A stretch of 64,000 nucleotides of DNA, taken from Flectonema sp. DT1601 (Eukaryota). The translations under genes were made by a program, and so were the position numbers. This document shows positions 1 through 64,000 of the stretch, one piece after another. The notes under the pieces are model-generated. The model searched no databases, had not been told where the DNA came from, and saw only the letters and a list, made by a program, of their open reading frames with translations. Where the stretch lies: contig OZ025799.1 in assembly GCA_964019425.1 (NCBI GenBank), forward strand, positions 1,116,001 to 1,180,000, read 5' to 3'. The number at the start of each line of letters is the position of its first letter. Positions within the stretch are counted from its first letter, which is position 1.

Positions 1-675
1 AACTTTTTTTTTTTTTTTTTTTTTAAATGCCTAGTTAAATATTTGTGTCACAGTTCGCATTCGAAGATTCATCAGATTCCCCCTTGTCCAGAAATATTGT
101 TAGAGGGAGGCAGGGAAAAAAGTTAAACAAGGACACCTCAACACACAAATATATAAAAAAAAGAGAGTAATACCGCCTCCTTAACTGGGTGCACAGAAAT
201 GGGAGAAGAAAAACTCTGTTTTTTCCCCCCACTTTTTTTTTTCGTAGGGGAGGGGACGAAAAAATAATGTCCTGAGCCCCTCTATCGTTACTTGTTTGTT
301 TGGATTTTTTATTTTATTTTTTTCTCTTTTATGGTAGTTGCGTAGTCTGTTGTTGGTGAAGCTACAGCTCCCTATTAGAAGTTTCCACCCCGGCATCCCC
401 TCTCCGCAAGTATATCTCTGTGTGAGCTGGGGCATTTAAAAAAAAAAAAAAAAAAAAAGTAAAAAGGAAAGACCGAGGGCATTTTCCTCCCCTCTTGTTT
501 GTTTTTTTTGTGTCCTAATCCCTATATAGTATGTAACCCTGCTTTTTTTTTTATTTTTATTTTTATTTTGTTTGTCTGAATTTTTATGGAAAAAAAAAAA
601 AAGGAGAGATTTAGTTTTGTGTAAACAAATAGAGTATTTTATTAAACAGGTGAGGTTGTGTCAACAACAGACGAA

Positions 676-3600
676 ATGAATACATACACTCAGTTAGTAG
701 CTGTTTTGGTATTTATGCTACAGAGTACCGTTGCAGAAGACAACAGAATGGTCGCCTACGTCGGAAACTGGCAAGCATGTCCGACAACAACACAAACTAA
801 TCAATACACTGAGCTCTTAATTGGTTTCGCTGTCACCTACACCTGGGCCGCTGCGAAGAACAATTGCAACGTCAACTGCGACATCATAACTCCAGTTCCG
901 ATTTGTAATAATGCGGCTAACCCTGGACTTGTATCTCAATGGCAGGCAGCTGGTAAGAAAGTGATTCTCTCATTCGGAGGTGGAGGTATGGGAGGATCGT
1001 GGGATGGTAAGAACGACTGCTGGGAACACTGCTTCGGGAAGGAAGATCACGTCGTCAGTCAACTAAAACAGATTGTCAGAGATCAGAATTTCGATGGAGT
1101 GGATCTCGACTACGAGTATTACTATGAAAATGGTCAAAGAGGGTCTTCCTTCGCAAGAGGTACGGAAGCTCAAAAGTTCATCCGTGACGTGACTACAAAA
1201 CTGAAACAAGAACTTCCAGCAGGTAAACTTGTGACTCACGCACCTATGGATATTGATTTAGTATCTGGGACTGCATACTTTAATATTGTGAAGTCTATCT
1301 CTTCATCAATTGATTTCATAATGCCACAATATTACAATGGTGTTGTTGACTCTGCTGCTAATGGTTTCACTGGTGGAACTACATCAGGGATAGCACACTA
1401 CACAGCTCTTGTGAATGATGCATTCGGAGGAGATGCTACTAAAGTAGTTTATGGATTTTGTATCTCTCAATGTACTCCTGGAACTATTACTGGAGCTGCT
1501 GCTGCTGCTGTAGTTAAGGAAGTGAATACAAACTTTCCTTGTAACGGTGGGGCCTTCTTTTGGGTTGTTAATATGGACACTGGAGCTACTTGGTCAAGTG
1601 CTGTGAATGCTGAGGTTGCAGTCAACAGAGGATGCTCAACAGGAGGCACACAGGCTCCAGCCATTCCAACAACAGCGTCGCCACCAACACCTGTTCCTGT
1701 TCCAAAACCAACAACTACGGAAGATGGCAGAATGGTCGCCTACGTTGGAAACTGGCAGGCATGTCCGACAACAACACAAACTAATCAATACACTGAGCTC
1801 TTAATTGGTTTCGCTGTCACCTACACCTGGGCCGCTGCGAAGAACAATTGCAACGTCAACTGCGACATCATAACTCCAGTTCCGATTTGTAATAATGCGG
1901 CTAACCCTGGACTTGTATCTCAATGGCAGGCAGCTGGTAAGAAAGTGATTCTCTCATTCGGAGGTGGAGGTATGGGAGGATCATGGGATGGTAAGAACGA
2001 CTGCTGGGAACACTGCTTCGGGAAGGAAGATCACGTCGTCAGTCAACTGAAACAGATTGTCAGAGATCAGAATTTCGATGGAGTGGATCTCGACTACGAA
2101 TATTACTACGAAAACGGTCAAAGAGGGTCTTCCTTCGCAAGAGGTACGGAAGCTCAAAAGTTCATCCGTGACGTGACTACAAAACTGAAACAAGAACTTC
2201 CAGCAGGTAAACTTGTGACTCACGCACCTATGGATATTGATTTAGTATCTGGGACTGCATACTTTAATATTGTGAAGTCTATCTCTTCATCAATTGATTT
2301 CATAATGCCACAATATTACAATGGTGTTGTTGACTCTGCTGCTAATGGTTTCACTGGTGGAACTACATCAGGGATAGCACACTACACAGCTCTTGTGAAT
2401 GATGCATTCGGAGGAGATGCTACTAAAGTAGTTTATGGATTTTGTATCTCTCAATGTACTCCTGGAACTATTACTGGAGCTGCTGCTGCTGCTGTAGTTA
2501 AGGAAGTGAATACAAACTTTCCTTGTAACGGTGGAGCCTTCTTTTGGGTTGTTAATATGGACACTGGAGGTACCTGGTCAAGTGCTGTGAATGCTGAGGT
2601 TGAGAAGATTAGAGGATGCTCAACGGGTAGCACGCAGGCTCCAGCCATTCCAACAACAGCGTCGCCACCAACACCTGTTCCTGTTCCAAAACCAACAACT
2701 AAAGAAGATGGCAGAATGGTCGCCTACGTCGGAAACTGGCAGGCATGTCCGACAACAACACAAACTAATCAATACACTGAGCTCTTAATTGGTTTCGCTG
2801 TCACCTACACCTGGGCCGCTGCGAAGAACAATTGCAACGTCAACTGCGACATCATAACTCCAGTCCCGATTTGTAATAATGCGGCTAACCCTGGACTTGT
2901 ATCTCAATGGCAGGCAGCTGGTAAGAAAGTGATTCTCTCATTCGGAGGTGGAGGTATGGGAGGATCATGGGATGGTAAGAACGACTGCTGGGAACACTGC
3001 TTCGGGAAGGAAGATCACGTCGTCAGTCAACTAAAACAGATTGTCAGAGATCAGAATTTCGACGGAGTGGATCTCGACTACGAGTATTACTACGAAAACG
3101 GTCAAAGAGGGTCTTCCTTCGCAAGAGGTACGGAAGCTCAAAAATTCATCCGTGACGTGACTACAAAACTGAAACAAGAACTTCCAGCAGGTAAACTTGT
3201 GACTCACGCACCTATGGATATTGATTTAGTATCTGGGACTGCATACTTTAATATTGTGAAGTCTATCTCTTCATCAATTGATTTCATAATGCCACAATAT
3301 TACAATGGTGTTGTTGACTCTGCTGCTAATGGTTTCACTGGTGGAACTACATCAGGGATAGCACACTACACAGCTCTTGTGAATGATGCATTCGGAGGAG
3401 ATGCTACTAAAGTAGTTTATGGGTTTTGTATCTCTCAATGTACTCCTGGAACTATTACTGGAGCTGCTGCTGCTGCTGTAGTTAAGGAAGTGAATACAAA
3501 CTTTCCTTGTAACGGTGGAGCCTTCTTTTGGGTTGTTAATATGGACACTGGAGGTACCTGGTCAAGTGCTGTGAATGCTGAGGTTGAGAAGATTAGAGGA

Positions 3601-5349
3601 TGTTCTGCATCGACAACAACCGCGCCAACTCCGATCCCAACGCTTGTGCCGACACTCGTACCGACATCAATGCCAACCAGCGTTCCTACTGCTGTGCCAA
3701 CTAACGCACCAACGGCTGTACCTACTGCTGTTCCTACAGCCGTTCCGACTGCAGTTCCGACAATGACACCCACCATGGTGCCAACAGCAGTACCAACGGC
3801 AGTCCCAACCAATGCACCAGGTGCGCCTCCAACAGCTGTTCCAACAGCAATGCCCACGGCAGTTCCAACAGCAATGCCCACAGCAGTTCCGACTGTAGTA
3901 CCAACTGCTGTCCCGACCGCCACTCCGACGGCTGTTCCGACCGCGGTTCCGACTATGGTACCAACGGCAATCCCAACCAATACGCCAGGTGCGCCACCAA
4001 CAGCTGTTCCGACTACGGTACCAACCGCAGTCCCGACCTTAATTCCAACAATGATACCCACCATGATGCCAACAGCAGTACCAACGGCAGTTCCCACGGC
4101 AGTCCCAACAAATACACCAGGTGCGCCTCCAACAGCTGTTCCAACAGCTATGCCTACAACAGTTCCGACTATGGTACCAACGTCTATCCCGACAGCAATC
4201 CCAACAAATACACCGGGTGCGCCTCCAACAGCAGTCCCGACAGCCACTCCGACAGAAGTCCCTACAGCGATGCCGACTGCAGTTCCAACAGCGATCCCAA
4301 CAAATACACCGGGTGCGCCACCAACAGCAGTTCCGACTACGGTACCAACCGCCGTCCCGACCTTAATTCCAACAATGATACCCACCATGATGCCAACAGC
4401 AGTACCAACGGCAGTTCCCACGGCAGTCCCAACTAATACACCAGGTGCGCCTCCAACAGCTGTTCCAACAGCTATGCCTACAGCAGTTCCGACTATGGTA
4501 CCAACGGCTATCCCGACAGCAATCCCAACAAATACACCAGGTGCGCCTCCAACAGCTGTTCCGACGGCAATGCCTACGGCAGTTCCGACTATGATACCAA
4601 CGGCTATCCCGACAGCGATCCCAACAAATACACCTGGTGTACCCCCAACAGCTGTTCCAACAGCTATGCCTACAACAGTTCCGACTATGGTACCAACAGC
4701 TATCCCAACAGCGATCCCAACAAATACGCCTGGTGTACCCCCAACAGCTGTTCCGACTATGATTCCAACGGCTATCCCGACAGCTGTACCGACCAATACG
4801 CCTGGTGTACCCCCAACAGCTGTTCCGACTATGATTCCAACGGCTATCCCGACAGCTGTACCGACCAATACACCTGGTGTACCCCCAACAGCAGTCCCCA
4901 CAGCGATGCCGACCGCAGTAATCCCAACAAATAAACCGGGTGTACCTCCAACAGCAGTTCCTACAGCAATGCCTACAACAGTTCCGACTATGGTACCACC
5001 GACAGCGATCCCAACAAATACACCTGGTGTACCCCCAACAGCTGTTCCGACGACAATGCCTACAGCAAACCCAACAATGGCACCTGGCGTTCCTCCAACA
5101 GAAAACCCAACAGTGGCACCCGACGTTAACGCCAACGGTGCAGGAGGTGCTGATTCGGAAGACGACTCGTCTTTCAACTGGCTTTGGGTAATTATTCCTC
5201 TTCTCATTGTGTTCAGTGCCTGCGGTGCTATCGCCTTCTTCCTGATTCGGAAGAAACAAGATGACCTTTCTCTTACCGACTTCCACGAGCTTATGACAGC
5301 AGAGCCTGACACTGACACTGTGCAGCCTGCGCAGCAGGGAAGGGTTTGA
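676..5349 (+). CDS. Membrane-anchored chitinase-like protein: signal peptide, three near-identical GH18 domains, long Pro/Thr (PTAVP) stalk, C-terminal TM helix
   Basis: GH18 catalytic motif FDGVDLDYE (DxxDxDxE) and KVILSFGG occur three times with a 984-nt period; hydrophobic N-terminus from ATG 676; TM segment [23 protein letters not shown] followed by RKK. Confidence 0.9.
745..3600 (+). repeat. Three tandem ~984-bp intragenic repeats (GH18 domains)
   Basis: AGAATGGTCGCCTAC recurs at ~745, ~1729 and ~2713; units are nearly identical at DNA level. Confidence 0.95.
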
Positions 5350-5683
5350 ATATGTGGTTAGTCTTTTTAGTAGTCTCTCTCCATCAATCTTGTGGGTCTG
5401 AATCATGATCCAACAACCATTCTGATAAATCTGTTTCTGCTCTTTCCTTTTTCTTCTTTAAGTTGGAATTACTGCTGTATTGCACAACGCTGCCATCTCT
5501 ATGTATTGGTAGGCTGTCCTCACACTAGTGCCATACGTCGTGGCGCAAACTTCTCACTACTGGGCTTAGTCGCCTAATCGCTATCAGACGAACTTACAGC
5601 TTTTACTGTTTTTATAATTATAGTCATTTTTGTTTGTGTTTGCCACTGTTTGCCGCAGTTTCTCAATTTCTTTTTTTGGGTTA

Positions 5684-6106
5684 TGGCCCAAAATACACCG
5701 AACCTGTGTGACTGGGGCTCTGGGGGTCCTCATAGCTCGTTTTTGGGCGGTCCCACGAATTTCATATATAACTACTTAAAATACTAGAGGTGTCAGGCAG
5801 GAGACAAGAAGAATCTTGAGTGATACAGCTCGGTATTTGTGCAGAGTTGGGTCAACTACGCAGAGATAAGTCTCCGCTACAAAAACCAAGTATACACGAT
5901 CAGTAGCCTAGGGCTTGACATGAATATGACGAAACCATTTAATGTTCTCAAATCCGAATTCGGGTGAGACGGTGGGACTTTTTAGGGCTCCCTCAGGATA
6001 CACCAAATCAAAAGATTATGGTACATTCCTTCAGACATTATGAGAGCCTTACCTTAAATTGGTTGAGAAACAACCCATCTCAGCAATTTCGGTGTATTTT
6101 TGGCCA
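5684..6106. mobile_element. MITE-like non-autonomous DNA element
   Basis: 19-bp terminal inverted repeat with one mismatch (TGGCCCAAAATACACCGAA 5684-5702 / TTCGGTGTATTTTTGGCCA 6088-6106); internal sequence recurs, diverged, at ~10148-10445. Confidence 0.65.
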
Positions 6107-6924
6107 CTGCTTTCATTTTAACAAGTATTGAAAAGCTATTTAAAAAAAAAAAAAAATCCCTTCAGCTTTCTCAGTTTTAAATCGGTTTTTCGTACACAAG
6201 TGACATCTAAATCGCAGGAATTTGATTTCCTGCTTCTCTTTATTCTACAAAAACCTCGCAATCGGATTTGGTCAGTTTTTCGTTGCTTTTGTACGTAATA
6301 CCGTGTCATCGAGTTTAATTTCCCTGTAAAATAGTTAAGTCATCACTATAGTTCACTGTATCATTAACTGATATGTTAACTTATCGTTTTTTTTAAGGTT
6401 ATGATACAATACAGTTTTTTTTTTTTGTGTTTTTTTAAACGAAATCGAAAAAAATTAATTTTCCTTTTTTTTTAAAAAAAAAAAATATCATTATTCACAA
6501 CCCTACTACGGTGGGTTATCCACTGTGAGAATTATAAACATTTTTTTTCGTTGTTGCTGTGGTTTTTTTTGGTTGCAGATATTCTTCTTTGTGCGACGTC
6601 ATTATTACCTCTTTTTACTCTCTTCTTTTTTTTTTAAAAAAAAAATTTTTCCAGTTGATCTCAATGAAACCATTCGAATCGGTTTTCTAAAAAAAAAGAA
6701 TTTTCTGATAAATTTTTAAAAATAAAGATTTTCCTAACTCCATAAAGAACTGCTTAAAATCCACAAAAAAAAAAAAAAAAAATCTTTCCCGTTGGCCCAC
6801 ATATTATTATTATTAATGCTTCCCCCTGTTAGACGAAAAGTATGACGCAGGCAATGCAACAACAAAAAAAAAAAAAAATGAAATAAAAACTGAGTCGCGA
6901 TTGAGACACAATCTGCTGATTTTA

Positions 6925-6958
<34 letters not shown>

Positions 6959-9900
6959 CTTCATATTTGTCAACATTTATTATTTCAAAAAAAATAAATA
7001 AATAAATTATTATTATTTTTTTTTTTTACTTACATCACCTAGAGTACAAACATACGCTATAGTCCAAAGAACAAATAATATTTCTCTCAAAGAAATTTTT
7101 TGTGCGTATTTTTTTTTTTTTTTTGAACCACTTTTTTATTCAGATTGAAGTAATAATATTATGATTGTTAGTTAGTTAGTTAGCAAGTCCATCAGACCAC
7201 CGAGTATCGGTTAGGCAGACACTCAAGAGTACCGGGTGGCTCTTCTGAGGGTCCCCAATACTGCGGTATGATTGTCTCTTAATCTGAACGGTTCGTCGTG
7301 AAAAAAAAAAAAAACCACACACGCAAAATTCATTTAATGCGGCATCAGCTTTTTCATAATATGAAAATAAGTACTGTAGGACAAGTCTTCTTTTTACTTG
7401 CAGACCAAAAGTGACATTCGTTTTCGTCCTGTGGTGGGTTTAAATAAAAATCTGTTTTTTTTTTTTTTTTTAATGTTAGTAGCACACGTGTAAGCCTCCT
7501 TTAGCTTTATCAGTTTAAGTCGGTTCACGGTTGTGCAACAAAGTGTAAAATGCAACAAAGTGTAAAATTTAAGATAACAATTCTATTTTTTTTTTTTTTG
7601 TTGGTTAAATTTCATCCACATTTAGTCATTGGAACATTATGTGTGGGTAGTCGGCTGTATTACAATGAACTGCCGGCCCATGAATATTTAAGTTGTTGAA
7701 TAATTAATTCCTTACCGTGCTGAATGACAACAAGAAAATATATGGTAACTGAAATTACAATATTTGCGGAGTGTCTTAGCTATTCAAGTGTATCATATTT
7801 ATGCTCAAAACTGGTTGTTTTTAAAAAAAAAAAAAAAAAAAAACAGCAGTTCCTGTGTCCAGAAGCTCTTAATTAATTTGGTGTATGCTCAGCTTGTGAA
7901 AAATTTGCTTAACTTTTTTTTTCCCACAAGTTGGTGATACCAACGAGGGTGATCCTTTTTTTTTCCTCTTCTTTTTTTTTTTTTTTTCTTGTTCTTTTGT
8001 TAACTTCCCTGACTTAGATAAATAATGCAAATTTCAAGTACGTTAAAAGAATGGTTTGTCCTTTCTTCTGTTCTGTATTCTAAGATGTGTAAATTTTAGG
8101 ATACAGATATCCGACTATACTGCTACTGAAAAATCGAACGCTTACATTTTAATTTTATTTTTCTAATTATTTTTTTTTTAAAATCCTTCTTTGTTGGTAA
8201 ACGAGGGAACAGAAGTGTCTCGTGACTCCAAAAAAAAAAAAAAAAAAAAATTAGACTGTGACATGATTTGCGAGTCCAAGGGAAGTTTCATATTTTCTTA
8301 TTTGCGGTATTTTACCAAATGCTTATTCTTTGTTAGCAGATGGTTTGATAGCTGACTAACGTCCATGCTAAAGCGCATTTCTCTGATGTGCTTGCTTTTG
8401 TTCTTTTTTTTTTTGTTTTTTTCGTTATAAATCCTTCTCTCTCATTCGCACAGTTACGTGTTTTTCATCGTTAAAGTGAATACCACAGCCCAGGCCGTTG
8501 TTTTCGACACTACTAACACGCAGATCATTCTATTTGTGTAGCCAGATTCCTTTCTCTACCCCATACGCTCTATCTGGCCTTTGAGACCTATCCCATCCTA
8601 TGATTCTGACATGCTTTTTTTTCAAATTTTCTTCGAAGCAACAAATTATTGACAACAATATTGAATTAGTCTGAGCATTTAGCAAAAAATTGTGATTTTG
8701 TGCAATAAAACAGAATCACTGCTATTAATTCTCTGGATTTCAACAAAAATTAAATTGTATGGTCTGGTGTGGTATGCAGTTGCTCTGCATTGTTGGTATA
8801 GACCGATTCTCTTTTTTCTTTTCTCAAAGGATCTCTCTCTGATGAGCGTCTTGTAAATCGCGAGCTGCAGTTTGTTTGCTTTTCCTTCATGGAGAGCTTT
8901 CCATTTCAATATCTGTGGACCCAACTCTTTCCTTATTCTTGTTTATCTGTTTGAGTGGAAGGGAATGTGTCGTGTGATGTGTGATTGTTTTTCAATAGCA
9001 AAATCACATTCCTCCCTCTTGTTTTAGTTGCATGTGATCGTATCGTGTTTAAGCAATAATAATATTTCCCTTCAACTTACAAAATGTGTGTTTTCGTGAT
9101 AGGCATTACTCCTTAACTTTGGGGTGGACGAGTGTGTTAATGTAGAGTGGCGAGACATTCATTGATTTCATTAAGTTCTTTCTGTTTTCTCACGTCCCCA
9201 CTTTAGAACCTTTATGTGCCTTCCTTCTGTAAAAGCAAGTCAGTTTCTGCTTTACATGTCGGGATCCTTCTCTTCAATTAATTCTTACATGAGTCAGTCA
9301 TGCGAAAGGAATTAAAGTAAATTAAATTGCACACATTTCGTCTTCTGTTTTTTTTTTTCTTCTCTGAGTTACCTTCTTTTCCTTCTTCTATTTGCTAATG
9401 AGATTTCTTAGTGAGGAAGAAAAAAGAAAAAAGGTTAGTTTGGTTACTCACTGTTGTGCATGTGAAGCTTGACAAGAAGAAGTGGAAGCAGCATGTCCCA
9501 ACAGTGAGCAAACAGACTGCTTTCACGTGAAGTGAGGCATTTCTTTCAATGGCTTTTTACAGCATAAACAAAATAACAACGTCTAGAATTAAAAAATTCA
9601 TCTGCAGAAGAAGAAAGCTGAGTGCAAATCCACAAAACAAAACATATCTCATCTATCTCTTGCATAATGCCGGATGGTTTCCCCGGATCTACTTCCAACG
9701 TGTGGTAACTTCAGTGGTAATTACTATTTAATGTCACTTCAGGTTATAACATCATGAGTTCAATAATCGGAATTGAGCCTGAGTGTCGAAAATGCGGGAA
9801 AGGAAGGCTAACAAGTGTAATTCGCTTTCCATCACAAAATGCACCTGAGAAAGAAGACCTTTCTGGGTGCAGGCAACGGAGAAAAAAAAGTTAAGGTGAC

Positions 9901-10147
9901 AGGCAACGGAGAAAATTTTTATGTAGGCAAAAGATGGTGGATTCTCGGAAAAAAAACTTGGTGGATTTTTAAAAAAGTATGAAAGTACACATTTTGACTG
10001 TAAAATGGTAGTTTTTTAGGTATGAAATTTTTCACACTATGCAGAATTTTTTGAAAAAATGGGATCCTTTTGAACCCCATGGGGATTTTTTTTTCTCCCA
10101 AAAAAAAATTTTCCTACATAAGGCAAGGCCATCCGACGAGATGAGTG

Positions 10148-10445
10148 AAATACACCGAACCTGTGTGACCTGGCTAGGCCGAACCTGTGTGCCCCTGGAT
10201 CGGCATAGCTCGGTATAGGGGTACAGGAGACAAGAGAAATCCAGCATCATGAATCTTTAGAAGAGTGATACAGCTCGGTATGTGTGCAGGGCCGGGTCAC
10301 CTACGCAGAGACAAGTCTCCGCTACACGTCGTACCAACCAAGATGAGGTATGAGAGCGCAAAAACCAAGTATACACGATCAGCGGCCTAGGGCTTGACAT
10401 GAATAGCTGTGGAGTGGCGAAACCATTTAGTGTTCTCAAGTCTGA
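10148..10445. repeat. Diverged partial copy of the 5684-6106 repeat
   Basis: Shared blocks AAATACACCGAACCTGTGTGAC, GAGTGATACAGCTCGGTAT, AAGTCTCCGCTAC, AAAAACCAAGTATACACGATCAG, CCTAGGGCTTGACATGAATA. Confidence 0.8.
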
Positions 10446-11722
10446 GATCACCTCACTGAGCTACACAGTACTGTCCTTTCGGAGTTTCTGTGAAAGTAGC
10501 CCACGGAACACTTTTCTAAAGATTCAATCAGCCGAACTACTCCGTTACTGACTTTCACTTGATTAGCGAGCTACTAGTATATATTATTATGTCACCTGTT
10601 GAAAAGGGAGTACTAAGAGGTTGATTCAGGCGCTGTCACTATCCACCCAATTTGCGGCCCTTGAATGTTCTTCGTTTTTGTGAGCTCCTTCATCCATTTT
10701 GACATGGGTTCGCTCCTTTTGGACCTTTCCCTTTCGCAGCGCACTTTAAAGTTTCTCGGGAAAACCTACAGGTTTTTCTTTCGCTATTCACCGAAAGTGA
10801 TATTTGGATTTTTCGCTGTTGGTAAGAAAACAAGGTTTTTCTTCGTTCCCAAATACACCCAAATATACAGGGATGGCCGAGATGGGTTGGTTCTCAATGA
10901 GGGAAGGAGTAATTTAAGGTAAAGCAAGTGCTGTAATTACAACTAATACATGCAGGCCTTGATTGCATTACGAAAAATACTATCATGGCTGGTTTTATAA
11001 AAGCAGGTATTGTCAATCCTGCAAAATCACCCGAGCTCCTGAAGTCCGTGTTTCCTAATACCGCACCTCATACCTCGGTGGGGTCACACTGGCTACTGGC
11101 TATTACAACGATTGGAGAAGGGACTCCTTAGTTGTAGTTGGCCTCGTCTAGACTGCATCACCAGCACTACCAAAGCTGCGCTCCTTGCTGCTTTTAGGAA
11201 TTTTGGCATCATTCATTAAGACCGGTGTGCAACCAGCTACCAACAACGTTATTTGTGGATATGTTGTCCTGATGTGTATCTGGAAGCAACCTCAACATTC
11301 AAGACATAGTTTTCAATCCCCCACCAGGTTGGTACACAAGACCAGCCTGAGAACTTTAACCAGTTCAAAATTTAGTATCAGGTCTGGAATCCGAATTTTG
11401 CTAAGTGTTTTCTGTGAATGATTGTACTAAAAAAACTTGCGATATAATAAAGATGGTGGATTTGACATGATGTTGCGCAGAAACATCCTCCCTTTCAAAA
11501 TATGGGAGGGAATAACATGCAGCTGCCATGAATGGTAGAGCGACACTGTCAACTTTGTTAGTTCTGCTGAATGTGCAACAACGCACCTTTTCTCTTTTTT
11601 GAAAAAACAGTAAAATTTTAGACGTTGTTTTGGGAGTGTAAGGGTTAACGAAAATTATCGCAGACCGATTATTTTTATTTTCTCTCAGGGCATGTTGGTG
11701 GCAAATTATCAAAGTTGTGGGG

Positions 11723-11733
11723 AAAAAAAAAAA
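11723..11733 (-). terminator. Pol III oligo-T terminator of tRNA-Gln
   Basis: A11 run on + strand directly 3' of the tRNA. Confidence 0.8.
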
Positions 11734-11805
11734 CGCTCCCACTCGGGTTTGAACCGAGGCTGCTGGATTCAAAGTCCAGAGTGCTATCCACTACACCATA
11801 GGAGC
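11734..11805 (-). tRNA. tRNA-Gln (anticodon TTG)
   Basis: Reverse complement GCTCCTATGGTGTAGTGGATAGCACTCTGGACTTTGAATCCAGCAGCCTCGGTTCAAACCCGAGTGGGAGCG folds as a cloverleaf; A/B boxes present; T11 run follows immediately. Confidence 0.95.
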
Positions 11806-12293
11806 CCCCGACCAAATTTCCTTTTTTCTTTTTTTTGGTTACACTCGTCTGTGCTTCCAGACTCTTTGTTTTTGTTCTTTTCACTTCTTTGTTTTGTCTT
11901 TCTTTTATACTTTCTTTTGGTTTAAGTCTGACAAATTGGAAAACACGGGAAACATAGGTAGGCTCCGCCTGAGGACGTAAGAAGAGCGGCAACGGAAAAA
12001 TAAATGGTCACGCGTCCTTGAAATTGGACACACGAAGCTAATTCGGTTACCATTCCTACCATCGATAAGGAAAACAAAGAGTCGAGCATATAACTAGAGC
12101 GGTGGTCAAAGACCACTTGAACAGCCCGAAGGCCTGCCCTCAAGAGAAATTTATAAGGAGAATAGGAGAAGAAGGAGACAGGAGTGTTGGAAGAGACACT
12201 GAGACAACACCGAAGGTGATGTGCAGTTACCCAACCAGGAGATGATTGATAATGATGAAAATACTAAATATTGATAAAACACTTAAATGGCGA

Positions 12294-15200
12294 CTACGTG
12301 TCACCTACACAATTCCAAAGTCTCAGGTTGGATGCTTGTTCCATCCACCTGATCAACATCGCTACCGAAGGAAGCCAGCTGGTGGCAAAGATTGAGCCAA
12401 GACTGGCAGGAATGCCGTTGATGAGGATTAGATCACTTGATCGGTCCCATTTGCCTGTCAATGTAGAAAAGCCAAGGATTTCATATCTGGCTGCATCGAG
12501 TTTCTGTGATGGACAGCCTACGAGTAGGTGGAGTTGGTTGGATGGAGCGCTATGGCAGAATGGACATATGATGGCTTTCCGCCAGTTTTGCATCAGTGGA
12601 TGACACCCCGTTCTAAAATTCGCAATTCTGATTTCATCGCTCCTTTTCATGTCGGGAGGATATTTTATCGCGGCACCTTTGACGGTGTTTTTATAGCAAG
12701 TGTAACCAATTCTGTTCCAAATGTCCTTCGTGATCCCCCTCCTCACTCGGGATTTGTGATAGAAGAAGGATCCTCGGATTGGGATTTGAGGGAGGTATCT
12801 GTTGTGAGCCGATTTCTTAGCAAGCTCATCAACTTCGTCGTGTGCTTCTATCCCCATGTGAGAAGGGATGAATTGAAGATGTACTTTCATACCGCAGTTC
12901 CGTAGGTTCTCGAGGATGCCGAGGGATCTGGTGTTTCTCTGTTTACACCTGCCACCCTTCAACTCGTCCAACAATGATTTTGAGTCGGTATAGATTCTGA
13001 CTGACTTAGTTAGCCCGTCTTTCTGTACCTTCCAGTTTAAGTAGTTTGCCGCATTTTTCAAGGCATGTTGCTCAGTTCTGTAGCTGCAATCCGCACGCAC
13101 TAATCTGGTCGCATGAGCACGTTTCTTTCCGTCTCGTGACCTAGCAATGAGAGCCGCGCCTGACGCATTCAAAGAGTATGAACCGTCACAGTTGATCACC
13201 ATGTCCACCGGAGGAAGTGTCGCGTTGTAGGTAAGGAATTTCTCCCTGTCCACTGCGGGATCAGGGGATTTTGTAAAACCGCAGCTGTTGCTGATTTGAA
13301 CATTGTCCGAAGCAATCCAAGGTTTGATAGAGTCAGGTTGAACGATCCCCACACTTTCTAGTTGACCTTCAGAACGGGGAATGAGGCCACCCCAGAAGCT
13401 TCGAGGCGATGCGAGTGAGTTGGTGTCCGGCACCCAGGTCATGGCTTTGTACCTGAAATAGGCAATTTTAGTCTGCTTTTCGATTTGTCTTTTAAACGGT
13501 AAGATGTCGGCTTCCCAAAGGAGCAACTCCCTCGGAGTACATCTGCTGCATCCTGTTACGAGTCTCGCTATTTTTCTCATCTCGAAGTCGATAGCATCCG
13601 TTTTATGCTGGTTGAGCAACCAACCAAAGCTGTCCAGTGCATAGGAAATCCTCGCTGTCACGTACAAGTTTTTAACCATCTTTAGGGTCTTGTAGTCCAA
13701 TTCATATGGCTGGAGGCACTGCAGAAGGGAGATCCCTTTCTTCAGTTCGTCGTGTATTTTCTCTAACTGTTTATCAAACCTGAGCCTGTTATCAATGTAA
13801 ACACCCAGATATTTCACTGAGTCCGTGATCGGCAGTAGGAAGGCAATTTTAATTTTCGCTTTGACATTCATCTCGTCGTGGATGTTCAACATCAGTAAAT
13901 CTTCTAATTCTTGTTGAGTCCTGATGGGTTTCCCCTCTACTTCGAGGATCGTTTCACCACTCAGTAAAGTGGGCCTTGTCGTCGTCGTGATGATCACGCT
14001 GTCTAGATCAAAATAGTCAATATCTAACGAACGTACTTCCAGTGATTTTGAGAATAAGAGTTCGCGGTCGCTAGTATCAGTCAGGGTTACTTCTTTCGAT
14101 TGAATATCCATTTTCAGAGCGCAAGTCTTGGAGACTGAAAGTGCCATGTCATTATCACGGCACCACTTGTCAACGATGTCAAGTATTCGTTGAGCGTTTG
14201 AGATTGCTTCGTCCATGGTCGAGCCAAATACTGCACAAGCGGTGTCGTCTGCATACAGTGCGGTCAAAGTCGTTTCCTTCTCTTGTGAGAGAATCTTACA
14301 CAGATCGTCAACATATATTAAATAGAGTAGTGGGCCTAAGATTGATCCTTGAGGCACTCCTTTTGACAGCGTACGAAACTTACTGAAATGTCCATTTGCA
14401 TCAACTCTGACCTTCCTATTGGTTAGAAAGTCCGTTATCCATCGAACGATGAAGGTTGGGATGCCCATTCTTTGTAGTTTTGAAAGTAAAATTCGATGGT
14501 TAATCCTATCGAAGGCAGCTGTGAAATCGAATGACAAGAAGACTGACCTCCTCCCCTTCGTGTGGTTGTTTACCATGGCGTCCACCAGAATTGTGATTTG
14601 TTCGCAGGTATTTCTGCCCCGTCTGAAGCCAGCTTGAATCGGACTGAGTGCTGAGTTTTCGGTAAGCCAATGCATGAGCCTGTCGTACACCAACCTCTCA
14701 GCCAGTTTGCCAACAACCGAAGTGAGTGTGATTGGTCTGTAGCTTTTAATATCGTTCCGCGGTTTGCCCGACTTGAACATCGGTTTGATTAACCCCTGTT
14801 TCCAAAGATATGGAACATTGGAGGATCTCCACGAAGAATTGATCACCTTTAATAAACAGTCAACTGCCTTCTGAGATAAGTTCTTAAGCATTTCGTTGTG
14901 AATACCGTCAGGGCCTGCTGCTTTGCGAGGCTTCAGGTTTTTAATTGCTGCTGATATCTCGGTATCTGTGAAGTCACAACAGATGTCCAATTCCAAGTCT
15001 TCTTTCTCCAATGAAGGGGCTTCGAGTTTAGCAGCATCCCCATCGGCCACAAAGAGGTCCAGAAATGCTGCAGGTAAATCGTTCTCAGATATATTTGATA
15101 CGCTGATGTCCTTACCAGCGTCCTGTTGGAGTTCTTTAATCTTCTTGAAGGCGAAGTTAAAGTTGTTCCCCTTCTTCAGTTGGTCTTTCAGGTGACTGCC

Positions 15201-16274
15201 TTTTGATTTTAGAGATTCCGGTGAAGAGATCTTCCACTTACGTCGGCGCTTGCCCTTAAATAAGATTCTCCTCCGCACGTTCCTCGCAGCTACTTCATGT
15301 ATTATGTTATTTAATAATCCAACATTACCAGTGGCATCATCCGAGAACTTAGCCCTATCAATTCTTCTATCAAGTTGCTGTCTGAAAGCACTCCAGTTTG
15401 TAGATTTGAAATCCCAGACAGTTCGTTTCCTTGCTCCAACTGTTGCTTGAGAGAGGTGAGCCATTGTGTCGAAGATAGCGAGTAGAGGTCGATGATCCGA
15501 GTTATGTTTACTGTCTTCATTTATGATTGAAAATTCTTCTAATACAATTGATCCTTTGAAGAATATAACGTCAGGTGAGGTACCACCACCAGGAATGTCG
15601 TGTTTGGGCCGAGTTATTTGACCAGGTCTGTTTGCTACGAGAACGTCATTGCGATCCGCCCAATTAAATAATTCTTTACCAGATTTGGTTGTCCTGGTAG
15701 ACCAGACGAGGTTGTGTGCGTTGAAGTCGCCCGCAATAATAGACTTCGTTGTGATCGGAAGATCATCTTCTCTAATGATACACCCAGGGGGAGCGTAAAC
15801 GTTAATAACATTGACACCACCAACATTCAACATCATAGCTTCGATACCGCTTGTTCTCGAAAACAATTCTTCATCACTGATTCCTTGTGAGAAGCATCTC
15901 TTTGCCATTATTATAATGCCACCACCTTTTGTATTTCTGTCCTTCCTATATGTATAATAGCCAGGGTGCGAAATGTGTTCCTTCGACCAGGTTTCCTGTA
16001 AGCACAGTACATCCGGCGAGTAGTGAGAAAGGAGTCTTTGAATATAAGACCCCTTCTGACTTATCGATCTACAGTTCCAGCTCAACACTGAGAGTAACGA
16101 ATTTTCAGGTCCAGGGTTGCGTTCAACGTCGCCTGCCAGCAGTAATAAACTTCGGGTCAGTTCTTTTTCAGTTTGAGAGATAGTCGGTGCTGTTACAGTA
16201 GTCGGCTTCACCAGAACTTTACTATGATGTGCGTCATTTTTAGAATTTGAAGTTGACGGTGTTCGTTTGTCAAG
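12294..16274 (-). CDS. Copy A ORF2: 2A peptide, apurinic endonuclease, reverse transcriptase, RNase H, CCHC; no initiator AUG, in frame with ORF1
   Basis: LLLAGDVERNPGP; SWNCRS, LCLQETW, GDFNAH, SDHRPL (APE); KAAGPDG, YRPITLTS, QAGFR, GVPQGSILGP, YADD, KYLGV (RT); INCDGS, YTDSKS, FIPSH (RNase H); CPFC...HLLVGC. Confidence 0.93.
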   Translation of the reverse strand, partial: LDKRTPSTSNSKNDAHHSKVLVKPTTVTAPTISQTEKELTRSLLLLAGDVERNPGPENSLLSVLSWNCRSISQKGSYIQRLLSHYSPDVLCLQETWSKEHISHPGYYTYRKDRNTKGGGIIIMAKRCFSQGISDEELFSRTSGIEAMMLNVGGVNVINVYAPPGCIIREDDLPITTKSIIAGDFNAHNLVWSTRTTKSGKELFNWADRNDVLVANRPGQITRPKHDIPGGGTSPDVIFFKGSIVLEEFSIINEDSKHNSDHRPLLAIFDTMAHLSQATVGARKRTVWDFKSTNWSAFRQQLDRRIDRAKFSDDATGNVGLLNNIIHEVAARNVRRRILFKGKRRRKWKISSPESLKSKGSHLKDQLKKGNNFNFAFKKIKELQQDAGKDISVSNISENDLPAAFLDLFVADGDAAKLEAPSLEKEDLELDICCDFTDTEISAAIKNLKPRKAAGPDGIHNEMLKNLSQKAVDCLLKVINSSWRSSNVPYLWKQGLIKPMFKSGKPRNDIKSYRPITLTSVVGKLAERLVYDRLMHWLTENSALSPIQAGFRRGRNTCEQITILVDAMVNNHTKGRRSVFLSFDFTAAFDRINHRILLSKLQRMGIPTFIVRWITDFLTNRKVRVDANGHFSKFRTLSKGVPQGSILGPLLYLIYVDDLCKILSQEKETTLTALYADDTACAVFGSTMDEAISNAQRILDIVDKWCRDNDMALSVSKTCALKMDIQSKEVTLTDTSDRELLFSKSLEVRSLDIDYFDLDSVIITTTTRPTLLSGETILEVEGKPIRTQQELEDLLMLNIHDEMNVKAKIKIAFLLPITDSVKYLGVYIDNRLRFDKQLEKIHDELKKGISLLQCLQPYELDYKTLKMVKNLYVTARISYALDSFGWLLNQHKTDAIDFEMRKIARLVTGCSRCTPRELLLWEADILPFKRQIEKQTKIAYFRYKAMTWVPDTNSLASPRSFWGGLIPRSEGQLESVGIVQPDSIKPWIASDNVQISNSCGFTKSPDPAVDREKFLTYNATLPPVDMVINCDGSYSLNASGAALIARSRDGKKRAHATRLVRADCSYRTEQHALKNAANYLNWKVQKDGLTKSVRIYTDSKSLLDELKGGRCKQRNTRSLGILENLRNCGMKVHLQFIPSHMGIEAHDEVDELAKKSAHNRYLPQIPIRGSFFYHKSRVRRGITKDIWNRIGYTCYKNTVKGAAIKYPPDMKRSDEIRIANFRTGCHPLMQNWRKAIICPFCHSAPSNQLHLLVGCPSQKLDAARYEILGFSTLTGKWDRSSDLILINGIPASLGSIFATSWLPSVAMLIRWMEQASNLRLWNCVGDT

Positions 16275-17699
16275 TCAGTTTGAATTATCCATTTCCACAT
16301 CAGTCGTTTCAGTAGTATCGGTTGGTTCTTCAGCACAGTGTCGCTTCAGATCACCAGATATAACTGGACCCTTGCCCGGGTTGAAGGTCGGCCCCAATTT
16401 GACCGGCTTTTCTCTTTTAGTTTCCATGTTGATTACAAGGTACGCATCTTTACCCATGTCGACGAAGCTTGGTGATGGAACCGATTCAGAGATTGCAATT
16501 AACGTTTTGTTGCCTCCCTTATGAAAACTAGCCACAATTGTGTGACTCCACTTGTATGCGTGCAACAGGTGATCGCTGATCTGTTGCGTCGTGAACTTCT
16601 TAATAGCCAGTGATTTAATTATAAAACGCTGACCAGTCGGCAGTGCGGGTTTCAGAGAATCCCCGAGTGATTCTCTCACTTTTTGAGTAAACCCGGGTTG
16701 AACTTTCAGCCCAAAGCACTCTCGGAACTTCGTGATGTAGAAGCTACCTTTGATTGCTGAAAGAACTGAAAGTTTGCCCAGCACCGCTTTGAAGCCCAAG
16801 TCCTTAACGAACTGAACTGTGTTCCAAGAGTCTTGGCCATTAGACCAAGATGGGTTTCTGATGAATAGATCTCTCTTCTCACTGGAGGTGTCGCTGTTGT
16901 TGTATTCCAGAATTTCAGAAATTCTGAAGTTTGGCACACGGATCGCCATAGATGTGTGCATATCGCATTTTTTAAATCCGAAGGGCGATGTCTTCAGCTC
17001 CCACTTTTTAATTAATTCTTTCACCTTAGTGGTGAGAGTGCTCTCTGCTGATTTACTCCAGTCTTGTACGAATAGAACTGGGTCTGGCTGTGGTGGCTCG
17101 ATGGCGTCTTCTCTTGCGGCAGTGAAATCTTTGCCACAAATCGGGGTGACAAATACCCTACGAATGACGCAGGTTCCGCACTTCTTTACGACTGGAAGTG
17201 CGACTGGGACTGTTGTTTTAAACAGTTTAGACTTTGAGATGGCAGTCCAGTCGCCCTTCGTTCGTGTTTGCTTCAGTGCTTCATAATCAGCCTTTGAGCT
17301 GATGAGCACGAGTCCGTCCGCGTTGTTTTTGGAGGCATCGATTGCTTCTGAGAATTTAAGCGTAGGTGTTGCTTTAGCCCACGCTGCGTGAATGTACCAC
17401 TCTGGCAGAGTGGGTTTCTTGTTGTTGGTAGTTGGTGTCGGGCCTCCATCATTTCCATCCCTCACCGTGCTCGCCGCTTCCTGTCGTTGTCCCCCGGACT
17501 CCTTCCCCTTCCTCTCTTGCTCTGTCGTCTTTCTCTTTGACGACTCTCCTTGTTTCTCTCCGGAGTCCTCCGTCAGCTGCTCCAGCACTCTCATCGTGAG
17601 AGTCAAAACCCTCCTTCTCTTTTCTTCTCCTGCTAGTCCTTTCTCCACTTCTTGTACTAGCCGCATCACATCCAAAAGCAGCTCCTTACAACTGCTCAT
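16275..17699 (-). CDS. Copy A ORF1 protein (no recognised domain)
   Basis: Long open frame from ATG 17699; clearly homologous to copy B ORF1 (PEWxIHxAWA, TVPVALPVxKK, VLFxQDW, RNPSWSNG, VASFHKGG, LGPTxNPG). Confidence 0.85.
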   Translation of the reverse strand: MSSCKELLLDVMRLVQEVEKGLAGEEKRRRVLTLTMRVLEQLTEDSGEKQGESSKRKTTEQERKGKESGGQRQEAASTVRDGNDGGPTPTTNNKKPTLPEWYIHAAWAKATPTLKFSEAIDASKNNADGLVLISSKADYEALKQTRTKGDWTAISKSKLFKTTVPVALPVVKKCGTCVIRRVFVTPICGKDFTAAREDAIEPPQPDPVLFVQDWSKSAESTLTTKVKELIKKWELKTSPFGFKKCDMHTSMAIRVPNFRISEILEYNNSDTSSEKRDLFIRNPSWSNGQDSWNTVQFVKDLGFKAVLGKLSVLSAIKGSFYITKFRECFGLKVQPGFTQKVRESLGDSLKPALPTGQRFIIKSLAIKKFTTQQISDHLLHAYKWSHTIVASFHKGGNKTLIAISESVPSPSFVDMGKDAYLVINMETKREKPVKLGPTFNPGKGPVISGDLKRHCAEEPTDTTETTDVEMDNSN

Positions 17700-17763
17700 T
17701 ATAGTTTTATGTCTGTCAGAAAACCCGCACAAAATCGACTCTCACCAGGTAATGGTAGGAAAT

Positions 17764-17779
17764 CAATAAAGTACAGAAA
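17764..17779 (-). other. Spliced-leader 3'-end remnant at the 5' end of copy A
   Basis: Minus strand TTTCTGTACTTTATTG matches the diplonemid SL exon 3' end as I recall it (kinetoplastids: TTTCTGTACTATATTG); preceded by five extra TCTGTACT units. Confidence 0.8.
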
Positions 17780-18682
17780 GTACAGAAGTACAGAAGTACA
17801 GAAGTACAGAAGTACAGATTTCCTTTTTTCTTTCTGTCGTTCGAACGTAGATTTTCTTTCTTCTTCTCCTTCATTTTCCCACGGTACCCCAATCTTCCTG
17901 TCGCTTCATGGTTCCACGTGATCCTTTCTCCAGCTCCTTGGCTCCGATGATTTTGGTTCCTTTTTTCTATCCGATTCGCCAGCCACTATGTGCGCTTTAC
18001 TTCAAGGGTAGCATCATCATGTTGCTTATTGCCCCGAACCGCTACCACCCGCGTAGGTTTGCATTTCCAGGGGTCCCTCCGATAGGTCTCCCCCGTGATC
18101 CATTCTAGTGCCAGTTCTAATGCACGTAGTACGGGATCCTTTTCCTCTCGTGTGGCCTCATGCCACTTTTTTCCACTGCGCCTCCTACTCTCGCGCTCTC
18201 TCGTCCGTGCACAGCTTCTTCACCTTCCCAGCGTAGCACCTGCAGTGAGGTTTCACTCCATGTGCTGTACGTTCCACATGGGACCGCGTACCGCCGATCC
18301 CTGCGTGCCCTTTAACGTCTTGTCCGCTGGCTTGTACTCCGGGTCAGTGCCTGAGGAAAGCCTCCGCCCCCGCCTCCTCTCCATTATTGAAATCCTGGTA
18401 TACATCGCACGAGAGTCCCCTTTTTTCGGGGTGGCATAGAGCTTGAACTTGCTCTTCACTCGCGTCGCCAGTTTACTCCTTGTTGTGTCCGCCCGTATTG
18501 TGCTACGAGCTGCGTTCTTCTTCTCACACCGACCAAGCGACCTCCATGTTGCCTGTGGAACTTCACTCTGTACCGGTGACTTAACGATACCGTCGTAGAG
18601 TTTTTTACTACGTTTATACCGTTTAAAGGATAAATTCCTATGTTTGTGACCCTTTCCTATTTTAGTTTCACAGAGTAATATA

Positions 18683-19564
18683 ATGATGTGGTGTCTAATA
18701 TGCCTCCTACTGATTAGTGGTGTCACTGCGGGGGGTTCTGGTGTACCAGACTACTTTCCTTATGCTGTATATAGCCTTGTTTTAGGTGGAGATGACGCTG
18801 ATGCTTCAGCACCTGTGAAGCTGAAGATCGATCAATATTTTACGACGACTGATGCTAAAAGTTGCGAGAAAGCTTACATCAAAAACAAGCTTCTCACGAT
18901 TTTCTCTGCCGAAGAGTGCGTTAATGCCACAAGTAACATGGTAGAGGTTCACTTAGTCAATAGCACGGCCCTTCCTTATGGATGCAATTATTTTGCACAT
19001 CCGCTTATGAGTGACGGGCTTTCCGTGTTTTTCAATGAAAATAATGACACCAAAAAATATTGTAAACCAGAGCTTGCTGTTTGCATTTGTGAAGTTCACA
19101 CCCGAAGAGGAATTGAAGTTGGAAAGAGCTTCTTGCTGTTGATAGCGTCTCTTTTAGGTTCATTAGTCATTCTGTCTTGTATTATTTGGGTATTTTGTGT
19201 TAGAAAGACGAAGTACGAAAGAGACAAAGCAAAGAAATTACGAGACTCCATGGTTGAGCAAACAGGTGTTGGAGGGTTTGCGACATACCTCGCACTTCGA
19301 CCATTTGGTAAGGAAGGCAGTAGTCTCACATGGCGTTTTGGTGAGACGGAAGGTGACTACATGGAATCGATTAAGAGATCAACCTTTACAGTAATTCCTA
19401 AAAGGTATTACAATGATCCTGTTGATGGGTCAACTGTTGTTGTTAGAAGTAACAGTGCAGATGGTAACAGCAGCAGTGATGCAATGGATTTCAATAAGAA
19501 TGAAATCAACAGTGAAATCAACACTTCTTACAGAGCAATGAATGCAGATCCGATGGACGTATAA
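18683..19564 (+). CDS. Type I membrane protein of unknown function
   Basis: 293-aa ORF; N-terminal signal peptide, Cys-containing ectodomain, one TM helix (FLLLIASLLGSLVILSCIIWVFCV). Confidence 0.75.
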   Translation: MMWCLICLLLISGVTAGGSGVPDYFPYAVYSLVLGGDDADASAPVKLKIDQYFTTTDAKSCEKAYIKNKLLTIFSAEECVNATSNMVEVHLVNSTALPYGCNYFAHPLMSDGLSVFFNENNDTKKYCKPELAVCICEVHTRRGIEVGKSFLLLIASLLGSLVILSCIIWVFCVRKTKYERDKAKKLRDSMVEQTGVGGFATYLALRPFGKEGSSLTWRFGETEGDYMESIKRSTFTVIPKRYYNDPVDGSTVVVRSNSADGNSSSDAMDFNKNEINSEINTSYRAMNADPMDV

Positions 19565-20432
19565 CTGATCCCCATTCAAACTCACTTGATGATTACAACG
19601 GTATTAGCTTGCCGTAAGTTTAGTCAACAACTCTTGTTCCCTCTTGTTTCTCCGTAGCTTTATAATACATAAGACGCGAGTCGTCTTTTATCGGTAGTTC
19701 AATTCTATCAGTTTAAGAAAGAATAGAAGGATTTGGTTTGGTTATTTTGTTTTGTTTCTCACTAACCACATTGAACTGAAAAAGGTTGAAAAAAAGAGTC
19801 GATTTAGTTCACTGTAACGACTCTTATTTCAGTTTTTTAGCCAGGTTTAATCAGGTTTGAATTTATTAATTACATTACAACCTCATCAAGTTACCGTGTG
19901 AGGTTTATCCAAGAAAATTTTTATTTTTATTATTATTTAAACCCTTTATATTAGTTTTTTTTTTTTTTTTTTTGTAGTCCTGTCCAACGGAAGTTACCGT
20001 TGAGAAAGGGGAAAAAAAGAAAAAAAAAATCTTTTTTTTTTTTTTTTTTTTTACCTTGATTTGTTATGTTATCCACTGATTTATTGTCATAAGGCTGAGG
20101 TCCGCTAGTAGCTGGACTTGTTCTTCTTTTTTTTTTCTTTTCTTTGATTTCAGTGTTGATTATGTAAGAGTATTATTTACTCACAGGTGTTATGGTCCAA
20201 TCCCAATTTTGTCTTCAGGTATTTTCTTATTTAAGTTAATCAAAAGTTTTCCCCCATTCAGTAGTTACATGATACCGATTGTTGATTTTCTTATATTGCA
20301 ACCAGGTTTGGCCGAACCCTATTCTCGCTTTAGCCAGTTTCAAGTTGTTTTCTATTTAATATTAGTATCAAGTTACCCCCATTCAGTAGTTATATGTGAC
20401 AATACAATACAATATAAAAAAAAAAAAAAAAA

Positions 20433-21869
20433 ATGTCGAGTCAATTTAACAAAATAGCGATGCCGGTGTTAGTAATTCTGATTATGTTAGTTCTTATAGA
20501 TAGGAATAGTACAGGTCTATTTGGACAGCAACAGGCAAGTAGTACTCCGAGGTCTGTGATGTGGGCGAACACAATGGAGAGTTTAGGAGAAGTTCAAGAC
20601 CTGCTAATCGGTTTAGGATTCTCAGAGCATTTCACAATATTAAGAAATAACGGATACACTAATATTAATATTTTAGCGACTTCACAAGCAACAGCACCAT
20701 CTGGTGTTAAGAGATATCACTGGAAGACTATTTGCACTGAAGCTTACCGACAGACTCAATCCTCAGCTTTGCCTGCCTCAGCTGGACAAGATGGTGAATC
20801 GGAAATGTCAGCGACAAACTCACAGTTGCAAAAGACAATATGTCAATCATGGTCGAACACAGAGGGAATTCATGCTTTTATGAAAAAAACGAGAAAATTA
20901 ACTGCGGGAACATACGCAAACATAACAATACCTGCCTGTTCAGGTCCTAATAAACTTCCTCCGAGAGGTGTGTTGTATGGAGTCAATGAAGACGCGACTC
21001 AGATAACGACAACTGTTGGAAACAATGGAGGTTGGTATCCAAATACTGTTTCATTAAATCAAGTTAGAGATTTAAGAAGGAAGGGAGTCTTGCATCAGTT
21101 CGTGTTTGATCATGAATTGAAATTAGCGTTTTGTGGAATACCAAAAGCCGGGTTTACTCTAACTAAGGCGTGGATACTTCAGGCGGCAGACATGTGGGAT
21201 GTTTATAATGCGAGTGCGAAGGGGACGTTTTCTAATCAAAGAATTTCATCGGGGAAGTTTATGACCGATTCTGAGATTAAAAGTGTTCTAAACTCTGGTG
21301 AGTATTTCAAATTCACTGTCGTAAGAGATCCTTTCACAAGAGTGCTGGCATCTTTTCATGATAGGATATCAGAATGCCTACAAAAGAGCGGGTCATCAGA
21401 ATGTAAACAGTGGTACAAATCCCTCGGAGGTGTTAGTCGCTGGGCTATGATGGGAAGAATTGGGTTTCGAGACTACTTGGGATTACTTAAGAATTTAAAA
21501 AGTAAAATGAGTGATGTTGACATCACATTCTTAACAGGACATTGGCTTCCTCAAACATCTGTTTGTGCTCTCGATAAGATAGCATTCGATTATATTGGTC
21601 GGATGGAATCTGAAGATGTTGATCACCAATTGTTATATGATATTGTTGGTAAACAGGGAATGACTGCAAGACAGAGAAGGTCTTTAGATAAATCTCAAAA
21701 CACAAGAGCACACGTCCACCACTACGGTTCCGATTCCGAAGAAGTTCGTGACAACGTCAAAGCAGTGGCACAGATATTCGAAGAAGATATCCGACAACTT
21801 GGTTACGATGGCAAGTCTTTAGCGAACTATTTGGAAGCGGGTTCTGAGATAATTGACGACATTCAATAA
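20433..21869 (+). CDS. Type II membrane carbohydrate sulfotransferase (Sulfotransferase_2/CHST-like); start may be ATG 20460
   Basis: 5'-PSB motif FCGIPKAGFT, 3'-PB motif VRDPFTRVLASF, HWLPQ, FDYIGRME; N-terminal TM. Confidence 0.85.
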   Translation: MSSQFNKIAMPVLVILIMLVLIDRNSTGLFGQQQASSTPRSVMWANTMESLGEVQDLLIGLGFSEHFTILRNNGYTNINILATSQATAPSGVKRYHWKTICTEAYRQTQSSALPASAGQDGESEMSATNSQLQKTICQSWSNTEGIHAFMKKTRKLTAGTYANITIPACSGPNKLPPRGVLYGVNEDATQITTTVGNNGGWYPNTVSLNQVRDLRRKGVLHQFVFDHELKLAFCGIPKAGFTLTKAWILQAADMWDVYNASAKGTFSNQRISSGKFMTDSEIKSVLNSGEYFKFTVVRDPFTRVLASFHDRISECLQKSGSSECKQWYKSLGGVSRWAMMGRIGFRDYLGLLKNLKSKMSDVDITFLTGHWLPQTSVCALDKIAFDYIGRMESEDVDHQLLYDIVGKQGMTARQRRSLDKSQNTRAHVHHYGSDSEEVRDNVKAVAQIFEEDIRQLGYDGKSLANYLEAGSEIIDDIQ

Positions 21870-22257
21870 CCAGAAGAAGTCTTTACCTCTGAAACTGATC
21901 GTTATACACTTCTTTAGGTTGATTCAAGTATTTAATATTTATCCAGGGCGATGGACAGGCTTCTCAGAGATTTGTGAAAAAGTCTGTCATCGATTTATGA
22001 TTTAACTTTTGTTCCTGGGAACTGGTCTGAGCTTTTTTCTGGTTGCTTTCCTTATCCGTATTCACAGAATGCTTTACCCCGCTTATGATTGTTGTACTTG
22101 ATTGTGACTTCTTTGTTTAACATTACAGGTTTCGATACTACAATGATATATAATTGAGGTGGGGATTTAATTAACTATTTGTTAGTCGTCGTTGTGTTTA
22201 ATCGTTTTGGCTACAGCTTGCACCCCACTTTCGGGAATAAAATAAAAATAAAATAAT

Positions 22258-23253
22258 ATGCCCCGATCGCCATCCCCTATTCGATTTAAAGTAATTGCAG
22301 GTGCCAATCCCAACTTGGTTGTGGCTGAGCACGGAACTACACCTCGAGGAAGGCAAAGAGTGAATGGGCATGCGGATACTCTGACTGTTGGATTTGATTG
22401 GAAGAAAAAGGAACTTCCACGTAGGCATCACAACCCAATGAACAATTACAGCTCTTTAGATAATAAGAAAGGTGCTGTCAGCGGGTATTGTGCACCACAG
22501 AGACCCGGAAGGAGAGGATCACCTGTAAAACATCAAACAGAAGCCAAAAGAACTGGAAAGCAGTCAGACAAATGCGACCATACTAGCACCCTAGTGTCAG
22601 GTGGTTGTGGTATGAAACCTGGACCTCGAGCAACTATAAAGGGAAGGCAACGTGCTAACAGTCCATTAAAAACAGGACTGGAGCCTGCAGGTGGGATGCT
22701 GTGCAATGCGAATGATGAGAAGGGAAGAATTAAAAAAAAGGGAATTGGTCACCCGATGCACAATTCACAAATTCACATCCCTCATCCAAATGATGAGCCA
22801 CCAAAGACATCAACACCGAGAGCTGGTAGACCAACAACTGGAAGTTGGATGACTGATCAAACACCAACAAGTGTTATTGACTCTCCTCGTAATCGTAAAG
22901 GTAGATCACCTTGCAGACCTTCAACACTAAATATATTAGTAGCGGAAGAAACCAACGTCACCAGACGTCATAAGTTCTTAGAATTGAAGAGACAACAGGC
23001 TGAGACTCAACGTCGAGTAGAAGCTCCTCGACAAAAACCAGCCGGCATTCCTCCCACATGGAATCAGGCGTCTGCAAAGAAAAGGGTGTACCCAGAGAGA
23101 GATGCCTCACCTGTTCGAATGATAATGACTCCTCGTAGTTTTAGAGTTGAGACCAGGTCGTTATCTCCTTCGAAGAGACTTTCGATTACTGGATCTCCCA
23201 GACGTGCTGTTGTTCCAGCACACAGCACTGGGAGATTGTTAGCCTGGGACTAG
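22258..23253 (+). CDS. Basic, probably disordered hypothetical protein
   Basis: 331-aa ORF in the + gene array; Arg/Pro/Ser rich; no recognised domain. Confidence 0.7.
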   Translation: MPRSPSPIRFKVIAGANPNLVVAEHGTTPRGRQRVNGHADTLTVGFDWKKKELPRRHHNPMNNYSSLDNKKGAVSGYCAPQRPGRRGSPVKHQTEAKRTGKQSDKCDHTSTLVSGGCGMKPGPRATIKGRQRANSPLKTGLEPAGGMLCNANDEKGRIKKKGIGHPMHNSQIHIPHPNDEPPKTSTPRAGRPTTGSWMTDQTPTSVIDSPRNRKGRSPCRPSTLNILVAEETNVTRRHKFLELKRQQAETQRRVEAPRQKPAGIPPTWNQASAKKRVYPERDASPVRMIMTPRSFRVETRSLSPSKRLSITGSPRRAVVPAHSTGRLLAWD

Positions 23254-23853
23254 TTTTGGTCTTGTGAAGGGTGTTTAGTTAGAAATGTTTATTTTTGATT
23301 TATTTCATTTACGTTACTCTCTGTAGGGCTTACCTGATGCTCTACAGTCTGTGATAACATCGATATACACCAAGTAGTGTAGTAGATCTGTTTTGTACTT
23401 ATGGACGTTGTTCAGAAATCTGATTTTAAAAATTTATATAACGATTTGTCTGCGTTGTTGTTGCTTTTGTATGTTTTATAGAAAATCTTTTTTATTTATT
23501 CATAAATATAACCAATGAGTTGTCTTGAGTAATAAACTTGTCGCAACCTTCTTTATAATTGTTTATTGTACGTCGCGAATTATTGTCGCCTCTTTTTTTT
23601 TTTTTATACTAATTTTTTGAAAATAACCGAACGAGGGATCCACCCTTCGACTTATTGTATTTATTTATTCTCCCCTAATGTTCTTAGTAAGATTATTTTA
23701 TGTTTTTTTTTTTCTTCTTTTTTTAAAAACATTATTTTTTTTCATTTCAGGTAAACAACATAAACAGAACTACAGTGTTGAAATATCTCTCTAATCAAGT
23801 TATCATTCTGATTAAGGTATCATTCTGTTATTTTATTTACAGTCCCTCTAACG

Positions 23854-24705
23854 ATGCCGCAGATCTGCCGATTCTTCTCCGAGAATGGCAAGTGTAGAAA
23901 GGGAAACGATTGCGACTTCTCTCATGACGTAAGTAACGGAAATGGAAATATCAGAGGAAGAGGAGGTGCTTCAGGACGCGGGGGATCATTCGGAAGGGGT
24001 GGTGGTGGTGGTGGTGGAAAATCAAACAACCGAAAGAAGCCCTCAAAGAACACGGAAACATTCGAACCATCACACGCAGCTCCCGACATGCGACTTGTCG
24101 TTGCCATGGCAAAAGGAGGAGCTAAAAAGTATAATCGACAGTACGTTGGGAATGACGTCATCATCGTACCCGACCTTTGGGATGAGGACGACACTTCAAT
24201 GTACTCAAACTTACTAAAGGAAATGGAAGGATGTGGTATTAAGAAAAGTAACTTATGGAAATCATGGCACGGAGATAGTCATCTCATAGCTGATGATAAA
24301 TGTGGTTGGAAGAAGAACTGTCCGACATTTAACTCCGTTGTTAAAAAGATTGAATCATATTTTGGAATGGATATCAAAGCAACTCGCTTCAACTACTACC
24401 AAGACTCTAGTGAATGGAAACCATTCCATCATGATGCTGCAGCAGTAAAACCTGATAAGGCAAAGACTCAAAACATCACAGTCGCCGTCTCATTTGGTTC
24501 CGAAAGAGAAACTGCTTTCGAACACGCTAAACAACGAACAGTGATATCTGTGCCATCCCCAAATGGTAGTTGTTATGTTTTTAATAAAGATGTTAATATC
24601 GAATGGAGACACGGCATCCTTCAAGTTCATCCTGACTATGCTCATCAAGAAGGTCGCGTCAGTATCATTGCCTGGGGTTGGGTAGAGATGGAAGATAAAT
24701 ACTAA
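23854..24705 (+). CDS. CCCH zinc finger + RGG box + AlkB-like 2OG-Fe(II) dioxygenase
   Basis: CRFFSENGKCRKGNDCDFSH (C-x7-C-x5-C-x3-H); RGRGG/RGG repeats; FHHD (HxD), WRHGI, GRVSIIAW. Confidence 0.8.
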   Translation: MPQICRFFSENGKCRKGNDCDFSHDVSNGNGNIRGRGGASGRGGSFGRGGGGGGGKSNNRKKPSKNTETFEPSHAAPDMRLVVAMAKGGAKKYNRQYVGNDVIIVPDLWDEDDTSMYSNLLKEMEGCGIKKSNLWKSWHGDSHLIADDKCGWKKNCPTFNSVVKKIESYFGMDIKATRFNYYQDSSEWKPFHHDAAAVKPDKAKTQNITVAVSFGSERETAFEHAKQRTVISVPSPNGSCYVFNKDVNIEWRHGILQVHPDYAHQEGRVSIIAWGWVEMEDKY

Positions 24706-24938
24706 AAAAGAGTTATCACTACATCATATCTTGTGCTTCTTTATTTATTTGTTTAACTTCTCCATCTGAGTTCCTTTCGTATTTCTCAGTGCGACAGGTT
24801 GACTGGAGGATACCAAATCTGTGTTTTCAACACGCCACGTCCTTTTTTTAGATTATCCGAACAAGCTGATGATGAGAGTGAAGTCCTGTTTTTCGTAGTT
24901 ATTTCTTGCTCCCTTCACAGTTATATTCAAACAAAAAT

Positions 24939-25664
24939 ATGACTTCATCACCTCCAAAACCGTGGGAGGTGAACCCGGCGGGAACAACAGCGACAACCAG
25001 CGGAGATGGGAGTCCAGCCCCAGTGACAGATGCTGTTGGAGGAAGTGTAGGTGCAACGTCTGTCGGGACTGCTGGTGTTGGGAATACTACTTTGGGTAAC
25101 AACGGACTGACTGGTAATAGTACAATGGGAGGAAGTAATTACAACTCAATGAATAGGTACGGTAACAACTCAATGTACAGTGGTGGTGGTCTTGGTGGAA
25201 TGGGAAGCTACGGAGGTATGGGGATGGGTGGCTACGGTGGGATGGGAATGGGAATGGGCGGCTATGGAGGAATGGGAATGATGGGTATGGGGATGGGGAT
25301 GAATCCAGCTGAACAACGTTCTCAAATGCTAATGTTCTTCATGAATCGAATGGGTGAAATGGTCAGTAGCTTTTCTCCAATGCTTCAACAAGCTCTGAAC
25401 AGCTCCTTGTCTTGTGTTGCTAATGTTGCAGAACTCAAAAGTCAATACAACACAATTCCAAATCAAACATCTGACGCGACTTCATTTCCTCAAACATTCG
25501 ACCTCTCCAGTCCTACCAACCAGCAAGTAGCTGAACCTGAGAAAGATACCACCGACGTGATCTCATCATTTCTTTATAACTTTTTGAAGAAAGTACTCTT
25601 CTTCTATGTCATCTACAGACTGTCTTCTGTAATCGCGAGGAGACTTGATAAAGTACTCGTGTGA
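24939..25664 (+). CDS. PEX13: Peroxin-13-like protein without SH3 domain
   Basis: N-terminal SPPKPWE motif, Tyr/Gly/Met-rich region (YGGMGMGGYGG), hydrophobic C-terminal segment. Confidence 0.65.
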   Translation: MTSSPPKPWEVNPAGTTATTSGDGSPAPVTDAVGGSVGATSVGTAGVGNTTLGNNGLTGNSTMGGSNYNSMNRYGNNSMYSGGGLGGMGSYGGMGMGGYGGMGMGMGGYGGMGMMGMGMGMNPAEQRSQMLMFFMNRMGEMVSSFSPMLQQALNSSLSCVANVAELKSQYNTIPNQTSDATSFPQTFDLSSPTNQQVAEPEKDTTDVISSFLYNFLKKVLFFYVIYRLSSVIARRLDKVLV

Positions 25665-26340
25665 TGACTGCAGAGAGTTAGCTGACGATCTGTTCCACGA
25701 CAAGAAGGAAGACTACCTGATGAGATATCAGAAGTTATAAATCCAATCTTTTGATCTACTGAAAGCTGAGCATGGCGGAGTTTTGATCCTCACTTCAGAC
25801 TTGTACAGCCCGCTGGGCTACGTGAGTTCTTTACGGATGTTATTTTGTATTTGATACTTGCTGTGAAGACTTTTTTTTCTCTTTTTTTTAAAACATTTTT
25901 TTTGTCAATATATCAAATTCTATCTTCTCCTTCCCCAGCCCATCTGTTTTGTTGAACCTTTGTGCGTGCGGTAGTTGATTACCAGATGAGGTGTTTTGTT
26001 CACAAAACAAACATCTTTCGGGTGATGACGCTGCTGACTCACAGCAGTGAGTTGATTGCCGTTCCTCTTATTGTCTGCTTTCGTTACATTTGACGTCATG
26101 AAGTCGTTCAGTAAAAGAGAAGTAGTTACAGTTTGTACACAAAACAAACACTTTTCCAGGGAAGGGAAAATAAAATTAAGTAAAAGTAATTACGAACTAG
26201 AGAAGTACCATTCTCCACTTCGTAGACAAACAGCTCGTGTTCGCTCAGTAAAAAAGGATTCCTGTTTTTGATCTCAATCTTATTTCGTATTATTATTTAA
26301 TTCACACAGGGGGTTGGTATCGACTTACTTTATAATAAAA

Positions 26341-28306
26341 ATGACCAACCCATTAGGGAGGTTTGACGCATCTCGGAGGAAGTTCGCGCTGGTTCATAAC
26401 AACGCTGTTCGAGTTTACGATGTTGCAACTGGAGAACTTCTGCAGACTTTGTCTCCACCAGCTGGAGCGGATTCCGTGAACTGTCTTTCCTGGTCTGCGG
26501 GAAAGAAGGGAAAGACTTACGTAGCCATCGGTTGTGAAAGTGGTAATTCATATGTTTGGGATGTGGACACCAATGAAGCCGCCGCAGAGGTTGTTATGGA
26601 AAACCCAGTCGTCAGTATCTCCTTCTGTTCTCAGGGGACTCCGACTCTTGCAGTTGCAACATCTGCTGCATTGAAGGTACACAACGTAAAGAATAATGCG
26701 CTAGTCTGCTCTGGACAGATTTCAAAGGGTACTGAGGCTGTCTCTCTCTCTGGAAACCTTTGCGCTGTTTCAGCGAAAAAACTCACCGTTGTGAGAATCG
26801 AGAAATCGCCTGAAACAGCGGCCGCCAAGAAGTTGCAAGTTCTTTATAAGTTCACTGGACACACCTCCCCAGCTAACTGGGCACACTTGAATCCTAACGG
26901 TGAAGTACTTCTTACTAGTTCCAGCAGTGAAAGACACGTCTCTGTGTGGAAAGTTGGAGAGAAGGGAACTACAGGTCAAACAACATCACTTCAGCTACCT
27001 GACCATCTTCTTAACGGAGATGTGAACAGTAAGATGGCTGTGTCAGTTACTAGTGCTACTGCTATTGTTCACAGTCTGGAAAGTGGTGAGCCGTTTATGA
27101 CAATTCAGTTGAAGGGTGCAGAGGGAAGTTTGTCGCAGGTGTTGGCGGCCTGTTTCACTGCCAGCGGCGTGGTTGTTGCGAAGGGAACTTCAGCAAAGCC
27201 GATCTTTGAAAATGTGTCGCTGTCTCAGGGAACTATTTCTATCAACGCAATGAGTGCGGAGTCAACTAATTTGGTTATGGGTGCCGCCACAAAGAAGAGA
27301 AAGACAGCAGCTGAAGCGCCAATCACAAACAAACCGATGCCTGCGGAGTCCCTCGACACTTCAGCTTTGGATTCTATCGATATCAAACAATCTCTTGGGT
27401 TCCGAAAAAGTGAACAGCAAAAGGGATCAAAGTCATCCGACAAAATCAGAATAACACAATCACTGCAACAGGCGCTTGCTAGAAGTGATAAAAAGCAACT
27501 TGACGTCCTCCTCGATGAGGGTATCGCCAGAAGAGTTGTTGACAGCTCTGTATGTATTCACCCTCTGAAGTAAAGATTTTCATTTTGATATTTCAAATTA
27601 TTAAAAAAACAACAACAACAGGTTGCTGACCTAGAGCGTATTTACGCACTCAAGCTTCTCCGTGAATGCACCAAACGTTTCCAGCACAAGTCATCACGCG
27701 CACAGTACACGGTATGTTAGCATTACCTCTCTGTGATTGAGTCCTCCAACACAATAACAATAACAACAATAATAATAAACAGCTTCCATGGATCAAAGCA
27801 GTTATTGCTCACCACCCTCAGCACCTCCTGTCCCTGTCAGATCTTGACTCAATGTTGGAACCACTTCAGGTATGAATTAGATGTGATGTGTTATTTAGTA
27901 CAACAAATTATAATAAAACAAACACAAACAGAATGTCGTTGGTGAACATTTACAAACCTATTCACATCTCTCCAACCTTCAAGGTAGGTTAGAAGTTGTA
28001 GTCGGAAGGAGTAGAGTATTAAAGGATGAGGTAGTAAGAGAAAGAGGACAGCCATTGAGAATTATAACAGAAGAAGATGAAGCTCTAGCAAACAGTCTAC
28101 TTGATGAAGAGAGTACTGGTGATATCTCTGATATTGATATGGACATCATGAATGAAGTTCTCAGAGAAGGCGGAAATGATGTCATTCCACTCCCTCAAGA
28201 CGAAGACATGTCTGATGATCAACAAGACGCAAACGGTGACGTCGAAATGTCTTCTCAAGACTCTGCTGAAGAAGACGAAGAAGAGACTGACGAAGAGAGT
28301 GATTAG
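26341..28306 (+). CDS. WDR43: WD40 + Utp12-domain SSU processome protein (UTP5/WDR43-like); introns 27550-27621, 27712-27782, 27870-27931
   Basis: WD repeats (FTGH...VSVW); removing three GT-AG introns gives one frame with LPWIKAVI and LSNLQGRL motifs and an acidic tail. Confidence 0.75.
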
Positions 28307-28749
28307 TCTATGAGTCATACTTTACTCGGGTCCCTCCATTCCACAAGACTCCCTTTTTAATATTGTGTTATATATCAAGTACGAAGTACCCGAATTTAAA
28401 AAAATAAATCAGTGGTGTTCGCTGAACTGAAATTGCTGAGCAGTTTCCTTATCAGAAATGTGCCCGTCCCCACCCCATCAGAGATCCATATGTAGCTGGA
28501 TGAGTTTACGATACCAAAGTGTTACCTCCGTTCCCTTCCTCTCTCGTACTCCCTCAGGATGATCAAGGTTTGTTTGGATATAAGATAGAAGAAGTCTAAT
28601 GGAATTATTTTATTATTTTTATATTTATCGGTAGACATAAATCATCATCATATGTGGTGGCTCAGATAGTAGTCTCCAGACCTGACTTGTTTTATCACCT
28701 TTACCAGTTACACCTTTCACAATTAATATGAGCCACTCAACGTAATCAA

Positions 28750-30631
28750 ATGAACGTCAACAGACAAGTCGCTCTTTCAGTCTTCGCAACAGTTGTTGTG
28801 ATGTTACTGGTGAGAGTCATGCTGGAGAGAGGAAATGAAGTAGAACCGGAAATTTTAGAAATTCCGCGACGACATCAGGAATCGAACCCAGACGTGGAAA
28901 AAGTGATTCCACGGCGAGCAGTCCACGATCCATTAACTTGGAAGACAAGAGAATGGTATTCAACTAGTGGATATAAGAAGGTTACTGATGAGTTAAGAAA
29001 TAGTTTTAATGATGAGATTCCTGTTGTGAAGATATTCAAATCACGCTACGACTTCATTGAGAAATCAATTGTCAACAGCGACACTGTTGAGGTTCTGTCA
29101 GCACCTCACCCAGCCTGTACATCACAACACAATTTACAACAAAAGGGTTCTCTCAGTAGTTTTTACCCGAGTGAGATGCCTTGCTCAAGATATCCATTTG
29201 GTCAAACTCGTCCCATTCCGTGGAATAAAGGAGCCTATCAAATAGTGAAGAATGTTGTTGTGTATAAGGATAATATTTACACATTAGAAGGTGAACACTC
29301 GAATAGGAATTTATCGATTAAATGGGCTGGTCAGTTTGTTACATTACGGGGATTTATTTATCAGGTTTGTATTATTTAGTACCATCCGTGCAGTATGCGT
29401 GGGGATAGTTTTCTAATTATTCTACTCCAGGTCCTGAGGAATTCTTTCGATAGTTGTTATTCGAGGAATCGTTTTTTCATCATTTTTTTTGATCTGATTG
29501 GTCCGCAGCGTTGATATCAAAACAAACACCCAACAGATAACCACGGATAGCTTTACATTACAACCTTTACCGAAAGAGTTAGAAAAGTTGGTTAGGGATA
29601 TGCCTGTCAGAGAAGTTGGAATCTATCAACCTCCAACAGACTTTGCTGCGTTGTGGCACACAGTCGTTGAGGTAGCTCTTCCATTATTTCATGCAATCCT
29701 TCCGTATGTTGTTAGTGGATATAATGTTTCAATTGTACAACAGTTGGCAAAGGAACGAACAACACCGTCGACTGCATTCCAAGAGATCTACAAACAGAAA
29801 GGTTTGACTTGGACCTGTTGTGCTCTCTCTCCTAAAACATGCATGTCAACAGCATACGGAGAACTTTACAAAAGGATTGCAAGTGGAGGGTTGATATTTA
29901 ATAGTGAAAGTGATGGTCCCGTCTTATTCAAGAGAATGATTTTTGGAACTCCGACCAACTGCATTCCAGTCTGGGGAATCGATTCTATATTTCAAGCAGC
30001 AGATGGAACAATCGATGAAGAATGCTCTTCACTGTTTTGGATGTGGAGGAGACATTGGCTCAATGAGTACAACGCTAGGAGAATGCCAAAAATCTCATTA
30101 CCGATTGTGATGAAAGAAGTTTCTATTTTGTGGGCAACTCGCCGAAATTCAGAAAGCCGTCGAATAGACAACGAGCAGGAAATGATTTCCTCCATAAACA
30201 CTTTAGTAACCAACCCTGTTGTGGTCACATCCTTTACTGGAACTCTTACCGACCATTTTAACACATTGCAAACAGCAACTCATTTAGTATCCCCTCATGG
30301 AGCAGCATTGATTAACGTTATAATGTTGAGAGTCAACTCTTTTGTTGTGATGTTGGACATTCATTTTCCACCTTTTACTGGATTGTCGATGGAGGTGCCT
30401 TGGGTACATCACATTCATTATAATGCCAACCTGACTTGTAATCCTTCTCATTATAAAAATCAGAAGAAGAAAGGATGTAAATATATTTACAGAAAACCTG
30501 AAGGAAAACATCACATCCATAACTTTCCGACATCAGAACACAACAACAACATCAGAGTCGGTGAAAGTCTTGTTGAAGCGATAAAAGAAACAATTTATGG
30601 AGATTGGAATGATCTGTCTCCTCTCTCATAA
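28750..30631 (+). CDS. GT61-like glycosyltransferase, type II membrane; intron 29365-29536
   Basis: N-terminal TM; WHTVVE, RRIDNE and LVSPHGAALINVIML motifs; phase-0 intron joins the two ORFs in frame. Confidence 0.75.
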
Positions 30632-30910
30632 GTTTATGGTATTCTATTATTAAACTGAGAGGGTGATTTATGCACTTCATTTCTTTATGTTTGGTTTCTT
30701 CGTTTTTGACTAAAGAAACACTTGGTGGAGATTGAAATAATCGTTGCCTACTCATAACAAACTATTGTTGTTGAGTGTTACTGTGTTTCCAATACTGACA
30801 ACAGATAAAACCGACTAGAGAGACTTACTATGTTTTACAGTTCATGTGGTATCTTAACGTTAATTTCTAAAAAAAAAGACAGGAGGAAAAAAATAAATAA
30901 AAATAAAATA

Positions 30911-31750
30911 ATGACGGACGCATCTGAAAAAGAAAAATATTTAACAGCGCTGAGAGGATTTGATGCAGCGAAGGGAATAAGCAGTGAGATTATAGAAGTA
31001 GTTGATTTCGTTGCGAAGTCTGGTTGTAATTGGTATGTTCTGATTCTTTTATTATATTATTGTGAAGTAATAAAATATTTACTTAAAACAGTTTTCCATG
31101 GGACCTCCTCAAACCAGCTCTTTTCGCGCAATTAAATGACGTTTTAGTAAAGACACCTCCACAGACACAGCTGGCGGAAGATAAACAAGTTGAGTACGCT
31201 GCTGACAGAGCAACAGCACTTGGATACCTATCACAGTTCAGCGCTGCTCCTTTTACTTTACAAAGACTTTGTGAGATTTTGGTTGACAAGGCGATCACTT
31301 CCGGAAGGAAAGATAAACTAGTTTGGGCGATTCTAAAACTTGTCTGCATCGCCACGACAATTCCCGTTGAGCCTTTTCCGTTTGAACGACAGGTTTGTTT
31401 TTTTTTACTATAATTTTTTTTCCCCTTTTGTCCCTTCGAGATGTTTTACTTAAAGGATAATAACTTTAAATACCAAACAGTCTACCTCAGAAACAACATC
31501 AACTGGGATAGCTGATCTGTTAGTTGAAGACGACGTACCAATGCCTCCACCAGCACCAGTTGTAATCTCAGAACCAGAACCACAACAAGACCAGCAGATG
31601 GAGAATACTGAAGAAGAAGAACTTCCTATTGAAGATCTTCAACAGCAACCTCCTCAAGATCAACAAATGGACCAACAGCAGGATGAGGCACCAGAACAAT
31701 CAACACCTCCGACTGTAGAAACAACACCTGATACTGCTACTGCTACGTAG
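30911..31750 (+). CDS. PPP4R2: Protein phosphatase 4 regulatory subunit 2-like; introns 31033-31091, 31393-31480
   Basis: FPWDLLKP and APFTLQRLCEIL motifs; acidic Q/E-rich tail; spliced frame is continuous. Confidence 0.75.
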
Positions 31751-32141
31751 TAAACTAAACTCTCGTGGAATGGATTTCACTAACGGAGTACACCTGCCTG
31801 ACACTCCGATAAGAATTACAAACAACGATTCTGATAGGCCGAGACAGTCACTACCAAACTATCGAACTTATGATGGTTTTCACCATCTGCCTGGCTGAGA
31901 CAGGCTTAACTCAACATTCAGTTCGGGGAGTGCATTTTGAAATGCGTTACTCAGACCACTGAGCCGATATTGGAGTCGCCAAACCCGACAGTTAGTTGGG
32001 AGTGGGGAATGTATCTTTTTGAGGGCAGGCGCAACTAATAAAGTTGTTTAAAGTAATAATGTTGTGACTAAAATATCGGATTTCACCTTCACATTCAACA
32101 GAAAGGATTTACGGGGAAGTCCTATCCTTTTACATAATAAA

Positions 32142-34532
32142 ATGGATCACCAGCTGAGGTCTGCTAGAGATCTCTTTAAGAGAATGAGTTTAGTTGATGA
32201 TCGTCTGAGTAGGAAGTTAGAGAACCACTCGATGGTTAATCTTAATGAGATGTGGGGAGCTTGTGGTGCCGGCAGGAGAGCAGCCGAACGAGTTGACTAC
32301 AACAGCGACAGCACATCCATCGCTGAGGAGTTCCAAAGAGAGGAAATCAAATCAAACGAAGCTCCTCCACCACCTTCACGTTGTAATAAGGAGAGAACCC
32401 GTCGGTTGATGGTCGAGTCTTCAGATCATCACAACTCGGACTCAGTTCAACACATCTCACCTCCGTACTCAGAAAATCATTTTCAGAACAGCCAGTCAGC
32501 TACCAGTCGGAAGCTGTCGTCTGATGTGACAAACAAACAACGCAGCTCTTCACCAAACTTCGACTTGGATTCGAATGCTCTTCAAGTAAACCATTCTAAA
32601 GACAGACAACTCGGATGTGATGTTTCCACGTCTTTAACTACTCAACAGTTCTCGAAAGACAATCGAAACCACTTCGTGAGGTCATCAGATCGCAACTCTG
32701 AACACCATCGTGAGAGCAGCCCATCTCACAACTCCTCTGCAGATGTTCGGAACCGCGGGCCTGAAAATCATTCATTTGGTGGTTGGGAAGATGATAAAAT
32801 GTTAGAAGCGAACCTCATGAGAGTTGAAGCTGACAGCTCCCCACCCCAGTGGAGAGGATTCGAAAACAGTTCCCTGTCTGAGTTCGTCCCGGATGCTAAC
32901 GCACAGCTTGCGAGTCTAGCTAACGGACAATACAATGGAGTACCTCTCACTGCTGTTGATCACACTGAGGAAAGCGAAGAAGAAGAAACAGCACTTCAAA
33001 CCATCGCTCTGGCGGAAGGATGGAAGTGTTTGAGTATCGTCAAAGACGCTTCAAAAGTAACAGATATGACTGTCATGGATGTTGCCCATCTCGACACCCA
33101 AAGGATTTACGCTGAATTATCCTTCAATGAAACTCCTCAACGACCCGCCAAGTTCAATTCCCGGAAAAAGGGTGAAATTCTCTCTCCTCCTCCGACGGCA
33201 TGGGATGATAAAACTCATCCAGTGCGGATTCAGGACTGTCCGGCTTCTCCAAAAACTCTGAATGAACAAAACGAGTGGATGAGTGAAGCCACAGCCGAAA
33301 GTTATAAAATTCAAAAACGAGGATTACACAATAGGGCAACAAAACTCACCAAGGAAGAGAATGGAAAACATAAAAATAAGAATGTGGCAAACAACCATCC
33401 TCGTCAACGCAGAGCCACTCAAAGAGCGGCAGTGCCTCCACAGAGTAATAGTCATTATTTACACGATGATGTTGAATTGAGTGAATGCGCACCAACACTA
33501 CCTTCGAATGCTGTCCCAACACGGAATAGTGATGAAGAAGTATTTAAGGAACTCGGTGAATTAATAAACAACCAACGCCAGGTCGTCAGTGAGGATGTTG
33601 AGTTCCAACAATTCCAACGAGCGATACGAAAGAAGCAGCCATCTCCTTCTGAAGTGTTGTACGCCGTTAAAATATTATTATTCGATGGAAACAGTGCCAC
33701 CGTTCACGTCAGTCCGACAGATGATCTGCAGTCGGTGGCGAGGGAATTCGCAGAACTCCATTCTCTCCCTGACGCTGTAATTCCCGCCTTGGCAATGAAA
33801 CTTCAGGAGGAGTGTCTGCAACATCAGCCGCAGCCTGTCGTAGCCCCTGTTGCAAAGAAAAGAGTTCCCCTGTCGACACTCAACAGTAATCAGAATAATA
33901 ATATTAAAGTTGTGAAGTCTGCACCTCCAAAACCAAAACTGGTCACCAAAACTTGTGGAAGAAGTAGAGCTGCTGATCCAATTCAAACGATTGTTCCAAC
34001 AAAATTAAAAAGTAGAACTCCATCAGTAACGTCTTCTCGATCTCACAGTCGAGGAGGGAGGTCTGGAGATGTCCTGCAACCTCTTCCCAGAAAGAGATCA
34101 ATTCCAAACCCTGGAATCCGTCTCTACAATCAGGGAATGCGACAGCGATCAGCTACCGCATCTGAGGCGAGGGAAGCCCGACGGCTTCGTGAGGAGCGAG
34201 AAGTTCGACTCGCGACCTTCCATCCTTCAATTTCAGTAAATGCAAAGCTGCTGTATGTTTCTTACCTTGTTGGGTGATCAAAACTATTTTTCCCACGAAA
34301 AAAAAAAAACAGAAATCGCCGCCGAGATGCGTACTTACTGAAGAAATCATCTCCGAAAGGCCTCCTGGGTGTTGAAGAAAAGGAATTCGAGCAATGCACC
34401 TTCACTCCGAAAATCTCAGAAGAGTCTGAGAGGTTGGTTGGCTGCATGAGGGCGGCCTCACTCTCTCCTCCGACCTTTGAAGCACTCTATCAGGACGCGG
34501 AAGATAGAAATATGAGAAAGTTGGCCACTTGA
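32142..34532 (+). CDS. Large, mostly low-complexity hypothetical protein with TFxPxI motifs; intron 34253-34312
   Basis: Long ORF from ATG 32142; ATFHPSIS and, after splicing, CTFTPKIS; stop TGA 34530-34532. Confidence 0.7.
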
Positions 34533-34934
34533 GGGGCAGACGTACTTCGCAGTTGCAACGGATTCGAAGTTTACATAGCGACCAGTCTCAATCTCCTTTA
34601 TAAAGATTAATGGTTGTTGTTTGTTCACAGACATAGTTTCTTTTTGATTTTCTTAACCTTAAACTTTGTGTAATTTAAACAATATTTTTAGAAGTCTTTT
34701 TTTTTTTTCCCTTTTACAAACTTATTATTGATTCTTTGTATTTATATCCACTTTCTGTGGAGTGTTTTTTTTTCTCTCTTTTTTTTTTTTTTGTTTAGAT
34801 TTTCAAAAAAAAATAAAAGAAGAAAAACAAACAAAACTTAATTTAGCTCTTTTAGAATTATTTTGTGATTTCTGTTCTTTTTATTAATGTTTTCTGTTTT
34901 CTCCCATTCAGCCACTCTTAGCAGCTCTACAAAG

Positions 34935-35537
34935 ATGAATACTTACACAGCAAGTCACCGTTTGAAAATTACTAAGAAGCCGACGATTAAGATTCACGGC
35001 AGTACCGATCACGACATCTTCGGGGCTGACGAAGTTGTTGAGACGCCTGTCAGAATGAGAAAAGCGGTTGAACAAATTGTAACCCCAACTGACACAGGGT
35101 TGTTGAAAGTTGGAAGGAAGCACATTGAACAAGAGGCTGCTGTTGAACCGTCGAAGGGATTCTCTGGTATGGCATACGACCCTGCAAAAAGTGATAGGTA
35201 CGCATCAACAAGAAGACATGCATGCAGTGGAAATGTTATTACTGGTGAGTTGGTTGCTGATTCTTTTGAGAATAGAAAACCATCTCGAGGTGCCGTACCT
35301 GTCAGCGGGTCCGTTGATCACATCCGTCACGCGCCTGAGCAGGCGGCTCCTTTCGTCGCTCGTGAAATTCATCAAAATCACCAAAAGCAGACTCGCTCTC
35401 ACTGTCCCTTTGCAATCGATGATGACTACGTTCATGTGCCGGAACCAACTAAACCACTTCACGCTCACAATATCAATCACGGTGATGTTCTTACAGGAGG
35501 AGCTATGTCAGTTCAACATTCTGGTCGCCGTCTGTAA
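34935..35537 (+). CDS. Hypothetical protein
   Basis: ~200-aa ORF from ATG 34935, downstream of a pyrimidine tract plus AG. Confidence 0.65.
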   Translation: MNTYTASHRLKITKKPTIKIHGSTDHDIFGADEVVETPVRMRKAVEQIVTPTDTGLLKVGRKHIEQEAAVEPSKGFSGMAYDPAKSDRYASTRRHACSGNVITGELVADSFENRKPSRGAVPVSGSVDHIRHAPEQAAPFVAREIHQNHQKQTRSHCPFAIDDDYVHVPEPTKPLHAHNINHGDVLTGGAMSVQHSGRRL

Positions 35538-35957
35538 ATTAATTCATCGCTGAGCTGATGGGAGTCCTTTTTTAGAATTCTTTTCTCTTCCCTTTCAAAT
35601 TGTATTTGCGGAGATTAGCTCGCATCGTACCATATATTTCCAAATAGTTCGGTGTATGCAAGTGACTCTGTTCTCTTGTTGTACAATTCCCAATTGCTGT
35701 CCATTCACTTCTTTAATGTCCCTCGCCTTGTTTATTTATTCCCACTTTAGATTCCACCCGCCCTGTCTAAAATTTTAGTTAATGATTTCTGTGAGTATAT
35801 CCTCCGTTAGTATATTTCATAACAGGAAGATAAACCATCACAACCCCGGTGAGATCACCCATTGGAGTTAATCGACCTTCGTAGGATTCGTATTTGTGAG
35901 TTTGTTGCTCACCATTATTGACGTCAGGTGGAAGACAAAAGTTAACAACCAAACAAC

Positions 35958-36368
35958 ATGGCGAAGAAAAAAATGTCGAAAGCACAGCGTGCGCGTCTTG
36001 AAGAACAGCAGGAGCTTGAAAGAGCTCTTCAAGAGCAGCAGGAGAAACGGGAAATTGTGGAAAAAGGAAACGAACACAGCGACTTGTTGTCGATGTTGTT
36101 GAGGGGAGCTGGTCGACTTGTTGATCATCCGAACTTGGAATCTGCTGGACACCAATCGCTGACGTACGGTGACGCAACTGATTGCAGTGTGTGCGGTCGT
36201 CCCTGGGGAGATTTCTGTGCCTGTCTTGGCGTACCTCACAACGAACCTGACTTCTCAACATCAGCCTCTCCCTGGAGATGTAACAGAGCTGGCTCTCCAA
36301 TTATAGACCGCGAGGCTCAACAATCTCCAAAAAGGAAATTGATAAAACGCCGCTCTGTTACGAAGTAA
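35958..36368 (+). CDS. Small hypothetical protein (coiled-coil N-terminus, Cys cluster)
   Basis: 136-aa ORF; MAKKKMSKAQRARLEEQ..., CSVC...FCAC. Confidence 0.55.
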   Translation: MAKKKMSKAQRARLEEQQELERALQEQQEKREIVEKGNEHSDLLSMLLRGAGRLVDHPNLESAGHQSLTYGDATDCSVCGRPWGDFCACLGVPHNEPDFSTSASPWRCNRAGSPIIDREAQQSPKRKLIKRRSVTK

Positions 36369-37187
36369 CAGTTGCTGGCTTTGCTTTAACATTTCTTGTT
36401 TCTCTCAGAAGGTACTTCTTCAAGTCCTTCATTCTTATTAATAACCAGACTCTTTCTGTTCAATAGGACAGCAGCTTGCGAAGTTCTCGTCCATTCATTC
36501 TTATTAAACCACAACCAGTTCTCATGTAATGGCTTCGGCTCTTTCTTGTTGACTTCTTCTTTTTTTTGTTATCCACTTTGTGTTCCCTTTATAAGCTTGC
36601 GGTCATTTTGTATAAGACCACAGACACACATCCCTACTGATCTTGCAATTGTTCCTGTTGTCTTGTTTTTATTTTTATTGTTGGTTGTTTGATGATACAA
36701 TTTCAACAAAACCTCACTTTAAGAGATGCAGAAGATGAGCATCTTTTGTTTTGATAAAAAACCAAATCTTTTTTTCAATTTTCTTTTTTTGCATTCTGAT
36801 GAAGTAAAACTTTTGATCCCAAAAAAAAAAGTGTTTTCCTCAAAGTTGCAAAGGCCACTGTTGCCTGTTTTGGTTGAGCCACAGTTTCGAACGAAAAATT
36901 TTAAACATAAAGGAGGAAATGAACAAATGATGTTTCTTTTGACTCTACTTTCTCACCATTAACTTGGTTTGTATCCATGTGCTCCGACTACACAAGTTTT
37001 AGGTGTAGGGAGCATTGGCTTTATAAAAAAAAACCTTTCAGTTCTTTTTGCTTCACAATTTCTGTTACCAACACAGCACACCGAGATGGTGGAGTTTGTG
37101 ACAGCAAGATTTTATGAAGGGTAGCGTTGGAATGATTATTTTATTGTTTTCTGTCAGATTTATAGAAGAAGAAAAAAAGAAAACAAA

Positions 37188-37684
37188 ATGGCCAAGGGAA
37201 AGAGATCAAAGATCAAGCAAAAGCACAAGAGAGAGTTCAAAGAAAGAGTATGTTGTCTTAATTATTGTTTCTTGTAGTCGTCTTGTTCACCAGAAAAAAA
37301 CAAACAACAAAATCAGGTTGCTCCAGCTGTTGCTGCTCGTATCGCTGGATTAAACCAAAAGTTGATGACTGCTGTTGGTGGACGTATGTACTTATTGTAT
37401 TTGGTAGGAAGGGTTTGAGCTAAGCTGCTTTACAGGTAACATAAATACAACAAACAGCTGTGACTCAAACTGACGTTACGATGACCAACGTGACTCCAGC
37501 AGCACCAACGCCAACACCATCTGCTCCTGTTCCTCTGACCACAGCTACACTTTCAACTGGTGGGAATAAGAAACTGAGATCCACTGCGAGGAAAGTCATC
37601 AAAACTGTTTCTTCAACGAGCCAAAAGAAGGACAAGAAAATTAAAATTAATCTGACTGCTGCGAAGTACAAAGTGAAGCAGTGA
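37188..37684 (+). CDS. Small basic protein, LLPH/DUF2423-like; introns 37248-37316, 37384-37457
   Basis: MAKGKRSKIKQKHKREFKER N-terminus; two GTATGT...AG introns restore a single frame ending KYKVKQ. Confidence 0.6.
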
Positions 37685-38864
37685 GGAGGTTATAGAAAGT
37701 CTTAAGCTACTCTAACGCCTTCAGTTTGGTCGATCCATTCTTATCACACAAACAGTTAACAATCTAAAGGAGTCATGAGGGATCACTACTACCGTAGTGA
37801 ACTGTTCCTATGTTGGAATTGATTAGCAGTTCTGACAGAAGTCTTTACTTAAGGTCTGCCACCTCATGCTCTGCAATTGCTCCACCTTCTGGAGATCAAG
37901 AACCCTTTAAAGAGCAGGATCTTTTCCTCTGTCGAAAGACTTTGGGGGATTCGCTGTTTGTCTTCGATTGCTTTGATTCTGTTCCTCTTCGTCGGGATTT
38001 TTTCATGCAAACGAACGTAGTTTCAAAAGAGAGATGTTCTGATTCGTCTGAACTGACGAGTTTTTCTTTTTTTCACTTCTTTTTTCCTCTCTTCCTTGCC
38101 CTCCTTTTGTCATCAAAATCTTTACGTGAAATCATTTTTAGAGGTTGAAATTTTTTTTATCCCACTTGAACCTTTTTCTTTCGTTCTTTCAGATTACAAA
38201 AATGAAAATACTCTGATTACAAGTGCAGTTGGAGAAAACATTACTTTGTGGATTTGTTCAGTAGCGTGAACAGAGGTAGAGAAGGTTTCCGTGTAGCAGT
38301 TGGACATAGGGCAAGTGTAATTTTCACCTCAAATAGACATCATGTACTCTTAACTTTTAATTTACTTTTCAGGATGTAATGTAGGCCTTTGAAACAACAT
38401 CAGCAACAGCATGCAAGCAATTCTGATGCACTGACCCAAGTGATAAAGATTTCCTAAAAAATCGTGCCTGCAAGAGTCCATTTCTTAAAAGGTCTTGTAG
38501 ATCCTTCTCCGCATATTCTTTGCAAAGAAAAAACAGCTGCCACTTTTTTTCTGTGGCGTTCCTGGCGAAACCTACACTCTGCCGTATTACATTATACCCC
38601 TGGTTTTGGTTTCCCAGGGCTCACGATTAATTCGTAATTGAATAACTCGATTTCGTACTGCACTGAATGACTATAACACGGAAAAAGAGACATGTATGCA
38701 GATAAGTTAGAAACATTGATTATAATGTAGAGCAAGTACGGAGTGTTATTTTAGTCACTGTGTCATGAGTTTTTAATATTATTATTGAGTTCTGAGAGAT
38801 TTATATTTGTATGAACCTAATCAAACAAAAAGCCAATTGACATAGCTGTTGAAAAGAAAAAAAG

Positions 38865-38936
38865 CAACCGTGGCAGGACTCGAACCTGCAACCGCCTGAT
38901 CCGTAGTCAGGCGCTCTTCCATTGAGCCACACGGTC
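38865..38936 (-). tRNA. tRNA-Arg (anticodon ACG)
   Basis: Reverse complement GACCGTGTGGCTCAATGGAAGAGCGCCTGACTACGGATCAGGCGGTTGCAGGTTCGAGTCCTGCCACGGTTG folds as a cloverleaf; T7 run downstream. Confidence 0.95.
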
Positions 38937-39451
38937 AATAAATGGAAAAAAGCTTTTCTTTTTTTTTTTTTTTTTTGGTTACACTCGTCTGTGCTACCAA
39001 ACTCTTTGTTTTTGTTCTTTTCACTTCTATGTTTTGTCTTTCTTTTATACTTTCTTTTTGACTTAAGTCTGACAAATTGGAAAACACGGGAAACATAGGT
39101 AGGCTCCGCCTGAGGACGTAAGAAGAGCGGCAACGGAAAAAATAAATGGTCACGCGTCCTTGAAATTGGACACACGAAGCTAATTCGGTTACCATTCCTA
39201 CCATCGATAAGGAAAACAAAGAGTCGAGCATATAACTAGAGCGGTGGTCAAAGACCACTTGAACAGCCCGAAGGCCTGCCCTCAAGAGAAATTTATAAGG
39301 AGAATAGGAGAAGAAGGAGACAGGAGTGTTGGATGAGACACTGCGACAACACCGAAGGTGATGTGCAGTTACCCAACCAGGAGATGATTGATAATGATGA
39401 AAATACTAAAAATAATAACAAATTGATATTGGCGACTACATGTCACCTACT

Positions 39452-42400
39452 TTATTTCCAAAGTCTAAGGTTAGATGTCTGTTCCATCCACCTTATGATC
39501 AACGCGAGTGATGGAAGCCACGCCAAAGTGAAGAGAGCTTCAAGGTTAGGAATTTCGTTGGCAATAATAAGTTCCCGGTCGCGATCCCACTTGCCGGTCA
39601 GTGTTGAGAAGCCCAGGATTTTGAACCTGGCCGAATCGAGTTTGGGAGATTGACATCCCTGCAGCAGGTGAACCTGTGAGGACGGTTCGCCACAAAATGG
39701 GCAGTCGATCGTCTTGCGCCAGTTCTGAATTAGCGGGTGACATCCTGTCCGGAAGTTCGCTATCCGTATCTCGTCGGCTCTTTCCATCCCAGGAGGGTAT
39801 TTAACGGAACGGCCTCCGATGAGGTGCTTGTAGCAAGTGTAACCACTCACGTTAAGAAGATCTTTTTTGATGCAGCGCTTAACATGAGATGATCGCGAGA
39901 AGTACGTGCCTTTGACTAGCACAGGACGGATGTTCTTGTTGTGTGCTGCTTCCTTTGCAAGCGCATCAACTTCATCGTGAAATCCGATTCCAATGTGCGA
40001 GGGGATGAATTGCAGATGCACTTTCATTTCACACATGCGCAGGTATTCCAGTATCTTCAAGGACTCAGTGTTCTTCTGTCTGCACCTTCCACCCAGCAGT
40101 TCATCCAGAAGGGATTTTGAGTCCGTGAATATCCTCACAGATTTCATTGAAGTATCTTTGCTAAACACTGTTCTCAGATGTCTAGCCGCGTTCTTCAGAG
40201 CATGTTGTTCAGCCCTGTAGCTGCAGTCAGCTTGATAAAGCCTAGACGCGTAAGCAGATCGAAGGCCGCTACGTGACTTGGCAATATGAGCCGCACCGGC
40301 CGCGCCGGAAGCAGAGTAGGAGCCATCGCAGTTGATTACCATGTCGACAGGAGGTAACGTTCCAATGTACGACATGAATTTTTCTTTGTCCACCGCAGGG
40401 TTCGCGGACTTCGGAAATCCGCAGCCGTTGCTAATCCTAAGGTTTGTCGGAGATACCCAGGGTTCCATCGAGTCAGGCTGCACAAGGCACTGGCTTTCTC
40501 GCTGACTATCAGTGCCAGGGATTAGGCCAGCCCAGTAGCTTTGTGTTGAGGCGAGTCTGTTTGTATTAGGTATCCAAGTCATGGCTTTATACCTGTAGTA
40601 CGCAATTTTTGTCTGCTTTTCAATCTGACGTTTAAAAGGATACATGTCAGACTCCCACAACAGTAACTCTCTTGGCGTACACTTGCTGCATCCAGTAACC
40701 AGTCTGGCGACCTTCCTCAGTTCGAAGTCGATGCTGTCAACGCTGCTGCTTATCAGCCAACCAAAACTGTCAAGCGCATATGAGATTCTTGCGGTTACAT
40801 AAAGGTTCTTAACCATGTTAAGAGTCTTGTAGTCCAGTTCGTACGGCTGGAGGCACTGCAGAAGTGATATCCCCCTCTTTAATTCTTCGTGAATCTTGCC
40901 TACTTGTTTGTGGAAGGTGAGCCTGTCGTCGATGTGAACTCCGAGGTATTTTACTGAGTCGACTATCGGTAACAGAAAGGCAGTTTTGAATATTGCTCTC
41001 ACAACCATAATGCTGTCCTCACGAACGACGTATTGCAGCATCAAGTTGTCGAGTTCTTCTTGTGTCTTGATTGGGATTCCTCCAATTTCAAGAATCGTTT
41101 CGCCACTTTGAAGCATGGGTCTGGGTGATTTGAGATTGATATGATTCTCGATGTCACCATAGTCAAGTTTAAGCATGCGTTCCTCAACAGATCTAGAGAA
41201 AAGCAGTTCGCGATTACACGTATCGTTTAGTACTATGCCCTTCGAGCGAACATTCATCTTAAGCGCACAGGTTTTGGAGACCGATAAGGCCATGTCGTTT
41301 TCAAAACACCATTGATCCACTTTGTCGAGTACTAACTGAGCATTCGAAAGAGCTTCTTCCATGTTTGATCCTGACACCACACATGCTGTGTCATCCGCAT
41401 ACAGAGCAGACGTCGTTGTTTCCTTCTCCAGTTCCAAAATCTTGCAGAGGTCATCAACGTAGATAAGATAAAGAAGAGGACCCAGGATCGATCCCTGGGG
41501 AACCCCCTTAGCCAGAGTACGGAATTCGCTAAAATACCCATTCGCTTCAACTCTAACCTTCCTGTTTGTAAGAAAGTCTGTGATCCATCTGATAATAACA
41601 TTCGGAACACCCATCTTTACTAATTTTAATAAAAGTATCTTATGGTTGATCCTGTCAAACGCAGCAGTAAAGTCGAATGACAAGAACACTGATCTCTTTT
41701 CTTCCATGTGGCTCCTTACGATAGCATCTACTAGAACGGTGATCTGCTCGCAGGTATTTCTCCCCTTTCTGAATCCAGCCTGTAGTGGACTGAGCGACGA
41801 ATGTTTTGTGAGCCAGTGCATGAGTCGGTCATACACGAGCCTCTCCGCAAGTTTCCCAACAACCGAGGTGAGCGTTATTGGTCTGAAACTCTTTAGTTCA
41901 TTACGAGGTTTCCCTGCCTTGAACATGGGCTTGATTAGTCCCTGTTTCCATTGGTACGGTACTTTTGAAGTCTTCCAAGAAGTGTTAATAATTCTCAAGA
42001 GGTATTCCACTGTTGCCGGAGTGAAGTTTTTGATCATCTCATTGTGAACTCCATCAGGTCCTGCAGCCTTGCGGGTCTTCAGGTTCTTAATCGCAGCTTT
42101 AATTTCAGCCATTGTGAAATCACAGCAAATATCTATTTCATTATCACCTTCTGAGAGTGCGGGGGCCTCTAGCGATAATATTTCCGATTTCGAGACAAAC
42201 ATGTCCAAGAATGCTGATGGGAGATCGCAGTCAGAGATGTTGTTGACACTGATATCTTTACCAGCATCTTGCTGCAGTTCTTTGATCTTCTTAAACGCAA
42301 AGGCAAAGTTGTTACCCTTGTCAAGTTGATCACGTAGGTGGACACCCTTCGATTTGGTAGAATCAGGGGTTGACGTCTTCCACTTTCGTCTCCGTTTCCC

Positions 42401-43363
42401 TTTGAAAAGGAGACGTCGACGAATGAATTTAGCCGCCACTTCATGCAGTATGTTGTTAAAGAGCTTGGCATTCGCAGTTGCATCATCGGAGAGTCTTGAT
42501 TTTCTAATTCTCTTTTCGAGCATGGTCCCAAAGCAGTTCCAGTCCGTAGACTTGAAGTCCCATACAACGCGTTTCTTCGAACCTATCGTGGCCCGTGCAA
42601 GTTGGCACATGGGATCCAGTACGGTGTAGAGAGGTCGATGATCTGACCCATGTTTATTATCTTCTTCAATTGCACTAAATTCTTCAAGAACCATCGAGTT
42701 TGAAAAGAATACTACATCTGGCGAGGTACCACCCCCCGGGACGTCAGGAAAAGGCCTTGTGATTGACCCCATCTTGTTAGCAACCAGTAGATCATTTTGG
42801 GCTGCCCATGCATGTAGAGTTGAACCTGCTCTCGTCGATTTAAGTGACCACACCGGATGATGGGCATTAAAGTCACCCGCGACGATTGCTTTCGTTGAGA
42901 CTGGAAGATCTGACTCTCTGATCATGCATCCCGGGGGAGCATAAACATTGATGATGTCAATCTTTCCACCTATGTTGACCTTCACGACCTCGACATCATT
43001 TAAGTGTGGCGGAAGCTCCATGTTCAAACGCTGCTGAGTGTGGCATTTTTTCACCATAGAAATAACCCCTCCACCTCGTGTTGCCCTATCATTCCGATAG
43101 GTGAAATAGTCCGTGTGCGAAATTACATCATTCGTCCAAGTCTCCTGTAGGCACAGTACGTCAGGCGCATAGGCATTTAGCAGCTTGTGAATATAAGCGC
43201 CTTTGTTCCCCATCGATCGACAGTTCCAGCTCAGTAGAGATATGAGAGAGTTGTCAGGGCCAGGGTTGCGTTCGACGTCGCCTGCCTTTAGCAGCAGTTC
43301 ACGAGCCGTATCCTTTTCCACAAGTGAGTTGGTCGGACTGAGTTCATCCTCATCGTCATCTAG
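39452..43363 (-). CDS. Copy B ORF2: 2A peptide, APE, RT, RNase H, CCHC; no initiator AUG, in frame with ORF1
   Basis: LLLKAGDVERNPGP; SWNCRS, GDFNAH, SDHRPL; GVPQGSILGP, YADD, KYLGV; INCDGS, FTDSKS; CPFC...HLLQGC. Confidence 0.93.
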   Translation of the reverse strand, partial: LDDDEDELSPTNSLVEKDTARELLLKAGDVERNPGPDNSLISLLSWNCRSMGNKGAYIHKLLNAYAPDVLCLQETWTNDVISHTDYFTYRNDRATRGGGVISMVKKCHTQQRLNMELPPHLNDVEVVKVNIGGKIDIINVYAPPGCMIRESDLPVSTKAIVAGDFNAHHPVWSLKSTRAGSTLHAWAAQNDLLVANKMGSITRPFPDVPGGGTSPDVVFFSNSMVLEEFSAIEEDNKHGSDHRPLYTVLDPMCQLARATIGSKKRVVWDFKSTDWNCFGTMLEKRIRKSRLSDDATANAKLFNNILHEVAAKFIRRRLLFKGKRRRKWKTSTPDSTKSKGVHLRDQLDKGNNFAFAFKKIKELQQDAGKDISVNNISDCDLPSAFLDMFVSKSEILSLEAPALSEGDNEIDICCDFTMAEIKAAIKNLKTRKAAGPDGVHNEMIKNFTPATVEYLLRIINTSWKTSKVPYQWKQGLIKPMFKAGKPRNELKSFRPITLTSVVGKLAERLVYDRLMHWLTKHSSLSPLQAGFRKGRNTCEQITVLVDAIVRSHMEEKRSVFLSFDFTAAFDRINHKILLLKLVKMGVPNVIIRWITDFLTNRKVRVEANGYFSEFRTLAKGVPQGSILGPLLYLIYVDDLCKILELEKETTTSALYADDTACVVSGSNMEEALSNAQLVLDKVDQWCFENDMALSVSKTCALKMNVRSKGIVLNDTCNRELLFSRSVEERMLKLDYGDIENHINLKSPRPMLQSGETILEIGGIPIKTQEELDNLMLQYVVREDSIMVVRAIFKTAFLLPIVDSVKYLGVHIDDRLTFHKQVGKIHEELKRGISLLQCLQPYELDYKTLNMVKNLYVTARISYALDSFGWLISSSVDSIDFELRKVARLVTGCSKCTPRELLLWESDMYPFKRQIEKQTKIAYYRYKAMTWIPNTNRLASTQSYWAGLIPGTDSQRESQCLVQPDSMEPWVSPTNLRISNGCGFPKSANPAVDKEKFMSYIGTLPPVDMVINCDGSYSASGAAGAAHIAKSRSGLRSAYASRLYQADCSYRAEQHALKNAARHLRTVFSKDTSMKSVRIFTDSKSLLDELLGGRCRQKNTESLKILEYLRMCEMKVHLQFIPSHIGIGFHDEVDALAKEAAHNKNIRPVLVKGTYFSRSSHVKRCIKKDLLNVSGYTCYKHLIGGRSVKYPPGMERADEIRIANFRTGCHPLIQNWRKTIDCPFCGEPSSQVHLLQGCQSPKLDSARFKILGFSTLTGKWDRDRELIIANEIPNLEALFTLAWLPSLALIIRWMEQTSNLRLWK

Positions 43364-45022
43364 TCAGTTGAGATCAAAGTCCGAATCGTTACTTTCCATT
43401 TCTACGTCACGGTTTTTATCACTATCCTGCTTAGCAGCAGATTCGGTGGGCGGTGTTGTTGTTTGTGCTGTTGCTGGTGCTGGCGTTGGTGTTGGTGCTG
43501 ATGGTGCTGGCGCTGGTGTTGGTGCTGATGTCGGCTGCTGAGTTGGCTGTTGTGGTTGAGGAGTTGTTTTTTGTCTCTTCAGGGTTCCCGTTAGTTTTTG
43601 AGCCGCGTCGCCTGGGTTGTAGGTTGGGCCTAGCGGTTTTCTGTCAGTTCGTTTAACTTCTTTGTTTATTACAAGGTATTCATTAGTACCTATGCTTACG
43701 AAGTTGGGCGGTTGAGATTTCGCAATTGCAACAATTGTAGTACTCCCTCCTTTATGGAAAGAAGCAACAACTGTGTGTTCCCAGTTGTGTGAGGACTTCA
43801 AGAAGTCGCTGATCTGCGCTGTCGAGTACTTACGAATCGCCATCGAATTTATAACAAACCTGTCGCCCGAGGGCAGTGCAGGCTTGATTGCCGCGTTGAG
43901 CTTAATGCTGACCCTGATATTACAGTCAGGGTGGACTCGGAGTCCAAAACAGCTTTTAAACCTGCACATGTAGAATTTTCCTTTGAATTCATCAAGTGCA
44001 GAAGTCTTGGACTTCGCTGCCAGGAAGCCAAGGTCGTTTTTGAATTGCAACGTTGGCCAAACGTCACTTCCGTTCGACCAACTCGGGTTTCTGAAAAAGA
44101 CATTCTTGGGTTTGTCAGTTTCGGGTTCGCTGTTGTTGTATTCCAGAACCTCGTGTACTTGGTTTCTGGGGACTCTGAAAGCCATCGAGGTGTGGGACTC
44201 GTTCTTTCTGTAGCTAAAGGGGTCCGCCTTTATCTTCAATTTCTTTAGAATATCGGTCGTTTTGACGGTCAATTCTTTCTCAGCTGATTTTCCCCAGTCT
44301 TGGATGAATAGAACTGGGTTGGGAGTTGGAATCTGGTGGCTAGTTGCTGCTTTAGAAAAGTCGTCACCAAATACGTGCGTGTAAAATACGCGCCTGATCT
44401 CGCAGACGCCACCCTTTTTTATCACCGGTAATGCTACTGGAACGGTGCTCTTTGTGAGCGGGATTTTGCTGATAGCAGCCCAACGGCCGCTCTTCTTTGT
44501 TTGGCGGAGTGCTTCTAAGTCTAGCTTCGAACGAACTAAAACAAGACCAGAGGTAAGGTTGTTTGTAGCATTAGCTGCTACGTCGTAACTGATGGTGGCC
44601 ACAGTGCCTGCCCACGCACCGTGAATGTGCCACTCCGGGTAGCTTGCTTTTGCTTTTCCCTTCGTGGTTTGATTGTCCTTCATTGCTGTCGGTATCGGCA
44701 ATGAGAACGGCTTCGTACTCGTCTGTTGATTAGAAGCTGTAGATGCTCCTGTAGTTGGTTGGTTGACACCTGTGGTTGAGGGTGTCGTCGCTTCTGCTGC
44801 CGTCGTCGCGGTCGCTTCCGTCCCACCACTCCCATCGAGTGTGTCCGGTGTCCTCCTCTTCATCTCCGGGTTCCCACCTTCTGACCCAGCTACGAATTGA
44901 ACGATCTCCAGTAGGAGATTTGCCACCCTTCTTTCCTTCTCTTGCTCCGGGATCCCGTCTTCTCCCACTATCTTCAGGAGGTTTATTGCCTCCGATACCA
45001 ACCTCCTCAGGTTGTCTCTCAT
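43364..45022 (-). CDS. Copy B ORF1 protein
   Basis: Open frame from ATG 45022; homologous to copy A ORF1, with longer Thr/Pro-rich linkers. Confidence 0.85.
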   Translation of the reverse strand: MRDNLRRLVSEAINLLKIVGEDGIPEQEKERRVANLLLEIVQFVAGSEGGNPEMKRRTPDTLDGSGGTEATATTAAEATTPSTTGVNQPTTGASTASNQQTSTKPFSLPIPTAMKDNQTTKGKAKASYPEWHIHGAWAGTVATISYDVAANATNNLTSGLVLVRSKLDLEALRQTKKSGRWAAISKIPLTKSTVPVALPVIKKGGVCEIRRVFYTHVFGDDFSKAATSHQIPTPNPVLFIQDWGKSAEKELTVKTTDILKKLKIKADPFSYRKNESHTSMAFRVPRNQVHEVLEYNNSEPETDKPKNVFFRNPSWSNGSDVWPTLQFKNDLGFLAAKSKTSALDEFKGKFYMCRFKSCFGLRVHPDCNIRVSIKLNAAIKPALPSGDRFVINSMAIRKYSTAQISDFLKSSHNWEHTVVASFHKGGSTTIVAIAKSQPPNFVSIGTNEYLVINKEVKRTDRKPLGPTYNPGDAAQKLTGTLKRQKTTPQPQQPTQQPTSAPTPAPAPSAPTPTPAPATAQTTTPPTESAAKQDSDKNRDVEMESNDSDFDLN

Positions 45023-45080
45023 AATTGCTTTTTCCTGTGAAACGTACCCACTGATTCTTACCAATATTAGGTTGCGAAAT

Positions 45081-45096
45081 CAATAAAGTACAGAAA
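45081..45096 (-). other. Spliced-leader 3'-end remnant at the 5' end of copy B
   Basis: Minus strand TTTCTGTACTTTATTG, followed by ATTTC as in copy A. Confidence 0.8.
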
Positions 45097-45181
45097 GCAA
45101 GATGGATGCGACAAAAAGCTTTTCATTTTGTCGCATCCATCTTGTATATCTCTCATTTAGCTTTTTTTAAAAAAAAATAAA

Positions 45182-47011
45182 ATGGCTGGTAAGAAAGCAA
45201 TGCGTCCGCAAGATAGAAGGGCAGCGGAAAGGAGAGAAAGAGAAAGGAAAGAGGCGAAGATGATGAGGGAACAAGCCAGAAATGAGATCCGGGAAGAAGA
45301 AGAGGGGTCTCAGCAGGAGATAGAGTCCCAGCAACAGGAAGAAATGGAGATGGACTCTCCAGAAGTGCCAGAAGGAATCTCAGTAGAGGTGACCGCAGTA
45401 GGACCTCCAGCAGCATTTCAAGCAAGCCCTCAAAACAAGGAGGCAATTCAAACAAAGACAAGCCCTCAAAACAAAGAGGCAATTCAAATAAGCCCTCAAA
45501 ACATAGAGGCACAAGGAAGTGTTTTAAAAACAAAACAAAGCCCTCCATCAAATGAGGCACCCCAATCAAGCCCTCAAATCAAAGAGGCACAAAGAAGATC
45601 GACGGTGATGATGAATGGACCACCACCAAAGTTTAACAAGGAGCATTTTAAATGCAAAATACTCCAGCCAACTGATGACCTCAACAGCAAGACCAACGGC
45701 ATTATACTTGCATTATCTCAACAAGGAAGAAACCTGGACGAAGACTACTTCGAAAAGGCTAGCAAAACGCAACAACTGACGATAGTGTTCACACGACCAC
45801 CTCCAAAACGTGCCCTACAACGCGCAACTGACTGCAGTCAGATTCAGACGCCAGTCCAATTCGATGGACAATTAAAAATTAGAAGCTGGTGGTTCGTTAC
45901 AATGTCAGGCACGACCCACAGACCAACATTGACCATCGCCAAAAAGGTCAACCCACCGGAGACACATGAACTGATAGCCTGGATGACAAAGAAGGACATC
46001 TCCAAGGCGCAGGTGGAAAGCCCCTCAGCAGTAACAGCCATGATAAAAGCGGTTGTTGCACAACACGGAAGGGTGGATCAAAGATCGTACAGATCAGTGG
46101 AGGGAGACTTTGCGGAGTTAACAATCCTGCCAACGGATGTAGACTCAGCAGTAAAGTTACTGAAGAACTCGGGAACAGACAAGGTCTACTTCCGAATCAA
46201 ACAAACGCTGGGACAGTCAGCAACCAAGTACAGTACCGTGTGGCTGGACCGCAAGACGACGAATGATGAGGCAGTTGGCATTCTGAAAGCCCAACAAGAC
46301 CTCTGTTACGGACTCACCATCAGCCACGGCAAAATAGGGTTGAGAGTGATTAAAACAAAGGACGTCGACAAAGTAAGGAAGGGAGCTGGGAAGTACGCCA
46401 GCACTGTATACGGCGAAGGGCTACACCGTCTCAGCGGAGCGCCTTACAGCTGGGGCAACAGGCTCCAGAATATTCTATCGCAGTTGGGACTGAGGTCTAA
46501 ATTTGTAAGGATGGATCGGGGTGACTTCATCATCGCGTTGGACAAGAAGCCGGAAACGAAACTTGTCCAATGTGGTGAGGTAGTCATCCTAATTGAAAAA
46601 TTAGAAAGTGTGGAAGTGGAAGTGAAGAAACCCGTCGTTGTGAAATACCGCGAGGCCAAGACTTCGTATGCAGCCGCAGTCAAAAAGACGTTACCGACTC
46701 CGAAAAATCCAACAACTGAAGTACAAAACTCTGAGAGCAGTGTTAAGGAACTCAGAGAAAAGACTGACAACATGATGGCACAACTTAAGAATGATGTTAC
46801 AGATCTGCAGAAAAGATTAGAGGAGGGACTCTACAATCTAACGAAGGTGGTCGCAACCCTGACGGAGGCCGCTAATAAAAACGAAAAGAACTATAACAAC
46901 ATGGCCATAGCCATCACAAGTCTGGTAGAATCGGTGAAGCGGATGGAAGCCACTATTGGTCTCGGTCGAACAACAAGTACGAATAGAAACAACAACACTG
47001 GCCAATCATGA
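45182..47011 (+). CDS. Copy C ORF1 protein (SPQNKEA-like repeats, SYAAAV motif, C-terminal coiled coil)
   Basis: 609-aa ORF directly upstream of pol; SYAAAVK is a common LINE ORF1 motif. Confidence 0.8.
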   Translation: MAGKKAMRPQDRRAAERRERERKEAKMMREQARNEIREEEEGSQQEIESQQQEEMEMDSPEVPEGISVEVTAVGPPAAFQASPQNKEAIQTKTSPQNKEAIQISPQNIEAQGSVLKTKQSPPSNEAPQSSPQIKEAQRRSTVMMNGPPPKFNKEHFKCKILQPTDDLNSKTNGIILALSQQGRNLDEDYFEKASKTQQLTIVFTRPPPKRALQRATDCSQIQTPVQFDGQLKIRSWWFVTMSGTTHRPTLTIAKKVNPPETHELIAWMTKKDISKAQVESPSAVTAMIKAVVAQHGRVDQRSYRSVEGDFAELTILPTDVDSAVKLLKNSGTDKVYFRIKQTLGQSATKYSTVWLDRKTTNDEAVGILKAQQDLCYGLTISHGKIGLRVIKTKDVDKVRKGAGKYASTVYGEGLHRLSGAPYSWGNRLQNILSQLGLRSKFVRMDRGDFIIALDKKPETKLVQCGEVVILIEKLESVEVEVKKPVVVKYREAKTSYAAAVKKTLPTPKNPTTEVQNSESSVKELREKTDNMMAQLKNDVTDLQKRLEEGLYNLTKVVATLTEAANKNEKNYNNMAIAITSLVESVKRMEATIGLGRTTSTNRNNNTGQS

Positions 47012-50000
47012 TTGTGATTTGGTCAAATAACATTCGCTCAGTTCTGAAACCAGAAAACTACTTCAAACTGAATTGGGCTCTCAAAGAAGAAAAACCTGAA
47101 ATAATACTACTACAAGAAACATGGTTAACCGATGACAAGCCCTTCTCTGTTGACGGGTACAAAACTTACAGAAGAGACAGCACCACCAAGATGGGACATC
47201 GTGGGCTCATTACATTGGTAAGGAATGATTTTAAAAATGCGATTACTAAACTCAACGACATCTCATTTGACCAAACTGAGATACTATCAGTAGAATTACA
47301 GTCTAATCCACCTCTTATAATACATAATGTTTACCACCCGCCTGAAATCAAGGCAACAACCTGGAAGATTAAATCAGAACTCGGCACATTAATTGCAGGT
47401 GATATAAATGGACACCATCCGACATGGTCTAATGGAAATAAGAACACTACTGGTATAAGCTTCTATAATTGGTCACTGGAAGCTGCGATGAAAGTTATTA
47501 ACAACCCTCAACAACACACGAGACCGCTAAGCCTGACATCCCCAGACATTGTAGCCTTGGACAACACGATGGAAGCAGAAGTTAAAATTATGAGAGGGTG
47601 GGGTAGCGACCATCAGCCACTCAAAATAATCATCGAAGAAATAAAGACTCAAGAGCAACATCAGAAAACTTACAATTGGAAATGGAAATGGCACTGTGCC
47701 GACTGGGAATACTACAGAAGAATATTGCAAGCTGCAGCACCCAAGCTGGAACATATAAAAACAGTCCAAAAACTGGGAGCAAGAATAAACAATGAAATAT
47801 TAAAGGCAGCGGGAAGGGCCATACCAGGATATAACAAAGAAGTAGGTGGTGCCTTCACAGTGAGGGACCCTGAACTTGAGGAGTTAATGACTGAGACGGA
47901 TCCGGATAAAACAACTACGGATGCTATAGCAGAAGGAATCCGAAAGGTAAAACAGAACATTATCGAATGTGATATGTCGGGAAAAGATTATCGGTGGGCC
48001 TTTCGGAAAGTCAAACAGCTAGAAGGTAGAACGATCGATCATGCGATCAGTAACATAACACACAAAGGGAGGGAATTAACTGATTCACAGGAAATAGCAA
48101 ATGCTTTTACTGAAACGTACGCAAACCAATTCCCGAAAGATGGGGAAATGGAGACAATTTCGGAACGACCGGATGAAAATGATGAGGAATTTGGGATGTC
48201 GGAACTGGTGAGACAGCTCACAAAAACGAAGGAAAAGAAAGCACCGGGACCCGACAAGATCTGGAATTCTATGATCAAACAACTGCCGGAAGCCTTTCTC
48301 AAACAACTGTTGCGACTGTTTAACCTGTCATGGCAACGATCAGCTGTACCAAGGTGCTGGAAAAGCGGTATGGTCATACCCATATTAAAACCAGATAAGG
48401 ACAAAAAGCAAGTTCTTTCTTATAGACCGATAACACTCACCTCTTCTATTGCGAAGCTCTTTGAGAGGATGATCGTTGAACGCATGCATCATTTATTAAA
48501 TAAGACGATGAACCCAAGACAGGCGGCCTACAAACGCGGACGAGATGCTACAGAAAACCTATGCATCGTAACTGACCGGCTTCTCAGTGCTAGGGACAGG
48601 GGAAAGGAAGCAATACTAATCACCTTTGATCTACAAAAGGCATTTGACGCGGTACAGCCAAAAACTCTTATGGACAAGATGATGACCGCAGGGTTACCAA
48701 CAAGGTATCTGAGGTGGGTACAAAACTATCTGACCGGAAGAAAAATCACAACGAGGGTGAACGGAACAAAAGGTAATTTCCAAAACATACAAGTGGGTGT
48801 ACCACAAGGAAGCGTGCTGGGCCCCCAGCTCTTTTCGATATTTATAAACGATTTAATAGAGAAACTGGAGAAGTTTGAGCCAACCGTCTTTGCTGACGAT
48901 GTTGGGATAGTTATCGCATCCGATACCATCAACCGTCTGGAGGATCGAGTCAATGAAGCGGTACGAATCTTTGAGGAATGGGCATTAGACTCCCAAATAA
49001 AAATTAATAAGAACCCTGGCAAAACTGAATACATTCATGTGAAGCCGAACAGAACGCAGGACAAGTCCCCAGTTGTGGTGTACTCTGAAGAGCATACTTT
49101 TAAATATGTTGTGGCCACAGCAGAACAGATAAGAAACCTTGTGAAAGACGATGGCACAACAACAGTAGAAAAGAAGGAAGACTATGCTGTCACTCACTTG
49201 TACGTGGTGCCGCCACATAGAATAAAGACAAAGCTGCCGAACAAACCAACAGTAATAAAAACACTAAAGATGAATGCTCAGCGCTTCCCCCAACTAAAGA
49301 AAGTTCACAATCGGGGGGAAATAGATAAGATGTTGGAAACAGTGGGGCCAGGACTTCACGGATTCGCACTTGCAACTGGACGGAAAGTACATAAGTCGAA
49401 AGTTGTAAGATACCTGGGAGTACACTATGACGAGAACCTGACATTCGAGTCACAGATGGGGAAAATGATGATAGCTGCATCTAGAGGTCTTGGCTTACTG
49501 ACTAGACTTACCCGGATAGGCTGTAGGAAGAGAACGCTGATTAGCATCCTAGTGACGGTGGTCCTAGCAAGGATCCTTTATGGTGTTGAGAGCTTTGCTT
49601 GGGTACTAACAAGCAACTTTCTCCAGCAACTGGAATTAATTATAAACAGAACAGTGAGGCTGGTCACTGGATGCCTGCGGAGCACAGAATTAACAAGACT
49701 GTACGAAGAGGCAGACACTCCACGACTAAAGGAACACATCCAATACAAGATGTGCAGAACATATGAACGATTCAAGCTCAGTCCACACCTACCAGCACAT
49801 GAACTGACAAAAACAAAAAGAATGGAAGAGAACCCACCAAAAACGATATGGGGATAGACTGTCTGGAATTACTATGTATCTGGGATCCCTGGTCTTGACA
49901 TAAACAGAAGTATCATAAGCCAAGAAGTAAATCCGGAGCACTACACGCTACCACCGTGGAAAGAAACTAATGCGATGAAGTTCACTTACCCAGGTGACAA

Positions 50001-50928
50001 AGACGAGGCGAAACGGAGTGAAGCAGACTTACCTGCTCAAGACACGAGAGTTTACACGGATGGGTCGATAAGACACAAGTCTAAGACCTACATGACGAAT
50101 GCAGCTGCTGCTGTGGTTATAGTAGACAAAGGCAAGACGTGTCTACTTGGATACAAAATACCGGTGGCGGGTTCCTCCTACAGGACTGAACAGATCGCTG
50201 TAAAATTGGCGATGGAGAATCTTGTTCAAGCAGCGAAGGAGGAACGAGAATGTCCGACAGCAACGACGCACCTGTTGACTGATTCGATGTCAGTCATGCA
50301 GGCATTGGAACAAGGACCATACAAACAAAGGTCCCCAATGAATAAAGACATCTGGAAGTTAGCTATGAAGCTAGAGAGGAAGGGTGTACAAATTAACGTA
50401 CAGTATGTGCCAGCGCACAGAAATGTACGATACAATGAAGTAGCAGACCAGATTGCGAAGTATGCAGCAGGCCTGAAGGATGATCCACCTTATAAGGATG
50501 TAATTATTAAACAACTACCCGCTCAACTTGATATGGGAACGATGATGACCTTCCACAAGCGGAGAAAACGGGAGAACTGGTTAGGGCCAGGAGAGGTAAG
50601 GCACCCTCCATACATTGATGAGCTCACCAGACCGGAAGAAGTGATCATGTCACGCTTTAGAGTGGGACACTGCAGATCCTTGAAACTCAAGGGACAAAAT
50701 GAGAAATGCATTTTCTGTAAAGATGCAAGGGCAACACCACATCATGTGGCCTTATTATGTGAACACTGGTGCGTGGAATTCTTAAGAGACAAGTACATCG
50801 ATCCTATGATAAACGAAGAAGGAGAAGAACCATGTTCTCTAGAAGACTGTTACTTACCGAATAACCAACGAAGGATGTTAAACTTTGTCACTGCCTTGGA
50901 CGAACTAGCAGTACTAACAGGAAGGTAA
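47008..50928 (+). CDS. Copy C ORF2 (APE-RT-RNase H-CCHC) interrupted by one in-frame TAG at 49855-49857
   Basis: LLQETWL, GDINGH, SDHQPL; KAPGPD, GVPQGSVLGP, FADD, RYLGV; after the TAG the same frame stays open into VYTDGS, TDSMS, YVPAH, NEVAD and CIFC...H...C. Confidence 0.85.
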
Positions 50929-51439
50929 TCTTATAATCGACAAATGTCAAGATCAAGACCGCAGCCTACAAGACTAGGAAGTACTGATGGCAATTTAGCA
51001 ACACATCCGAAGACGTCCAAGTGGACAATTTACTCTGTAGTATTAGTTTTAAGTTATCAAAACAAAGAAAGGAGATACGAAGCCTACGGGATCCCCACCC
51101 CCAACCCCCAAAACAAAGAAAGTAAGAAAGAAAGAAAGAAAAAGAACAACCGCGCCTAACAGCGCAATCAGCATCACAGACTCACGGGTCGTGGTGCACA
51201 CAAAAAAAAAAAATTTTTTATTTTCTGAGCATGCTCTCAGTTTACTCTCAGTTTACAGTATTGACTTGTTTAACTTCAGCTGAGTGCTTTTGTCAAAGAA
51301 CGACGTCATCCGATACCGGAATGCATTGATGCAGCGCTGATGTACATTCGAAAGGGAACTATTGGTGAAATTATTGAGAAAGCAAGAATCTCTAAGACTG
51401 CACGTACTTACGGCAGTCCAATGTGATTGCGATTTACTT

Positions 51440-51650
51440 GGTGAGAGTCCCGTACATCTGAGCAGCCATCCAGTCTACCTTCACAGTCAGCAAGAGTCGC
51501 TCAGTTTGGGAATGCTGAGCTAATTGGCAGGTATTCCTCTGCTAAGGCTAAATATCTCCCGGAGACCGATAGCGAACAAGTACAGTGATGGAAAGATGCA
51601 AAGAACTTTGAAAAGAGGGTTAAAAGTCCCTGAAACCGGTGAGTGGTAAG
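51440..51650 (+). pseudogene. Isolated fragment of cytosolic LSU (28S) rRNA, D1-D2 junction; may extend to ~51770
   Basis: GGTGAGAGTCCCGT...GAGTCG...TTTGGGAATGC...GCTAAATAT...GAGACCGATAGCGAACAAGTACAGTGATGGAAAGATGCAAAGAACTTTGAAAAGAG is the conserved eukaryotic LSU block. Confidence 0.88.
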
Positions 51651-52269
51651 AGTACGAGATCCGTTCAAAACTTCATGATTCTCCTCATTAGTCCTTCATT
51701 AAGTTGTCTGGTCGTATTCGACGCGCCTACATGCTGGGTGCCGTGAGCTTGCTCAGCTTACCGACCTTGAGACCACTTGAACAGCCCGAAGGTCTGCCCT
51801 CAAGAGAAAATTATAAACAACACCAAAGTGTCAAACAGGTCAAATCCACGACGGTTCTAAGTGAAGGGACTGGAGGATCATCTTAGAGTGCTTTATCTGA
51901 ACTTAAGGGAGGCCACTTCTACCGAAAAACTGAATTGGGTCTTAAGTACTGGATTCTTTTAGACTTGCTATGTGGATTAGGGCTCAAAGTTAATCTGTCC
52001 CATACATTCTCACATTGCAGTATAGAAGAAAATGAGAGGCTGATTCTCTGGCTGCGAAAGCGGTTAAAATGGTGCAAAATAATGTACAAGTGGACTCAAA
52101 ACAGTCACAACAAAAAGATATGGTAGGACCTAGAAAACCGGCCCAAAACTTGTGTTGCAGTTTATCTTTTTAGCGCACACTCATGTAACATAAGGATCGC
52201 TGGTTCCGAGGGTTTGCTCTCCTGCCATACTTGCCTCTCACCTCCCTTACAAAAATTAAATATTTACAT

Positions 52270-52460
52270 ACAAAGGTCAAGATTGCCGAAATTCAACAGG
52301 GAAATGGAAATACTAATATCTCAAATGAGAATGCGTAAGGCATGCTTTACTACAAAAGCAAATTGATAACCGATATAGAAATGGATTGTGTCTCTGCTGT
52401 GAAGTGGAGGACACAGTGCAACACTTTGTTTGTGAATGTCTGGCATTCTACAAAGAAAAT
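52270..52460 (+). mobile_element. Degenerate LINE C-terminal (zinc-knuckle) fragment
   Basis: Frameshifted translation LISQMRMR...GLCLCCEVEDTVQHFVCEC resembles the LINE CCHC motif. Confidence 0.45.
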
Positions 52461-53267
52461 AAAATGAATTTAGACTCGCTCATATTAACAGAAGACTAGT
52501 TAATAGAACAGTCTAACAACTTTGATGGCATGGTAATGCTATTAAAATATCTATGTGACGTAGGGGATGGACAAGTCTAGATGACAAAACTAAAAAGAAC
52601 TTACACTTGTATGGAACACTTTAATTCGTACAATCCATGTGAAAGTTTTCTTATGCAAGCAAAGCTGAAGGAAGCAGGTTCATGCTGCACAAGGTTCGAT
52701 GATTACGTCAGATGATGGGATGACTACCATTCGAAGAAATTACTGAAAGTAAAACTGACAGTTTGATGATGAGGAGAATACTTATTTAGATATAGATGTA
52801 CTCGCATGAGGATTTATAAACATATTGAGTCAACAACTCAAAGAATAAGGGTTTATCGAGTAACCCGTCAAAACTATGCTGTTGTAACTCTTATGCTGAT
52901 TAATTAATTTTATTTTTTACATAACTCTTGCTGCACATTAGACTAATCTAGCTCAGTCTTACGTTTCTCTCTTGTATTCCTTCAACGAACCCATAGAATA
53001 GATAAACCCCTTCTGTTAAAGATATTAACCAATAAACAAATCTTTGTTTACCCAACAGGATACCACATTATTAAGAGAGATGAGAAACTCGTATTTTTGT
53101 CATATAACAGGTTGTTTGTTAAGCAAATCATGGCTGTAGGTTGGGAATAAATTGTGCGACAAAAAATAAGAAGTCTGTTTGAAGAAATATGTTTTACACG
53201 TTTGTTAATCTCATCATACTCCAAGCCATTCATCATCACATTTCGTAGGTTACTCAGGCGGGTTAAA

Positions 53268-55493
53268 ATGCAACTTTCGGTTACGTTCCCAGACACAGGA
53301 TTTCCTGACATTGTTTTCACAGCTTCTGAAGAGTCGCTCGTGAAGGATGCATTGCAGGTTGCAGCTGATGAGTGGGGTACCGATGCTGACTTTCTTGAGC
53401 TTTCTCTCGCAGGATCGCGGCTTCGAGCAGGTAGTCGACTGGTGTCGTACGGAGTGGAGGACGGCTCGCTGTTGGATGCATCGGTGGTGCGCTTGTTTGG
53501 ATTGGAATGGTTCACAGATGCTGCAAAGAGAGCTAAGGCATTCCTACGAGGAGAACGGGATCAGGACGGGTTTTTCTGCCTTGATACTCCTACATTCGCT
53601 GTGGATGGCTGTCTTCAGTTTGACTACGATGAGTGGTTCTCGGATGATGTTACGAACATCTCATTCAGCAATTCTGAACCCTCAGTCACGACCGTATCAG
53701 ATAATTTCTTATCCTCATCTCGTAAGGTTATAAAGGTCAGTCTGCCTAGTCTTCAATACGTCACATCTGTTGGTAATAAATTCCTCAGTAATTGCAATTC
53801 ACTGTCATCCGTGGACTTATCAAGTCTCAGCAATGTTTCAGCTGTTGGAGACTCTTTTCTATCTTATTGTTCATCCCTCACATCTGTTGACTTATCAAGT
53901 TTCAGCAATGTTTCAGTTGTTGAAGACGATTTTCTATTTTCTTGTTCATCCCTCACATCTGTTGACTTATCAGGTCTCAGCAATGTTTCAGCTATTGGAA
54001 AGTCTTTTCTACGTTCTTGTTCATCCCTTACATCTGTTGACTTATCAAGTCTCAGCAATGTTTCAGTTGTTGAAGACGATTTTCTATATTGTTGTTCATC
54101 CCTCACGTCTGTTGACTTATCAAGTTTCAGCAATGTTTCAGCTATTGGAAAGTCTTTTCTACGTTCTTGTTCATCCCTTACATCTGTTGACTTATCAAGT
54201 CTCAGCAATGTTTCAGTTGTTGAAGACGATTTTCTACGTTGTTGTTCATCCCTCACGTCTGTTGACTTATCAAGTTTCAGCAATGTTTCAGCTATTGGAA
54301 AGTCTTTTCTACGTTCTTGTTCATCCCTTACATCTGTTGACTTATCAAGTCTCAGCAATGTTTCAGCTATTGGAAAGTCTTTTCTACGTTCTTGTTCATC
54401 CCTTACATCTGTTGACTTATCAAGTCTCAGCAATGTTTCAGCTATTGGAAAGTCTTTTCTACGTTCTTGTTCATCCCTTACATCTGTTGACTTATCAAGT
54501 CTCAGCAATGTTTCAGCTATTGGAAAGTCTTTTCTACGTTCTTGTTCATCCCTTACATCTGTTGACTTATCAAGTCTCAGCAATGTTTCAGCTATTGGAA
54601 AGTCTTTTCTACGTTCTTGTTCATCCCTTACATCTGTTGACTTATCAAGTCTTAGCAATGTTTCAGTTGTTGGAGACTCTTTTCTATTTTTTTGTTCATC
54701 CCTCGCATCTGTTGACTTATCAAGTCTCAGCAATGTTTCAGCTATTGGAAAGTCTTTTCTATATCGTTGTTCATCCCTTACATCTGTTGACTTATCAAGT
54801 CTCAGCAATGTTTCAGCTATTGGAAAGTCTTTTCTACGTTTTTGTTCATCCCTTACATCTGTTGACTTATCAAGTCTCAGCAATGTTTCAGCTATTGGAA
54901 AGTCTTTTCTACGTTCTTGTTCATCCCTTACATCTGTTGACTTATCAAGTCTCAGCAATGTTTCAGCTATTGGAAAGTCTTTTCTACGTTTTTGTTCATC
55001 CCTTACATCTGTTGACTTATCAAGTCTTAGCAATGTTTCAGCTGTTGGAGACTCTTTTCTATTTTTTTGTTCATCCCTCGCATCTGTTGACTTATCAAGT
55101 CTCAGCAATGTTTCAGCTATTGGAAAGTCTTTTCTATATTGTTGTTTATCCCTTACATCTGTTGACTTATCAAGTCTTAGCAATGTTTCAGCTGTTGGAG
55201 ACTCTTTTCTATATTGTTGTCGATCCCTCACGTCTGTTGACTTATCAAGTTTCAGCAATGTTTCAGCTATTGGAAAGTCTTTTCTATATTCTTGTCCATC
55301 CCTCACATCTCTGGACTTATCAAGTCTCAGCAATGTTTCAGCTGTTGGAATGTATTTTCTAAGTGATTGTGCCTCACTTACTTCCTTGGATTTAACCCTC
55401 ATGAATGTGCAATCCGTCGGAGGTAATTTCCTAAAAGGTTGTTCATCCATTAACAGAGACGAACTGCATACGAGCATAAAGAATTTGAAATGA
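53268..55493 (+). CDS. Ubiquitin-like N-terminal domain + BspA-type leucine-rich repeat protein, copy 1 (741 aa)
   Basis: MQLSVTF...LSLAGSRL...LVSYGVEDGSLL (Ubl-like); over twenty 25-aa repeats of the form CSSLTSVDLSSLSNVSAIGKSFLxx. Confidence 0.85.
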   Translation: MQLSVTFPDTGFPDIVFTASEESLVKDALQVAADEWGTDADFLELSLAGSRLRAGSRLVSYGVEDGSLLDASVVRLFGLEWFTDAAKRAKAFLRGERDQDGFFCLDTPTFAVDGCLQFDYDEWFSDDVTNISFSNSEPSVTTVSDNFLSSSRKVIKVSLPSLQYVTSVGNKFLSNCNSLSSVDLSSLSNVSAVGDSFLSYCSSLTSVDLSSFSNVSVVEDDFLFSCSSLTSVDLSGLSNVSAIGKSFLRSCSSLTSVDLSSLSNVSVVEDDFLYCCSSLTSVDLSSFSNVSAIGKSFLRSCSSLTSVDLSSLSNVSVVEDDFLRCCSSLTSVDLSSFSNVSAIGKSFLRSCSSLTSVDLSSLSNVSAIGKSFLRSCSSLTSVDLSSLSNVSAIGKSFLRSCSSLTSVDLSSLSNVSAIGKSFLRSCSSLTSVDLSSLSNVSAIGKSFLRSCSSLTSVDLSSLSNVSVVGDSFLFFCSSLASVDLSSLSNVSAIGKSFLYRCSSLTSVDLSSLSNVSAIGKSFLRFCSSLTSVDLSSLSNVSAIGKSFLRSCSSLTSVDLSSLSNVSAIGKSFLRFCSSLTSVDLSSLSNVSAVGDSFLFFCSSLASVDLSSLSNVSAIGKSFLYCCLSLTSVDLSSLSNVSAVGDSFLYCCRSLTSVDLSSFSNVSAIGKSFLYSCPSLTSLDLSSLSNVSAVGMYFLSDCASLTSLDLTLMNVQSVGGNFLKGCSSINRDELHTSIKNLK

Positions 55494-56239
55494 CCAGTGT
55501 GCGTTGTTCCCTTTGTTTTATTTAAAGTTATTTATTTTGTCTTTTATTTGAGTGTTTTCAGAAAAGAAGATGTGTGTTCGCTCACGCACTCTTAACAAGT
55601 GTTTGTTAAATATTTAATTACATCGCAATATTCCTATTCCCTTTACTGGGTCATATTCTCATCAGATTCCCAACCCCATTTGGTATTCCCCACCCGCCTT
55701 CCCCCGCCAGTGTCTGGTCGAATCGAAACAGGCCTGGCCCAATCCCTGTGCGCGCGGAAGTAATCTGCACCCATCTACAGTGTAGATACTTCTTTGAGTT
55801 GATCTCAGCTTGTTTAGGTAATGCCTTATTCTCTTATCATATTTCCTTCTCAGGTGCAAACAGTGATGGAAAGCGAATTACAGAAATCTTCTCTTTTGTA
55901 AAACCTTTTTTGATTGACGTTTCTGGGTGCCATTCCCTGCTGTGATTCTCCAGTGCCGTATGACTTTAGCTTCCCCGTAGTGTTGTTACATTGAGCCTGA
56001 TTAAGTATCTTATTACTCCCTCAAAGTAATTACTAAAACAAGGAACTCCCCAGGGACTTCACACCATACGATGATGAACAGATAGTGATGTAGTTCATAT
56101 GTATTCAGTTTTATTATTATTATTATCAACAATCAATCACATGGCTGTCATTAACGAGGTGAAAGCCACGGAAGCACAACCACAAGAATATACAGAAGTA
56201 ATTTATGGTTAGTTGTGTAAGAAAGGACACATCCGTAAT

Positions 56240-56515
56240 GAAGAAGAATTAAAGGAACTAAAAAAACATGTCGTGTTCCTCCCAGTGGACAAGGCAAGAA
56301 ATGATTGTGCAGTAATGTGCGAAGCTTATTATTGTGAGCTATTGAAAATGAAATGGAAAGTTACGAAAAGGTAGAAAATGTGTTAACAAAGGGGTTGAAT
56401 GAAAACAAATAAGGAACTCAAATTTCCAAAAATCACTGGCTCAGTGCCGTACTTATATGGGATTTTTAAACTGCATAAGATCCCAGACATCCTTTGATAG
56501 ATTGCAGGTACATCT
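56240..56515 (+). mobile_element. Degenerate Penelope-like element RT N-terminal fragment
   Basis: VVFLPVDKARNDCAVMCEAYY and VPYLYGIFKLHK match the PLE DK and PxxYxxxKxHK motifs; stops and frameshifts present. Confidence 0.6.
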
Positions 56516-56760
56516 GTTAATTGAGAAACTTTGAATGAGGAAACTAAAGAACCTGACAAAGAGACTGATGAATCAAAGAAGGTGACCAATACCAGAGCCA
56601 GAGTTTTTCGATCCAATGTAATGACACCCGCTCAACAGGAACTTACTGGAATTATCACTCACACTAAAAACAAAGGACCATATGGAATATCACGTTTGTT
56701 ATCTCATCATACTCCAAGCCATTCATCATCACATTTCGTAGGTTACTCAGGCGGGTTAAA

Positions 56761-59061
56761 ATGCAACTTTCGGTTACGTTCCCAGACACAGGATTTCCTG
56801 ACATTGTTTTCACAGCTTCTGAAGAGTCGCTCGTGAAGGATGCATTGCAGGTTGCAGCTGATGAGTGGGGTACCGATGCTGACTTTCTTGAGCTTTCTCT
56901 CGCAGGATCGCGGCTTCGAGCAGGTAGTCGACTGGTGTCGTACGGAGTGGAGGACGGCTCGCTGTTGGATGCATCGGTGGTGCGCTTGTTTGGATTGGAA
57001 TGGTTCACAGATGCTGCAAAGAGAGCTAAGGCATTCCTACGAGGAGAACGGGATCAGGACGGGTTTTTCTGCCTTGATACTCCTACATTCGCTGTGGATG
57101 GCTGTCTTCAGTTTGACTACGATGAGTGGTTCTCGGATGATGTTACGAACATCTCATTCAGCAACTCTAAACCCTCAGTCACGACCGTAACAGATAGTTT
57201 CTTATCCTCATCTCGTAAGGTTATAAAGGTCAGTCTGCCTGGTCTTCAATACGTCACATCTGTTGGTAATAAATTCCTCAGTAATTGCAATTCACTGTCA
57301 TCCGTGGACTTATCAAGTCTCAGCAATGTTTCAGCTGTTGGAGACTCTTTTCTATCTTATTGTTCATCCCTCACATCTGTTGACTTATCATGTCTCAGCA
57401 ATGTTTCAGTTGTTGAAGACGATTTTCTATATTGTTGTTCATCCCTCACGTCTGTTGACTTATCAAGTTTCAGCAATGTTTCAGTTGTTGAAGACGATTT
57501 TCTATATTCTTGTTCATCCCTTACATCTGTTGACTTATCAAGTCTCAGCAATGTTTCAGCTATTGGAAAGTCTTTTCTATCTTTTTGTTCATCCCTCACA
57601 TCTCTGGACTTATCAAGTCTCAGCAATGTTTCAGCTGTTGGAAACCATTTTCTAAATGATTGTTCATCCCTCACATTTCTGGACTTATCAAGTCTCAGCA
57701 ATGTTTCAGTTGTTGGAGACTCTTTTCTATATTATTGTTCATCCCTCACATCTGTTGACTTATCAAGTCTCAGCAATGTTTCAGCTGTTGGAAACCATTT
57801 TCTATCTTTTTGTTCATCCCTCACATCTCTGGACTTATCAAGTCTCAGCAATGTTTCAGTTGTTGGAGACGATTTTCTAAGTAATTGTTCATCCCTCACA
57901 TCTCTGGACTTATCAAGTCTCAGCAATGTTTCAGTTGTTGGAGACGATTTTCTAAGTAATTGTTCATCCCTCACATCTCTGGACTTATCAAGTCTCAGCA
58001 ATGTTTCAGTTGTTGGAGACGATTTTCTAAGTAATTGTTCATCCCTCACATCTCTGGACTTATCAAGTCTCAGCAATGTTTCAGTTGTTGGAGACTCTTT
58101 TCTATATTATTGTTCATCCCTCACATCTGTTGACTTATCAAGTCTCAGCAATGTTTCAGCTGTTGAAAACCATTTTCTATCTTTTTGTTCATCCCTCACA
58201 TCTCTGGACTTATCAAGTCTCAGCAATGTTTCAGTTGTTGGAGACGATTTTCTAAGTAATTGTTCATCCCTCACATCTCTGGACTTATCAAGTCTCAGCA
58301 ATGTTTCAGTTGTTGGAGACGATTTTCTAAGTAATTGTTCATCCCTCACATCTCTGGACTTATCAAGTCTCAGCAATGTTTCAGTTGTTGGAGACGATTT
58401 TCTAAGTAATTGTTCATCCCTCACATCTCTGGACTTATCAAGTCTCAGCAATGTTTCAGTTGTTGGAGACGATTTTCTAAGTAATTGTTCATCCCTCACA
58501 TCTCTGGACTTATCAAGTCTCAGCAATGTTTCAGTTGTTGGAGACTCTTTTCTATATTATTGTTCATCCCTCACATCTGTTGACTTATCAAGTCTCAGCA
58601 ATGTTTCAGCTGTTGAAAACCATTTTCTATCTTTTTGTTCATCCCTCACATCTCTGGACTTATCAAGTCTCAGCAATGTTTCAGTTGTTGGAGACGATTT
58701 TCTAAGTAATTGTTCATCCCTCACATCTCTGGACTTATCAAGTCTCAGCAATGTTTCAGCTGTTGGAAACCAATTTCTATCTTATTGTTCATCCCTCACA
58801 TCTCTGGACTTATCAAGTCCCAGCAATGTTTCAGTTGTTGGAGACTCTTTTCTATATTATTGTTCATCCCTCACATCTGTTGACTTATCAAGTCTCAGCA
58901 ATGTTTCAGCTGTTGGAATGTATTTTCTAAGTGATTGTGCATCACTTACTTCCTTGGATTTAACCCTCATGAATGTGCAATCCGTCGGAGGTAATTTCCT
59001 AAAAGGTTGTTCATCCATTAACAGAGACGAACTACATACGAGCATAAAGAATTTGAAATGA
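56761..59061 (+). CDS. Ubiquitin-like + BspA-type LRR protein, copy 2 (766 aa)
   Basis: Termini nearly identical to copy 1; one more 75-nt repeat; different repeat composition. Confidence 0.85.
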   Translation: MQLSVTFPDTGFPDIVFTASEESLVKDALQVAADEWGTDADFLELSLAGSRLRAGSRLVSYGVEDGSLLDASVVRLFGLEWFTDAAKRAKAFLRGERDQDGFFCLDTPTFAVDGCLQFDYDEWFSDDVTNISFSNSKPSVTTVTDSFLSSSRKVIKVSLPGLQYVTSVGNKFLSNCNSLSSVDLSSLSNVSAVGDSFLSYCSSLTSVDLSCLSNVSVVEDDFLYCCSSLTSVDLSSFSNVSVVEDDFLYSCSSLTSVDLSSLSNVSAIGKSFLSFCSSLTSLDLSSLSNVSAVGNHFLNDCSSLTFLDLSSLSNVSVVGDSFLYYCSSLTSVDLSSLSNVSAVGNHFLSFCSSLTSLDLSSLSNVSVVGDDFLSNCSSLTSLDLSSLSNVSVVGDDFLSNCSSLTSLDLSSLSNVSVVGDDFLSNCSSLTSLDLSSLSNVSVVGDSFLYYCSSLTSVDLSSLSNVSAVENHFLSFCSSLTSLDLSSLSNVSVVGDDFLSNCSSLTSLDLSSLSNVSVVGDDFLSNCSSLTSLDLSSLSNVSVVGDDFLSNCSSLTSLDLSSLSNVSVVGDDFLSNCSSLTSLDLSSLSNVSVVGDSFLYYCSSLTSVDLSSLSNVSAVENHFLSFCSSLTSLDLSSLSNVSVVGDDFLSNCSSLTSLDLSSLSNVSAVGNQFLSYCSSLTSLDLSSPSNVSVVGDSFLYYCSSLTSVDLSSLSNVSAVGMYFLSDCASLTSLDLTLMNVQSVGGNFLKGCSSINRDELHTSIKNLK

Positions 59062-59187
59062 CCAGTGTGCGTTGTTCCCTTTGTTTTATTTAAAGTTATT
59101 TATTTTGTCTTTTATTTGAGTGTTTTCAGAAAAGAAGATGTGTGTTCGCTCACGCACTCTTAACAAGTGTTTGTTAATTAAAATTAA

Positions 59188-59850
59188 ATATTTAATGCCA
59201 TAAACGAATTATTTCTGTGCACATTTCATCACTCGCGGAGTAGAAATAACCCGATAATTACATTCCGTACACAAGGCCGATGGCTGGCAAATCGAAATTA
59301 TCACAAAAGTGTGAAGTTAAGACCAAATCTAATACAGCAGTAAAATTATGATTTTCTGTTTTTGGTTTAAAATGGCTGTGGCGATGTAGTTATTGACCTG
59401 TAATAATCCGGGTGATTTTGACATAATGGCAATTATGTTGGGGGTGATTTTAAGTTTTCCGGGAGGATAATTTAATGGATGTGGATAATGGGCATCAGTA
59501 AGAGTGTGATTACGACCTCAGTGGCATTATGAGCCCTAATTTCACGCTTCTTTCAAACGTAAAATTATTGAGCCCGTGAGTGTAATTATGGGGAGGGCAA
59601 TAGTGAAATGGAAGAAATCAGCAGCGGTTCTCGTGATGAAATGTGCACAGTCCTAATTCTAATTTATGGCATTAAATATAAAATTGGGCGGAAGTTGACA
59701 TAATGTCTAACTCTCAACTCATAATTATCATCTCGTGGTGATGCCGACCCCTCGCGCTTCGCGCTCGGCGCCGGAATCCCCGCTCGATAATAATTAAACT
59801 GTTTCGAGTTGAATTATGTCAACTTAAGCATCCCCCCAATTAATACACAT
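59188..59850. mobile_element. MITE-like palindromic insertion present only in the second duplication unit
   Basis: Imperfect ~45-bp inverted repeats (ATATTTAATGCCATAAA...TGTGCACATTTCATCAC 59188-59232 / 59633-59679), then a second palindrome (AAGTTGACATAAT/ATTATGTCAACTT); absent at the equivalent site ~55610. Confidence 0.7.
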
Positions 59851-60987
59851 AATTACATTGCAATATTCCTATTCCCTTTACTGGGTCATATTCTCATCAG
59901 ATTCCCAACCCCATTTGGTATTCCCCACCCGCCCTTCCCCCGCCAGTGTCTGGTCGAATCGAAACAGGCCTGGCCCAATCCCTGTGCACGCGGAAGTAAT
60001 CTGCACCCGTCTACAGTGTAGATACTTCTTTGAGTTGATCTCAGCTTGTTTAGGTAATGCCTTATTCTCTTATCATATTTCCTTCTCAGGTGCAAACAGT
60101 GATGGAAAGCGAATTACAGAAATCTTCTCTTTTGTAAAACCTTTTTTGATTGACGTTTCTGGGTGCCATTCCCTGCTGTGATTCTCCAGTGCCGTATGAC
60201 TTTAGCTTCCCCGTAGTGTTGTTACATTGAGCCTGATTAAGTATCTTATTACTCCCTCAAAGTAATTACTAAAACAAGGAACTCCCCAGTGACTTCACAC
60301 CATACGATGATGAACAGATAGTGATGTAGTTCATATGTATTCAGTTTTATTATTATTATTATCAACAATCAATCACATGGCTGTCATTAACGAGGTGAAA
60401 GCCACAGAAGCACAACCACAAGAATATACAGAAGTAATTTATGGTTAGTTGTGTAAGAAGGGACACATCCGTTATGTTGGTCAAACTTATATAAATGCGT
60501 GAGGTCGTTGTTTGGTAAAGACAACCGTTTGAAAGAAGCAAAAATAAAGACAATAGCAACGTTATCTTCCCTCTAGTATGTTAAGTAGTTACACTCTGAA
60601 CTCATGGTTTTATGAATAATACCTGGTCACAAGTTGGGAACCACAAAAATTCCGGTGACCGTGATCCATCCTCATACCCAGCTATGTGGCCGGAACCCCA
60701 TGTCCCACTGGTTTGGTGAATTCTGGGTCACTTTGGTGTATTTAGTCGATCACTACATGAGATAGGATGAATTGAAGATGGACAAAGGTTGACAGCGAAT
60801 TTATCTTTCTTTGAACCACTACCTTCCTTCAGTTAATCTAAATTTGACTTCGAGTAAAGTACCGAAATGTTAGTGAACAAGCAAGGATTTCTATATGTCT
60901 TACTGGGAATACAGATTGTAATAATAGTTAGGAGCAGGTAGAATAATTGTATTTCAATTAACAGTGTTGCTTTCTCAAAAAAACAAA

Positions 60988-63900
60988 ATGTGGTCTGTAG
61001 TTGTGTTCCTACTCGCGGCGCTTACCATAGTTGAGGGAGGATGGCCTCAGTGTGCCACAGCTTACGAATATTGCAATGACATAATAAGTAGTGAATTTTC
61101 ATGGGCACTGGATCGGGCAGAAAGATCACGACCAATAGATGAAACAACCAGCCAACTGATTAGTAAGGGGGCACCTGCATTGGGTGCAATTTGTAATTCA
61201 GAAAACTGGGTCAGGCGTGAACATTGTTTGTATTGTCCGCTTAAGCTAATAATAACAGAACCGCCCCAACTGCGAATGGAAATATGTGTTCGAGACAATA
61301 GTTTTGAGCCTTTTGAAAGGGATGCCCATATAGACATCTATCACAAGTTAAATGGACATGAGACTGAACTCATCCTCGCGGGCGACGACTCTGGTGAGCT
61401 GACCGGCTGCTCTCCCACAGAATTCGAAGACGGAAAGAACTATACTGGTAAAATGGTATTAATTATGCGTGGTCGGTGTTACTTCCATAGAAAAGCCCAA
61501 AGTGCTGCTGTTGCAGGAGCTGAATCGGCGATCATCATCAACCCAAGTGTAACAATTATTCACAAATGGAAACAACTAAACATGGAAGGTCTTTCTGATG
61601 GATTCTCAAAAATACCTGTTGTCAGTACTTACATATATCCAATAACAAAAGTATTAGCAGCCATGAGGAGAGGTACAAAAATTGTTGGTAAGCTTGAACT
61701 GTCCTGTACTGTTCCTCAGAATTACAACCAATACGAAGAGAATAACTGCCCCATGCCGTACTTTGTTGATATGTGCAACATGCCTAGATTTTCCTTAGGA
61801 AATCGTCTTTGTTCAAAATGTTCATTTTTTATTGAAGTTGGTGAAATGGATATATGTGTTTGGGGAAATGATTTTTATCCAAAATTAAAGAGAAATCACA
61901 TCTTACATAATAGTAAGTTTCCTTCGCTTCCATTCACTTCCAATGAAGCGGTGTTTATTCCACATGACGGATGTGATGTTTCTCTTTTTAATTCACTTGT
62001 AAAAGATAAATTAGTATTCATAATTATTAATAATTTATGCATACCTGAAGCGATAGAAGCTATTCAAAATAATGGCGCTAAGGCTATTTTTTCATTAAAA
62101 AAAGACAACAACAGACCAATTACATTCACAAGTACTTTTTTTAATATTCCATTTCATCAAATTGATACTGACAACGTCACTTCAGTAATCAACTATGTTA
62201 CATTGAACAACGCAATTAACGGGGCTCCTGTGTATAAAATTCCTGGTAGGGTTATATTTAAAACGTCGTCAGTAAGGCCTTTCGTGCATTTATTAAGAGA
62301 AGAAATGGTAATGCCTGCAGCCGTGTTGGCATCGTCAACGTTTAGTTGGTCGGTGGCAATCATATTGAGTGCTGTTGGAATCGTGTTTTTATCAACCATA
62401 AATGTTGTGAAATATAGGGGGCAAGCTGCGCTTAATTCAGGAACTAAATCATGCACAAAAGAAGAAGGCTATACAGTTCCCTTATCAGCTGCGAGTATGA
62501 CTTTGTCTGTGACTTTGTTAGTTGCTATAGGATGCACTGCTTTTGTTCTTGCTTATTTGGCAGGTCGAAAGACGTGTAGAACAACTCGTCACAATGCACA
62601 GCTAGCTGTTAGTATTTCTCATCGAAATACTGCTGACAGTCTTCATAATTTAAATCGAATATGGAGGAAGGCTTTGATTGAAAAAGCAGTCAGCACAACT
62701 AAGAACTTCTTAGATACTGGTGTTAGACTTGCAAGGTCACTCTCAAATATTTATTTACACTATGATGAGACTTGGCAAACCTTTTATCCTCTTCATCAAA
62801 TTCAAAAAGACATCGATTATCCGTGGCTTAGACAAATTAAAATGAGAAACGGATTCTTCTCTGCAGGAGACATTATTACTGACTATGGTATAGGTCCAAT
62901 GGTTAGACCCCCTTACGTAAACACAACTCACAATGGTTTCTTATATGATTTTGTTAAGGTAAAGTCTGATGAATTCGGCCAGTTTGTAGCCTATGAAAAT
63001 TACCTTCTGAGAACTCAATACGAGCCTTTGGATATTGTGGGAGGGACTTATGTGGAGCCGATGAAATTAATCGAGGGAAAGAAAAAAAATGAAGCAGTAT
63101 TCCTGAGAAATCCTTATAATATCTGTTTTTATGAAGGGATAAGTAAAAATACTCCTCTTTCGATATTGGTGCCAATCTTTACGTCAATTTCACGTGATGT
63201 CCCAGTTGGTGTGGTGGAAATTCATCGAAAATCACAAGACTTATCCGACTCAATCTTGAGAAAAATACGAGTGATCCCAGAAGCACAAAATGTCACTGTC
63301 ATTGTCTTGGATAGAAAAACTGGTATTCTATTATGCAACAGTGTTTCCAGCTTTGGTCATAGCGACATGTTTCCTATTAGAGATACGTACTTACCAGCAA
63401 CCTGGTACTTCTCATTAAGCAATGCCTATTCTTTAGAACTACGTGCTCTTGGGATAATGTTATGGGATGCTGGAAATGGATCTTACGATGATGGTTTTGG
63501 AAGACTTGCTAATGATGAGCAACAGTTGAGTGGAACTTTTGATCAAAAAGACTACTACAGAGATACTGTTGATCATTTGGTACTCAAATTCGATTTTGAG
63601 CAACGAGATGATTTCACGTATTTGAGAGACTCGACTTCTGAACAATGGAGAGCAGAAATGAGAGATGGATCCTGTCACAATTTCGAGTGCACCCAAACTG
63701 AGAAAATCAGAAACGGAATAAATACTTTCATGAACTTCGATGGAAAGTCAATATTATACATCTACACCAACTTAACGATTGATGCAAAACGAGTTGCTGC
63801 AACTCGTATTGGAAATGGTACTTGGCAGTCTTCATTCACACCGTGGAATAGTACAATTATCTACTCTGATGGAACAGAAGTAGTCGCAAGATACGCTGAA

Positions 63901-64000
63901 AATATTCATAAACCAGTTCTCAGACAAGAATGGACGCATCAATACTTCTCAATCTCAATATGGTTTATGACGAGTGAAGTAATAAGTGACGTTAAGGAAC
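60988..64000 (+). CDS. Large receptor-like membrane protein (signal peptide, PA domain, TM helices), truncated by the window end
   Basis: ATG 60988 MWSVVVFLLAALTIVEG; PA signature GKMVLIMRGRCYFHRKAQSAAVAGAESAIIIN; hydrophobic helices near 62340-62410 and 62480-62560; absent from the ORF track, consistent with no stop before the end. Confidence 0.8.
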   Translation, partial: MWSVVVFLLAALTIVEGGWPQCATAYEYCNDIISSEFSWALDRAERSRPIDETTSQLISKGAPALGAICNSENWVRREHCLYCPLKLIITEPPQLRMEICVRDNSFEPFERDAHIDIYHKLNGHETELILAGDDSGELTGCSPTEFEDGKNYTGKMVLIMRGRCYFHRKAQSAAVAGAESAIIINPSVTIIHKWKQLNMEGLSDGFSKIPVVSTYIYPITKVLAAMRRGTKIVGKLELSCTVPQNYNQYEENNCPMPYFVDMCNMPRFSLGNRLCSKCSFFIEVGEMDICVWGNDFYPKLKRNHILHNSKFPSLPFTSNEAVFIPHDGCDVSLFNSLVKDKLVFIIINNLCIPEAIEAIQNNGAKAIFSLKKDNNRPITFTSTFFNIPFHQIDTDNVTSVINYVTLNNAINGAPVYKIPGRVIFKTSSVRPFVHLLREEMVMPAAVLASSTFSWSVAIILSAVGIVFLSTINVVKYRGQAALNSGTKSCTKEEGYTVPLSAASMTLSVTLLVAIGCTAFVLAYLAGRKTCRTTRHNAQLAVSISHRNTADSLHNLNRIWRKALIEKAVSTTKNFLDTGVRLARSLSNIYLHYDETWQTFYPLHQIQKDIDYPWLRQIKMRNGFFSAGDIITDYGIGPMVRPPYVNTTHNGFLYDFVKVKSDEFGQFVAYENYLLRTQYEPLDIVGGTYVEPMKLIEGKKKNEAVFLRNPYNICFYEGISKNTPLSILVPIFTSISRDVPVGVVEIHRKSQDLSDSILRKIRVIPEAQNVTVIVLDRKTGILLCNSVSSFGHSDMFPIRDTYLPATWYFSLSNAYSLELRALGIMLWDAGNGSYDDGFGRLANDEQQLSGTFDQKDYYRDTVDHLVLKFDFEQRDDFTYLRDSTSEQWRAEMRDGSCHNFECTQTEKIRNGINTFMNFDGKSILYIYTNLTIDAKRVAATRIGNGTWQSSFTPWNSTIIYSDGTEVVARYAENIHKPVLRQEWTHQYFSISIWFMTSEVISDVKE

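Follow-up and report, generated by a model that had tools for sequence, protein, structure and literature searches.

Do the LINEs of this locus integrate at a fixed distance upstream of tRNA genes, and if so, what leads them there? The window, i.e. the whole analysed stretch of 64 kb, contains two intact LINEs with APE, RT and RNase H (E1 and E2), which lie tail-first, 10 bases before different tRNA genes. With ARAGORN and Rfam only tRNA-Gln(TTG) and tRNA-Arg(ACG) were detected in the window. Hence, the claim of an earlier note on this DNA that both tRNA genes are hit was confirmed. Rfam at E 0.1 found nothing in the window apart from tRNA and LSU. The features are:

11734..11805, minus strand: tRNA-Gln(TTG), target of E1 (ARAGORN; Rfam 63.5 bits)
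11806..11815, minus strand: 10-nt spacer, -1 to -10 of tRNA-Gln (sequence)
11816..11828, no strand: tRNA-side copy of the E1 target-site duplication, -11 to -23, maybe longer by 3 nt within the T tract (exact repeat)
11829..11837, minus strand: E1 poly(A) tail (sequence)
11838..12293, minus strand: E1 3' UTR, structured, with terminal stem-loop
12294..16274, minus strand: E1 ORF2 frame (2A, APE, RT, RNase H, CCHC), sharing the frame of ORF1
16107..16130, minus strand: E1 2A-like motif DVERNPGP, directly before APE (consensus in PMC3708506)
16275..17699, minus strand: E1 ORF1, 474 aa, without Pfam family
17764..17779, minus strand: E1 5' end, equal to euglenozoan spliced-leader nt 24-39
17780..17817, minus strand: five slippage copies of an 8-nt leader piece at the E1 5' junction (sequence)
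17818..17830, no strand: far-side copy of the E1 target-site duplication, with the common motif TT.TGTCG after it (17831-17839)
38864/5..38936, minus strand: tRNA-Arg(ACG), target of E2 (ARAGORN; Rfam 66.8 bits)
38937..38946, minus strand: 10-nt spacer, -1 to -10 of tRNA-Arg
38947..38958, no strand: tRNA-side copy of the E2 target-site duplication, -11 to -22 (exact repeat)
38959..38977, minus strand: E2 poly(A) tail
38978..39451, minus strand: E2 3' UTR
39452..43363, minus strand: E2 ORF2 frame (2A at 43256-43279, APE, RT, RNase H, CCHC), sharing the frame of ORF1
43364..45022, minus strand: E2 ORF1, 552 aa, without Pfam family
45081..45096, minus strand: E2 5' end, equal to spliced leader nt 24-39
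45098..45112, no strand: 15 extra bases of E2, inverted copy of the flank 45130-45144
45113..45124, no strand: far-side copy of the E2 target-site duplication, with the common motif TT.TGTCG after it (45125-45133)
45170..51213, plus strand: E3, second LINE lineage
45182-47011, plus strand: E3 ORF1
47008-50928, plus strand: E3 ORF2, with one in-frame stop at 49855-49857
51202-51213, plus strand: E3 poly(A)

E1 (11829-17817) and E2 (38959-45097) are located on the same strand and both poly(A) tails point toward the tRNA genes. Poly(A) tail and target-site duplication are present and LTRs are absent in both, as in the non-LTR class. The longest exact flanking repeats are 13 bp for E1 (11816/17818), extendable to 16 bp into a T run, and 12 bp for E2 (38947/45113). 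Relative to the mature tRNA these duplications span -11 to -23 and -11 to -22, respectively. At both sites 10 bases separate nucleotide 1 of the mature tRNA from the duplication, with a slack of about 1 nt, which is due to a base common to duplication and 5' end at E1, and to a homopolymer together with a fold-back at E2. Two diverged, intact and co-oriented copies with poly(A) facing the tRNA, a spacer of 10 nt and duplication ends at -23 and -22 had been claimed in the earlier note; the unbroken ORFs, the strands and the exact repeats uphold all of this. It had also stated that the duplications differ. This is true for the duplications themselves, but the targets match at 12 of 14 bases once they are registered on the cut. 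The 15 additional bases between the 5' end of E2 and its duplication are likely a fold-back of the cut target strand.

The sequence TTTTC is found at 335 sites of the window (both strands), and E1 and E2 occupy those before the two tRNAs. According to our own arithmetic, the chance of both sites is 2/335 x 1/334, about 2e-5.

The nearest named relatives of E1 and E2 are from the diplonemid Flectonema. The euglenozoan host proposed earlier is likely a diplonemid. About 450 ORF2 records were found across nine clusters. A quick tree (60/61 rows, no named reference included) united E1, E2, sister families and Flectonema in one clade with support 99. Among the 120 matches listed of 390, most of them unnamed, there was no trypanosome-named protein, and no NLTR sequence occurred among the named ones. 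In viral contigs no relative was found. Two weak Streptomyces matches from prokaryote genomes were rejected, as was the single match of a JGI metagenome pattern scan, a chance hit in unrelated coding DNA.

ORF2 of both elements has the I/Ingi/R1-type architecture of APE, RT, RNase H and CCHC with intact catalytic residues. APE and RT were detected by Pfam. The Pfam RNase H profile gave no score on E1/E2; this domain was recognised by its motif and by similarity to the Pfam RNase H of E3 (E 1e-15). The earlier description as an Ingi/I-like LINE fits the APE/RNase H and the 2A motif before APE, but not ORF1 and the spliced-leader 5' end. Assignment to Ingi/L1Tc was rejected because an ORF1 exists and spliced leader takes the place of the 77-bp signature at the 5' end. 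TRE5 was dismissed because of the RNase H and the co-oriented position at -11 to -23, and NLTR-A because of 10 nt to the duplication and 22-23 nt to the tail versus 2-6 bp. 2A motifs are also known from Rex1, L2, Crack and CR1 (PMC3708506).

E1 and E2 share 43% identity in ORF1 and 67% in ORF2, without any stop or frameshift in these reading frames. In both elements, the distance from ORF1 to ORF2 is a multiple of three with a single UGA between, and the ORF2 frame is open back to the ORF1 stop. ORF2s started at an ATG would begin inside the endonuclease domain; the first ATG of E1 ORF2 (15908) falls within APE. The stop context AAC-TGA-CT is identical in E1 and E2 despite saturated four-fold sites, and the C-terminal residue of ORF1 is Asn in 6/6 aligned rows, Flectonema included. 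GDVERNPGP is located just upstream of APE in both elements, and a variant was found in the Flectonema protein P0004. From this layout we predict read-through of the single UGA to yield ORF2, which the 2A motif would then release; this would be a possible way of tuning the ORF1:ORF2 ratio. ORF1 is conserved in Flectonema. For E2 ORF1, repeated alpha/beta units were predicted with low confidence (mean pLDDT 50.8); Foldseek gave no match to this structure at E 0.001, and in the Atlas only unnamed clusters were matched.

At silent sites E1 and E2 are saturated, with 68 of 227 identical (30%). In contrast, 420 of the last 430 bases of the 3' UTR are identical (97.7%), by which this region appears to have been swapped between the subfamilies. 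Since E1 and E2 have this 3' UTR in common, the RNAs of both could have been integrated by a single protein instead of two diverged ones. Neither a ribozyme nor another RNA family was detected in the UTRs with Rfam, and a frame spanning the window's own 3' UTR is absent from the protein collection.

The 5' ends of both elements carry the same 16-mer, nt 24-39 of the euglenozoan leader, which starts directly after the internal AG of the leader. Two matches of this 16-mer were found in the window, with 0.16 expected. The protein record P0283 contains a third copy with a 5' end beginning at leader nt 24/25. For P0370, belonging to the E3 family, nearly the whole leader is translated, followed by a second piece of nt 24-39; this was seen in 1 of 373 collected proteins. 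These ends suggest that the element RNA is trans-spliced and that the leader is then copied into DNA along with the element, whereby its internal AG could serve as splice acceptor in the next round. For trypanosomes, the stripping of the retroelement's 5' end by trans-splicing was stated as a problem (PMC1874656). The spliced-leader 5' ends would be a different answer to this loss than that of the trypanosome elements. Compared to the earlier note, they are new, as are the ORF2 behind a single UGA and 2A and the 3' UTR with its apparent swap.

Further flanks were taken from sequencing-run contigs and translated protein records (373 proteins). One contig (X4 record 11; 151 nt, depth 2.5) contains a 16-nt A run, 16 nt and then 14 nt with the pattern G-N6-TGGTCTA. 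These 14 nt likely correspond to tRNA nt 1-14, with a chance of 0.7-3% for such a pattern, and the 16 nt after the A run equal the offset at tRNA-Gln. Patterns of this type occur in 900 of 127,940 window 30-mers with G1 required and in 4356 of 127,940 without. The protein record P0268 translates an E2-type 3' end, six Lys, 15 nt and then a tRNA-like frame. This tRNA-like gene, known from translation alone, has 21 of 22 invariants, which was reached by none of 3000 shuffles, and is degenerate (G19 missed), with paired positions of 4/4 in the D, 5/5 in the anticodon, 4/5 in the T and 4/7 in the acceptor stem. About 18 codons behind it a second copy begins with an E1-type ORF1.

The four targets are four different sequences, all with A tracts at about -16 to -22, and in 4/4 flanks the element is co-oriented with the tRNA or tRNA-like gene. 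In total, six E1/E2-type 3' ends have a visible flank, as against 138 ORF2 records of this type (101 + 37, fragments included): four adjoin a tRNA or tRNA-like gene, two another element and none ordinary DNA. A set distance is exact at both sites of the window and compatible with both outside flanks. In the latter, the A run (-15/-16 to -33) conceals the junction, so that a fixed distance is known from n=2. The tRNA-upstream targeting of the earlier note, seen there with n=2, is extended to four flanks; its tethering part is what we infer, and the common motif across the cut as well as poly(A)-joined tandems point to sequence-based rivals.

Other junctions were of a different kind. In P0283, P0173, P0184, P0327 and P0362 poly(A) is joined straight to the next element without non-A duplication, and in P0298 an ORF1 interrupts a 3' UTR. 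Junctions derived from proteins are biased toward such tandems. In the sequencing-run contigs, with a coverage of 2-8 fold at best, no empty allele was seen. Most of E1 was uncovered, and among the 21 loose ends listed of 31, mostly unrelated low-complexity matches, only X4 record 11 extends past the tail. At the opposite end of this record there are 16 letters of unrelated sequence, which may indicate a chimera.

A second LINE was found near tRNA-Arg. E3 is unrelated to E1/E2 and lay head-first about 66-70 bp from this gene before E2 arrived. It possesses RNase H (Pfam) and is 5'-clipped about 10 nt before its ATG; its flanks showed no duplication of at least 8 bp apart from A runs. BLAST of E3 ORF1 against the Flectonema ORF1 detected no similarity, and the predicted fold of a piece of it reached pLDDT 38. 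The geometry matches that of TRE5, i.e. head-first and within the range of 37-90 bp (n=1).

The likeliest mechanism, for which known systems give precedent and which we hold with somewhat more confidence than doubt, is a tether to the Pol III initiation complex. The element ribonucleoprotein would bind this complex (TFIIIC/TFIIIB on A and B boxes) and then cut at the nearest T tract; because of this proposed binding the insertion spot would be fixed. The second cut would fall at about -10/-11, near the Pol III start site (~-10; PMC5911963), and thus the tRNA would retain its start region. The first cut, at -22/-23 of the template strand, would prime reverse transcription from poly(A). Together both cuts would bracket the DNA opened at initiation.

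The five poly(A)-joined tandems speak against tethering at -11/-23, which does not predict such an arrangement. As an alternative, the family would insert loosely into A/T tracts of open chromatin, combined with selection; tracts upstream of tRNAs would be one accessible, harmless class, older poly(A) tails would be used too and the fixed distance would be a small-sample effect. The A tract of all four targets and the mixed families of these tandems among 373 proteins agree with this, and the ~450 ORF2 records may outnumber the tRNA genes (211 in D. papillatum, PMC10161547). But of the 150 A runs of at least six bases in the window, E1 and E2 sit at the two beside tRNAs, with equal offset and on the same strand. 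Template jumping, as for R2, or the stacking of elements at a tRNA that had been hit before would give tandems as well. Altogether, we regard this preference as an unlikely cause.

A sequence-specific endonuclease, recognising CGACA-N4-GAAAA (tRNA-sense strand), a motif that by coincidence lies between about -31 and -18 relative to tRNA genes and may be an upstream promoter element, would need no contact to Pol III factors. This would account for the 12 of 14 common bases across the cut and for a first cut that is in exact motif register, yet 1 nt apart (-23, -22) relative to the tRNA; moreover, the extra motif is present in only 2 of the 335 TTTTC sites, the two used. The motif is post hoc with n=2, however, and 650 of 55,945 TTTTC site pairs (1.2%) are equally alike. 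The second cut registers with the tRNA rather than with the motif, the G at the cut is probably missing from the X4 flank (its fourth mismatch; place inferred), and the A-rich 5' junction of P0126 is, by eye, unable to encode the motif at that spacing. Cutting by motif recognition therefore appears quite improbable to us. Chance, duplication of one insertion with its tRNA, a tRNA carried by the element or an assembly artefact is very improbable. Although no read or contig of the sequencing runs (2-8 fold coverage at best) spans a whole junction and its tRNA, tRNA isotypes, duplications and flanks all differ, the silent sites are saturated, the fold-back of E2 copies its own flank and two outside flanks agree. 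Transduction of a tRNA and co-duplication were rejected because the duplications enclose the element and exclude the tRNA and because the isotypes differ.

Taken together, it is probable that E1 and E2 represent a likely diplonemid lineage of several LINE families, inserting tail-first with a duplication from -11 to -22/-23 and reaching this spot likely by binding of the Pol III complex. Only tentatively, and with more doubt than confidence, we suggest that a diplonemid LINE lineage acquired Pol III tethering on its own, apart from amoebae and yeasts, landing tail-first and with cuts bracketing the opened start, that E3, as a second lineage, occupies the head-first TRE5 window of the same genes, and that both lineages withstand obligatory trans-splicing by renewing their acceptor in each generation with the copied leader AG, opposite to Ingi/L1Tc.

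In the available parts of the literature, retroelements that target tRNA genes are described from yeasts and dictyostelids. A case in Euglenozoa would extend this convergence to a third eukaryotic supergroup, and a non-compact host genome bears on the explanation of tRNA genes as safe harbour in gene-dense genomes. Furthermore, a LINE with two cuts fixed around the Pol III start would help in finding what determines the second-strand cut of target-primed reverse transcription, and it would be a precise-insertion system provided by nature. This is tempered by NLTR-A, already an RNase H LINE beside tRNA 5' ends.

The earlier note knew of no description of Pol III-tethered integration by such a euglenozoan LINE. 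The kind is known already: Dp_NLTR-A of Dictyostelium purpureum, a non-LTR element with ORF1 and APE-RT-RNH, inserts 2-6 bp upstream of mature tRNAs according to the accessible part of PMC5006619 (16 copies). Dp_NLTR-A and Pp_NLTR-B resemble E1/E2 in having ORF1, an ORF2 with APE-RT-RNase H and position-specific insertion upstream of the mature tRNA (available text of PMC5006619; PMC5911963). In contrast to the duplication of E1/E2 at -11 to -22/-23, these sources give 2-6 bp for NLTR-A and 39-64 bp upstream from the mature tRNA for NLTR-B. The ORFs of NLTR-A, as far as described there, overlap by 13 bp, whereas those of E1/E2 are in frame with a 2A motif, and its host is an amoebozoan instead of a likely diplonemid.

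Ty3 of yeast and DGLT-A are LTR elements with integrase, in contrast to the poly(A) LINEs E1/E2 with target-primed reverse transcription. DGLT-A inserts 13-33 bp upstream of tRNAs (accessible part of PMC5006619) in either orientation, while E1/E2-type elements are co-oriented in 4/4 flanks. Tethering occurs via TFIIIB for Ty3 and via its own RNase H and the TFIIIC subunit Tfc4 for DGLT-A (PMC6101501), and ORF1 of TRE5-A contacts TFIIIB (PMC5911963). Both TFIIIB and TFIIIC exist in trypanosomatids, as stated in the source excerpts available. TRE5-A/B/C and TRE3 of Dictyostelium are also non-LTR elements targeting tRNA genes, but they belong to the L1 clade and have a zinc finger without RNase H, which is present in E1, E2 and E3. 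TRE5 inserts ~50 bp upstream in opposite orientation and TRE3 downstream, whereas E1/E2 lie tail-first at the start site.

Among euglenozoan elements, Ingi/L1Tc of trypanosomes likewise combine APE-RT-RNase H with a 2A motif directly before APE, but consist of a single ORF without the ORF1 found in E1/E2 (PMC3708506). They start with a 77-bp internal promoter and have unspliced RNA (PMC1874656), unlike the spliced-leader start of E1/E2. The available part of a survey of the trypanosomatid mobilome describes no tRNA targeting (PMC12278014). In dinoflagellates the leader is likewise copied to DNA by retroposition, and the internal leader AG of retrogenes can accept the next leader, so that a relict remains (PMC5585692). 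Those relicts belong to host retrogenes, whereas in E1/E2 the leader is the autonomous LINE's own 5' end. In general, the habit is known in kind; new are the lineage and three features of the element.

Two tRNA genes were found in the window, both on the minus strand, and each is preceded by an intact LINE encoding APE, RT and RNase H (E1 and E2). A third LINE, E3, belongs to a separate lineage.

11734-11805, minus strand: tRNA-Gln(TTG), target of E1
11829-17817, minus strand: E1, full-length LINE upstream of tRNA-Gln, poly(A) toward the gene
38864/5-38936, minus strand: tRNA-Arg(ACG), target of E2
38959-45097, minus strand: E2, full-length LINE upstream of tRNA-Arg, poly(A) toward the gene
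45170-51213, plus strand: E3, LINE with ORF1/ORF2 overlap ATGA and one in-frame stop (49855-49857)

Relative to mature tRNA nucleotide 1, the target-site duplication of E1 extends from -11 to -23 (13 bp; 16 bp counting the T's common to the tail) and that of E2 from -11 to -22 (12 bp), with about 1 nt slack at the tRNA-near end of each. The co-oriented, tail-toward-tRNA placement at a fixed offset, as claimed in the earlier note, was thus observed directly at both tRNA genes. With 335 TTTTC sites and 150 A runs on offer in the window, chance does not account for both elements occupying exactly those before the two tRNAs. Between E1 and E2, the long protein genes are on the plus strand, so that the elements and the tRNAs run antisense to the array of host genes.

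ORF1 and ORF2 are uninterrupted in both elements. Pfam recognises APE and RT, and both elements retain the residues of APE, RT, RNase H and CCHC. E1 and E2 share 43% identity in ORF1 and 67% in ORF2. As 68 of 227 four-fold sites are identical, they are old subfamilies and not a single insertion that was duplicated. Intactness and divergence were therefore described correctly before.

Flanks outside the window were reached indirectly, by public-run contigs matched to E1 and by gene calls crossing junctions. Among four runs, one record extends beyond the tail (run X4, 151 nt, depth 2.5). A 16-nt A run is followed by 16 nt and by 14 nt of the form G-N6-TGGTCTA, which fits tRNA nucleotides 1-14 including the A box; the offset equals that at tRNA-Gln. 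This pattern occurs in 0.7% of window 30-mers with G1 (3.4% without) and after one of 150 window A runs, tRNA-Gln's own. Because its opposite end carries 16 unrelated letters, the record may be chimeric or represent a very short copy. The stored protein P0268, picked up by an ORF1 profile search, reads through an E2-type 3' end and six Lys and, 15 nt later, enters a frame satisfying 21 of 22 tRNA invariants (G19 is missing); none of 3000 shuffles attained 21 and 21 attained 20. The D (4/4), anticodon (5/5) and T (4/5) stems are pairable, the acceptor poorly (4/7). This flank is a tRNA gene that has degenerated, or a tRNA-like gene with A and B boxes; an E1-type ORF1 starts about 18 codons behind it. 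Both junctions are concealed in the A run, somewhere between -15/-16 and -33, which is compatible with -22/-23 but no proof. In total, four of six E1/E2-type 3' ends with visible flank face a tRNA or tRNA-like gene, while two (P0283, P0173) abut another element. Insertion upstream of tRNAs by E1 and E2 is real, with support from outside the window; the fixed distance claimed for the family stands at the two window genes, the outside distances being hidden in the A run.

Aligned on the far duplication end (slash), the targets read TTTTC/TTTCTGTCG and TTTTC/ATTTTGTCG. The duplications differ, as noted before, but 12 of 14 bases are identical across the cut, which had gone unnoticed. Only two of the 335 TTTTC sites, the E1 and E2 targets, carry this motif, and 1.2% of TTTTC site pairs are equally alike. 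The motif may belong to a promoter, reflect a preference of the endonuclease, or have arisen by chance. Sequence-specific cutting would suit the first cut, which registers with the motif; the second cut registers with the tRNA, and the motif cannot fit the translated 5' junction of P0126 (read by eye). We regard this explanation as unlikely. Slightly less unlikely is a loose A-tract preference plus selection, to be set against the 150 A runs available. Chance or artefact is very improbable.

We consider it probable, by analogy, that the E1/E2 RNP is tethered to the Pol III initiation complex. The template strand would be cut in the T tract at -22/-23, the element's poly(A) would be used for priming, and a second-strand cut would follow at about -10/-11, close to the start site. 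Given the size of the Pol III bubble, the two cuts would bracket the DNA opened at initiation. The target tRNA would retain its internal promoter and start region. A table note in PMC5911963 places the Pol III start site at about -10. Tethering is suggested because Ty3, DGLT-A and TRE5-A are tethered; in excerpts of the sources, DGLT-A RNase H contacts Tfc4 (PMC6101501) and TRE5-A ORF1 contacts TFIIIB (PMC5911963).

Two features add to the earlier note. The first is the layout of ORF2, which lies in the frame of ORF1 beyond one TGA (AAC-TGA-CT in E1 and E2). A GDVERNPGP motif stands just ahead of APE, and the first in-frame ATG falls within APE. ORF2 may be made by read-through plus 2A skipping, UGA-CUA being a leaky stop context; a GTG start is the alternative. 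No 2A motif was found in E3. The last 430 nt of E1 and E2 are 97.7% identical, versus 30% at silent sites, so the 3' UTR was exchanged recently between the subfamilies; hence a single protein may mobilise both RNAs.

The second is a 5' end recycled from the spliced leader. An identical 16-mer opens E1 and E2 (two occurrences in the window, 0.16 expected) and equals nucleotides 24-39 of the euglenozoan leader, beginning just past its internal AG (table in PMC3795323). P0283, a third copy, starts at leader nucleotide 24/25. In P0370, which belongs to the E3 family, the translation covers almost the entire leader, 11 of 12 residues agreeing with the last table row of PMC3795323 (compared by eye), and continues with a second 24-39 piece. 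Copies beginning at nucleotide 24 have lost the internal AG. At this end E1 repeats a leader 8-mer five times by slippage, and E2 carries a 15-nt fold-back copy of its own flank; both are signs of difficulty in completing the 5' junction.

E3 is 26-28% identical to E1/E2 in ORF2 and has related sets of 31, 91 and 39 records. It starts about 45 bp past the far duplication of E2, facing away; prior to E2 insertion, about 66-70 bp separated its clipped 5' end from tRNA-Arg, like TRE5 geometry (n=1). No clear duplication was found around E3. Directly after its poly(A) lies a degenerate 5' part of LSU rRNA (51243-51907, plus strand); the D. papillatum genome contains about 3600 pieces of this kind (excerpt of PMC10161547). 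Within the window's rRNA relic, a stretch of 47 nt (51770-51816) matches the central part of the E1/E2 3' UTR (UUCG hairpin) at 96% identity, with no tail or tRNA nearby.

Among the matches listed, transcripts of the diplonemid Flectonema neradi give the nearest proteins that carry a name (ORF2 40-50%, ORF1 48-50%). With 101 E2-type and 37 E1-type ORF2 records (counting fragments) in the protein collection, next to three sister families of 42, 74 and 26 records, the family is large and has been active recently. A quick RT tree (60 of 61 rows, P0219 omitted) united E1, E2, sister families and Flectonema (support 99) and placed E3 separately (support 100); named reference clades are absent from it. 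The C-terminal 175 residues of P0188, a sister-family ORF2, resemble a DNA-transposase domain (by eye), which suggests a nested DNA transposon. Five of 373 stored proteins (P0283, P0173, P0184 and, of the E3 family, P0327 and P0362) are head-to-tail tandems whose poly(A) runs straight into the next element, which is full-length or clipped at its 5' end and frequently comes from a different family; protein-derived junctions are biased toward such tandems. Template jumping, as by R2, or insertion into tails may explain them. One of 198 cluster members, P0298, shows a 3' UTR interrupted by an ORF1.

Elsewhere in the window, 676-5349 (plus strand) encodes a membrane protein of 1557 aa, in which a long Pro-Thr stalk accompanies three GH18 chitinase domains that are nearly identical to one another. 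Tandem genes at 53268-55493 and 56761-59061 (plus strand) have a ubiquitin-like start (by eye), BspA-type leucine-rich repeats in 75-nt units and long open frames in other phases too. A dispersed 40-nt repeat (9816-9855 versus 55843-55882 and 60079-60118) is 88% alike in opposite orientation. Perfect 30-nt inverted repeats (2-31, 431-460; poly(T) plus 8 nt) flank 399 nt and may mark a small non-autonomous element.

The literature search, with most subscription papers and Repbase outside it, gave no account of tRNA-targeted LINEs in euglenozoans or of leader-capped autonomous LINEs; the accessible part of the D. papillatum genome paper postpones transposon analysis (PMC10161547). Membership in NLTR-A, TRE5 or Ingi/L1Tc was rejected on the features tested; the Ingi/I-like label given before fits the APE/RT/RNase H architecture. 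The relict-leader 5' ends resemble dinoflagellate retrogenes, in which the AG of one leader serves as acceptor for the following one (excerpt of PMC5585692). L1Tc/Ingi are the reverse case, their RNAs being unspliced, which preserves the 5' end (excerpt of PMC1874656). The novelty claimed for tRNA-upstream insertion thus holds for euglenozoans within this search and not in general: an RNase H LINE next to tRNA 5' ends is already known, as Dp_NLTR-A (ORF1 plus APE-RT-RNH) sits 2-6 bp ahead of the mature tRNA in the 16 copies measured, the upstream distances being 39-64 bp for NLTR-B and 13-33 bp for DGLT-A (accessible part of PMC5006619).

Follow-up and report, generated by a model that had tools for sequence, protein, structure and literature searches.

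A PDZ-derived domain predicted within the reverse transcriptase of diplonemid LINEs inserted at tRNA genes

The choice of insertion site is known for few APE-type LINEs, and the one known tether to tRNA genes is an ORF1 protein (ORF1p). The available parts of PMC5006619 present the dictyostelid elements TRE5-A, NLTR-A and NLTR-B as LINEs with an APE endonuclease and a reverse transcriptase (RT) lying at fixed distances upstream of tRNA genes (2–6 bp for NLTR-A and 39–64 bp for NLTR-B, both of which carry RNase H). In excerpts of PMC10499050 and PMC12180492, the 6a insertion between RT motifs 6 and 7 of R2Bm reads upstream target DNA and is required for nicking. In euglenozoan hosts, the trypanosome Ingi/L1Tc elements combine, according to the accessible text of PMC3708506 and PMC12278014, an APE-RT-RNase H architecture with a 2A-like motif before APE (as defined in PMC3708506), poly(A) and target-site duplications (TSDs).

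The analysis reported here concerns a 64-kb stretch of DNA from Flectonema sp. DT1601 (the window) and points to a real, conserved PDZ-derived domain within a LINE RT, probably common to two sister families situated at tRNA genes. A full-text literature search, outside which lay subscription papers, Repbase and bioRxiv supplements, returned no description of a LINE RT with a PDZ domain, nor of diplonemid LINEs targeted to tRNA genes; the portions of the Diplonema papillatum genome paper at hand, like rows from seven of its supplementary files, give LINE ORFs without PDZ-insert or tRNA detail.

Three LINEs and two tRNA genes in the window

The window contains three LINEs with an APE endonuclease and an RT, A and B on the minus strand and C on the plus strand, and the features found (an ORF2 encoding APE and RT, an A-tail, TSDs) are those of APE-type non-LTR retrotransposons. 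ORF2 of element A (12294–16274, minus) comprises a 2A-like motif, APE, an RT (YADD at 14244–14255) bearing the insert considered below, a thumb, an RNase H-like region and a Cys/His tail; RNase H was recognised by Pfam only in the relatives P0004, P0005 and P0008 and in element C, and the region in A is here termed RNase H-like. The 2A-like motif, GDVERNPGP, lies directly N-terminal of APE in A (16107–16133, minus) and B (43256–43282, minus) and is absent from C, in which RNase H is present. ORF1 of A (16275–17699, minus), for which a Pfam search gave no match, is in the frame of ORF2; in B the equivalent ORF2 (39452–43363, minus) is preceded by an ORF1 (43364–45022, minus) 43% identical to that of A. 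Element C consists of an ORF1 (45182–47011, plus) unrelated to those of A and B (blastp E 0.08 or worse) and an APE-RT-RNase H ORF2 (47008–50928, plus) with one in-frame stop at 49855–49857, of which unbroken 1306-aa relatives exist. ORF1 measures about 470–610 aa in all three elements. The ORF2 products of A and B are 67% identical and, as judged from sequence, the two are different subfamilies and not copies of one element. The nearest named relatives are transcripts of Flectonema neradi and Rhynchopus euleeides, which, with the spliced-leader sequences described next, make a diplonemid host likely.

At the 5′ end of A (17764–17817, minus), tandem partial repeats lead into a 16-mer from the 3′ end of the euglenozoan spliced leader, and the spliced-leader 3′ 16-mer is likewise found at the 5′ end of B (45081–45096, minus); euglenozoan spliced leaders are tabulated in the part of PMC3795323 consulted. 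On account of these relics, the RNA inserted as A and B was likely trans-spliced.

A single TGA separates the same-frame ORF1 and ORF2 of A (16275–16277, minus) and B (43364–43366, minus), in an equal context that we take to be leaky, and is followed by the 2A-like motif; ORF2 of A has no methionine ahead of the APE motif, its first being at aa 123. Together, these sequence features suggest that ORF2 is expressed in A and B by stop readthrough plus ribosome skipping. The RNA structure at the ORF1 stop was nothing special (z 0.73). In C, the stop of ORF1 and the start codon of ORF2 overlap (47008–47011), an expression strategy unlike that of A and B. The 3′ UTRs of A (with its A-tail, 11832–12293, minus) and B (38959–39451) match at 447 of 462 bases, yet synonymous sites in ORF2 are saturated, so that swapping of 3′ ends between the two subfamilies is likely; the fold of the A/B 3′ UTR showed no covariation across the 2 rows available.

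Both tRNA genes of the window have a same-orientation element upstream. The target of A is tRNA-Gln(TTG) (11734–11805, minus), and its 16-bp TSD (5′ copy 17818–17833, 3′ copy 11816–11831, minus; last base ambiguous) ends 10 bp upstream of the tRNA in its mature form; that of B is tRNA-Arg(ACG) (38864–38936, minus), with a 12-bp TSD (5′ copy 45113–45124, 3′ copy 38947–38958, minus) that likewise ends 10 bp upstream of this tRNA in its mature form. The chance of two such insertions was roughly estimated at 4e-7 to 8e-6, and position −10 approximates the transcription start in the section of PMC5911963 seen. Because the ends coincide at two tRNA genes whose flanks have only an A-run in common, insertion of A and B would appear to be position-specific rather than sequence-specific. 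Element C stands head-to-head with B; before B arrived its neighbour was the same tRNA-Arg, about 66 bp upstream of which it would have lain in reversed orientation, and only an A-run, a weak candidate, could serve as its TSD. The tRNA association thus comprises two insertions (A and B) plus C, which shares the tRNA of B, all within the 64-kb window. In the small shares of three runs represented by Logan contigs, none bridged an element end to a new flank.

At the 5′ junction of B (45097–45145), about 16 bp of target DNA is duplicated in inverted form, giving a palindrome between B and C. Behind the A-tail of C lies a mosaic (51304–51907) of 99 bp from the end of an ORF2 of the P0003 family, a fragment of LSU rRNA and, reversed, 47 bp of A/B 3′ UTR; the portion of the D. 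papillatum genome paper available records about 3600 scattered 28S pieces. A short remnant at 60745–60879 (minus) resembles the RNase H region of the P0003 family, and at 646–5346 and 53151–59058 the window holds a host gene encoding a PT repeat and three GH18 domains that are nearly identical, and two tandem BspA-type LRR genes.

Position and distribution of the RT insert

The initial annotation held that about 105 aa separate SKT from KYLGV in A and B, a figure borne out by the 103 aa (A) and 106 aa (B) measured between KT and [KR]YLG; the corresponding distance in C is 127 aa. The SKT-to-YLGV spans lie at 13800–14132 in A (minus), 40937–41278 in B (minus) and 49018–49422 in C (plus). The interval in which a PDZ-like insertion had been placed, 13830–14095 (minus), is in frame with ORF2 of A, and both peptides then quoted were recovered, at 13893–13967 (A) and 41039–41113 (B). 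The putatively PDZ-derived insert of A occupies 13830–14066 (minus; ORF2 R737–P815), a 79-aa folded core including hairpin stems just before RT motif 7 (KYLGV); that of B (40967–41212, minus) is 52% identical to it, and that of C (49069–49392, plus) is a basic 108-aa segment of predicted PDZ-like topology. The insert separates motifs 6 and 7 of the RT and is located at the tip of a hairpin ahead of KYLGV, where it takes the place of the turn of the short hairpin seen before motif 7 in a profile consensus of mostly insert-free LINEs.

From the catalytic DD to YLG the distance is 148 aa in A, 151 aa in B and 174 aa in C, as against a median of 76.5 aa and a true maximum of 97 aa in 212 LINE RTs from outside the family, none of which has the insert; in this comparison, the second measurement, 228 of 241 rows were measurable. 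Mis-measures produced by the regular expression (P0052, P0090, P0007, P0008) were removed on inspection, among them the apparent long-insert outsider P0090, the loop of which is normal. All nine close A/B clusters (P0001–P0009; five from ENA, four from Flectonema) carry the insert, with a DD-YLG distance of 135–151 aa that is exactly 139 aa in six of them. In the C clusters the distance is 173–175 aa in 6/6 measurable cases, the seventh, P0353, ending within the insert. In these cluster measurements, 94 and 91 of 120 matches were measured. Insert-bearing clusters come from two hosts and include F. neradi transcripts, while P0011 (Rhynchopus) and P0012, which of the sequences outside the family come nearest to it, are without the insert. 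A metagenome scan yielded 69 loci with best segments 26–42% identical (37% at most where most of the RT was covered) and no family member. In the family member P0156 the C-terminal 170 aa of ORF2 run into other sequence; presumably they resemble a DDE transposase.

Resemblance to PDZ domains

Alignment of ten inserts revealed conserved F, G-E-x-I and L-P positions, and the A/B insert carries the PDZ-type signature L-x-x-G-E-x-I-x-x-V-x-G-x-x-V followed by helix αB and strand βF. Taken singly the inserts gave little: that of A matched Pfam PDZ_6 weakly (E 0.06–0.17) and at 12.9 bits fell short of the 27-bit gathering score, that of B had no PDZ match in Pfam, and across the ten inserts only four produced Pfam PDZ matches at E ≤ 10 (best E 7e-4). 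An Atlas search with the A insert placed PDZ clusters at 0.86–0.89, which serves as a lead only. The family profile, by contrast, resembled PDZ domains above chance in searches of both the PDB and sequence representatives. Against the PDB it drew 70 sequences at E ≤ 10, the top 19 rows (E ≤ 0.04) being RseP-, HtrA/DegP-, LIMK2- and KIAA1095-type proteins; PDZ is stated in the titles of part of these top rows, and the HtrA-type matches we take to be PDZ proteins. The best single stretch reached E 2.6e-4, values of 1e-8 being the sum of two stretches, and the homology spans profile positions ~21–77 only.

Against 1.84 billion representatives, 226 matches were obtained at E ≤ 0.001. Among the 150 matches listed, six were family members and 144 were not; none of the latter matched a LINE profile, and all 18 of them that were scanned carry Pfam PDZ families, with tandem repeats accounting for most of their significance (outside the family no single domain scored above 29 bits). 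Since the matches include the multi-PDZ protein DIPPA_01748 of D. papillatum, host multi-PDZ proteins are, by sequence, a possible source of the insert. An hhalign comparison of A/B with a PDZ profile (97.5%) was disregarded as circular, the profile having been chosen by means of the A/B profile itself.

The AlphaFold2 model of the A insert, made without templates, had a pLDDT of 82.1. In a wide VIA-align search with the A/B model, PDZ appeared in 47 of 50 titles (Z up to 7.4), and in a second look the top rows were PDZ domains at Z 7.7 with an rmsd of 2.3 Å over 73 residues; these Z values are middling, and values below 8 can reflect merely a common arrangement. Foldseek gave PDZ in 44 of the 46 rows listed, none at E ≤ 0.001. 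With the Z values alone middling, the case for A/B rests on sequence searches and structure searches leading to the same result, and on that footing a PDZ fold is predicted with high confidence.

Convergence has nevertheless to be weighed, given that single-domain scores are modest (the 29 bits above), that the Pfam cut-off was missed and that C is devoid of a sequence signal: the insert might be a tolerated passenger, or a β-hairpin extension that arrived at a PDZ-like arrangement. This is improbable, for the insert is kept in every family member, in two hosts and at near-constant length (139 aa in 6/9; 173–175 aa in 6/6), and the sequence and structure searches for A/B both point to PDZ. Moreover, pN between the A and B inserts (0.29) is far below pS (0.80, saturated) and comparable to the pN of 0.27 in APE; by these substitution measures the insert is under constraint at the protein level.

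The domain so predicted is a trimmed one. Its homology covers the βD-βE-αB-βF half of a PDZ domain; a helix follows βA in the models of both A and C, and in the aligned ranges of the A model no strand of at least three residues occurs between that helix and βD, the place of βB included. The carboxylate-binding loop of GLGF type, defined in the part of PMC7138185 available as X-Phi-G-Phi after βA, was found by pattern in 0/17 inserts, a sole loose L-G-L in P0008 being situated in a predicted helix. Canonical binding is described in the excerpts of PMC7138185 and PMC7094393 as requiring this loop together with the βB/αB groove, internal-motif, dimer and lipid binding also being known. The missing loop and the short βA-to-βD segment make ordinary peptide binding doubtful, and the model indicates that the A/B insert probably has no canonical groove for C-terminal peptides. 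That the insert might, as a canonical PDZ domain, bind a protein of the host or the element by its C-terminal peptide agrees with a predicted fold of the eukaryotic, βA-first type but, with neither loop nor βB strand in evidence, is very unlikely. The captured PDZ-fold module of the initial annotation therefore stands as regards profile homology and predicted fold, although not as a complete domain, and the insert is likely a PDZ-derived module with a putative docking surface, not to be filed as a canonical PDZ.

The insert of C had been described as dissimilar, and in sequence it is: hhalign of the A/B insert against it gave a probability of 1.6%, its comparison with the profile picked as PDZ gave 5.9%, and searches of Pfam, PDB profiles and Atlas returned no PDZ match. 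Its predicted fold, however, is also PDZ-like, if weakly. The model (pLDDT 87.6, pTM 0.79) shares with that of A the βA-helix start and the αB-βF end, and VIA-align found PDZ in 43 of 50 titles, with Z no higher than 5.1; of the seven remaining titles, we take six to be PDZ-bearing proteins and one not. Foldseek returned no PDZ for this model and nothing at E ≤ 0.001. On the model, a PDZ fold in C is favoured, with moderate confidence.

The C family is, in addition, sister to A/B. A tree on RT plus thumb without the insert columns (36 rows chosen from 241) united the two with support of 98/92, and one on APE (33 rows) with 83/89; a first FastTree had left A/B plus C unresolved (support 0), with P0012 inside. 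AU tests rejected A/B+P0011 (p 0.025) and C+P0012 (p 0.034) and kept A/B+P0012 (p 0.076), P0011 and P0012 both being long branches. The sister relationship favours one old capture, and a single origin of the insert for A/B and C is considered likely.

Possible function and comparison with known systems

It is tentatively proposed, partly by analogy, that the insert is a PDZ-derived docking surface that would help to place the element at tRNA genes. An ancestor of the diplonemid LINE clade would have captured the domain, likely once. During target-primed reverse transcription the RT motif 6–7 segment would face upstream target DNA as the R2 6a loop does, and the insert-bearing segment would, whichever way the element is oriented, look onto DNA some 30–60 bp upstream of the tRNA, near the footprint of TFIIIB. 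A non-canonical surface of the module would make contact with the Pol III initiation machinery (TFIIIB-type factors), and that contact would set the position of the APE nick. The full scheme, of a host PDZ grafted into the RT palm as a groove-less tether to the Pol III machinery, with one sister family tuned to the same-strand tRNA start and the other to a reversed position at about −66, is rather doubtful as a whole.

The proposal draws on the fact that A/B and C have the insert in common while their ORF1s show no relationship. It is opposed by the nature of the insert, which with a mean family identity of 30% (RT 60%, APE 44%) is among the least conserved parts of ORF2 and ranges in net charge from −5 to +4 in the A/B family and from −1 to +10 in the C family, low conservation and variable charge being unlike a surface for a conserved partner. 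The known LINE tether to tRNA genes, that of TRE5-A, is moreover ORF1p and not the RT, and by our inference the 6a parallel is imperfect, the R2 loop lying about 30 residues before YLG and the insert about 10.

The low conservation, the variable charge and the tether of TRE5-A lend weight to a role unconnected with targeting, in which the PDZ-derived domain would help to assemble the RNP, support the stability or processivity of the RT, or dock a general host factor, leaving targeting to ORF1p or APE. The ORF1p of TRE5-A binds TBP, Brf1 and Bdp1 in the available text of PMC5911963, and though both bear the insert, A/B and C are unlike in how they are oriented and how far from the tRNA they lie. 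Against targeting by ORF1, the insert is the acquired feature that A/B and C share; their ORF1s being unrelated, tethering by ORF1 would need two separate origins should C be targeted as well. Because TRE5-A uses ORF1p, and because the surface and charge of the insert vary widely, the Pol III tether is ranked first with the non-targeting role, itself a tentative reading, a close second.

Alternatively, the module might read or clamp upstream target DNA directly, as R2 6a does, with no protein partner. It occupies the same inter-motif segment as 6a and is basic in the C family (+4 to +10 in six complete inserts), but the inserts of A and B are acidic (−5 and −3) and their targets have no common sequence beyond an A-run; direct DNA reading is unlikely.

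Were the Pol III tether correct, it would represent an RT-borne, swappable protein module for targeting target-primed insertion, and a domain between RT motifs 6 and 7 is in any case a discrete part for deletion or swapping. Even without a targeting role, a hairpin that tolerates a domain of 80–110 aa is relevant to LINE- and R2-based gene insertion. Targeting of tRNA genes in Euglenozoa, not met with in the literature search, is suggested by these elements.

In relation to PDZ domains at large (PF17820 PDZ_6, PF13180, PF00595; DIPPA_01748), the insert is alike in the L-x-x-G-E-x-I-x-x-V-x-G-x-x-V signature, αB, βF and predicted overall fold, and differs in its missing carboxylate-binding loop, the helix after βA, the shrinkage of βB/βC/αA in A/B and its seat in a polymerase palm. 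The Ingi order of APE-RT-RNase H with a 2A-like motif before APE recurs in A and B, whereas C is without 2A; Ingi, according to the accessible part of PMC3708506, has no ORF1 and starts with Pr77, while A, B and C have a long ORF1 and A and B bear spliced-leader relics at their 5′ ends. The Ingi texts at hand mention neither an RT insert nor tRNA targeting. By comparison with TRE5 and NLTR, which belong to another eukaryotic supergroup and in whose available descriptions a PDZ insert is not mentioned, A and B are oriented as the tRNA, C is reversed as is TRE5 (at about 50 bp upstream of the tRNA gene in the text seen), and the tether of TRE5-A is ORF1p. With R2 6a (R2Bm, PDB 8gh6; PMC10499050, in the part available) the insert has in common that it is specific to a lineage and lies between motifs 6 and 7 of the RT in a site-specific LINE, here putatively so; however, 6a is a short loop that reads DNA and belongs to an element of RLE type, and the present insert is a domain of 80–110 aa, nearer to motif 7, in elements of APE type.

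Follow-up and report, generated by a model that had tools for sequence, protein, structure and literature searches.

A candidate UGA readthrough and 2A junction between ORF1 and ORF2 in two diplonemid LINE families

Two LINEs, A and B, lie on the minus strand of the 64,000-nt stretch of DNA from the marine protist Flectonema sp. DT1601 analysed here (the window). In both, ORF1 and ORF2 abut in a single frame with one TGA between them, and a 2A motif directly precedes the ORF2 endonuclease. We consider it rather likely, from the layout of these junctions and of their relatives, that ORF2p derives from a minority of ribosomes which would read through the ORF1 UGA stop and then undergo 2A skipping. 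A broader reading is that in this diplonemid LINE lineage the reverse transcriptase is never initiated and is reached only by serial UGA readthrough and StopGo, on a leader-headed bicistronic RNA from elements that insert upstream of tRNA genes with constant spacing; we regard it as evenly balanced.

Organization of elements A and B

The preliminary description treated A and B as copies of one element. They are two intact, distantly related APE-type LINE families, 43% identical in ORF1 and 67% in ORF2. The Pfam families Exo_endo_phos and RVT_1 are found above cut-offs in both ORF2s, in the order APE then RT, and are followed by RNase H motifs (DGS, EQHA and TDSK) and a CCHC motif; the catalytic motifs are complete. 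Pfam RNase H gives no match in A or B at an E-value of 0.01 and is among the precomputed matches of the Flectonema neradi relatives. With these relatives, A and B form a group (93/96) in an RT tree built without named reference elements. ORF1 has no Pfam match. N-terminal helices and three RRM/ACT-like domains are predicted in a structural model of pLDDT 68, for which matches are weak (best Foldseek E-value 1.1e-3, to Prp24; best Z 7.4).

Element A is bounded by two copies of a 16-bp target site duplication (TSD), at 17818-17833 (5′) and 11816-11831 (3′). Its 5′ end (17764-17817) consists of tandem 8-nt partial leader repeats followed, at 17764-17779, by the 3′-terminal 16 nt of the euglenozoan spliced leader. 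ORF1 (16275-17699, 474 aa) ends in Asn-TGA, and ORF2p, counted from the 2A Pro, occupies 12294-16109 (1271 aa). The 3′ UTR and A-tail (11832-12293) are identical to those of B at 455 of 470 aligned bases (97%). Element B has TSD copies of 12 bp at 45113-45124 (5′) and 38947-38958 (3′). Sixteen nucleotides, which for the most part repeat the upstream flank in inverted orientation, separate the 5′ TSD from a leader relic (45081-45096) identical to the 16-mer of A and followed by ATTTC, as in A. There follow ORF1 (43364-45022, 552 aa, likewise ending in Asn-TGA), ORF2p from the 2A Pro (39452-43258, 1268 aa), and the 3′ UTR with poly(A) (38959-39451).

Since both TSD-flanked elements comprise, in order, a leader relic, ORF1, ORF2 and an A-tail, the RNA that was copied is taken to have been bicistronic. 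The window contains two tRNA genes, tRNA-Gln(TTG) at 11734-11805 and tRNA-Arg(ACG) at 38864-38936, both on the minus strand, and each of the two elements ends 10 bp upstream of one of them. No Rfam ribozyme reaches its gathering score in the window. A further element of the same window, C, has an ATGA stop-start overlap between its ORFs and carries no 2A.

The ORF1-ORF2 junction and its relatives

The junction of A reads AAC (16278-16280), TGA (16275-16277) and then CTT-GAC, the candidate readthrough site spanning 16269-16280. An in-frame spacer of 55 codons (16110-16274), whose end is the 2A RSLLLLAGDVERNPG, runs from the stop to the 2A Gly (16110-16112), and the Pro lies at 16107-16109. That of B reads AAC-TGA-CTA-GAT (43358-43369, TGA at 43364-43366), with 35 spacer codons (43259-43363), likewise closing with the 2A (RELLLKAGDVERNPG), up to the Gly (43259-43261) and the Pro at 43256-43258. 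Neither spacer includes an in-frame AUG; Met first appears in frame at codon 122 in A and codon 50 in B, within the endonuclease and 3′ of its SWN motif. Thus the single shared frame, the lack of an in-frame AUG ahead of the endonuclease, and the retention of frame, stop context (AAC-TGA-CTN-GAY) and 2A (GDVERNPG/P) across diverged spacers all stand as first described, and the junction observation is now stronger. The description of the context as the classic UGA-CUA(G) needs qualification: it is exact for B (CUA-G), whereas A has CUU-G, in which the UGA-CU core and +4 G are kept but the A of CU(A)G is missing. Both 2As, which follow RSLLLLA in A and RELLLKA in B, combine the D(V/I)ExNPG/P core with a leucine-rich upstream tract, and no other NPGP motif occurs in a six-frame translation of the window.

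At conserved fourfold-type codons, the third base agrees between A and B in a proportion of only 0.34-0.39, and silent sites are near saturation. Around the stop, 10 of 12 bases match, yet the flanking sequence does not align, and the likeness of the junctions is therefore more than chance. TGA occurs 2697 times in the window, with CT next in 6.0% of cases and AAC before in 3.3%. The full pattern AACTGACTNGAY is present twice against 0.15 expected, a count reached in none of 100 shuffles, although its significance is overstated because the pattern was taken from the same sites. No peak of silent-site conservation was detected at the junction among 1031 windows, the best of which lies within ORF1 (p=0.001). 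Four folds of the sequence 3′ of the stops, restricted to pseudoknot-free structures, revealed no stable RNA structure (z from +0.42 to +0.99). Such 3′ stimulatory structures are present in some viral readthrough cases and are not required in cellular ones.

The stop-codon DNA considered here is that of A and B, other relatives being judged from their proteins. ORF1 is Asn-terminal in A, B, P0003 (from F. neradi, a diplonemid), P0083 and P0086, whose tails do not align with one another; Asn makes up only 4.4% of these tails. It also ends 28 of the 30 listed members of the ORF1 cluster, the two exceptions being short forms that stop early in ORF1, and with the same terminal Asn in two diverged families we reject chance nonsense mutations as the origin of the stop. 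The more distant ORF1s P0084 and P0090 terminate in Gln and Ser, respectively. Three F. neradi proteins of a sister family (P0035, P0066 and P0067) have a Met about 30 residues ahead of a variant 2A (GNVEVNPGP), which makes AUG entry possible in that lineage. Six A-family ORF2 calls cover the 2A; one of them, P0050, begins with MPTT, perhaps a genuine AUG. The decayed copy P0091 allows its ORF1 tail, 2A and endonuclease to be read as a single frame; its back-translation also permits a hidden M-E-Q-D-N-stop one base off the 2A frame, an offset that appears to reflect either two indels or a subfamily of different frame. Gene callers start ORF2 of the A and B families at GTG or inside the endonuclease, and the arrangement is consequently hidden in protein databases.

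Alignment searches returned no relatives of ORF1 in metagenome contigs (116 candidates) or of ORF2 in viral contigs, and one distant RT (L120) for ORF2 in prokaryote genomes. Viral contigs yielded no match to the 5′-end motif, and a weak search of 7798 candidates gave no long ORF1 fusion of 967-2760 aa. In the part examined of one sequencing run there were four short unrelated matches, none over the junction. As controls we used 42 unique, unrelated 2A-plus-endonuclease-like loci whose sequence includes a stop, 21 of them with at least 300 nt upstream of it. An in-frame Met is present in 35 of the 42 and an in-frame upstream ORF of at least 100 codons in one; TGA-CT is found in two, each with a Met and without an upstream ORF, and a long in-frame upstream ORF and TGA-CT do not occur together in any control. 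An unrelated LINE, L078, has the order ORF-TGA-22 codons-2A, which hints that a readthrough-2A design may have arisen more than once.

Possible routes to ORF2p

In the mechanism proposed, most ribosomes would stop at the UGA and yield ORF1p (474 aa in A, 552 in B). A few percent would decode the stop in AAC-UGA-CUN-G as an amino acid, proceed through the spacer, release an extended ORF1p of 530 (A) or 588 (B) aa at NPG/P, and continue to produce a free ORF2p (1271 or 1268 aa) starting with Pro. Readthrough would set the low proportion of ORF2p and the 2A would free the enzyme of its ORF1 portion, a separation of structural part and enzyme that is carried out by the protease in retroviral Gag-Pol. 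UGA-CU(A) with a +4 G is a known readthrough motif (PMC4207609, PMC9841425) and the P-site codon a known determinant, AAC itself not being among the codons tested (PMC9841425). The shared frame, stop context, terminal Asn, missing AUG, full 2A motif and a layout absent from the controls all favor this part of the preliminary description. It is weakened by the lack of a 3′ structure, the sister-family Met, the frame offset of P0091 and the precedent of Tca2, whose gag-UGA-pol junction, according to the accessible part of that study, directed no readthrough in a yeast reporter (PMC2194720). Activity was lacking in several LINE 2As whose motif is largely intact (PMC3708506), and no documented case of UGA-CU readthrough in euglenozoans was found in the literature.

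The main rival, which we judge unlikely, is termination at the UGA followed by AUG-independent reinitiation, at GUG or CUG or at loosely defined spacer positions, after which the 2A would trim the variable leader to leave the same Pro start. Both spacers contain GTG and CTG in frame, GTG being the start picked by gene callers, and L1 reportedly tolerates a non-AUG start. Unconventional termination-reinitiation is, according to one report, established in SART1 and a proposed mechanism in mammalian LINE-1 (PMC5972666). The Met of the sister family and the perhaps out-of-frame P0091 would also suit such a route. Reinitiation, however, needs neither a frame shared by ORF1 and ORF2, nor a spacer open from the stop onward, nor AAC-TGA-CT-GA, and it would have to contend with competing out-of-frame AUGs soon after the stop (one in A and three in B). 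Among the nine B-family gene calls extending to the beginning of the endonuclease, six lack any start 5′ of the 2A, a weak argument in the same direction.

It is quite improbable that ORF2 has a separate mRNA, trans-spliced or internally started, which is translated from a non-AUG start or behind a short upstream frame. Diplonemid mRNAs do receive a spliced leader (PMC10161547), a Met lies 5-12 codons ahead of the stop in both ORF1 tails, and AG dinucleotides are abundant in the two spacers. Upstream of these there are at most 14-15 pyrimidines in 20 positions, against 14-20 in host genes; the overlap with the low end of the host range makes a spacer splice acceptor compatible with the pyrimidine test. 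A minor promoter is also reported within the Tca2 junction in the part of the source available (PMC2194720). Such an mRNA would still offer no in-frame AUG ahead of the endonuclease and would leave the conserved frame and stop context unexplained, and both leader relics are located 5′ of ORF1.

We find it very improbable that the stop is non-leaky and the junction without a special role, with the terminal Asn and open spacer kept by descent or for protein reasons. The comparison involves two junction DNAs only, some of whose likeness is explained by common ancestry, and the spacers are short, shuffled versions of the part 5′ of the 2A staying open with a P of 0.13 (A) and 0.44 (B). Against this stand the near-saturated silent sites; moreover, the two ORF2s, intact and complete in their catalytic motifs, belong to multi-member families, so that ORF2p must somehow be produced. 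Hardly credible is a sense UGA (genome-wide Trp, or selenocysteine) that would make ORF1-ORF2 one frame cut only by the 2A, even if stops are reassigned in the euglenozoan Blastocrithidia according to the accessible part of the source (PMC12153298) and the 3′ UTR is strongly conserved between A and B. TGA ends five of 13 long host ORFs as an ordinary stop, long ORFs with 20-24 Trp stay unbroken under the standard code, and we reject genome-wide UGA=Trp. Rfam detected no SECIS either across the window or within the B 3′ UTR, although a divergent one might escape it.

Comparison with known systems

Ingi and L1Tc of trypanosomes have RNase H and a C-terminal zinc finger after the RT, and the RNase H motifs and C-terminal CCHC of A and B match this order. 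Their hallmark is Pr77 with an HDV-like ribozyme; the 5′ end of A and B is a spliced-leader relic without an Rfam ribozyme match. Like A and B, they are euglenozoan APE-RT elements with a 2A directly upstream of the APE; Ingi-clade elements lack ORF1 (PMC3708506), while A and B have an ORF1 of 474 or 552 aa in frame across the UGA, with no AUG for ORF2.

A 2A also lies between ORF1p and ORF2p domains in fusions from Cordylochernes scorpioides; in the accessible part of this preprint they are annotated as single proteins, and hence have no stop between the domains and no ratio control by readthrough (PMC13405545). CR1-26_BF, CR1-53_BF and CR1-1_LG possess an ORF1 and a 2A at the start of ORF2, and the available part of their description includes no in-frame leaky stop, the authors discussing reinitiation or an IRES. 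A gag-stop-pol arrangement in a single frame is found in gammaretroviruses; such gag-stop-pol retroelements are of the LTR type, release the enzyme by a protease rather than a 2A, and use or are proposed to use a 3′ pseudoknot, none being evident in A and B. In Candida Tca2, as in A and B, structural and enzyme genes share one frame with a single stop between them, as far as the accessible part of the source goes (PMC2194720). OPRL1, LDHB and MDH1 are cellular cases of UGA-CUA(G) readthrough, which reaches 1.5-17% for UGA-CUAG genes in human cells (PMC9841425, PMC4207609); there it adds a short C-terminal extension, whereas in A and B an essential enzyme would depend on it entirely. The place of A and B, just ahead of tRNA genes, resembles that of TRE5 and Dp_NLTR-A of dictyostelids; NLTR-A, which has RNase H, inserts 2-6 bp upstream (PMC5006619), as against 10 bp for A and B in another host group.

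Papers on 2A-containing LINEs leave open how ORF2 is translated from a bicistronic RNA and what purpose the 2As serve. If the readthrough reading is true, both questions would be answered for one lineage, readthrough would join the known LINE routes, and A and B would provide a natural readthrough-plus-2A ratio switch and a euglenozoan case of UGA-CU readthrough; the junction cassette of about 120-180 nt would be inexpensive to test. Our literature search, outside which lay Repbase, subscription journals and supplements, found no LINE with readthrough and 2A in tandem; such junctions could be described in the Odon 2013 supplement or in Repbase entries. A readthrough stop and a 2A are each known from other systems, the apparently new part being their putative tandem use in a LINE.

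Layout and conservation of the junction

Elements A and B, two intact APE-type LINEs (APE, endonuclease) on the minus strand, each carry ORF1 and ORF2 in one frame separated by a single TGA, as stated in the preliminary description: the open frames abut at this stop, occupying 16275-17741 (ORF1) and 12294-16274 (ORF2) in A, and 43364-45079 and 39452-43363 in B. The stop contexts and spacers also proved to be as described, AAC-TGA-CTT-GAC with 55 codons to NPG/P of the 2A (StopGo) in A and AAC-TGA-CTA-GAT with 35 codons in B, and there is indeed no in-frame AUG ahead of the endonuclease, the first in-frame Met being codon 122 (A) or codon 50 (B), beyond the SWN motif. Both ORF2s include an APE domain and one for reverse transcriptase (RT), together with RNase H and CCHC motifs.

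The stop context is kept despite divergence, as had been claimed: 10 of 12 bases around the stop match between A and B, and the flanks do not align. In the window, CT comes after 6.0% of 2697 TGA and after none of 13 host long-ORF stops, five of them TGA and some perhaps exon ends. An ORF1 profile search gave 11 matches, four of which (P0001, P0003, P0083 and P0086) end in Asn, as B-family ORF1s also do; in the ORF1 tails compared, 4.4% of residues are Asn. Two distant matches (22–32% identity) end in Gln and Ser, and the others are three N-terminal fragments, a repeat-rich protein that is probably a false match, and P0091, which continues into 2A. The same terminal Asn is found in 28 of the 30 cluster members listed (the listing covered 15 of 18 and 15 of 20), these being protein ends in which stop codons are not visible. 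The junction feature is real and conserved.

Proposed readthrough and its alternatives

The junction is best read, with somewhat better than even confidence, as readthrough followed by StopGo, every translation step of which we infer from sequence: ribosomes would read through the UGA of ORF1, StopGo at the 2A would come next, and the 2A would separate ORF2p from ORF1p. A known readthrough motif is UGA-CU(A) carrying G at +4 (PMC4207609); in human cells, readthrough at UGA-CUAG amounts to 1.5–17%, with the codon in the P site among the major determinants (PMC9841425). AUG-independent reinitiation, with the leader trimmed by the 2A, is unlikely; readthrough, unlike reinitiation, needs the frame, the last codon and the 3′ bases to be conserved as they are here.

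Several results count against readthrough. No structure was found 3′ of the stop in A and B, there is no peak of silent-site conservation at their junctions, the in-frame UGA junction of the Candida gag-UGA-pol element Tca2 showed no readthrough in a reporter (PMC2194720), and several LINE 2As are inactive (PMC3708506). Among related proteins, P0050 may have an AUG in the spacer, and P0091 is a decayed copy in which the 2A is mutated and the endonuclease broken; its other frame permits M-E-Q-D-N-stop then Leu, one base off the 2A frame, and its sequence would fit either the A/B junction plus indels or a subfamily with a different frame. In P0035 of Flectonema neradi, a Met lies some 30 residues ahead of a 2A variant (D-to-N), and P0034 begins just ahead of the endonuclease, its upstream part not being visible. 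Expression of ORF2 from an mRNA of its own is improbable. Still less credible is a junction without special role. The weakest alternative, UGA as a sense codon, is very improbable; TGA serves as the stop in five of the 13 host long ORFs.

As a control, a metagenome scan for 2A followed by Trp gave at least 119 loci. The loci listed hold 130 motif matches, 61 with an endonuclease-like W/F-N motif, 47 of them unique and 42 with a stop in view. Among these listed matches, an in-frame Met occurs in 35/42, TGA-CT in 2/42 (both with Met, neither with an upstream ORF), and a long in-frame upstream ORF in 1/42 (L078), at least 300 nt upstream of the stop being present in only 21 loci. Since most have a Met, the usual 2A-LINE has a Met-started leader and the A/B layout is not the default. 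L078 (rc 3239-4483) has a 239-codon ORF, TGA-ACG, and 22 Met-free in-frame codons before 2A and endonuclease; a homologous ORF in L103 ends TGA-CAA, with the 2A in a different frame. This LINE pair, unrelated to A/B, is possibly an independent parallel or a product of decay. Other loci (L043, with two tandem 2As, L021/L029, L023 and L065) carry 2A in long frames without the endonuclease motif and are probably RNA-virus-like polyproteins.

Families, termini and genomic setting

A and B had been described as copies; both elements are confirmed, and their divergence makes them separate families rather than copies of one. Identity is 43% for ORF1 and 67% for ORF2, and the match is 0.34–0.39 at the third positions of conserved fourfold-type codons. 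Fragments included, protein clusters of the A and B families have 18 and 20 members (ORF1) and 37 and 101 members (ORF2), and the closest named relatives are from the diplonemids F. neradi and Diplonema papillatum, which makes a diplonemid host likely. Among the 17 rows of an RT tree, which contains no named reference elements, A, B and P0033 form a group (98/97) that F. neradi proteins join at 93/96. The predicted ORF1 structure (pLDDT 68) has three RRM-like domains, with weak structural matches.

Both elements are complete and A-tailed, with a target-site duplication of 16 or 12 bp. Their 3′ UTRs (11832-12293 in A, 38959-39451 in B), which have no Rfam match, are identical at 455 of 470 aligned bases (97%) despite near-saturated silent sites, which would reflect either a recent exchange of 3′ ends or a recognition element under strong constraint. 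The 5′ ends (17764-17817 in A, 45081-45096 in B, minus strand) share 16 nt, followed by ATTTC; the euglenozoan spliced leaders tabulated in PMC3795323 have this 16-mer at their 3′ end. In the relics the cut falls exactly behind the internal AG of the leader, and the leader-element joint lacks an AG; this end may be renewed each round by a captured terminus or a template switch. Upstream of the relic in A are tandem 8-nt partial repeats. The B 5′ junction (45097-45145) contains an inverted repeat, about 15 nt between duplication and relic copying the upstream flank reversed, probably from a template jump during insertion.

Each duplication ends exactly 10 bp (11806-11815 in A, 38937-38946 in B) upstream of a tRNA gene on the same strand (Gln and Arg, respectively), and these two are the only tRNA genes in the window. 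The pattern is likely to represent tRNA-gene targeting by a diplonemid LINE; such targeting is known in dictyostelids (PMC5006619). A third LINE, element C (45161-51210, plus strand), lies head to head with B. Its ORFs are joined via an overlapping ATGA, with no 2A, and an in-frame TAG (49855-49857) ahead of RNase H is probably a nonsense mutation. Prior to the insertion of B, C ORF1 would have started about 80 bp upstream of tRNA-Arg, and C may thus also target tRNA genes.

Directly downstream of C is a large-subunit rRNA fragment (51265-51907, plus strand; Rfam). Other plus-strand features are a 1567-codon ORF (646-5349) and two tandem BspA-type leucine-rich-repeat genes (53151-55493, matching Pfam LRR_5, and 56668-59061), both genes ending AAA-TGA-CCA. 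The 1567-codon ORF has three domains that are nearly identical and look chitinase-like by eye, a long stalk of PTA(V/M) repeats and, at the C terminus, a membrane-like segment.

Comparison with known elements

The readthrough-2A tandem was said to be undescribed in a LINE, and none was found in the literature searched, which lay outside Repbase, subscription journals and supplements; the passages searched in a readthrough review and in a StopGo paper, both from 2026, contain none. The D. papillatum genome paper, in its available text, lists LINE ORFs without analysing them (PMC10161547), and a preprint mentions ORF1p-2A-ORF2p fusions (PMC13405545). Known routes to LINE ORF2 are stop-start coupling and reinitiation (PMC5972666). 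A 2A ahead of APE is known from Ingi, L1Tc, CR1, L2, Crack and Rex1 elements; most of these lack ORF1, three carry it together with the 2A, and ORF2 initiation in 2A LINEs is called unclear (PMC3708506, PMC3894237). A and B resemble Ingi at the 2A but do not share its single-ORF organization, and at the stop they resemble gag-stop-pol elements.

Follow-up and report, generated by a model that had tools for sequence, protein, structure and literature searches.

A spliced-leader relic as the putative inherited 5' end of tRNA-adjacent non-LTR retrotransposons in the diplonemid Flectonema sp. DT1601

Non-LTR retrotransposons of hosts with polycistronic transcription and universal trans-splicing require a 5' end that escapes being spliced off. 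In L1Tc, the RNA 5' end is made by the Pr77 ribozyme (PMC3383444, PMC8190864), and the related Ingi elements are described as having a single ORF and no ORF1 (PMC3708506). A different association with the spliced leader (SL) is found in CRE, SLACS and CZAR, whose endonuclease is an RLE and whose insertion sites are SL genes (PMC12278014). SL sequence can also be carried by retrocopies: the relic SLs of dinoflagellates (DinoRLs) start just after the internal AG of the SL because a new SL was spliced there (PMC12014239). Finally, the tRNA-upstream elements of dictyostelids lie at a fixed distance from tRNA genes (PMC5006619).

Two elements, A and B, were examined on the minus strand of the window, the whole 64,000-nt stretch of contig OZ025799.1 (positions 1,116,001 to 1,180,000) that was analyzed, and their features are listed in Table 1. 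They are tRNA-adjacent APE-type non-LTR retrotransposons, and with slightly better than even confidence we regard their 5' end as a once-captured, inherited relic of the host SL, with a predicted hairpin and a defined RNA 5' end. They are a real feature and represent a variant of APE-type LINE, with a life cycle that can be proposed from the structures described below. No description of an element of this kind was found in the literature searched, which lay outside Repbase and the subscription journals.

Table 1. Positions in the window of the features of elements A and B and of their surroundings, with the SL-bearing loci of the viral collection
Feature	Positions	Strand	Basis or remark
Element A, 5' TSD copy, 16 bp	17818..17833	-	identical to 11816-11831
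Element A, five extra SL cores between TSD and relic, 38 nt	17780..17817	-	sequence; 8-nt period
Element A, relic, 16 nt (SL 24-39)	17764..17779	-	sequence match
Element A, predicted hairpin over SL|element junction	17724..17777	-	-18.3 kcal/mol, z -4.19, 0/200 shuffles as stable
Element A, putative acceptor-like AG after pyrimidine run	17713..17714	-	13 nt before ORF1 ATG
Element A, ORF1, 474 aa	16275..17699	-	no Pfam family; ends with TGA in frame with ORF2
Element A, ORF2	12294..16274	-	2A-like motif (16107-16133), APE, RT, RNase H, C-terminal Cys/His motif
Element A, poly(A) tail and 3' TSD copy	11816..11836	-	
tRNA-Gln(TTG) gene	11734..11805	-	10 bp past A's TSD, same strand
Element B, 5' TSD copy, 12 bp	45113..45124	-	identical to 38947-38958
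Element B, one C and 15-nt inverted copy of flank (45130-45144), between relic and TSD	45097..45112	-	
Element B, relic, 16 nt	45081..45096	-	sequence match
Element B, predicted hairpin over SL|element junction	45043..45092	-	-14.0 kcal/mol, z -3.34, 3/200 shuffles as stable
Element B, putative acceptor-like AG after pyrimidine run	45035..45036	-	12 nt before ORF1 ATG
Element B, ORF1, 552 aa	43364..45022	-	no Pfam family; 44% identity with ORF1 of A; TGA in the frame of ORF2
Element B, ORF2	39452..43363	-	2A-like motif (43256-43282), APE, RT, RNase H-like region
Element B, poly(A) tail and 3' TSD copy	38947..38976	-	
tRNA-Arg(ACG) gene	38864..38936	-	10 bp past B's TSD, same strand
SL-bearing viral loci L165-L167, L171, L174, L176, L179			237-kb IMG/VR contig
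SL-bearing viral locus L170			GVMAG contig
SL-bearing viral locus L175			

The families PF14529, PF03372 and PF00078 scored above the cut-off in both elements, identifying an APE and a reverse transcriptase (RT). PF00075 itself gave no match in A or B at an E value of 0.01, and the RNase H was recognized from the C terminus of A's ORF2, which aligned with the PF00075 domain of a third element of the window, C, with an E value of 8e-18; PF00075 is also precomputed for Flectonema relatives. The 2A-like motif GDVERNPGP was located upstream of the APE in ORF2 of both elements. These features, together with the poly(A) tail and the euglenozoan host, are shared with Ingi and L1Tc, as are the place of the 2A-like motif just upstream of the APE and a structured 5' signature, about 75 to 80 nt in front of the first ATG, which likely sets the RNA end. 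In contrast to Ingi and L1Tc, an ORF1 of its own, closed by a TGA in frame with ORF2, is present in each of A and B, their signature is SL-derived with no HDV fold found by the searches described below, and their insertion is tRNA-adjacent. As ORF1 is absent from Ingi elements, membership of the Ingi clade is not claimed.

In a quick RT tree of 50 rows, built without labeled reference Ingi elements, the RTs of A, B, Flectonema and protein P0036 (of a third family) grouped together (SH-aLRT 98), then with that of element C (96), beside unnamed RTs bearing a 2A motif (86). The nearest named relatives were from Flectonema neradi, with distant ones for ORF1 from Diplonema papillatum, which points to a diplonemid host. 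The ORF1 clusters contained 18 and 20 variants and the ORF2 clusters 37 and 101. With clusters of this size, and with A's ORF1 recurring unchanged on 7 contigs, the families are taken to be young and active; 5'-truncated copies were present among the cluster members. One protein, P0027, corresponded to a 5'-truncated B copy joined to part of a 3' UTR from the same family, which suggests a template jump or a nested insertion. In the contigs of one sequencing run (X1, share 0.05), only scraps of ORF2 and 3' regions were found, covering neither 5' junction.

Beyond the ORF1 value given in Table 1, identity between A and B was about 67% in ORF2, 67% at the 3' end of ORF2 and 63% in the UTR beyond the relic. 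The 3' UTRs (11838-12290 and 38976-39440) were 94% identical, against 67% in ORF2, and this likeness of sequence suggests a 3'-end exchange. Both 3' UTRs also contain 47 nt able to form a hairpin, which match positions 51770-51816, within a fragment of LSU rRNA, at 96% identity in reverse orientation. At the end of ORF1, the TGA is followed by CT (16275-16277 and 43364-43366), in frame with ORF2, and the 2A-like motif follows 27 to 47 codons on. TGA-CT is presumably a stop-codon read-through context, and ORF2 expression might be controlled by read-through combined with StopGo.

Both elements open with a 16-mer that corresponds to exactly SL positions 24 to 39, beginning directly after the internal AG of the SL and ending at its last base, and followed directly by ATTTC. 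The preliminary description had reported the 3' 16 nt of the SL, followed by ATTTC, at the 5' end of both copies, with the ORF1 AUG about 60 nt downstream and no AG at the SL|ATTTC junction. All three points were confirmed, the ATG being 64 nt (A) and 58 nt (B) from the 16-mer; the description gave no strand and mentioned neither the sequences between relic and TSD nor the adjoining tRNA genes. Even when 2 mismatches were tolerated, the window held no match other than these two. No further 3'-anchored SL match of at least 9 nt was present in the 64 kb, and only one other 11-mer of the 39-nt SL (taken from locus L007) was found, within the repeat array of A. Among published SLs, the conserved end of the T. 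brucei mini-exon equals the first 15 nt of the 16-mer (PMC11613528), the 16-mer preceded by AG makes up the partial SL printed for B. nonstop (PMC12153298), and the core recurs after CAG in a piece of a prokinetoplastid SL (PMC7859406). The SL exon of D. papillatum is 39 nt long and is present on essentially all mRNAs (PMC10161547). No diplonemid SL sequence was found in print in the literature searched.

The 16-mer was also detected at a minimum of 120 loci in metagenome contigs, and the counts that follow are among the matches listed. At 107 of the 120 it lay within 30 nt of the contig 5' end, and the preceding base was G in all 104 of these that had one. Of the 13 contig-internal matches, the SL match extended over 20 to 28 nt in 4, 17 to 18 nt in 4 and 16 nt only in 5; the last, all in GC-poor contigs, are probably due to chance. 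Since 4 of the 13 ran to 20 to 28 nt, SL position 24 is no general stop for retrocopies. No relatives of 10 element proteins occurred at the 120 SL-bearing loci listed, of which 40 had only about 300 nt of flank, and no ORF1 relatives were found in metagenome contigs.

The identification of the 16-mer as a euglenozoan SL 3' end is thus well supported at the level of sequence, by the printed kinetoplastid SLs and the metatranscriptome-type contigs. The preliminary description had gone further and named it as the end of the diplonemid 39-nt SL exon; we take it that diplonemids share this end, and that the 16-mer is presumably the host's own SL sequence. The 5' ends are pyrimidine-rich, and their T-rich make-up could by itself produce a resemblance to the SL, just as chance alone places the 16-mer in unrelated GC-poor contigs once a collection is very large. 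Such an origin can practically be dismissed, given a 16/16 match that ends at the last base of the SL, its place at the 5' terminus of three copies in a euglenozoan host, and the 0.16 matches expected by chance in the window, even with 2 mismatches, against the 2 observed.

Several of the metagenome loci contained tandem SL forms. Locus L099, in a euglenozoan-type contig, reads CAG+16+16. At L065 and L091, the SL is joined to a second SL from its sixth base, ahead of two different genes, which may be a library artifact, and L138 has slipped repeats upstream of its relic. Judged by their sequences, these forms suggest a recycling of relic SLs in Euglenozoa. The relics of A and B resemble DinoRLs in consisting of the SL part 3' of the internal AG. 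They differ in that DinoRLs are found on retrogenes of the host and build up as tandem series, whereas the relic of A and B is on an autonomous element, single, without an upstream AG of its own, and in a conserved predicted hairpin.

The insertion sites of A and B had a common layout. Both TSDs end 10 bp upstream of a tRNA gene on the same strand, with the 3' end of the element facing the tRNA, and at the gathering threshold Rfam recognized only these two tRNAs and the LSU fragment in the window. A third tRNA-adjacent site may be represented by P0208, a spurious ORF on another contig in which a B-type 3' end and poly(A) are followed by a stretch fitting tRNA A and B boxes 44 nt apart, as read from the peptide. 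The pattern looks like tRNA-gene targeting in a diplonemid, which would add tRNA-upstream targeting to what elements of Euglenozoa are known to show. A fixed distance upstream of tRNA genes is shared with Dp_NLTR-A, Pp_NLTR-B (with RNase H), TRE5, DGLT-A and yeast Ty3, although those systems belong to other hosts and involve no SL, and A and B are set apart by the 10-bp spacing of the TSD from the tRNA and the orientation of the element toward it.

The flanks also bear on the relation to CRE, SLACS and CZAR, with which A and B have in common that SL sequence adjoins a non-LTR element in Euglenozoa. The preliminary description had held that the flanks are not SL RNA genes and that the case is unlike insertion into SL arrays. 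Both statements agree with what was found: the flanks hold tRNA genes, the enzyme encoded by A and B is an APE, and their SL piece falls between the two TSD copies. It could still be supposed that master copies reside at the exon end of SL RNA genes, as CRE-clade elements insert in SL genes (PMC12278014), and use the SL promoter, with A and B being off-target progeny that carry part of the host exon. Off-target copies of melanogaster-type R1 do carry 7 to 28 bp of upstream 28S sequence (PMC2718515), but these lengths are variable where the relic is fixed, A and B use an APE rather than an RLE, and A, B and the peptide-read third locus all end just upstream of tRNA genes. We therefore consider SL-gene masters very unlikely.

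The sequences between relic and TSD give an indication of how the 5' ends were made. In A, this interval is filled by iterated SL cores that are not present in the 3' copy of the target, and it probably arose by slippage of the RT at the template end, although the array could instead have grown by DNA slippage after insertion. The cDNA would have reached U24 or U25, its terminal A's would have re-paired on U33-35, and the core would have been recopied five times. In B, the inverted copy of the flank would be explained by snap-back synthesis at integration. Non-templated and locally templated additions have been described at the full-length 5' junctions of R1 and R2 (PMC2718515).

A third copy was sought with an antisense ORF that runs from the 5' UTR of A through the junction, yielding one relative among one candidate. 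This ORF, P0211, is a spurious antisense frame on another contig and reads KSIKYRKYRK. An SL of 17 to 39 nt and a 16+16 tandem were rejected for it, as all of these predict N after IKYR. The peptide fits the 16-mer plus one iterated core, with a chance probability of about 6e-5 for a peptide rather than a DNA reading. SL position 24 was therefore the start in 3/3 readable full-length copies (A, B and P0211; n = 3), G23 was left uncopied in all nine inferred passes (6 in A, 2 in P0211 and 1 in B), and no new-SL bases were seen upstream of the relic in the three DNA-encoded copies. A 16+16 tandem, as would result from ongoing re-splicing at a retained CAG, was rejected for all three. A fixed boundary at SL 24 in these copies is well supported by the sequences, and the RNA template presumably ends at U24. 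The preliminary description had proposed that a variable remnant would suggest re-acquisition and a fixed one inheritance; the remnant length was fixed, and this speaks for inheritance rather than for chance partial copying of a trans-spliced RNA.

A hairpin across the SL|element junction was predicted for both elements by folding the first 57 to 58 nt of each and comparing the result with 200 shuffles (Table 1). The helix common to A and B comprises 8 bp, from A36 to U+4, with 16/16 cells paired. Between the two sequences compared, three helix pairs differ on one side (A/G opposite U) and none on both sides, and the outer GUAC helix contains a fourth one-sided change. The first 21 nt paired best with the UTR, with 0/580 and 0/599 other element windows better and 1 and 18 of 1,000 shuffles as good. 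For the SL 16-mer alone, no significant pairing with the UTR was obtained (63 and 323 of 1,000 shuffles as good), and the signal requires ATTTC. In a 150-nt fold of A, SL 24-35 of the outer helix prefers a site in ORF1. The base of the helix lies 2 to 4 nt from U24, and the helix would bury G39|A+1. Taken as a structural model, these data are suggestive of a conserved junction hairpin in A and B.

Both UTRs contain a donor-like GGTRAG, for which the roles of mini-intron and SL-RNA mimic were weighed and dropped; it is explicable by structure alone, because it lies in the inner stem. No Rfam ribozymes were detected at the element 5' ends, where searches at E values up to 10 returned only sub-threshold hairpin matches, and a home-made HDV descriptor, run without a positive control, gave 0 matches.

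The UTR arm of the hairpin is complementary to both sides of the junction, and this complementarity could allow the RT to jump from the 5' end of the element (ATTTC) to a free SL exon held by the arm, and to drop off at U24. Non-templated additions are known at template run-off in R2 (PMC2718515). Examination of 60 proteins, restricted to open-frame junctions, however, yielded 7 truncated copies that begin with foreign in-frame sequence, all of them lacking an SL peptide at the junction, and the fixed stop at U24 would be unaccounted for. Such a jump was judged very unlikely indeed, if anything a shade below the SL-gene masters.

On the reading that we favor, inheritance, an SL-capped element RNA would originally have been retrotransposed along with the CAG of the SL, and its transcript would have been re-spliced at that CAG, as in the dinoflagellate relic SLs, fixing the 16 nt as element sequence. 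Today, an element copy would be transcribed by read-through, and its RNA would be cut or trimmed to U24 at the hairpin base by some activity. Target-primed reverse transcription would start 22 to 26 bp upstream of the tRNA gene, and the RT would run off at U24, often slip onto U33-35 and recopy the core, and then join the target. A second RNA, capped with the SL, would serve for the translation of ORF1. Both UTRs contain a pyrimidine run with CAG 13 nt (A) and 12 nt (B) before the ATG, and an AG at SL|ATTTC would be unnecessary because the ORF1 mRNA would be spliced at this site. The preliminary description had found the life cycle puzzling, as a copy without AG at the junction could not be re-spliced there; the puzzle would be resolved if the putative downstream CAG gives an SL-capped ORF1 mRNA.

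Inheritance is supported by the relic boundary lying exactly after the AG of the SL, as in the dinoflagellate relics and L099, by the constancy of this boundary in three copies, by G23 staying uncopied where some metagenome matches run on, by the junction helix common to A and B, by the youth and activity of the families, and by the truncated copies being free of SL peptides. It explains most simply why the boundary is fixed and coincides with the AG, why repeats arise at run-off, why no acceptor is present and why the junction is buried. An alternative raised in the preliminary description was an SL mimic that became a heritable 5' signature. The heritable part of this is favored, whereas mimicry is not, the piece being the exact SL part 3' of the internal AG with the look of a re-spliced relic. 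Counting most against inheritance, the relic is 16/16 identical to the SL in both families beside a UTR of only 63% identity, and even the unpaired U24-26 are unchanged, as refreshing from SL RNA would give. The pairing signal that needs ATTTC, the one-sided helix changes, the competing site in ORF1, the negative ribozyme searches and the peptide basis of the third copy also weigh against it.

These last observations are what would be expected if the SL were re-acquired in each cycle, the element RNA being trans-spliced at ATTTC and the SL then trimmed or the RT blocked at U24. The acceptor would be supplied by unseen AG|ATTTC masters or by a non-canonical TG from the old relic, perhaps with the complementary arm of the UTR guiding the SL. 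Besides the perfect SL identity despite deep divergence of the adjoining UTR, the junction lies exactly at the SL 3' end, the UTR differences in the helix are all on the element side, and for the relics of dinoflagellates a TG has been suggested to act as a non-canonical acceptor (PMC12014239). Re-acquisition, however, needs a stop that coincides with the internal AG in 3/3 copies, while other DNA relics reach beyond U24. With AG masters alone, all SL-headed progeny would be dead ends, yet the SL hairpin is kept in A and B, and a TG acceptor would be buried by the predicted helix. Because SL identity is perfect beside a UTR that is not, re-acquisition with trimming is retained as a possible, if rather unlikely, explanation. 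Under the inheritance that we favor, the A/B family points to a 5'-end solution other than Pr77, made from the host's own leader, and its repeat junctions would be a record of RT behavior at the template end.

DNA-encoded SL exons were also encountered in a viral collection, in which the 16-mer was present at 44 loci and a whole 39-nt SL-like exon at 7 loci on 3 contigs. A wider SL pattern gave 18 loci, including nine SL copies on one 237-kb IMG/VR contig. On this contig, AAAA(A/T)TGA, which we take to be the mimivirus early promoter motif, starts 26 to 27 nt upstream of 9/9 SL copies, compared with 34/2700 background windows, and an ORF starts 34 to 75 nt downstream in 9/9. Four of the nine copies end in T, not G. 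The same order of motif, SL and ORF was observed on a GVMAG-labeled contig, and a third contig carried the SL without the motif. Genes neighboring the viral SL copies included Bro-N, ankyrin and PNK3P, with no confirmed hallmark gene among them, and a search for capsid families, covering one-third of the viral records, gave no match, as was also the case for the controls. The SL-bearing IMG/VR contigs are likely to be giant viruses whose genomes carry the host leader ready-made where transcripts begin, a phenomenon of which no account was found in the literature searched. Only a single DNA virus of euglenozoans is known according to PMC8061765. A DNA-encoded SL at a likely transcription start thus exists in probable euglenozoan parasites, which is a precedent for A and B and not evidence on them.

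A more far-reaching interpretation, which we consider doubtful, is that a LINE lineage of diplonemids took over the 3' half of the SL and made it its own 5' signature. The fold would define or self-generate the RNA 5' end, replacing the Pr77 HDV ribozyme, the RT would add telomerase-like repeats, and, together with the viral SLs, a genome-encoded SL would be a recurring strategy of euglenozoan parasites. The domesticated signature would then possibly be an unrecognized self-cleaving RNA or a guide for AG-independent trans-splicing.

Other features of the window were recorded. Element C (45182-51213, plus strand) is a third APE-RT-RNase H element, in head-to-head arrangement with B. Its frame is interrupted by a TAG at 49855-49857, and it has neither an SL relic nor a 2A motif. 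No relationship was detectable between its ORF1 and those of A and B, and the only TSD candidate found was a poly(A)-like one of 10 bp. It is followed by a degraded piece of LSU rRNA (51265-51907). At 646-5349 on the plus strand, an intronless frame of 1,567 codons encodes a protein with a tandem series of three GH18 chitinase-like domains and a long PT repeat, anchored in the membrane by its C terminus. Arrays of a 75-nt (25-codon) repeat lie within long reading frames at 53649-55523 and from 57142 onward.
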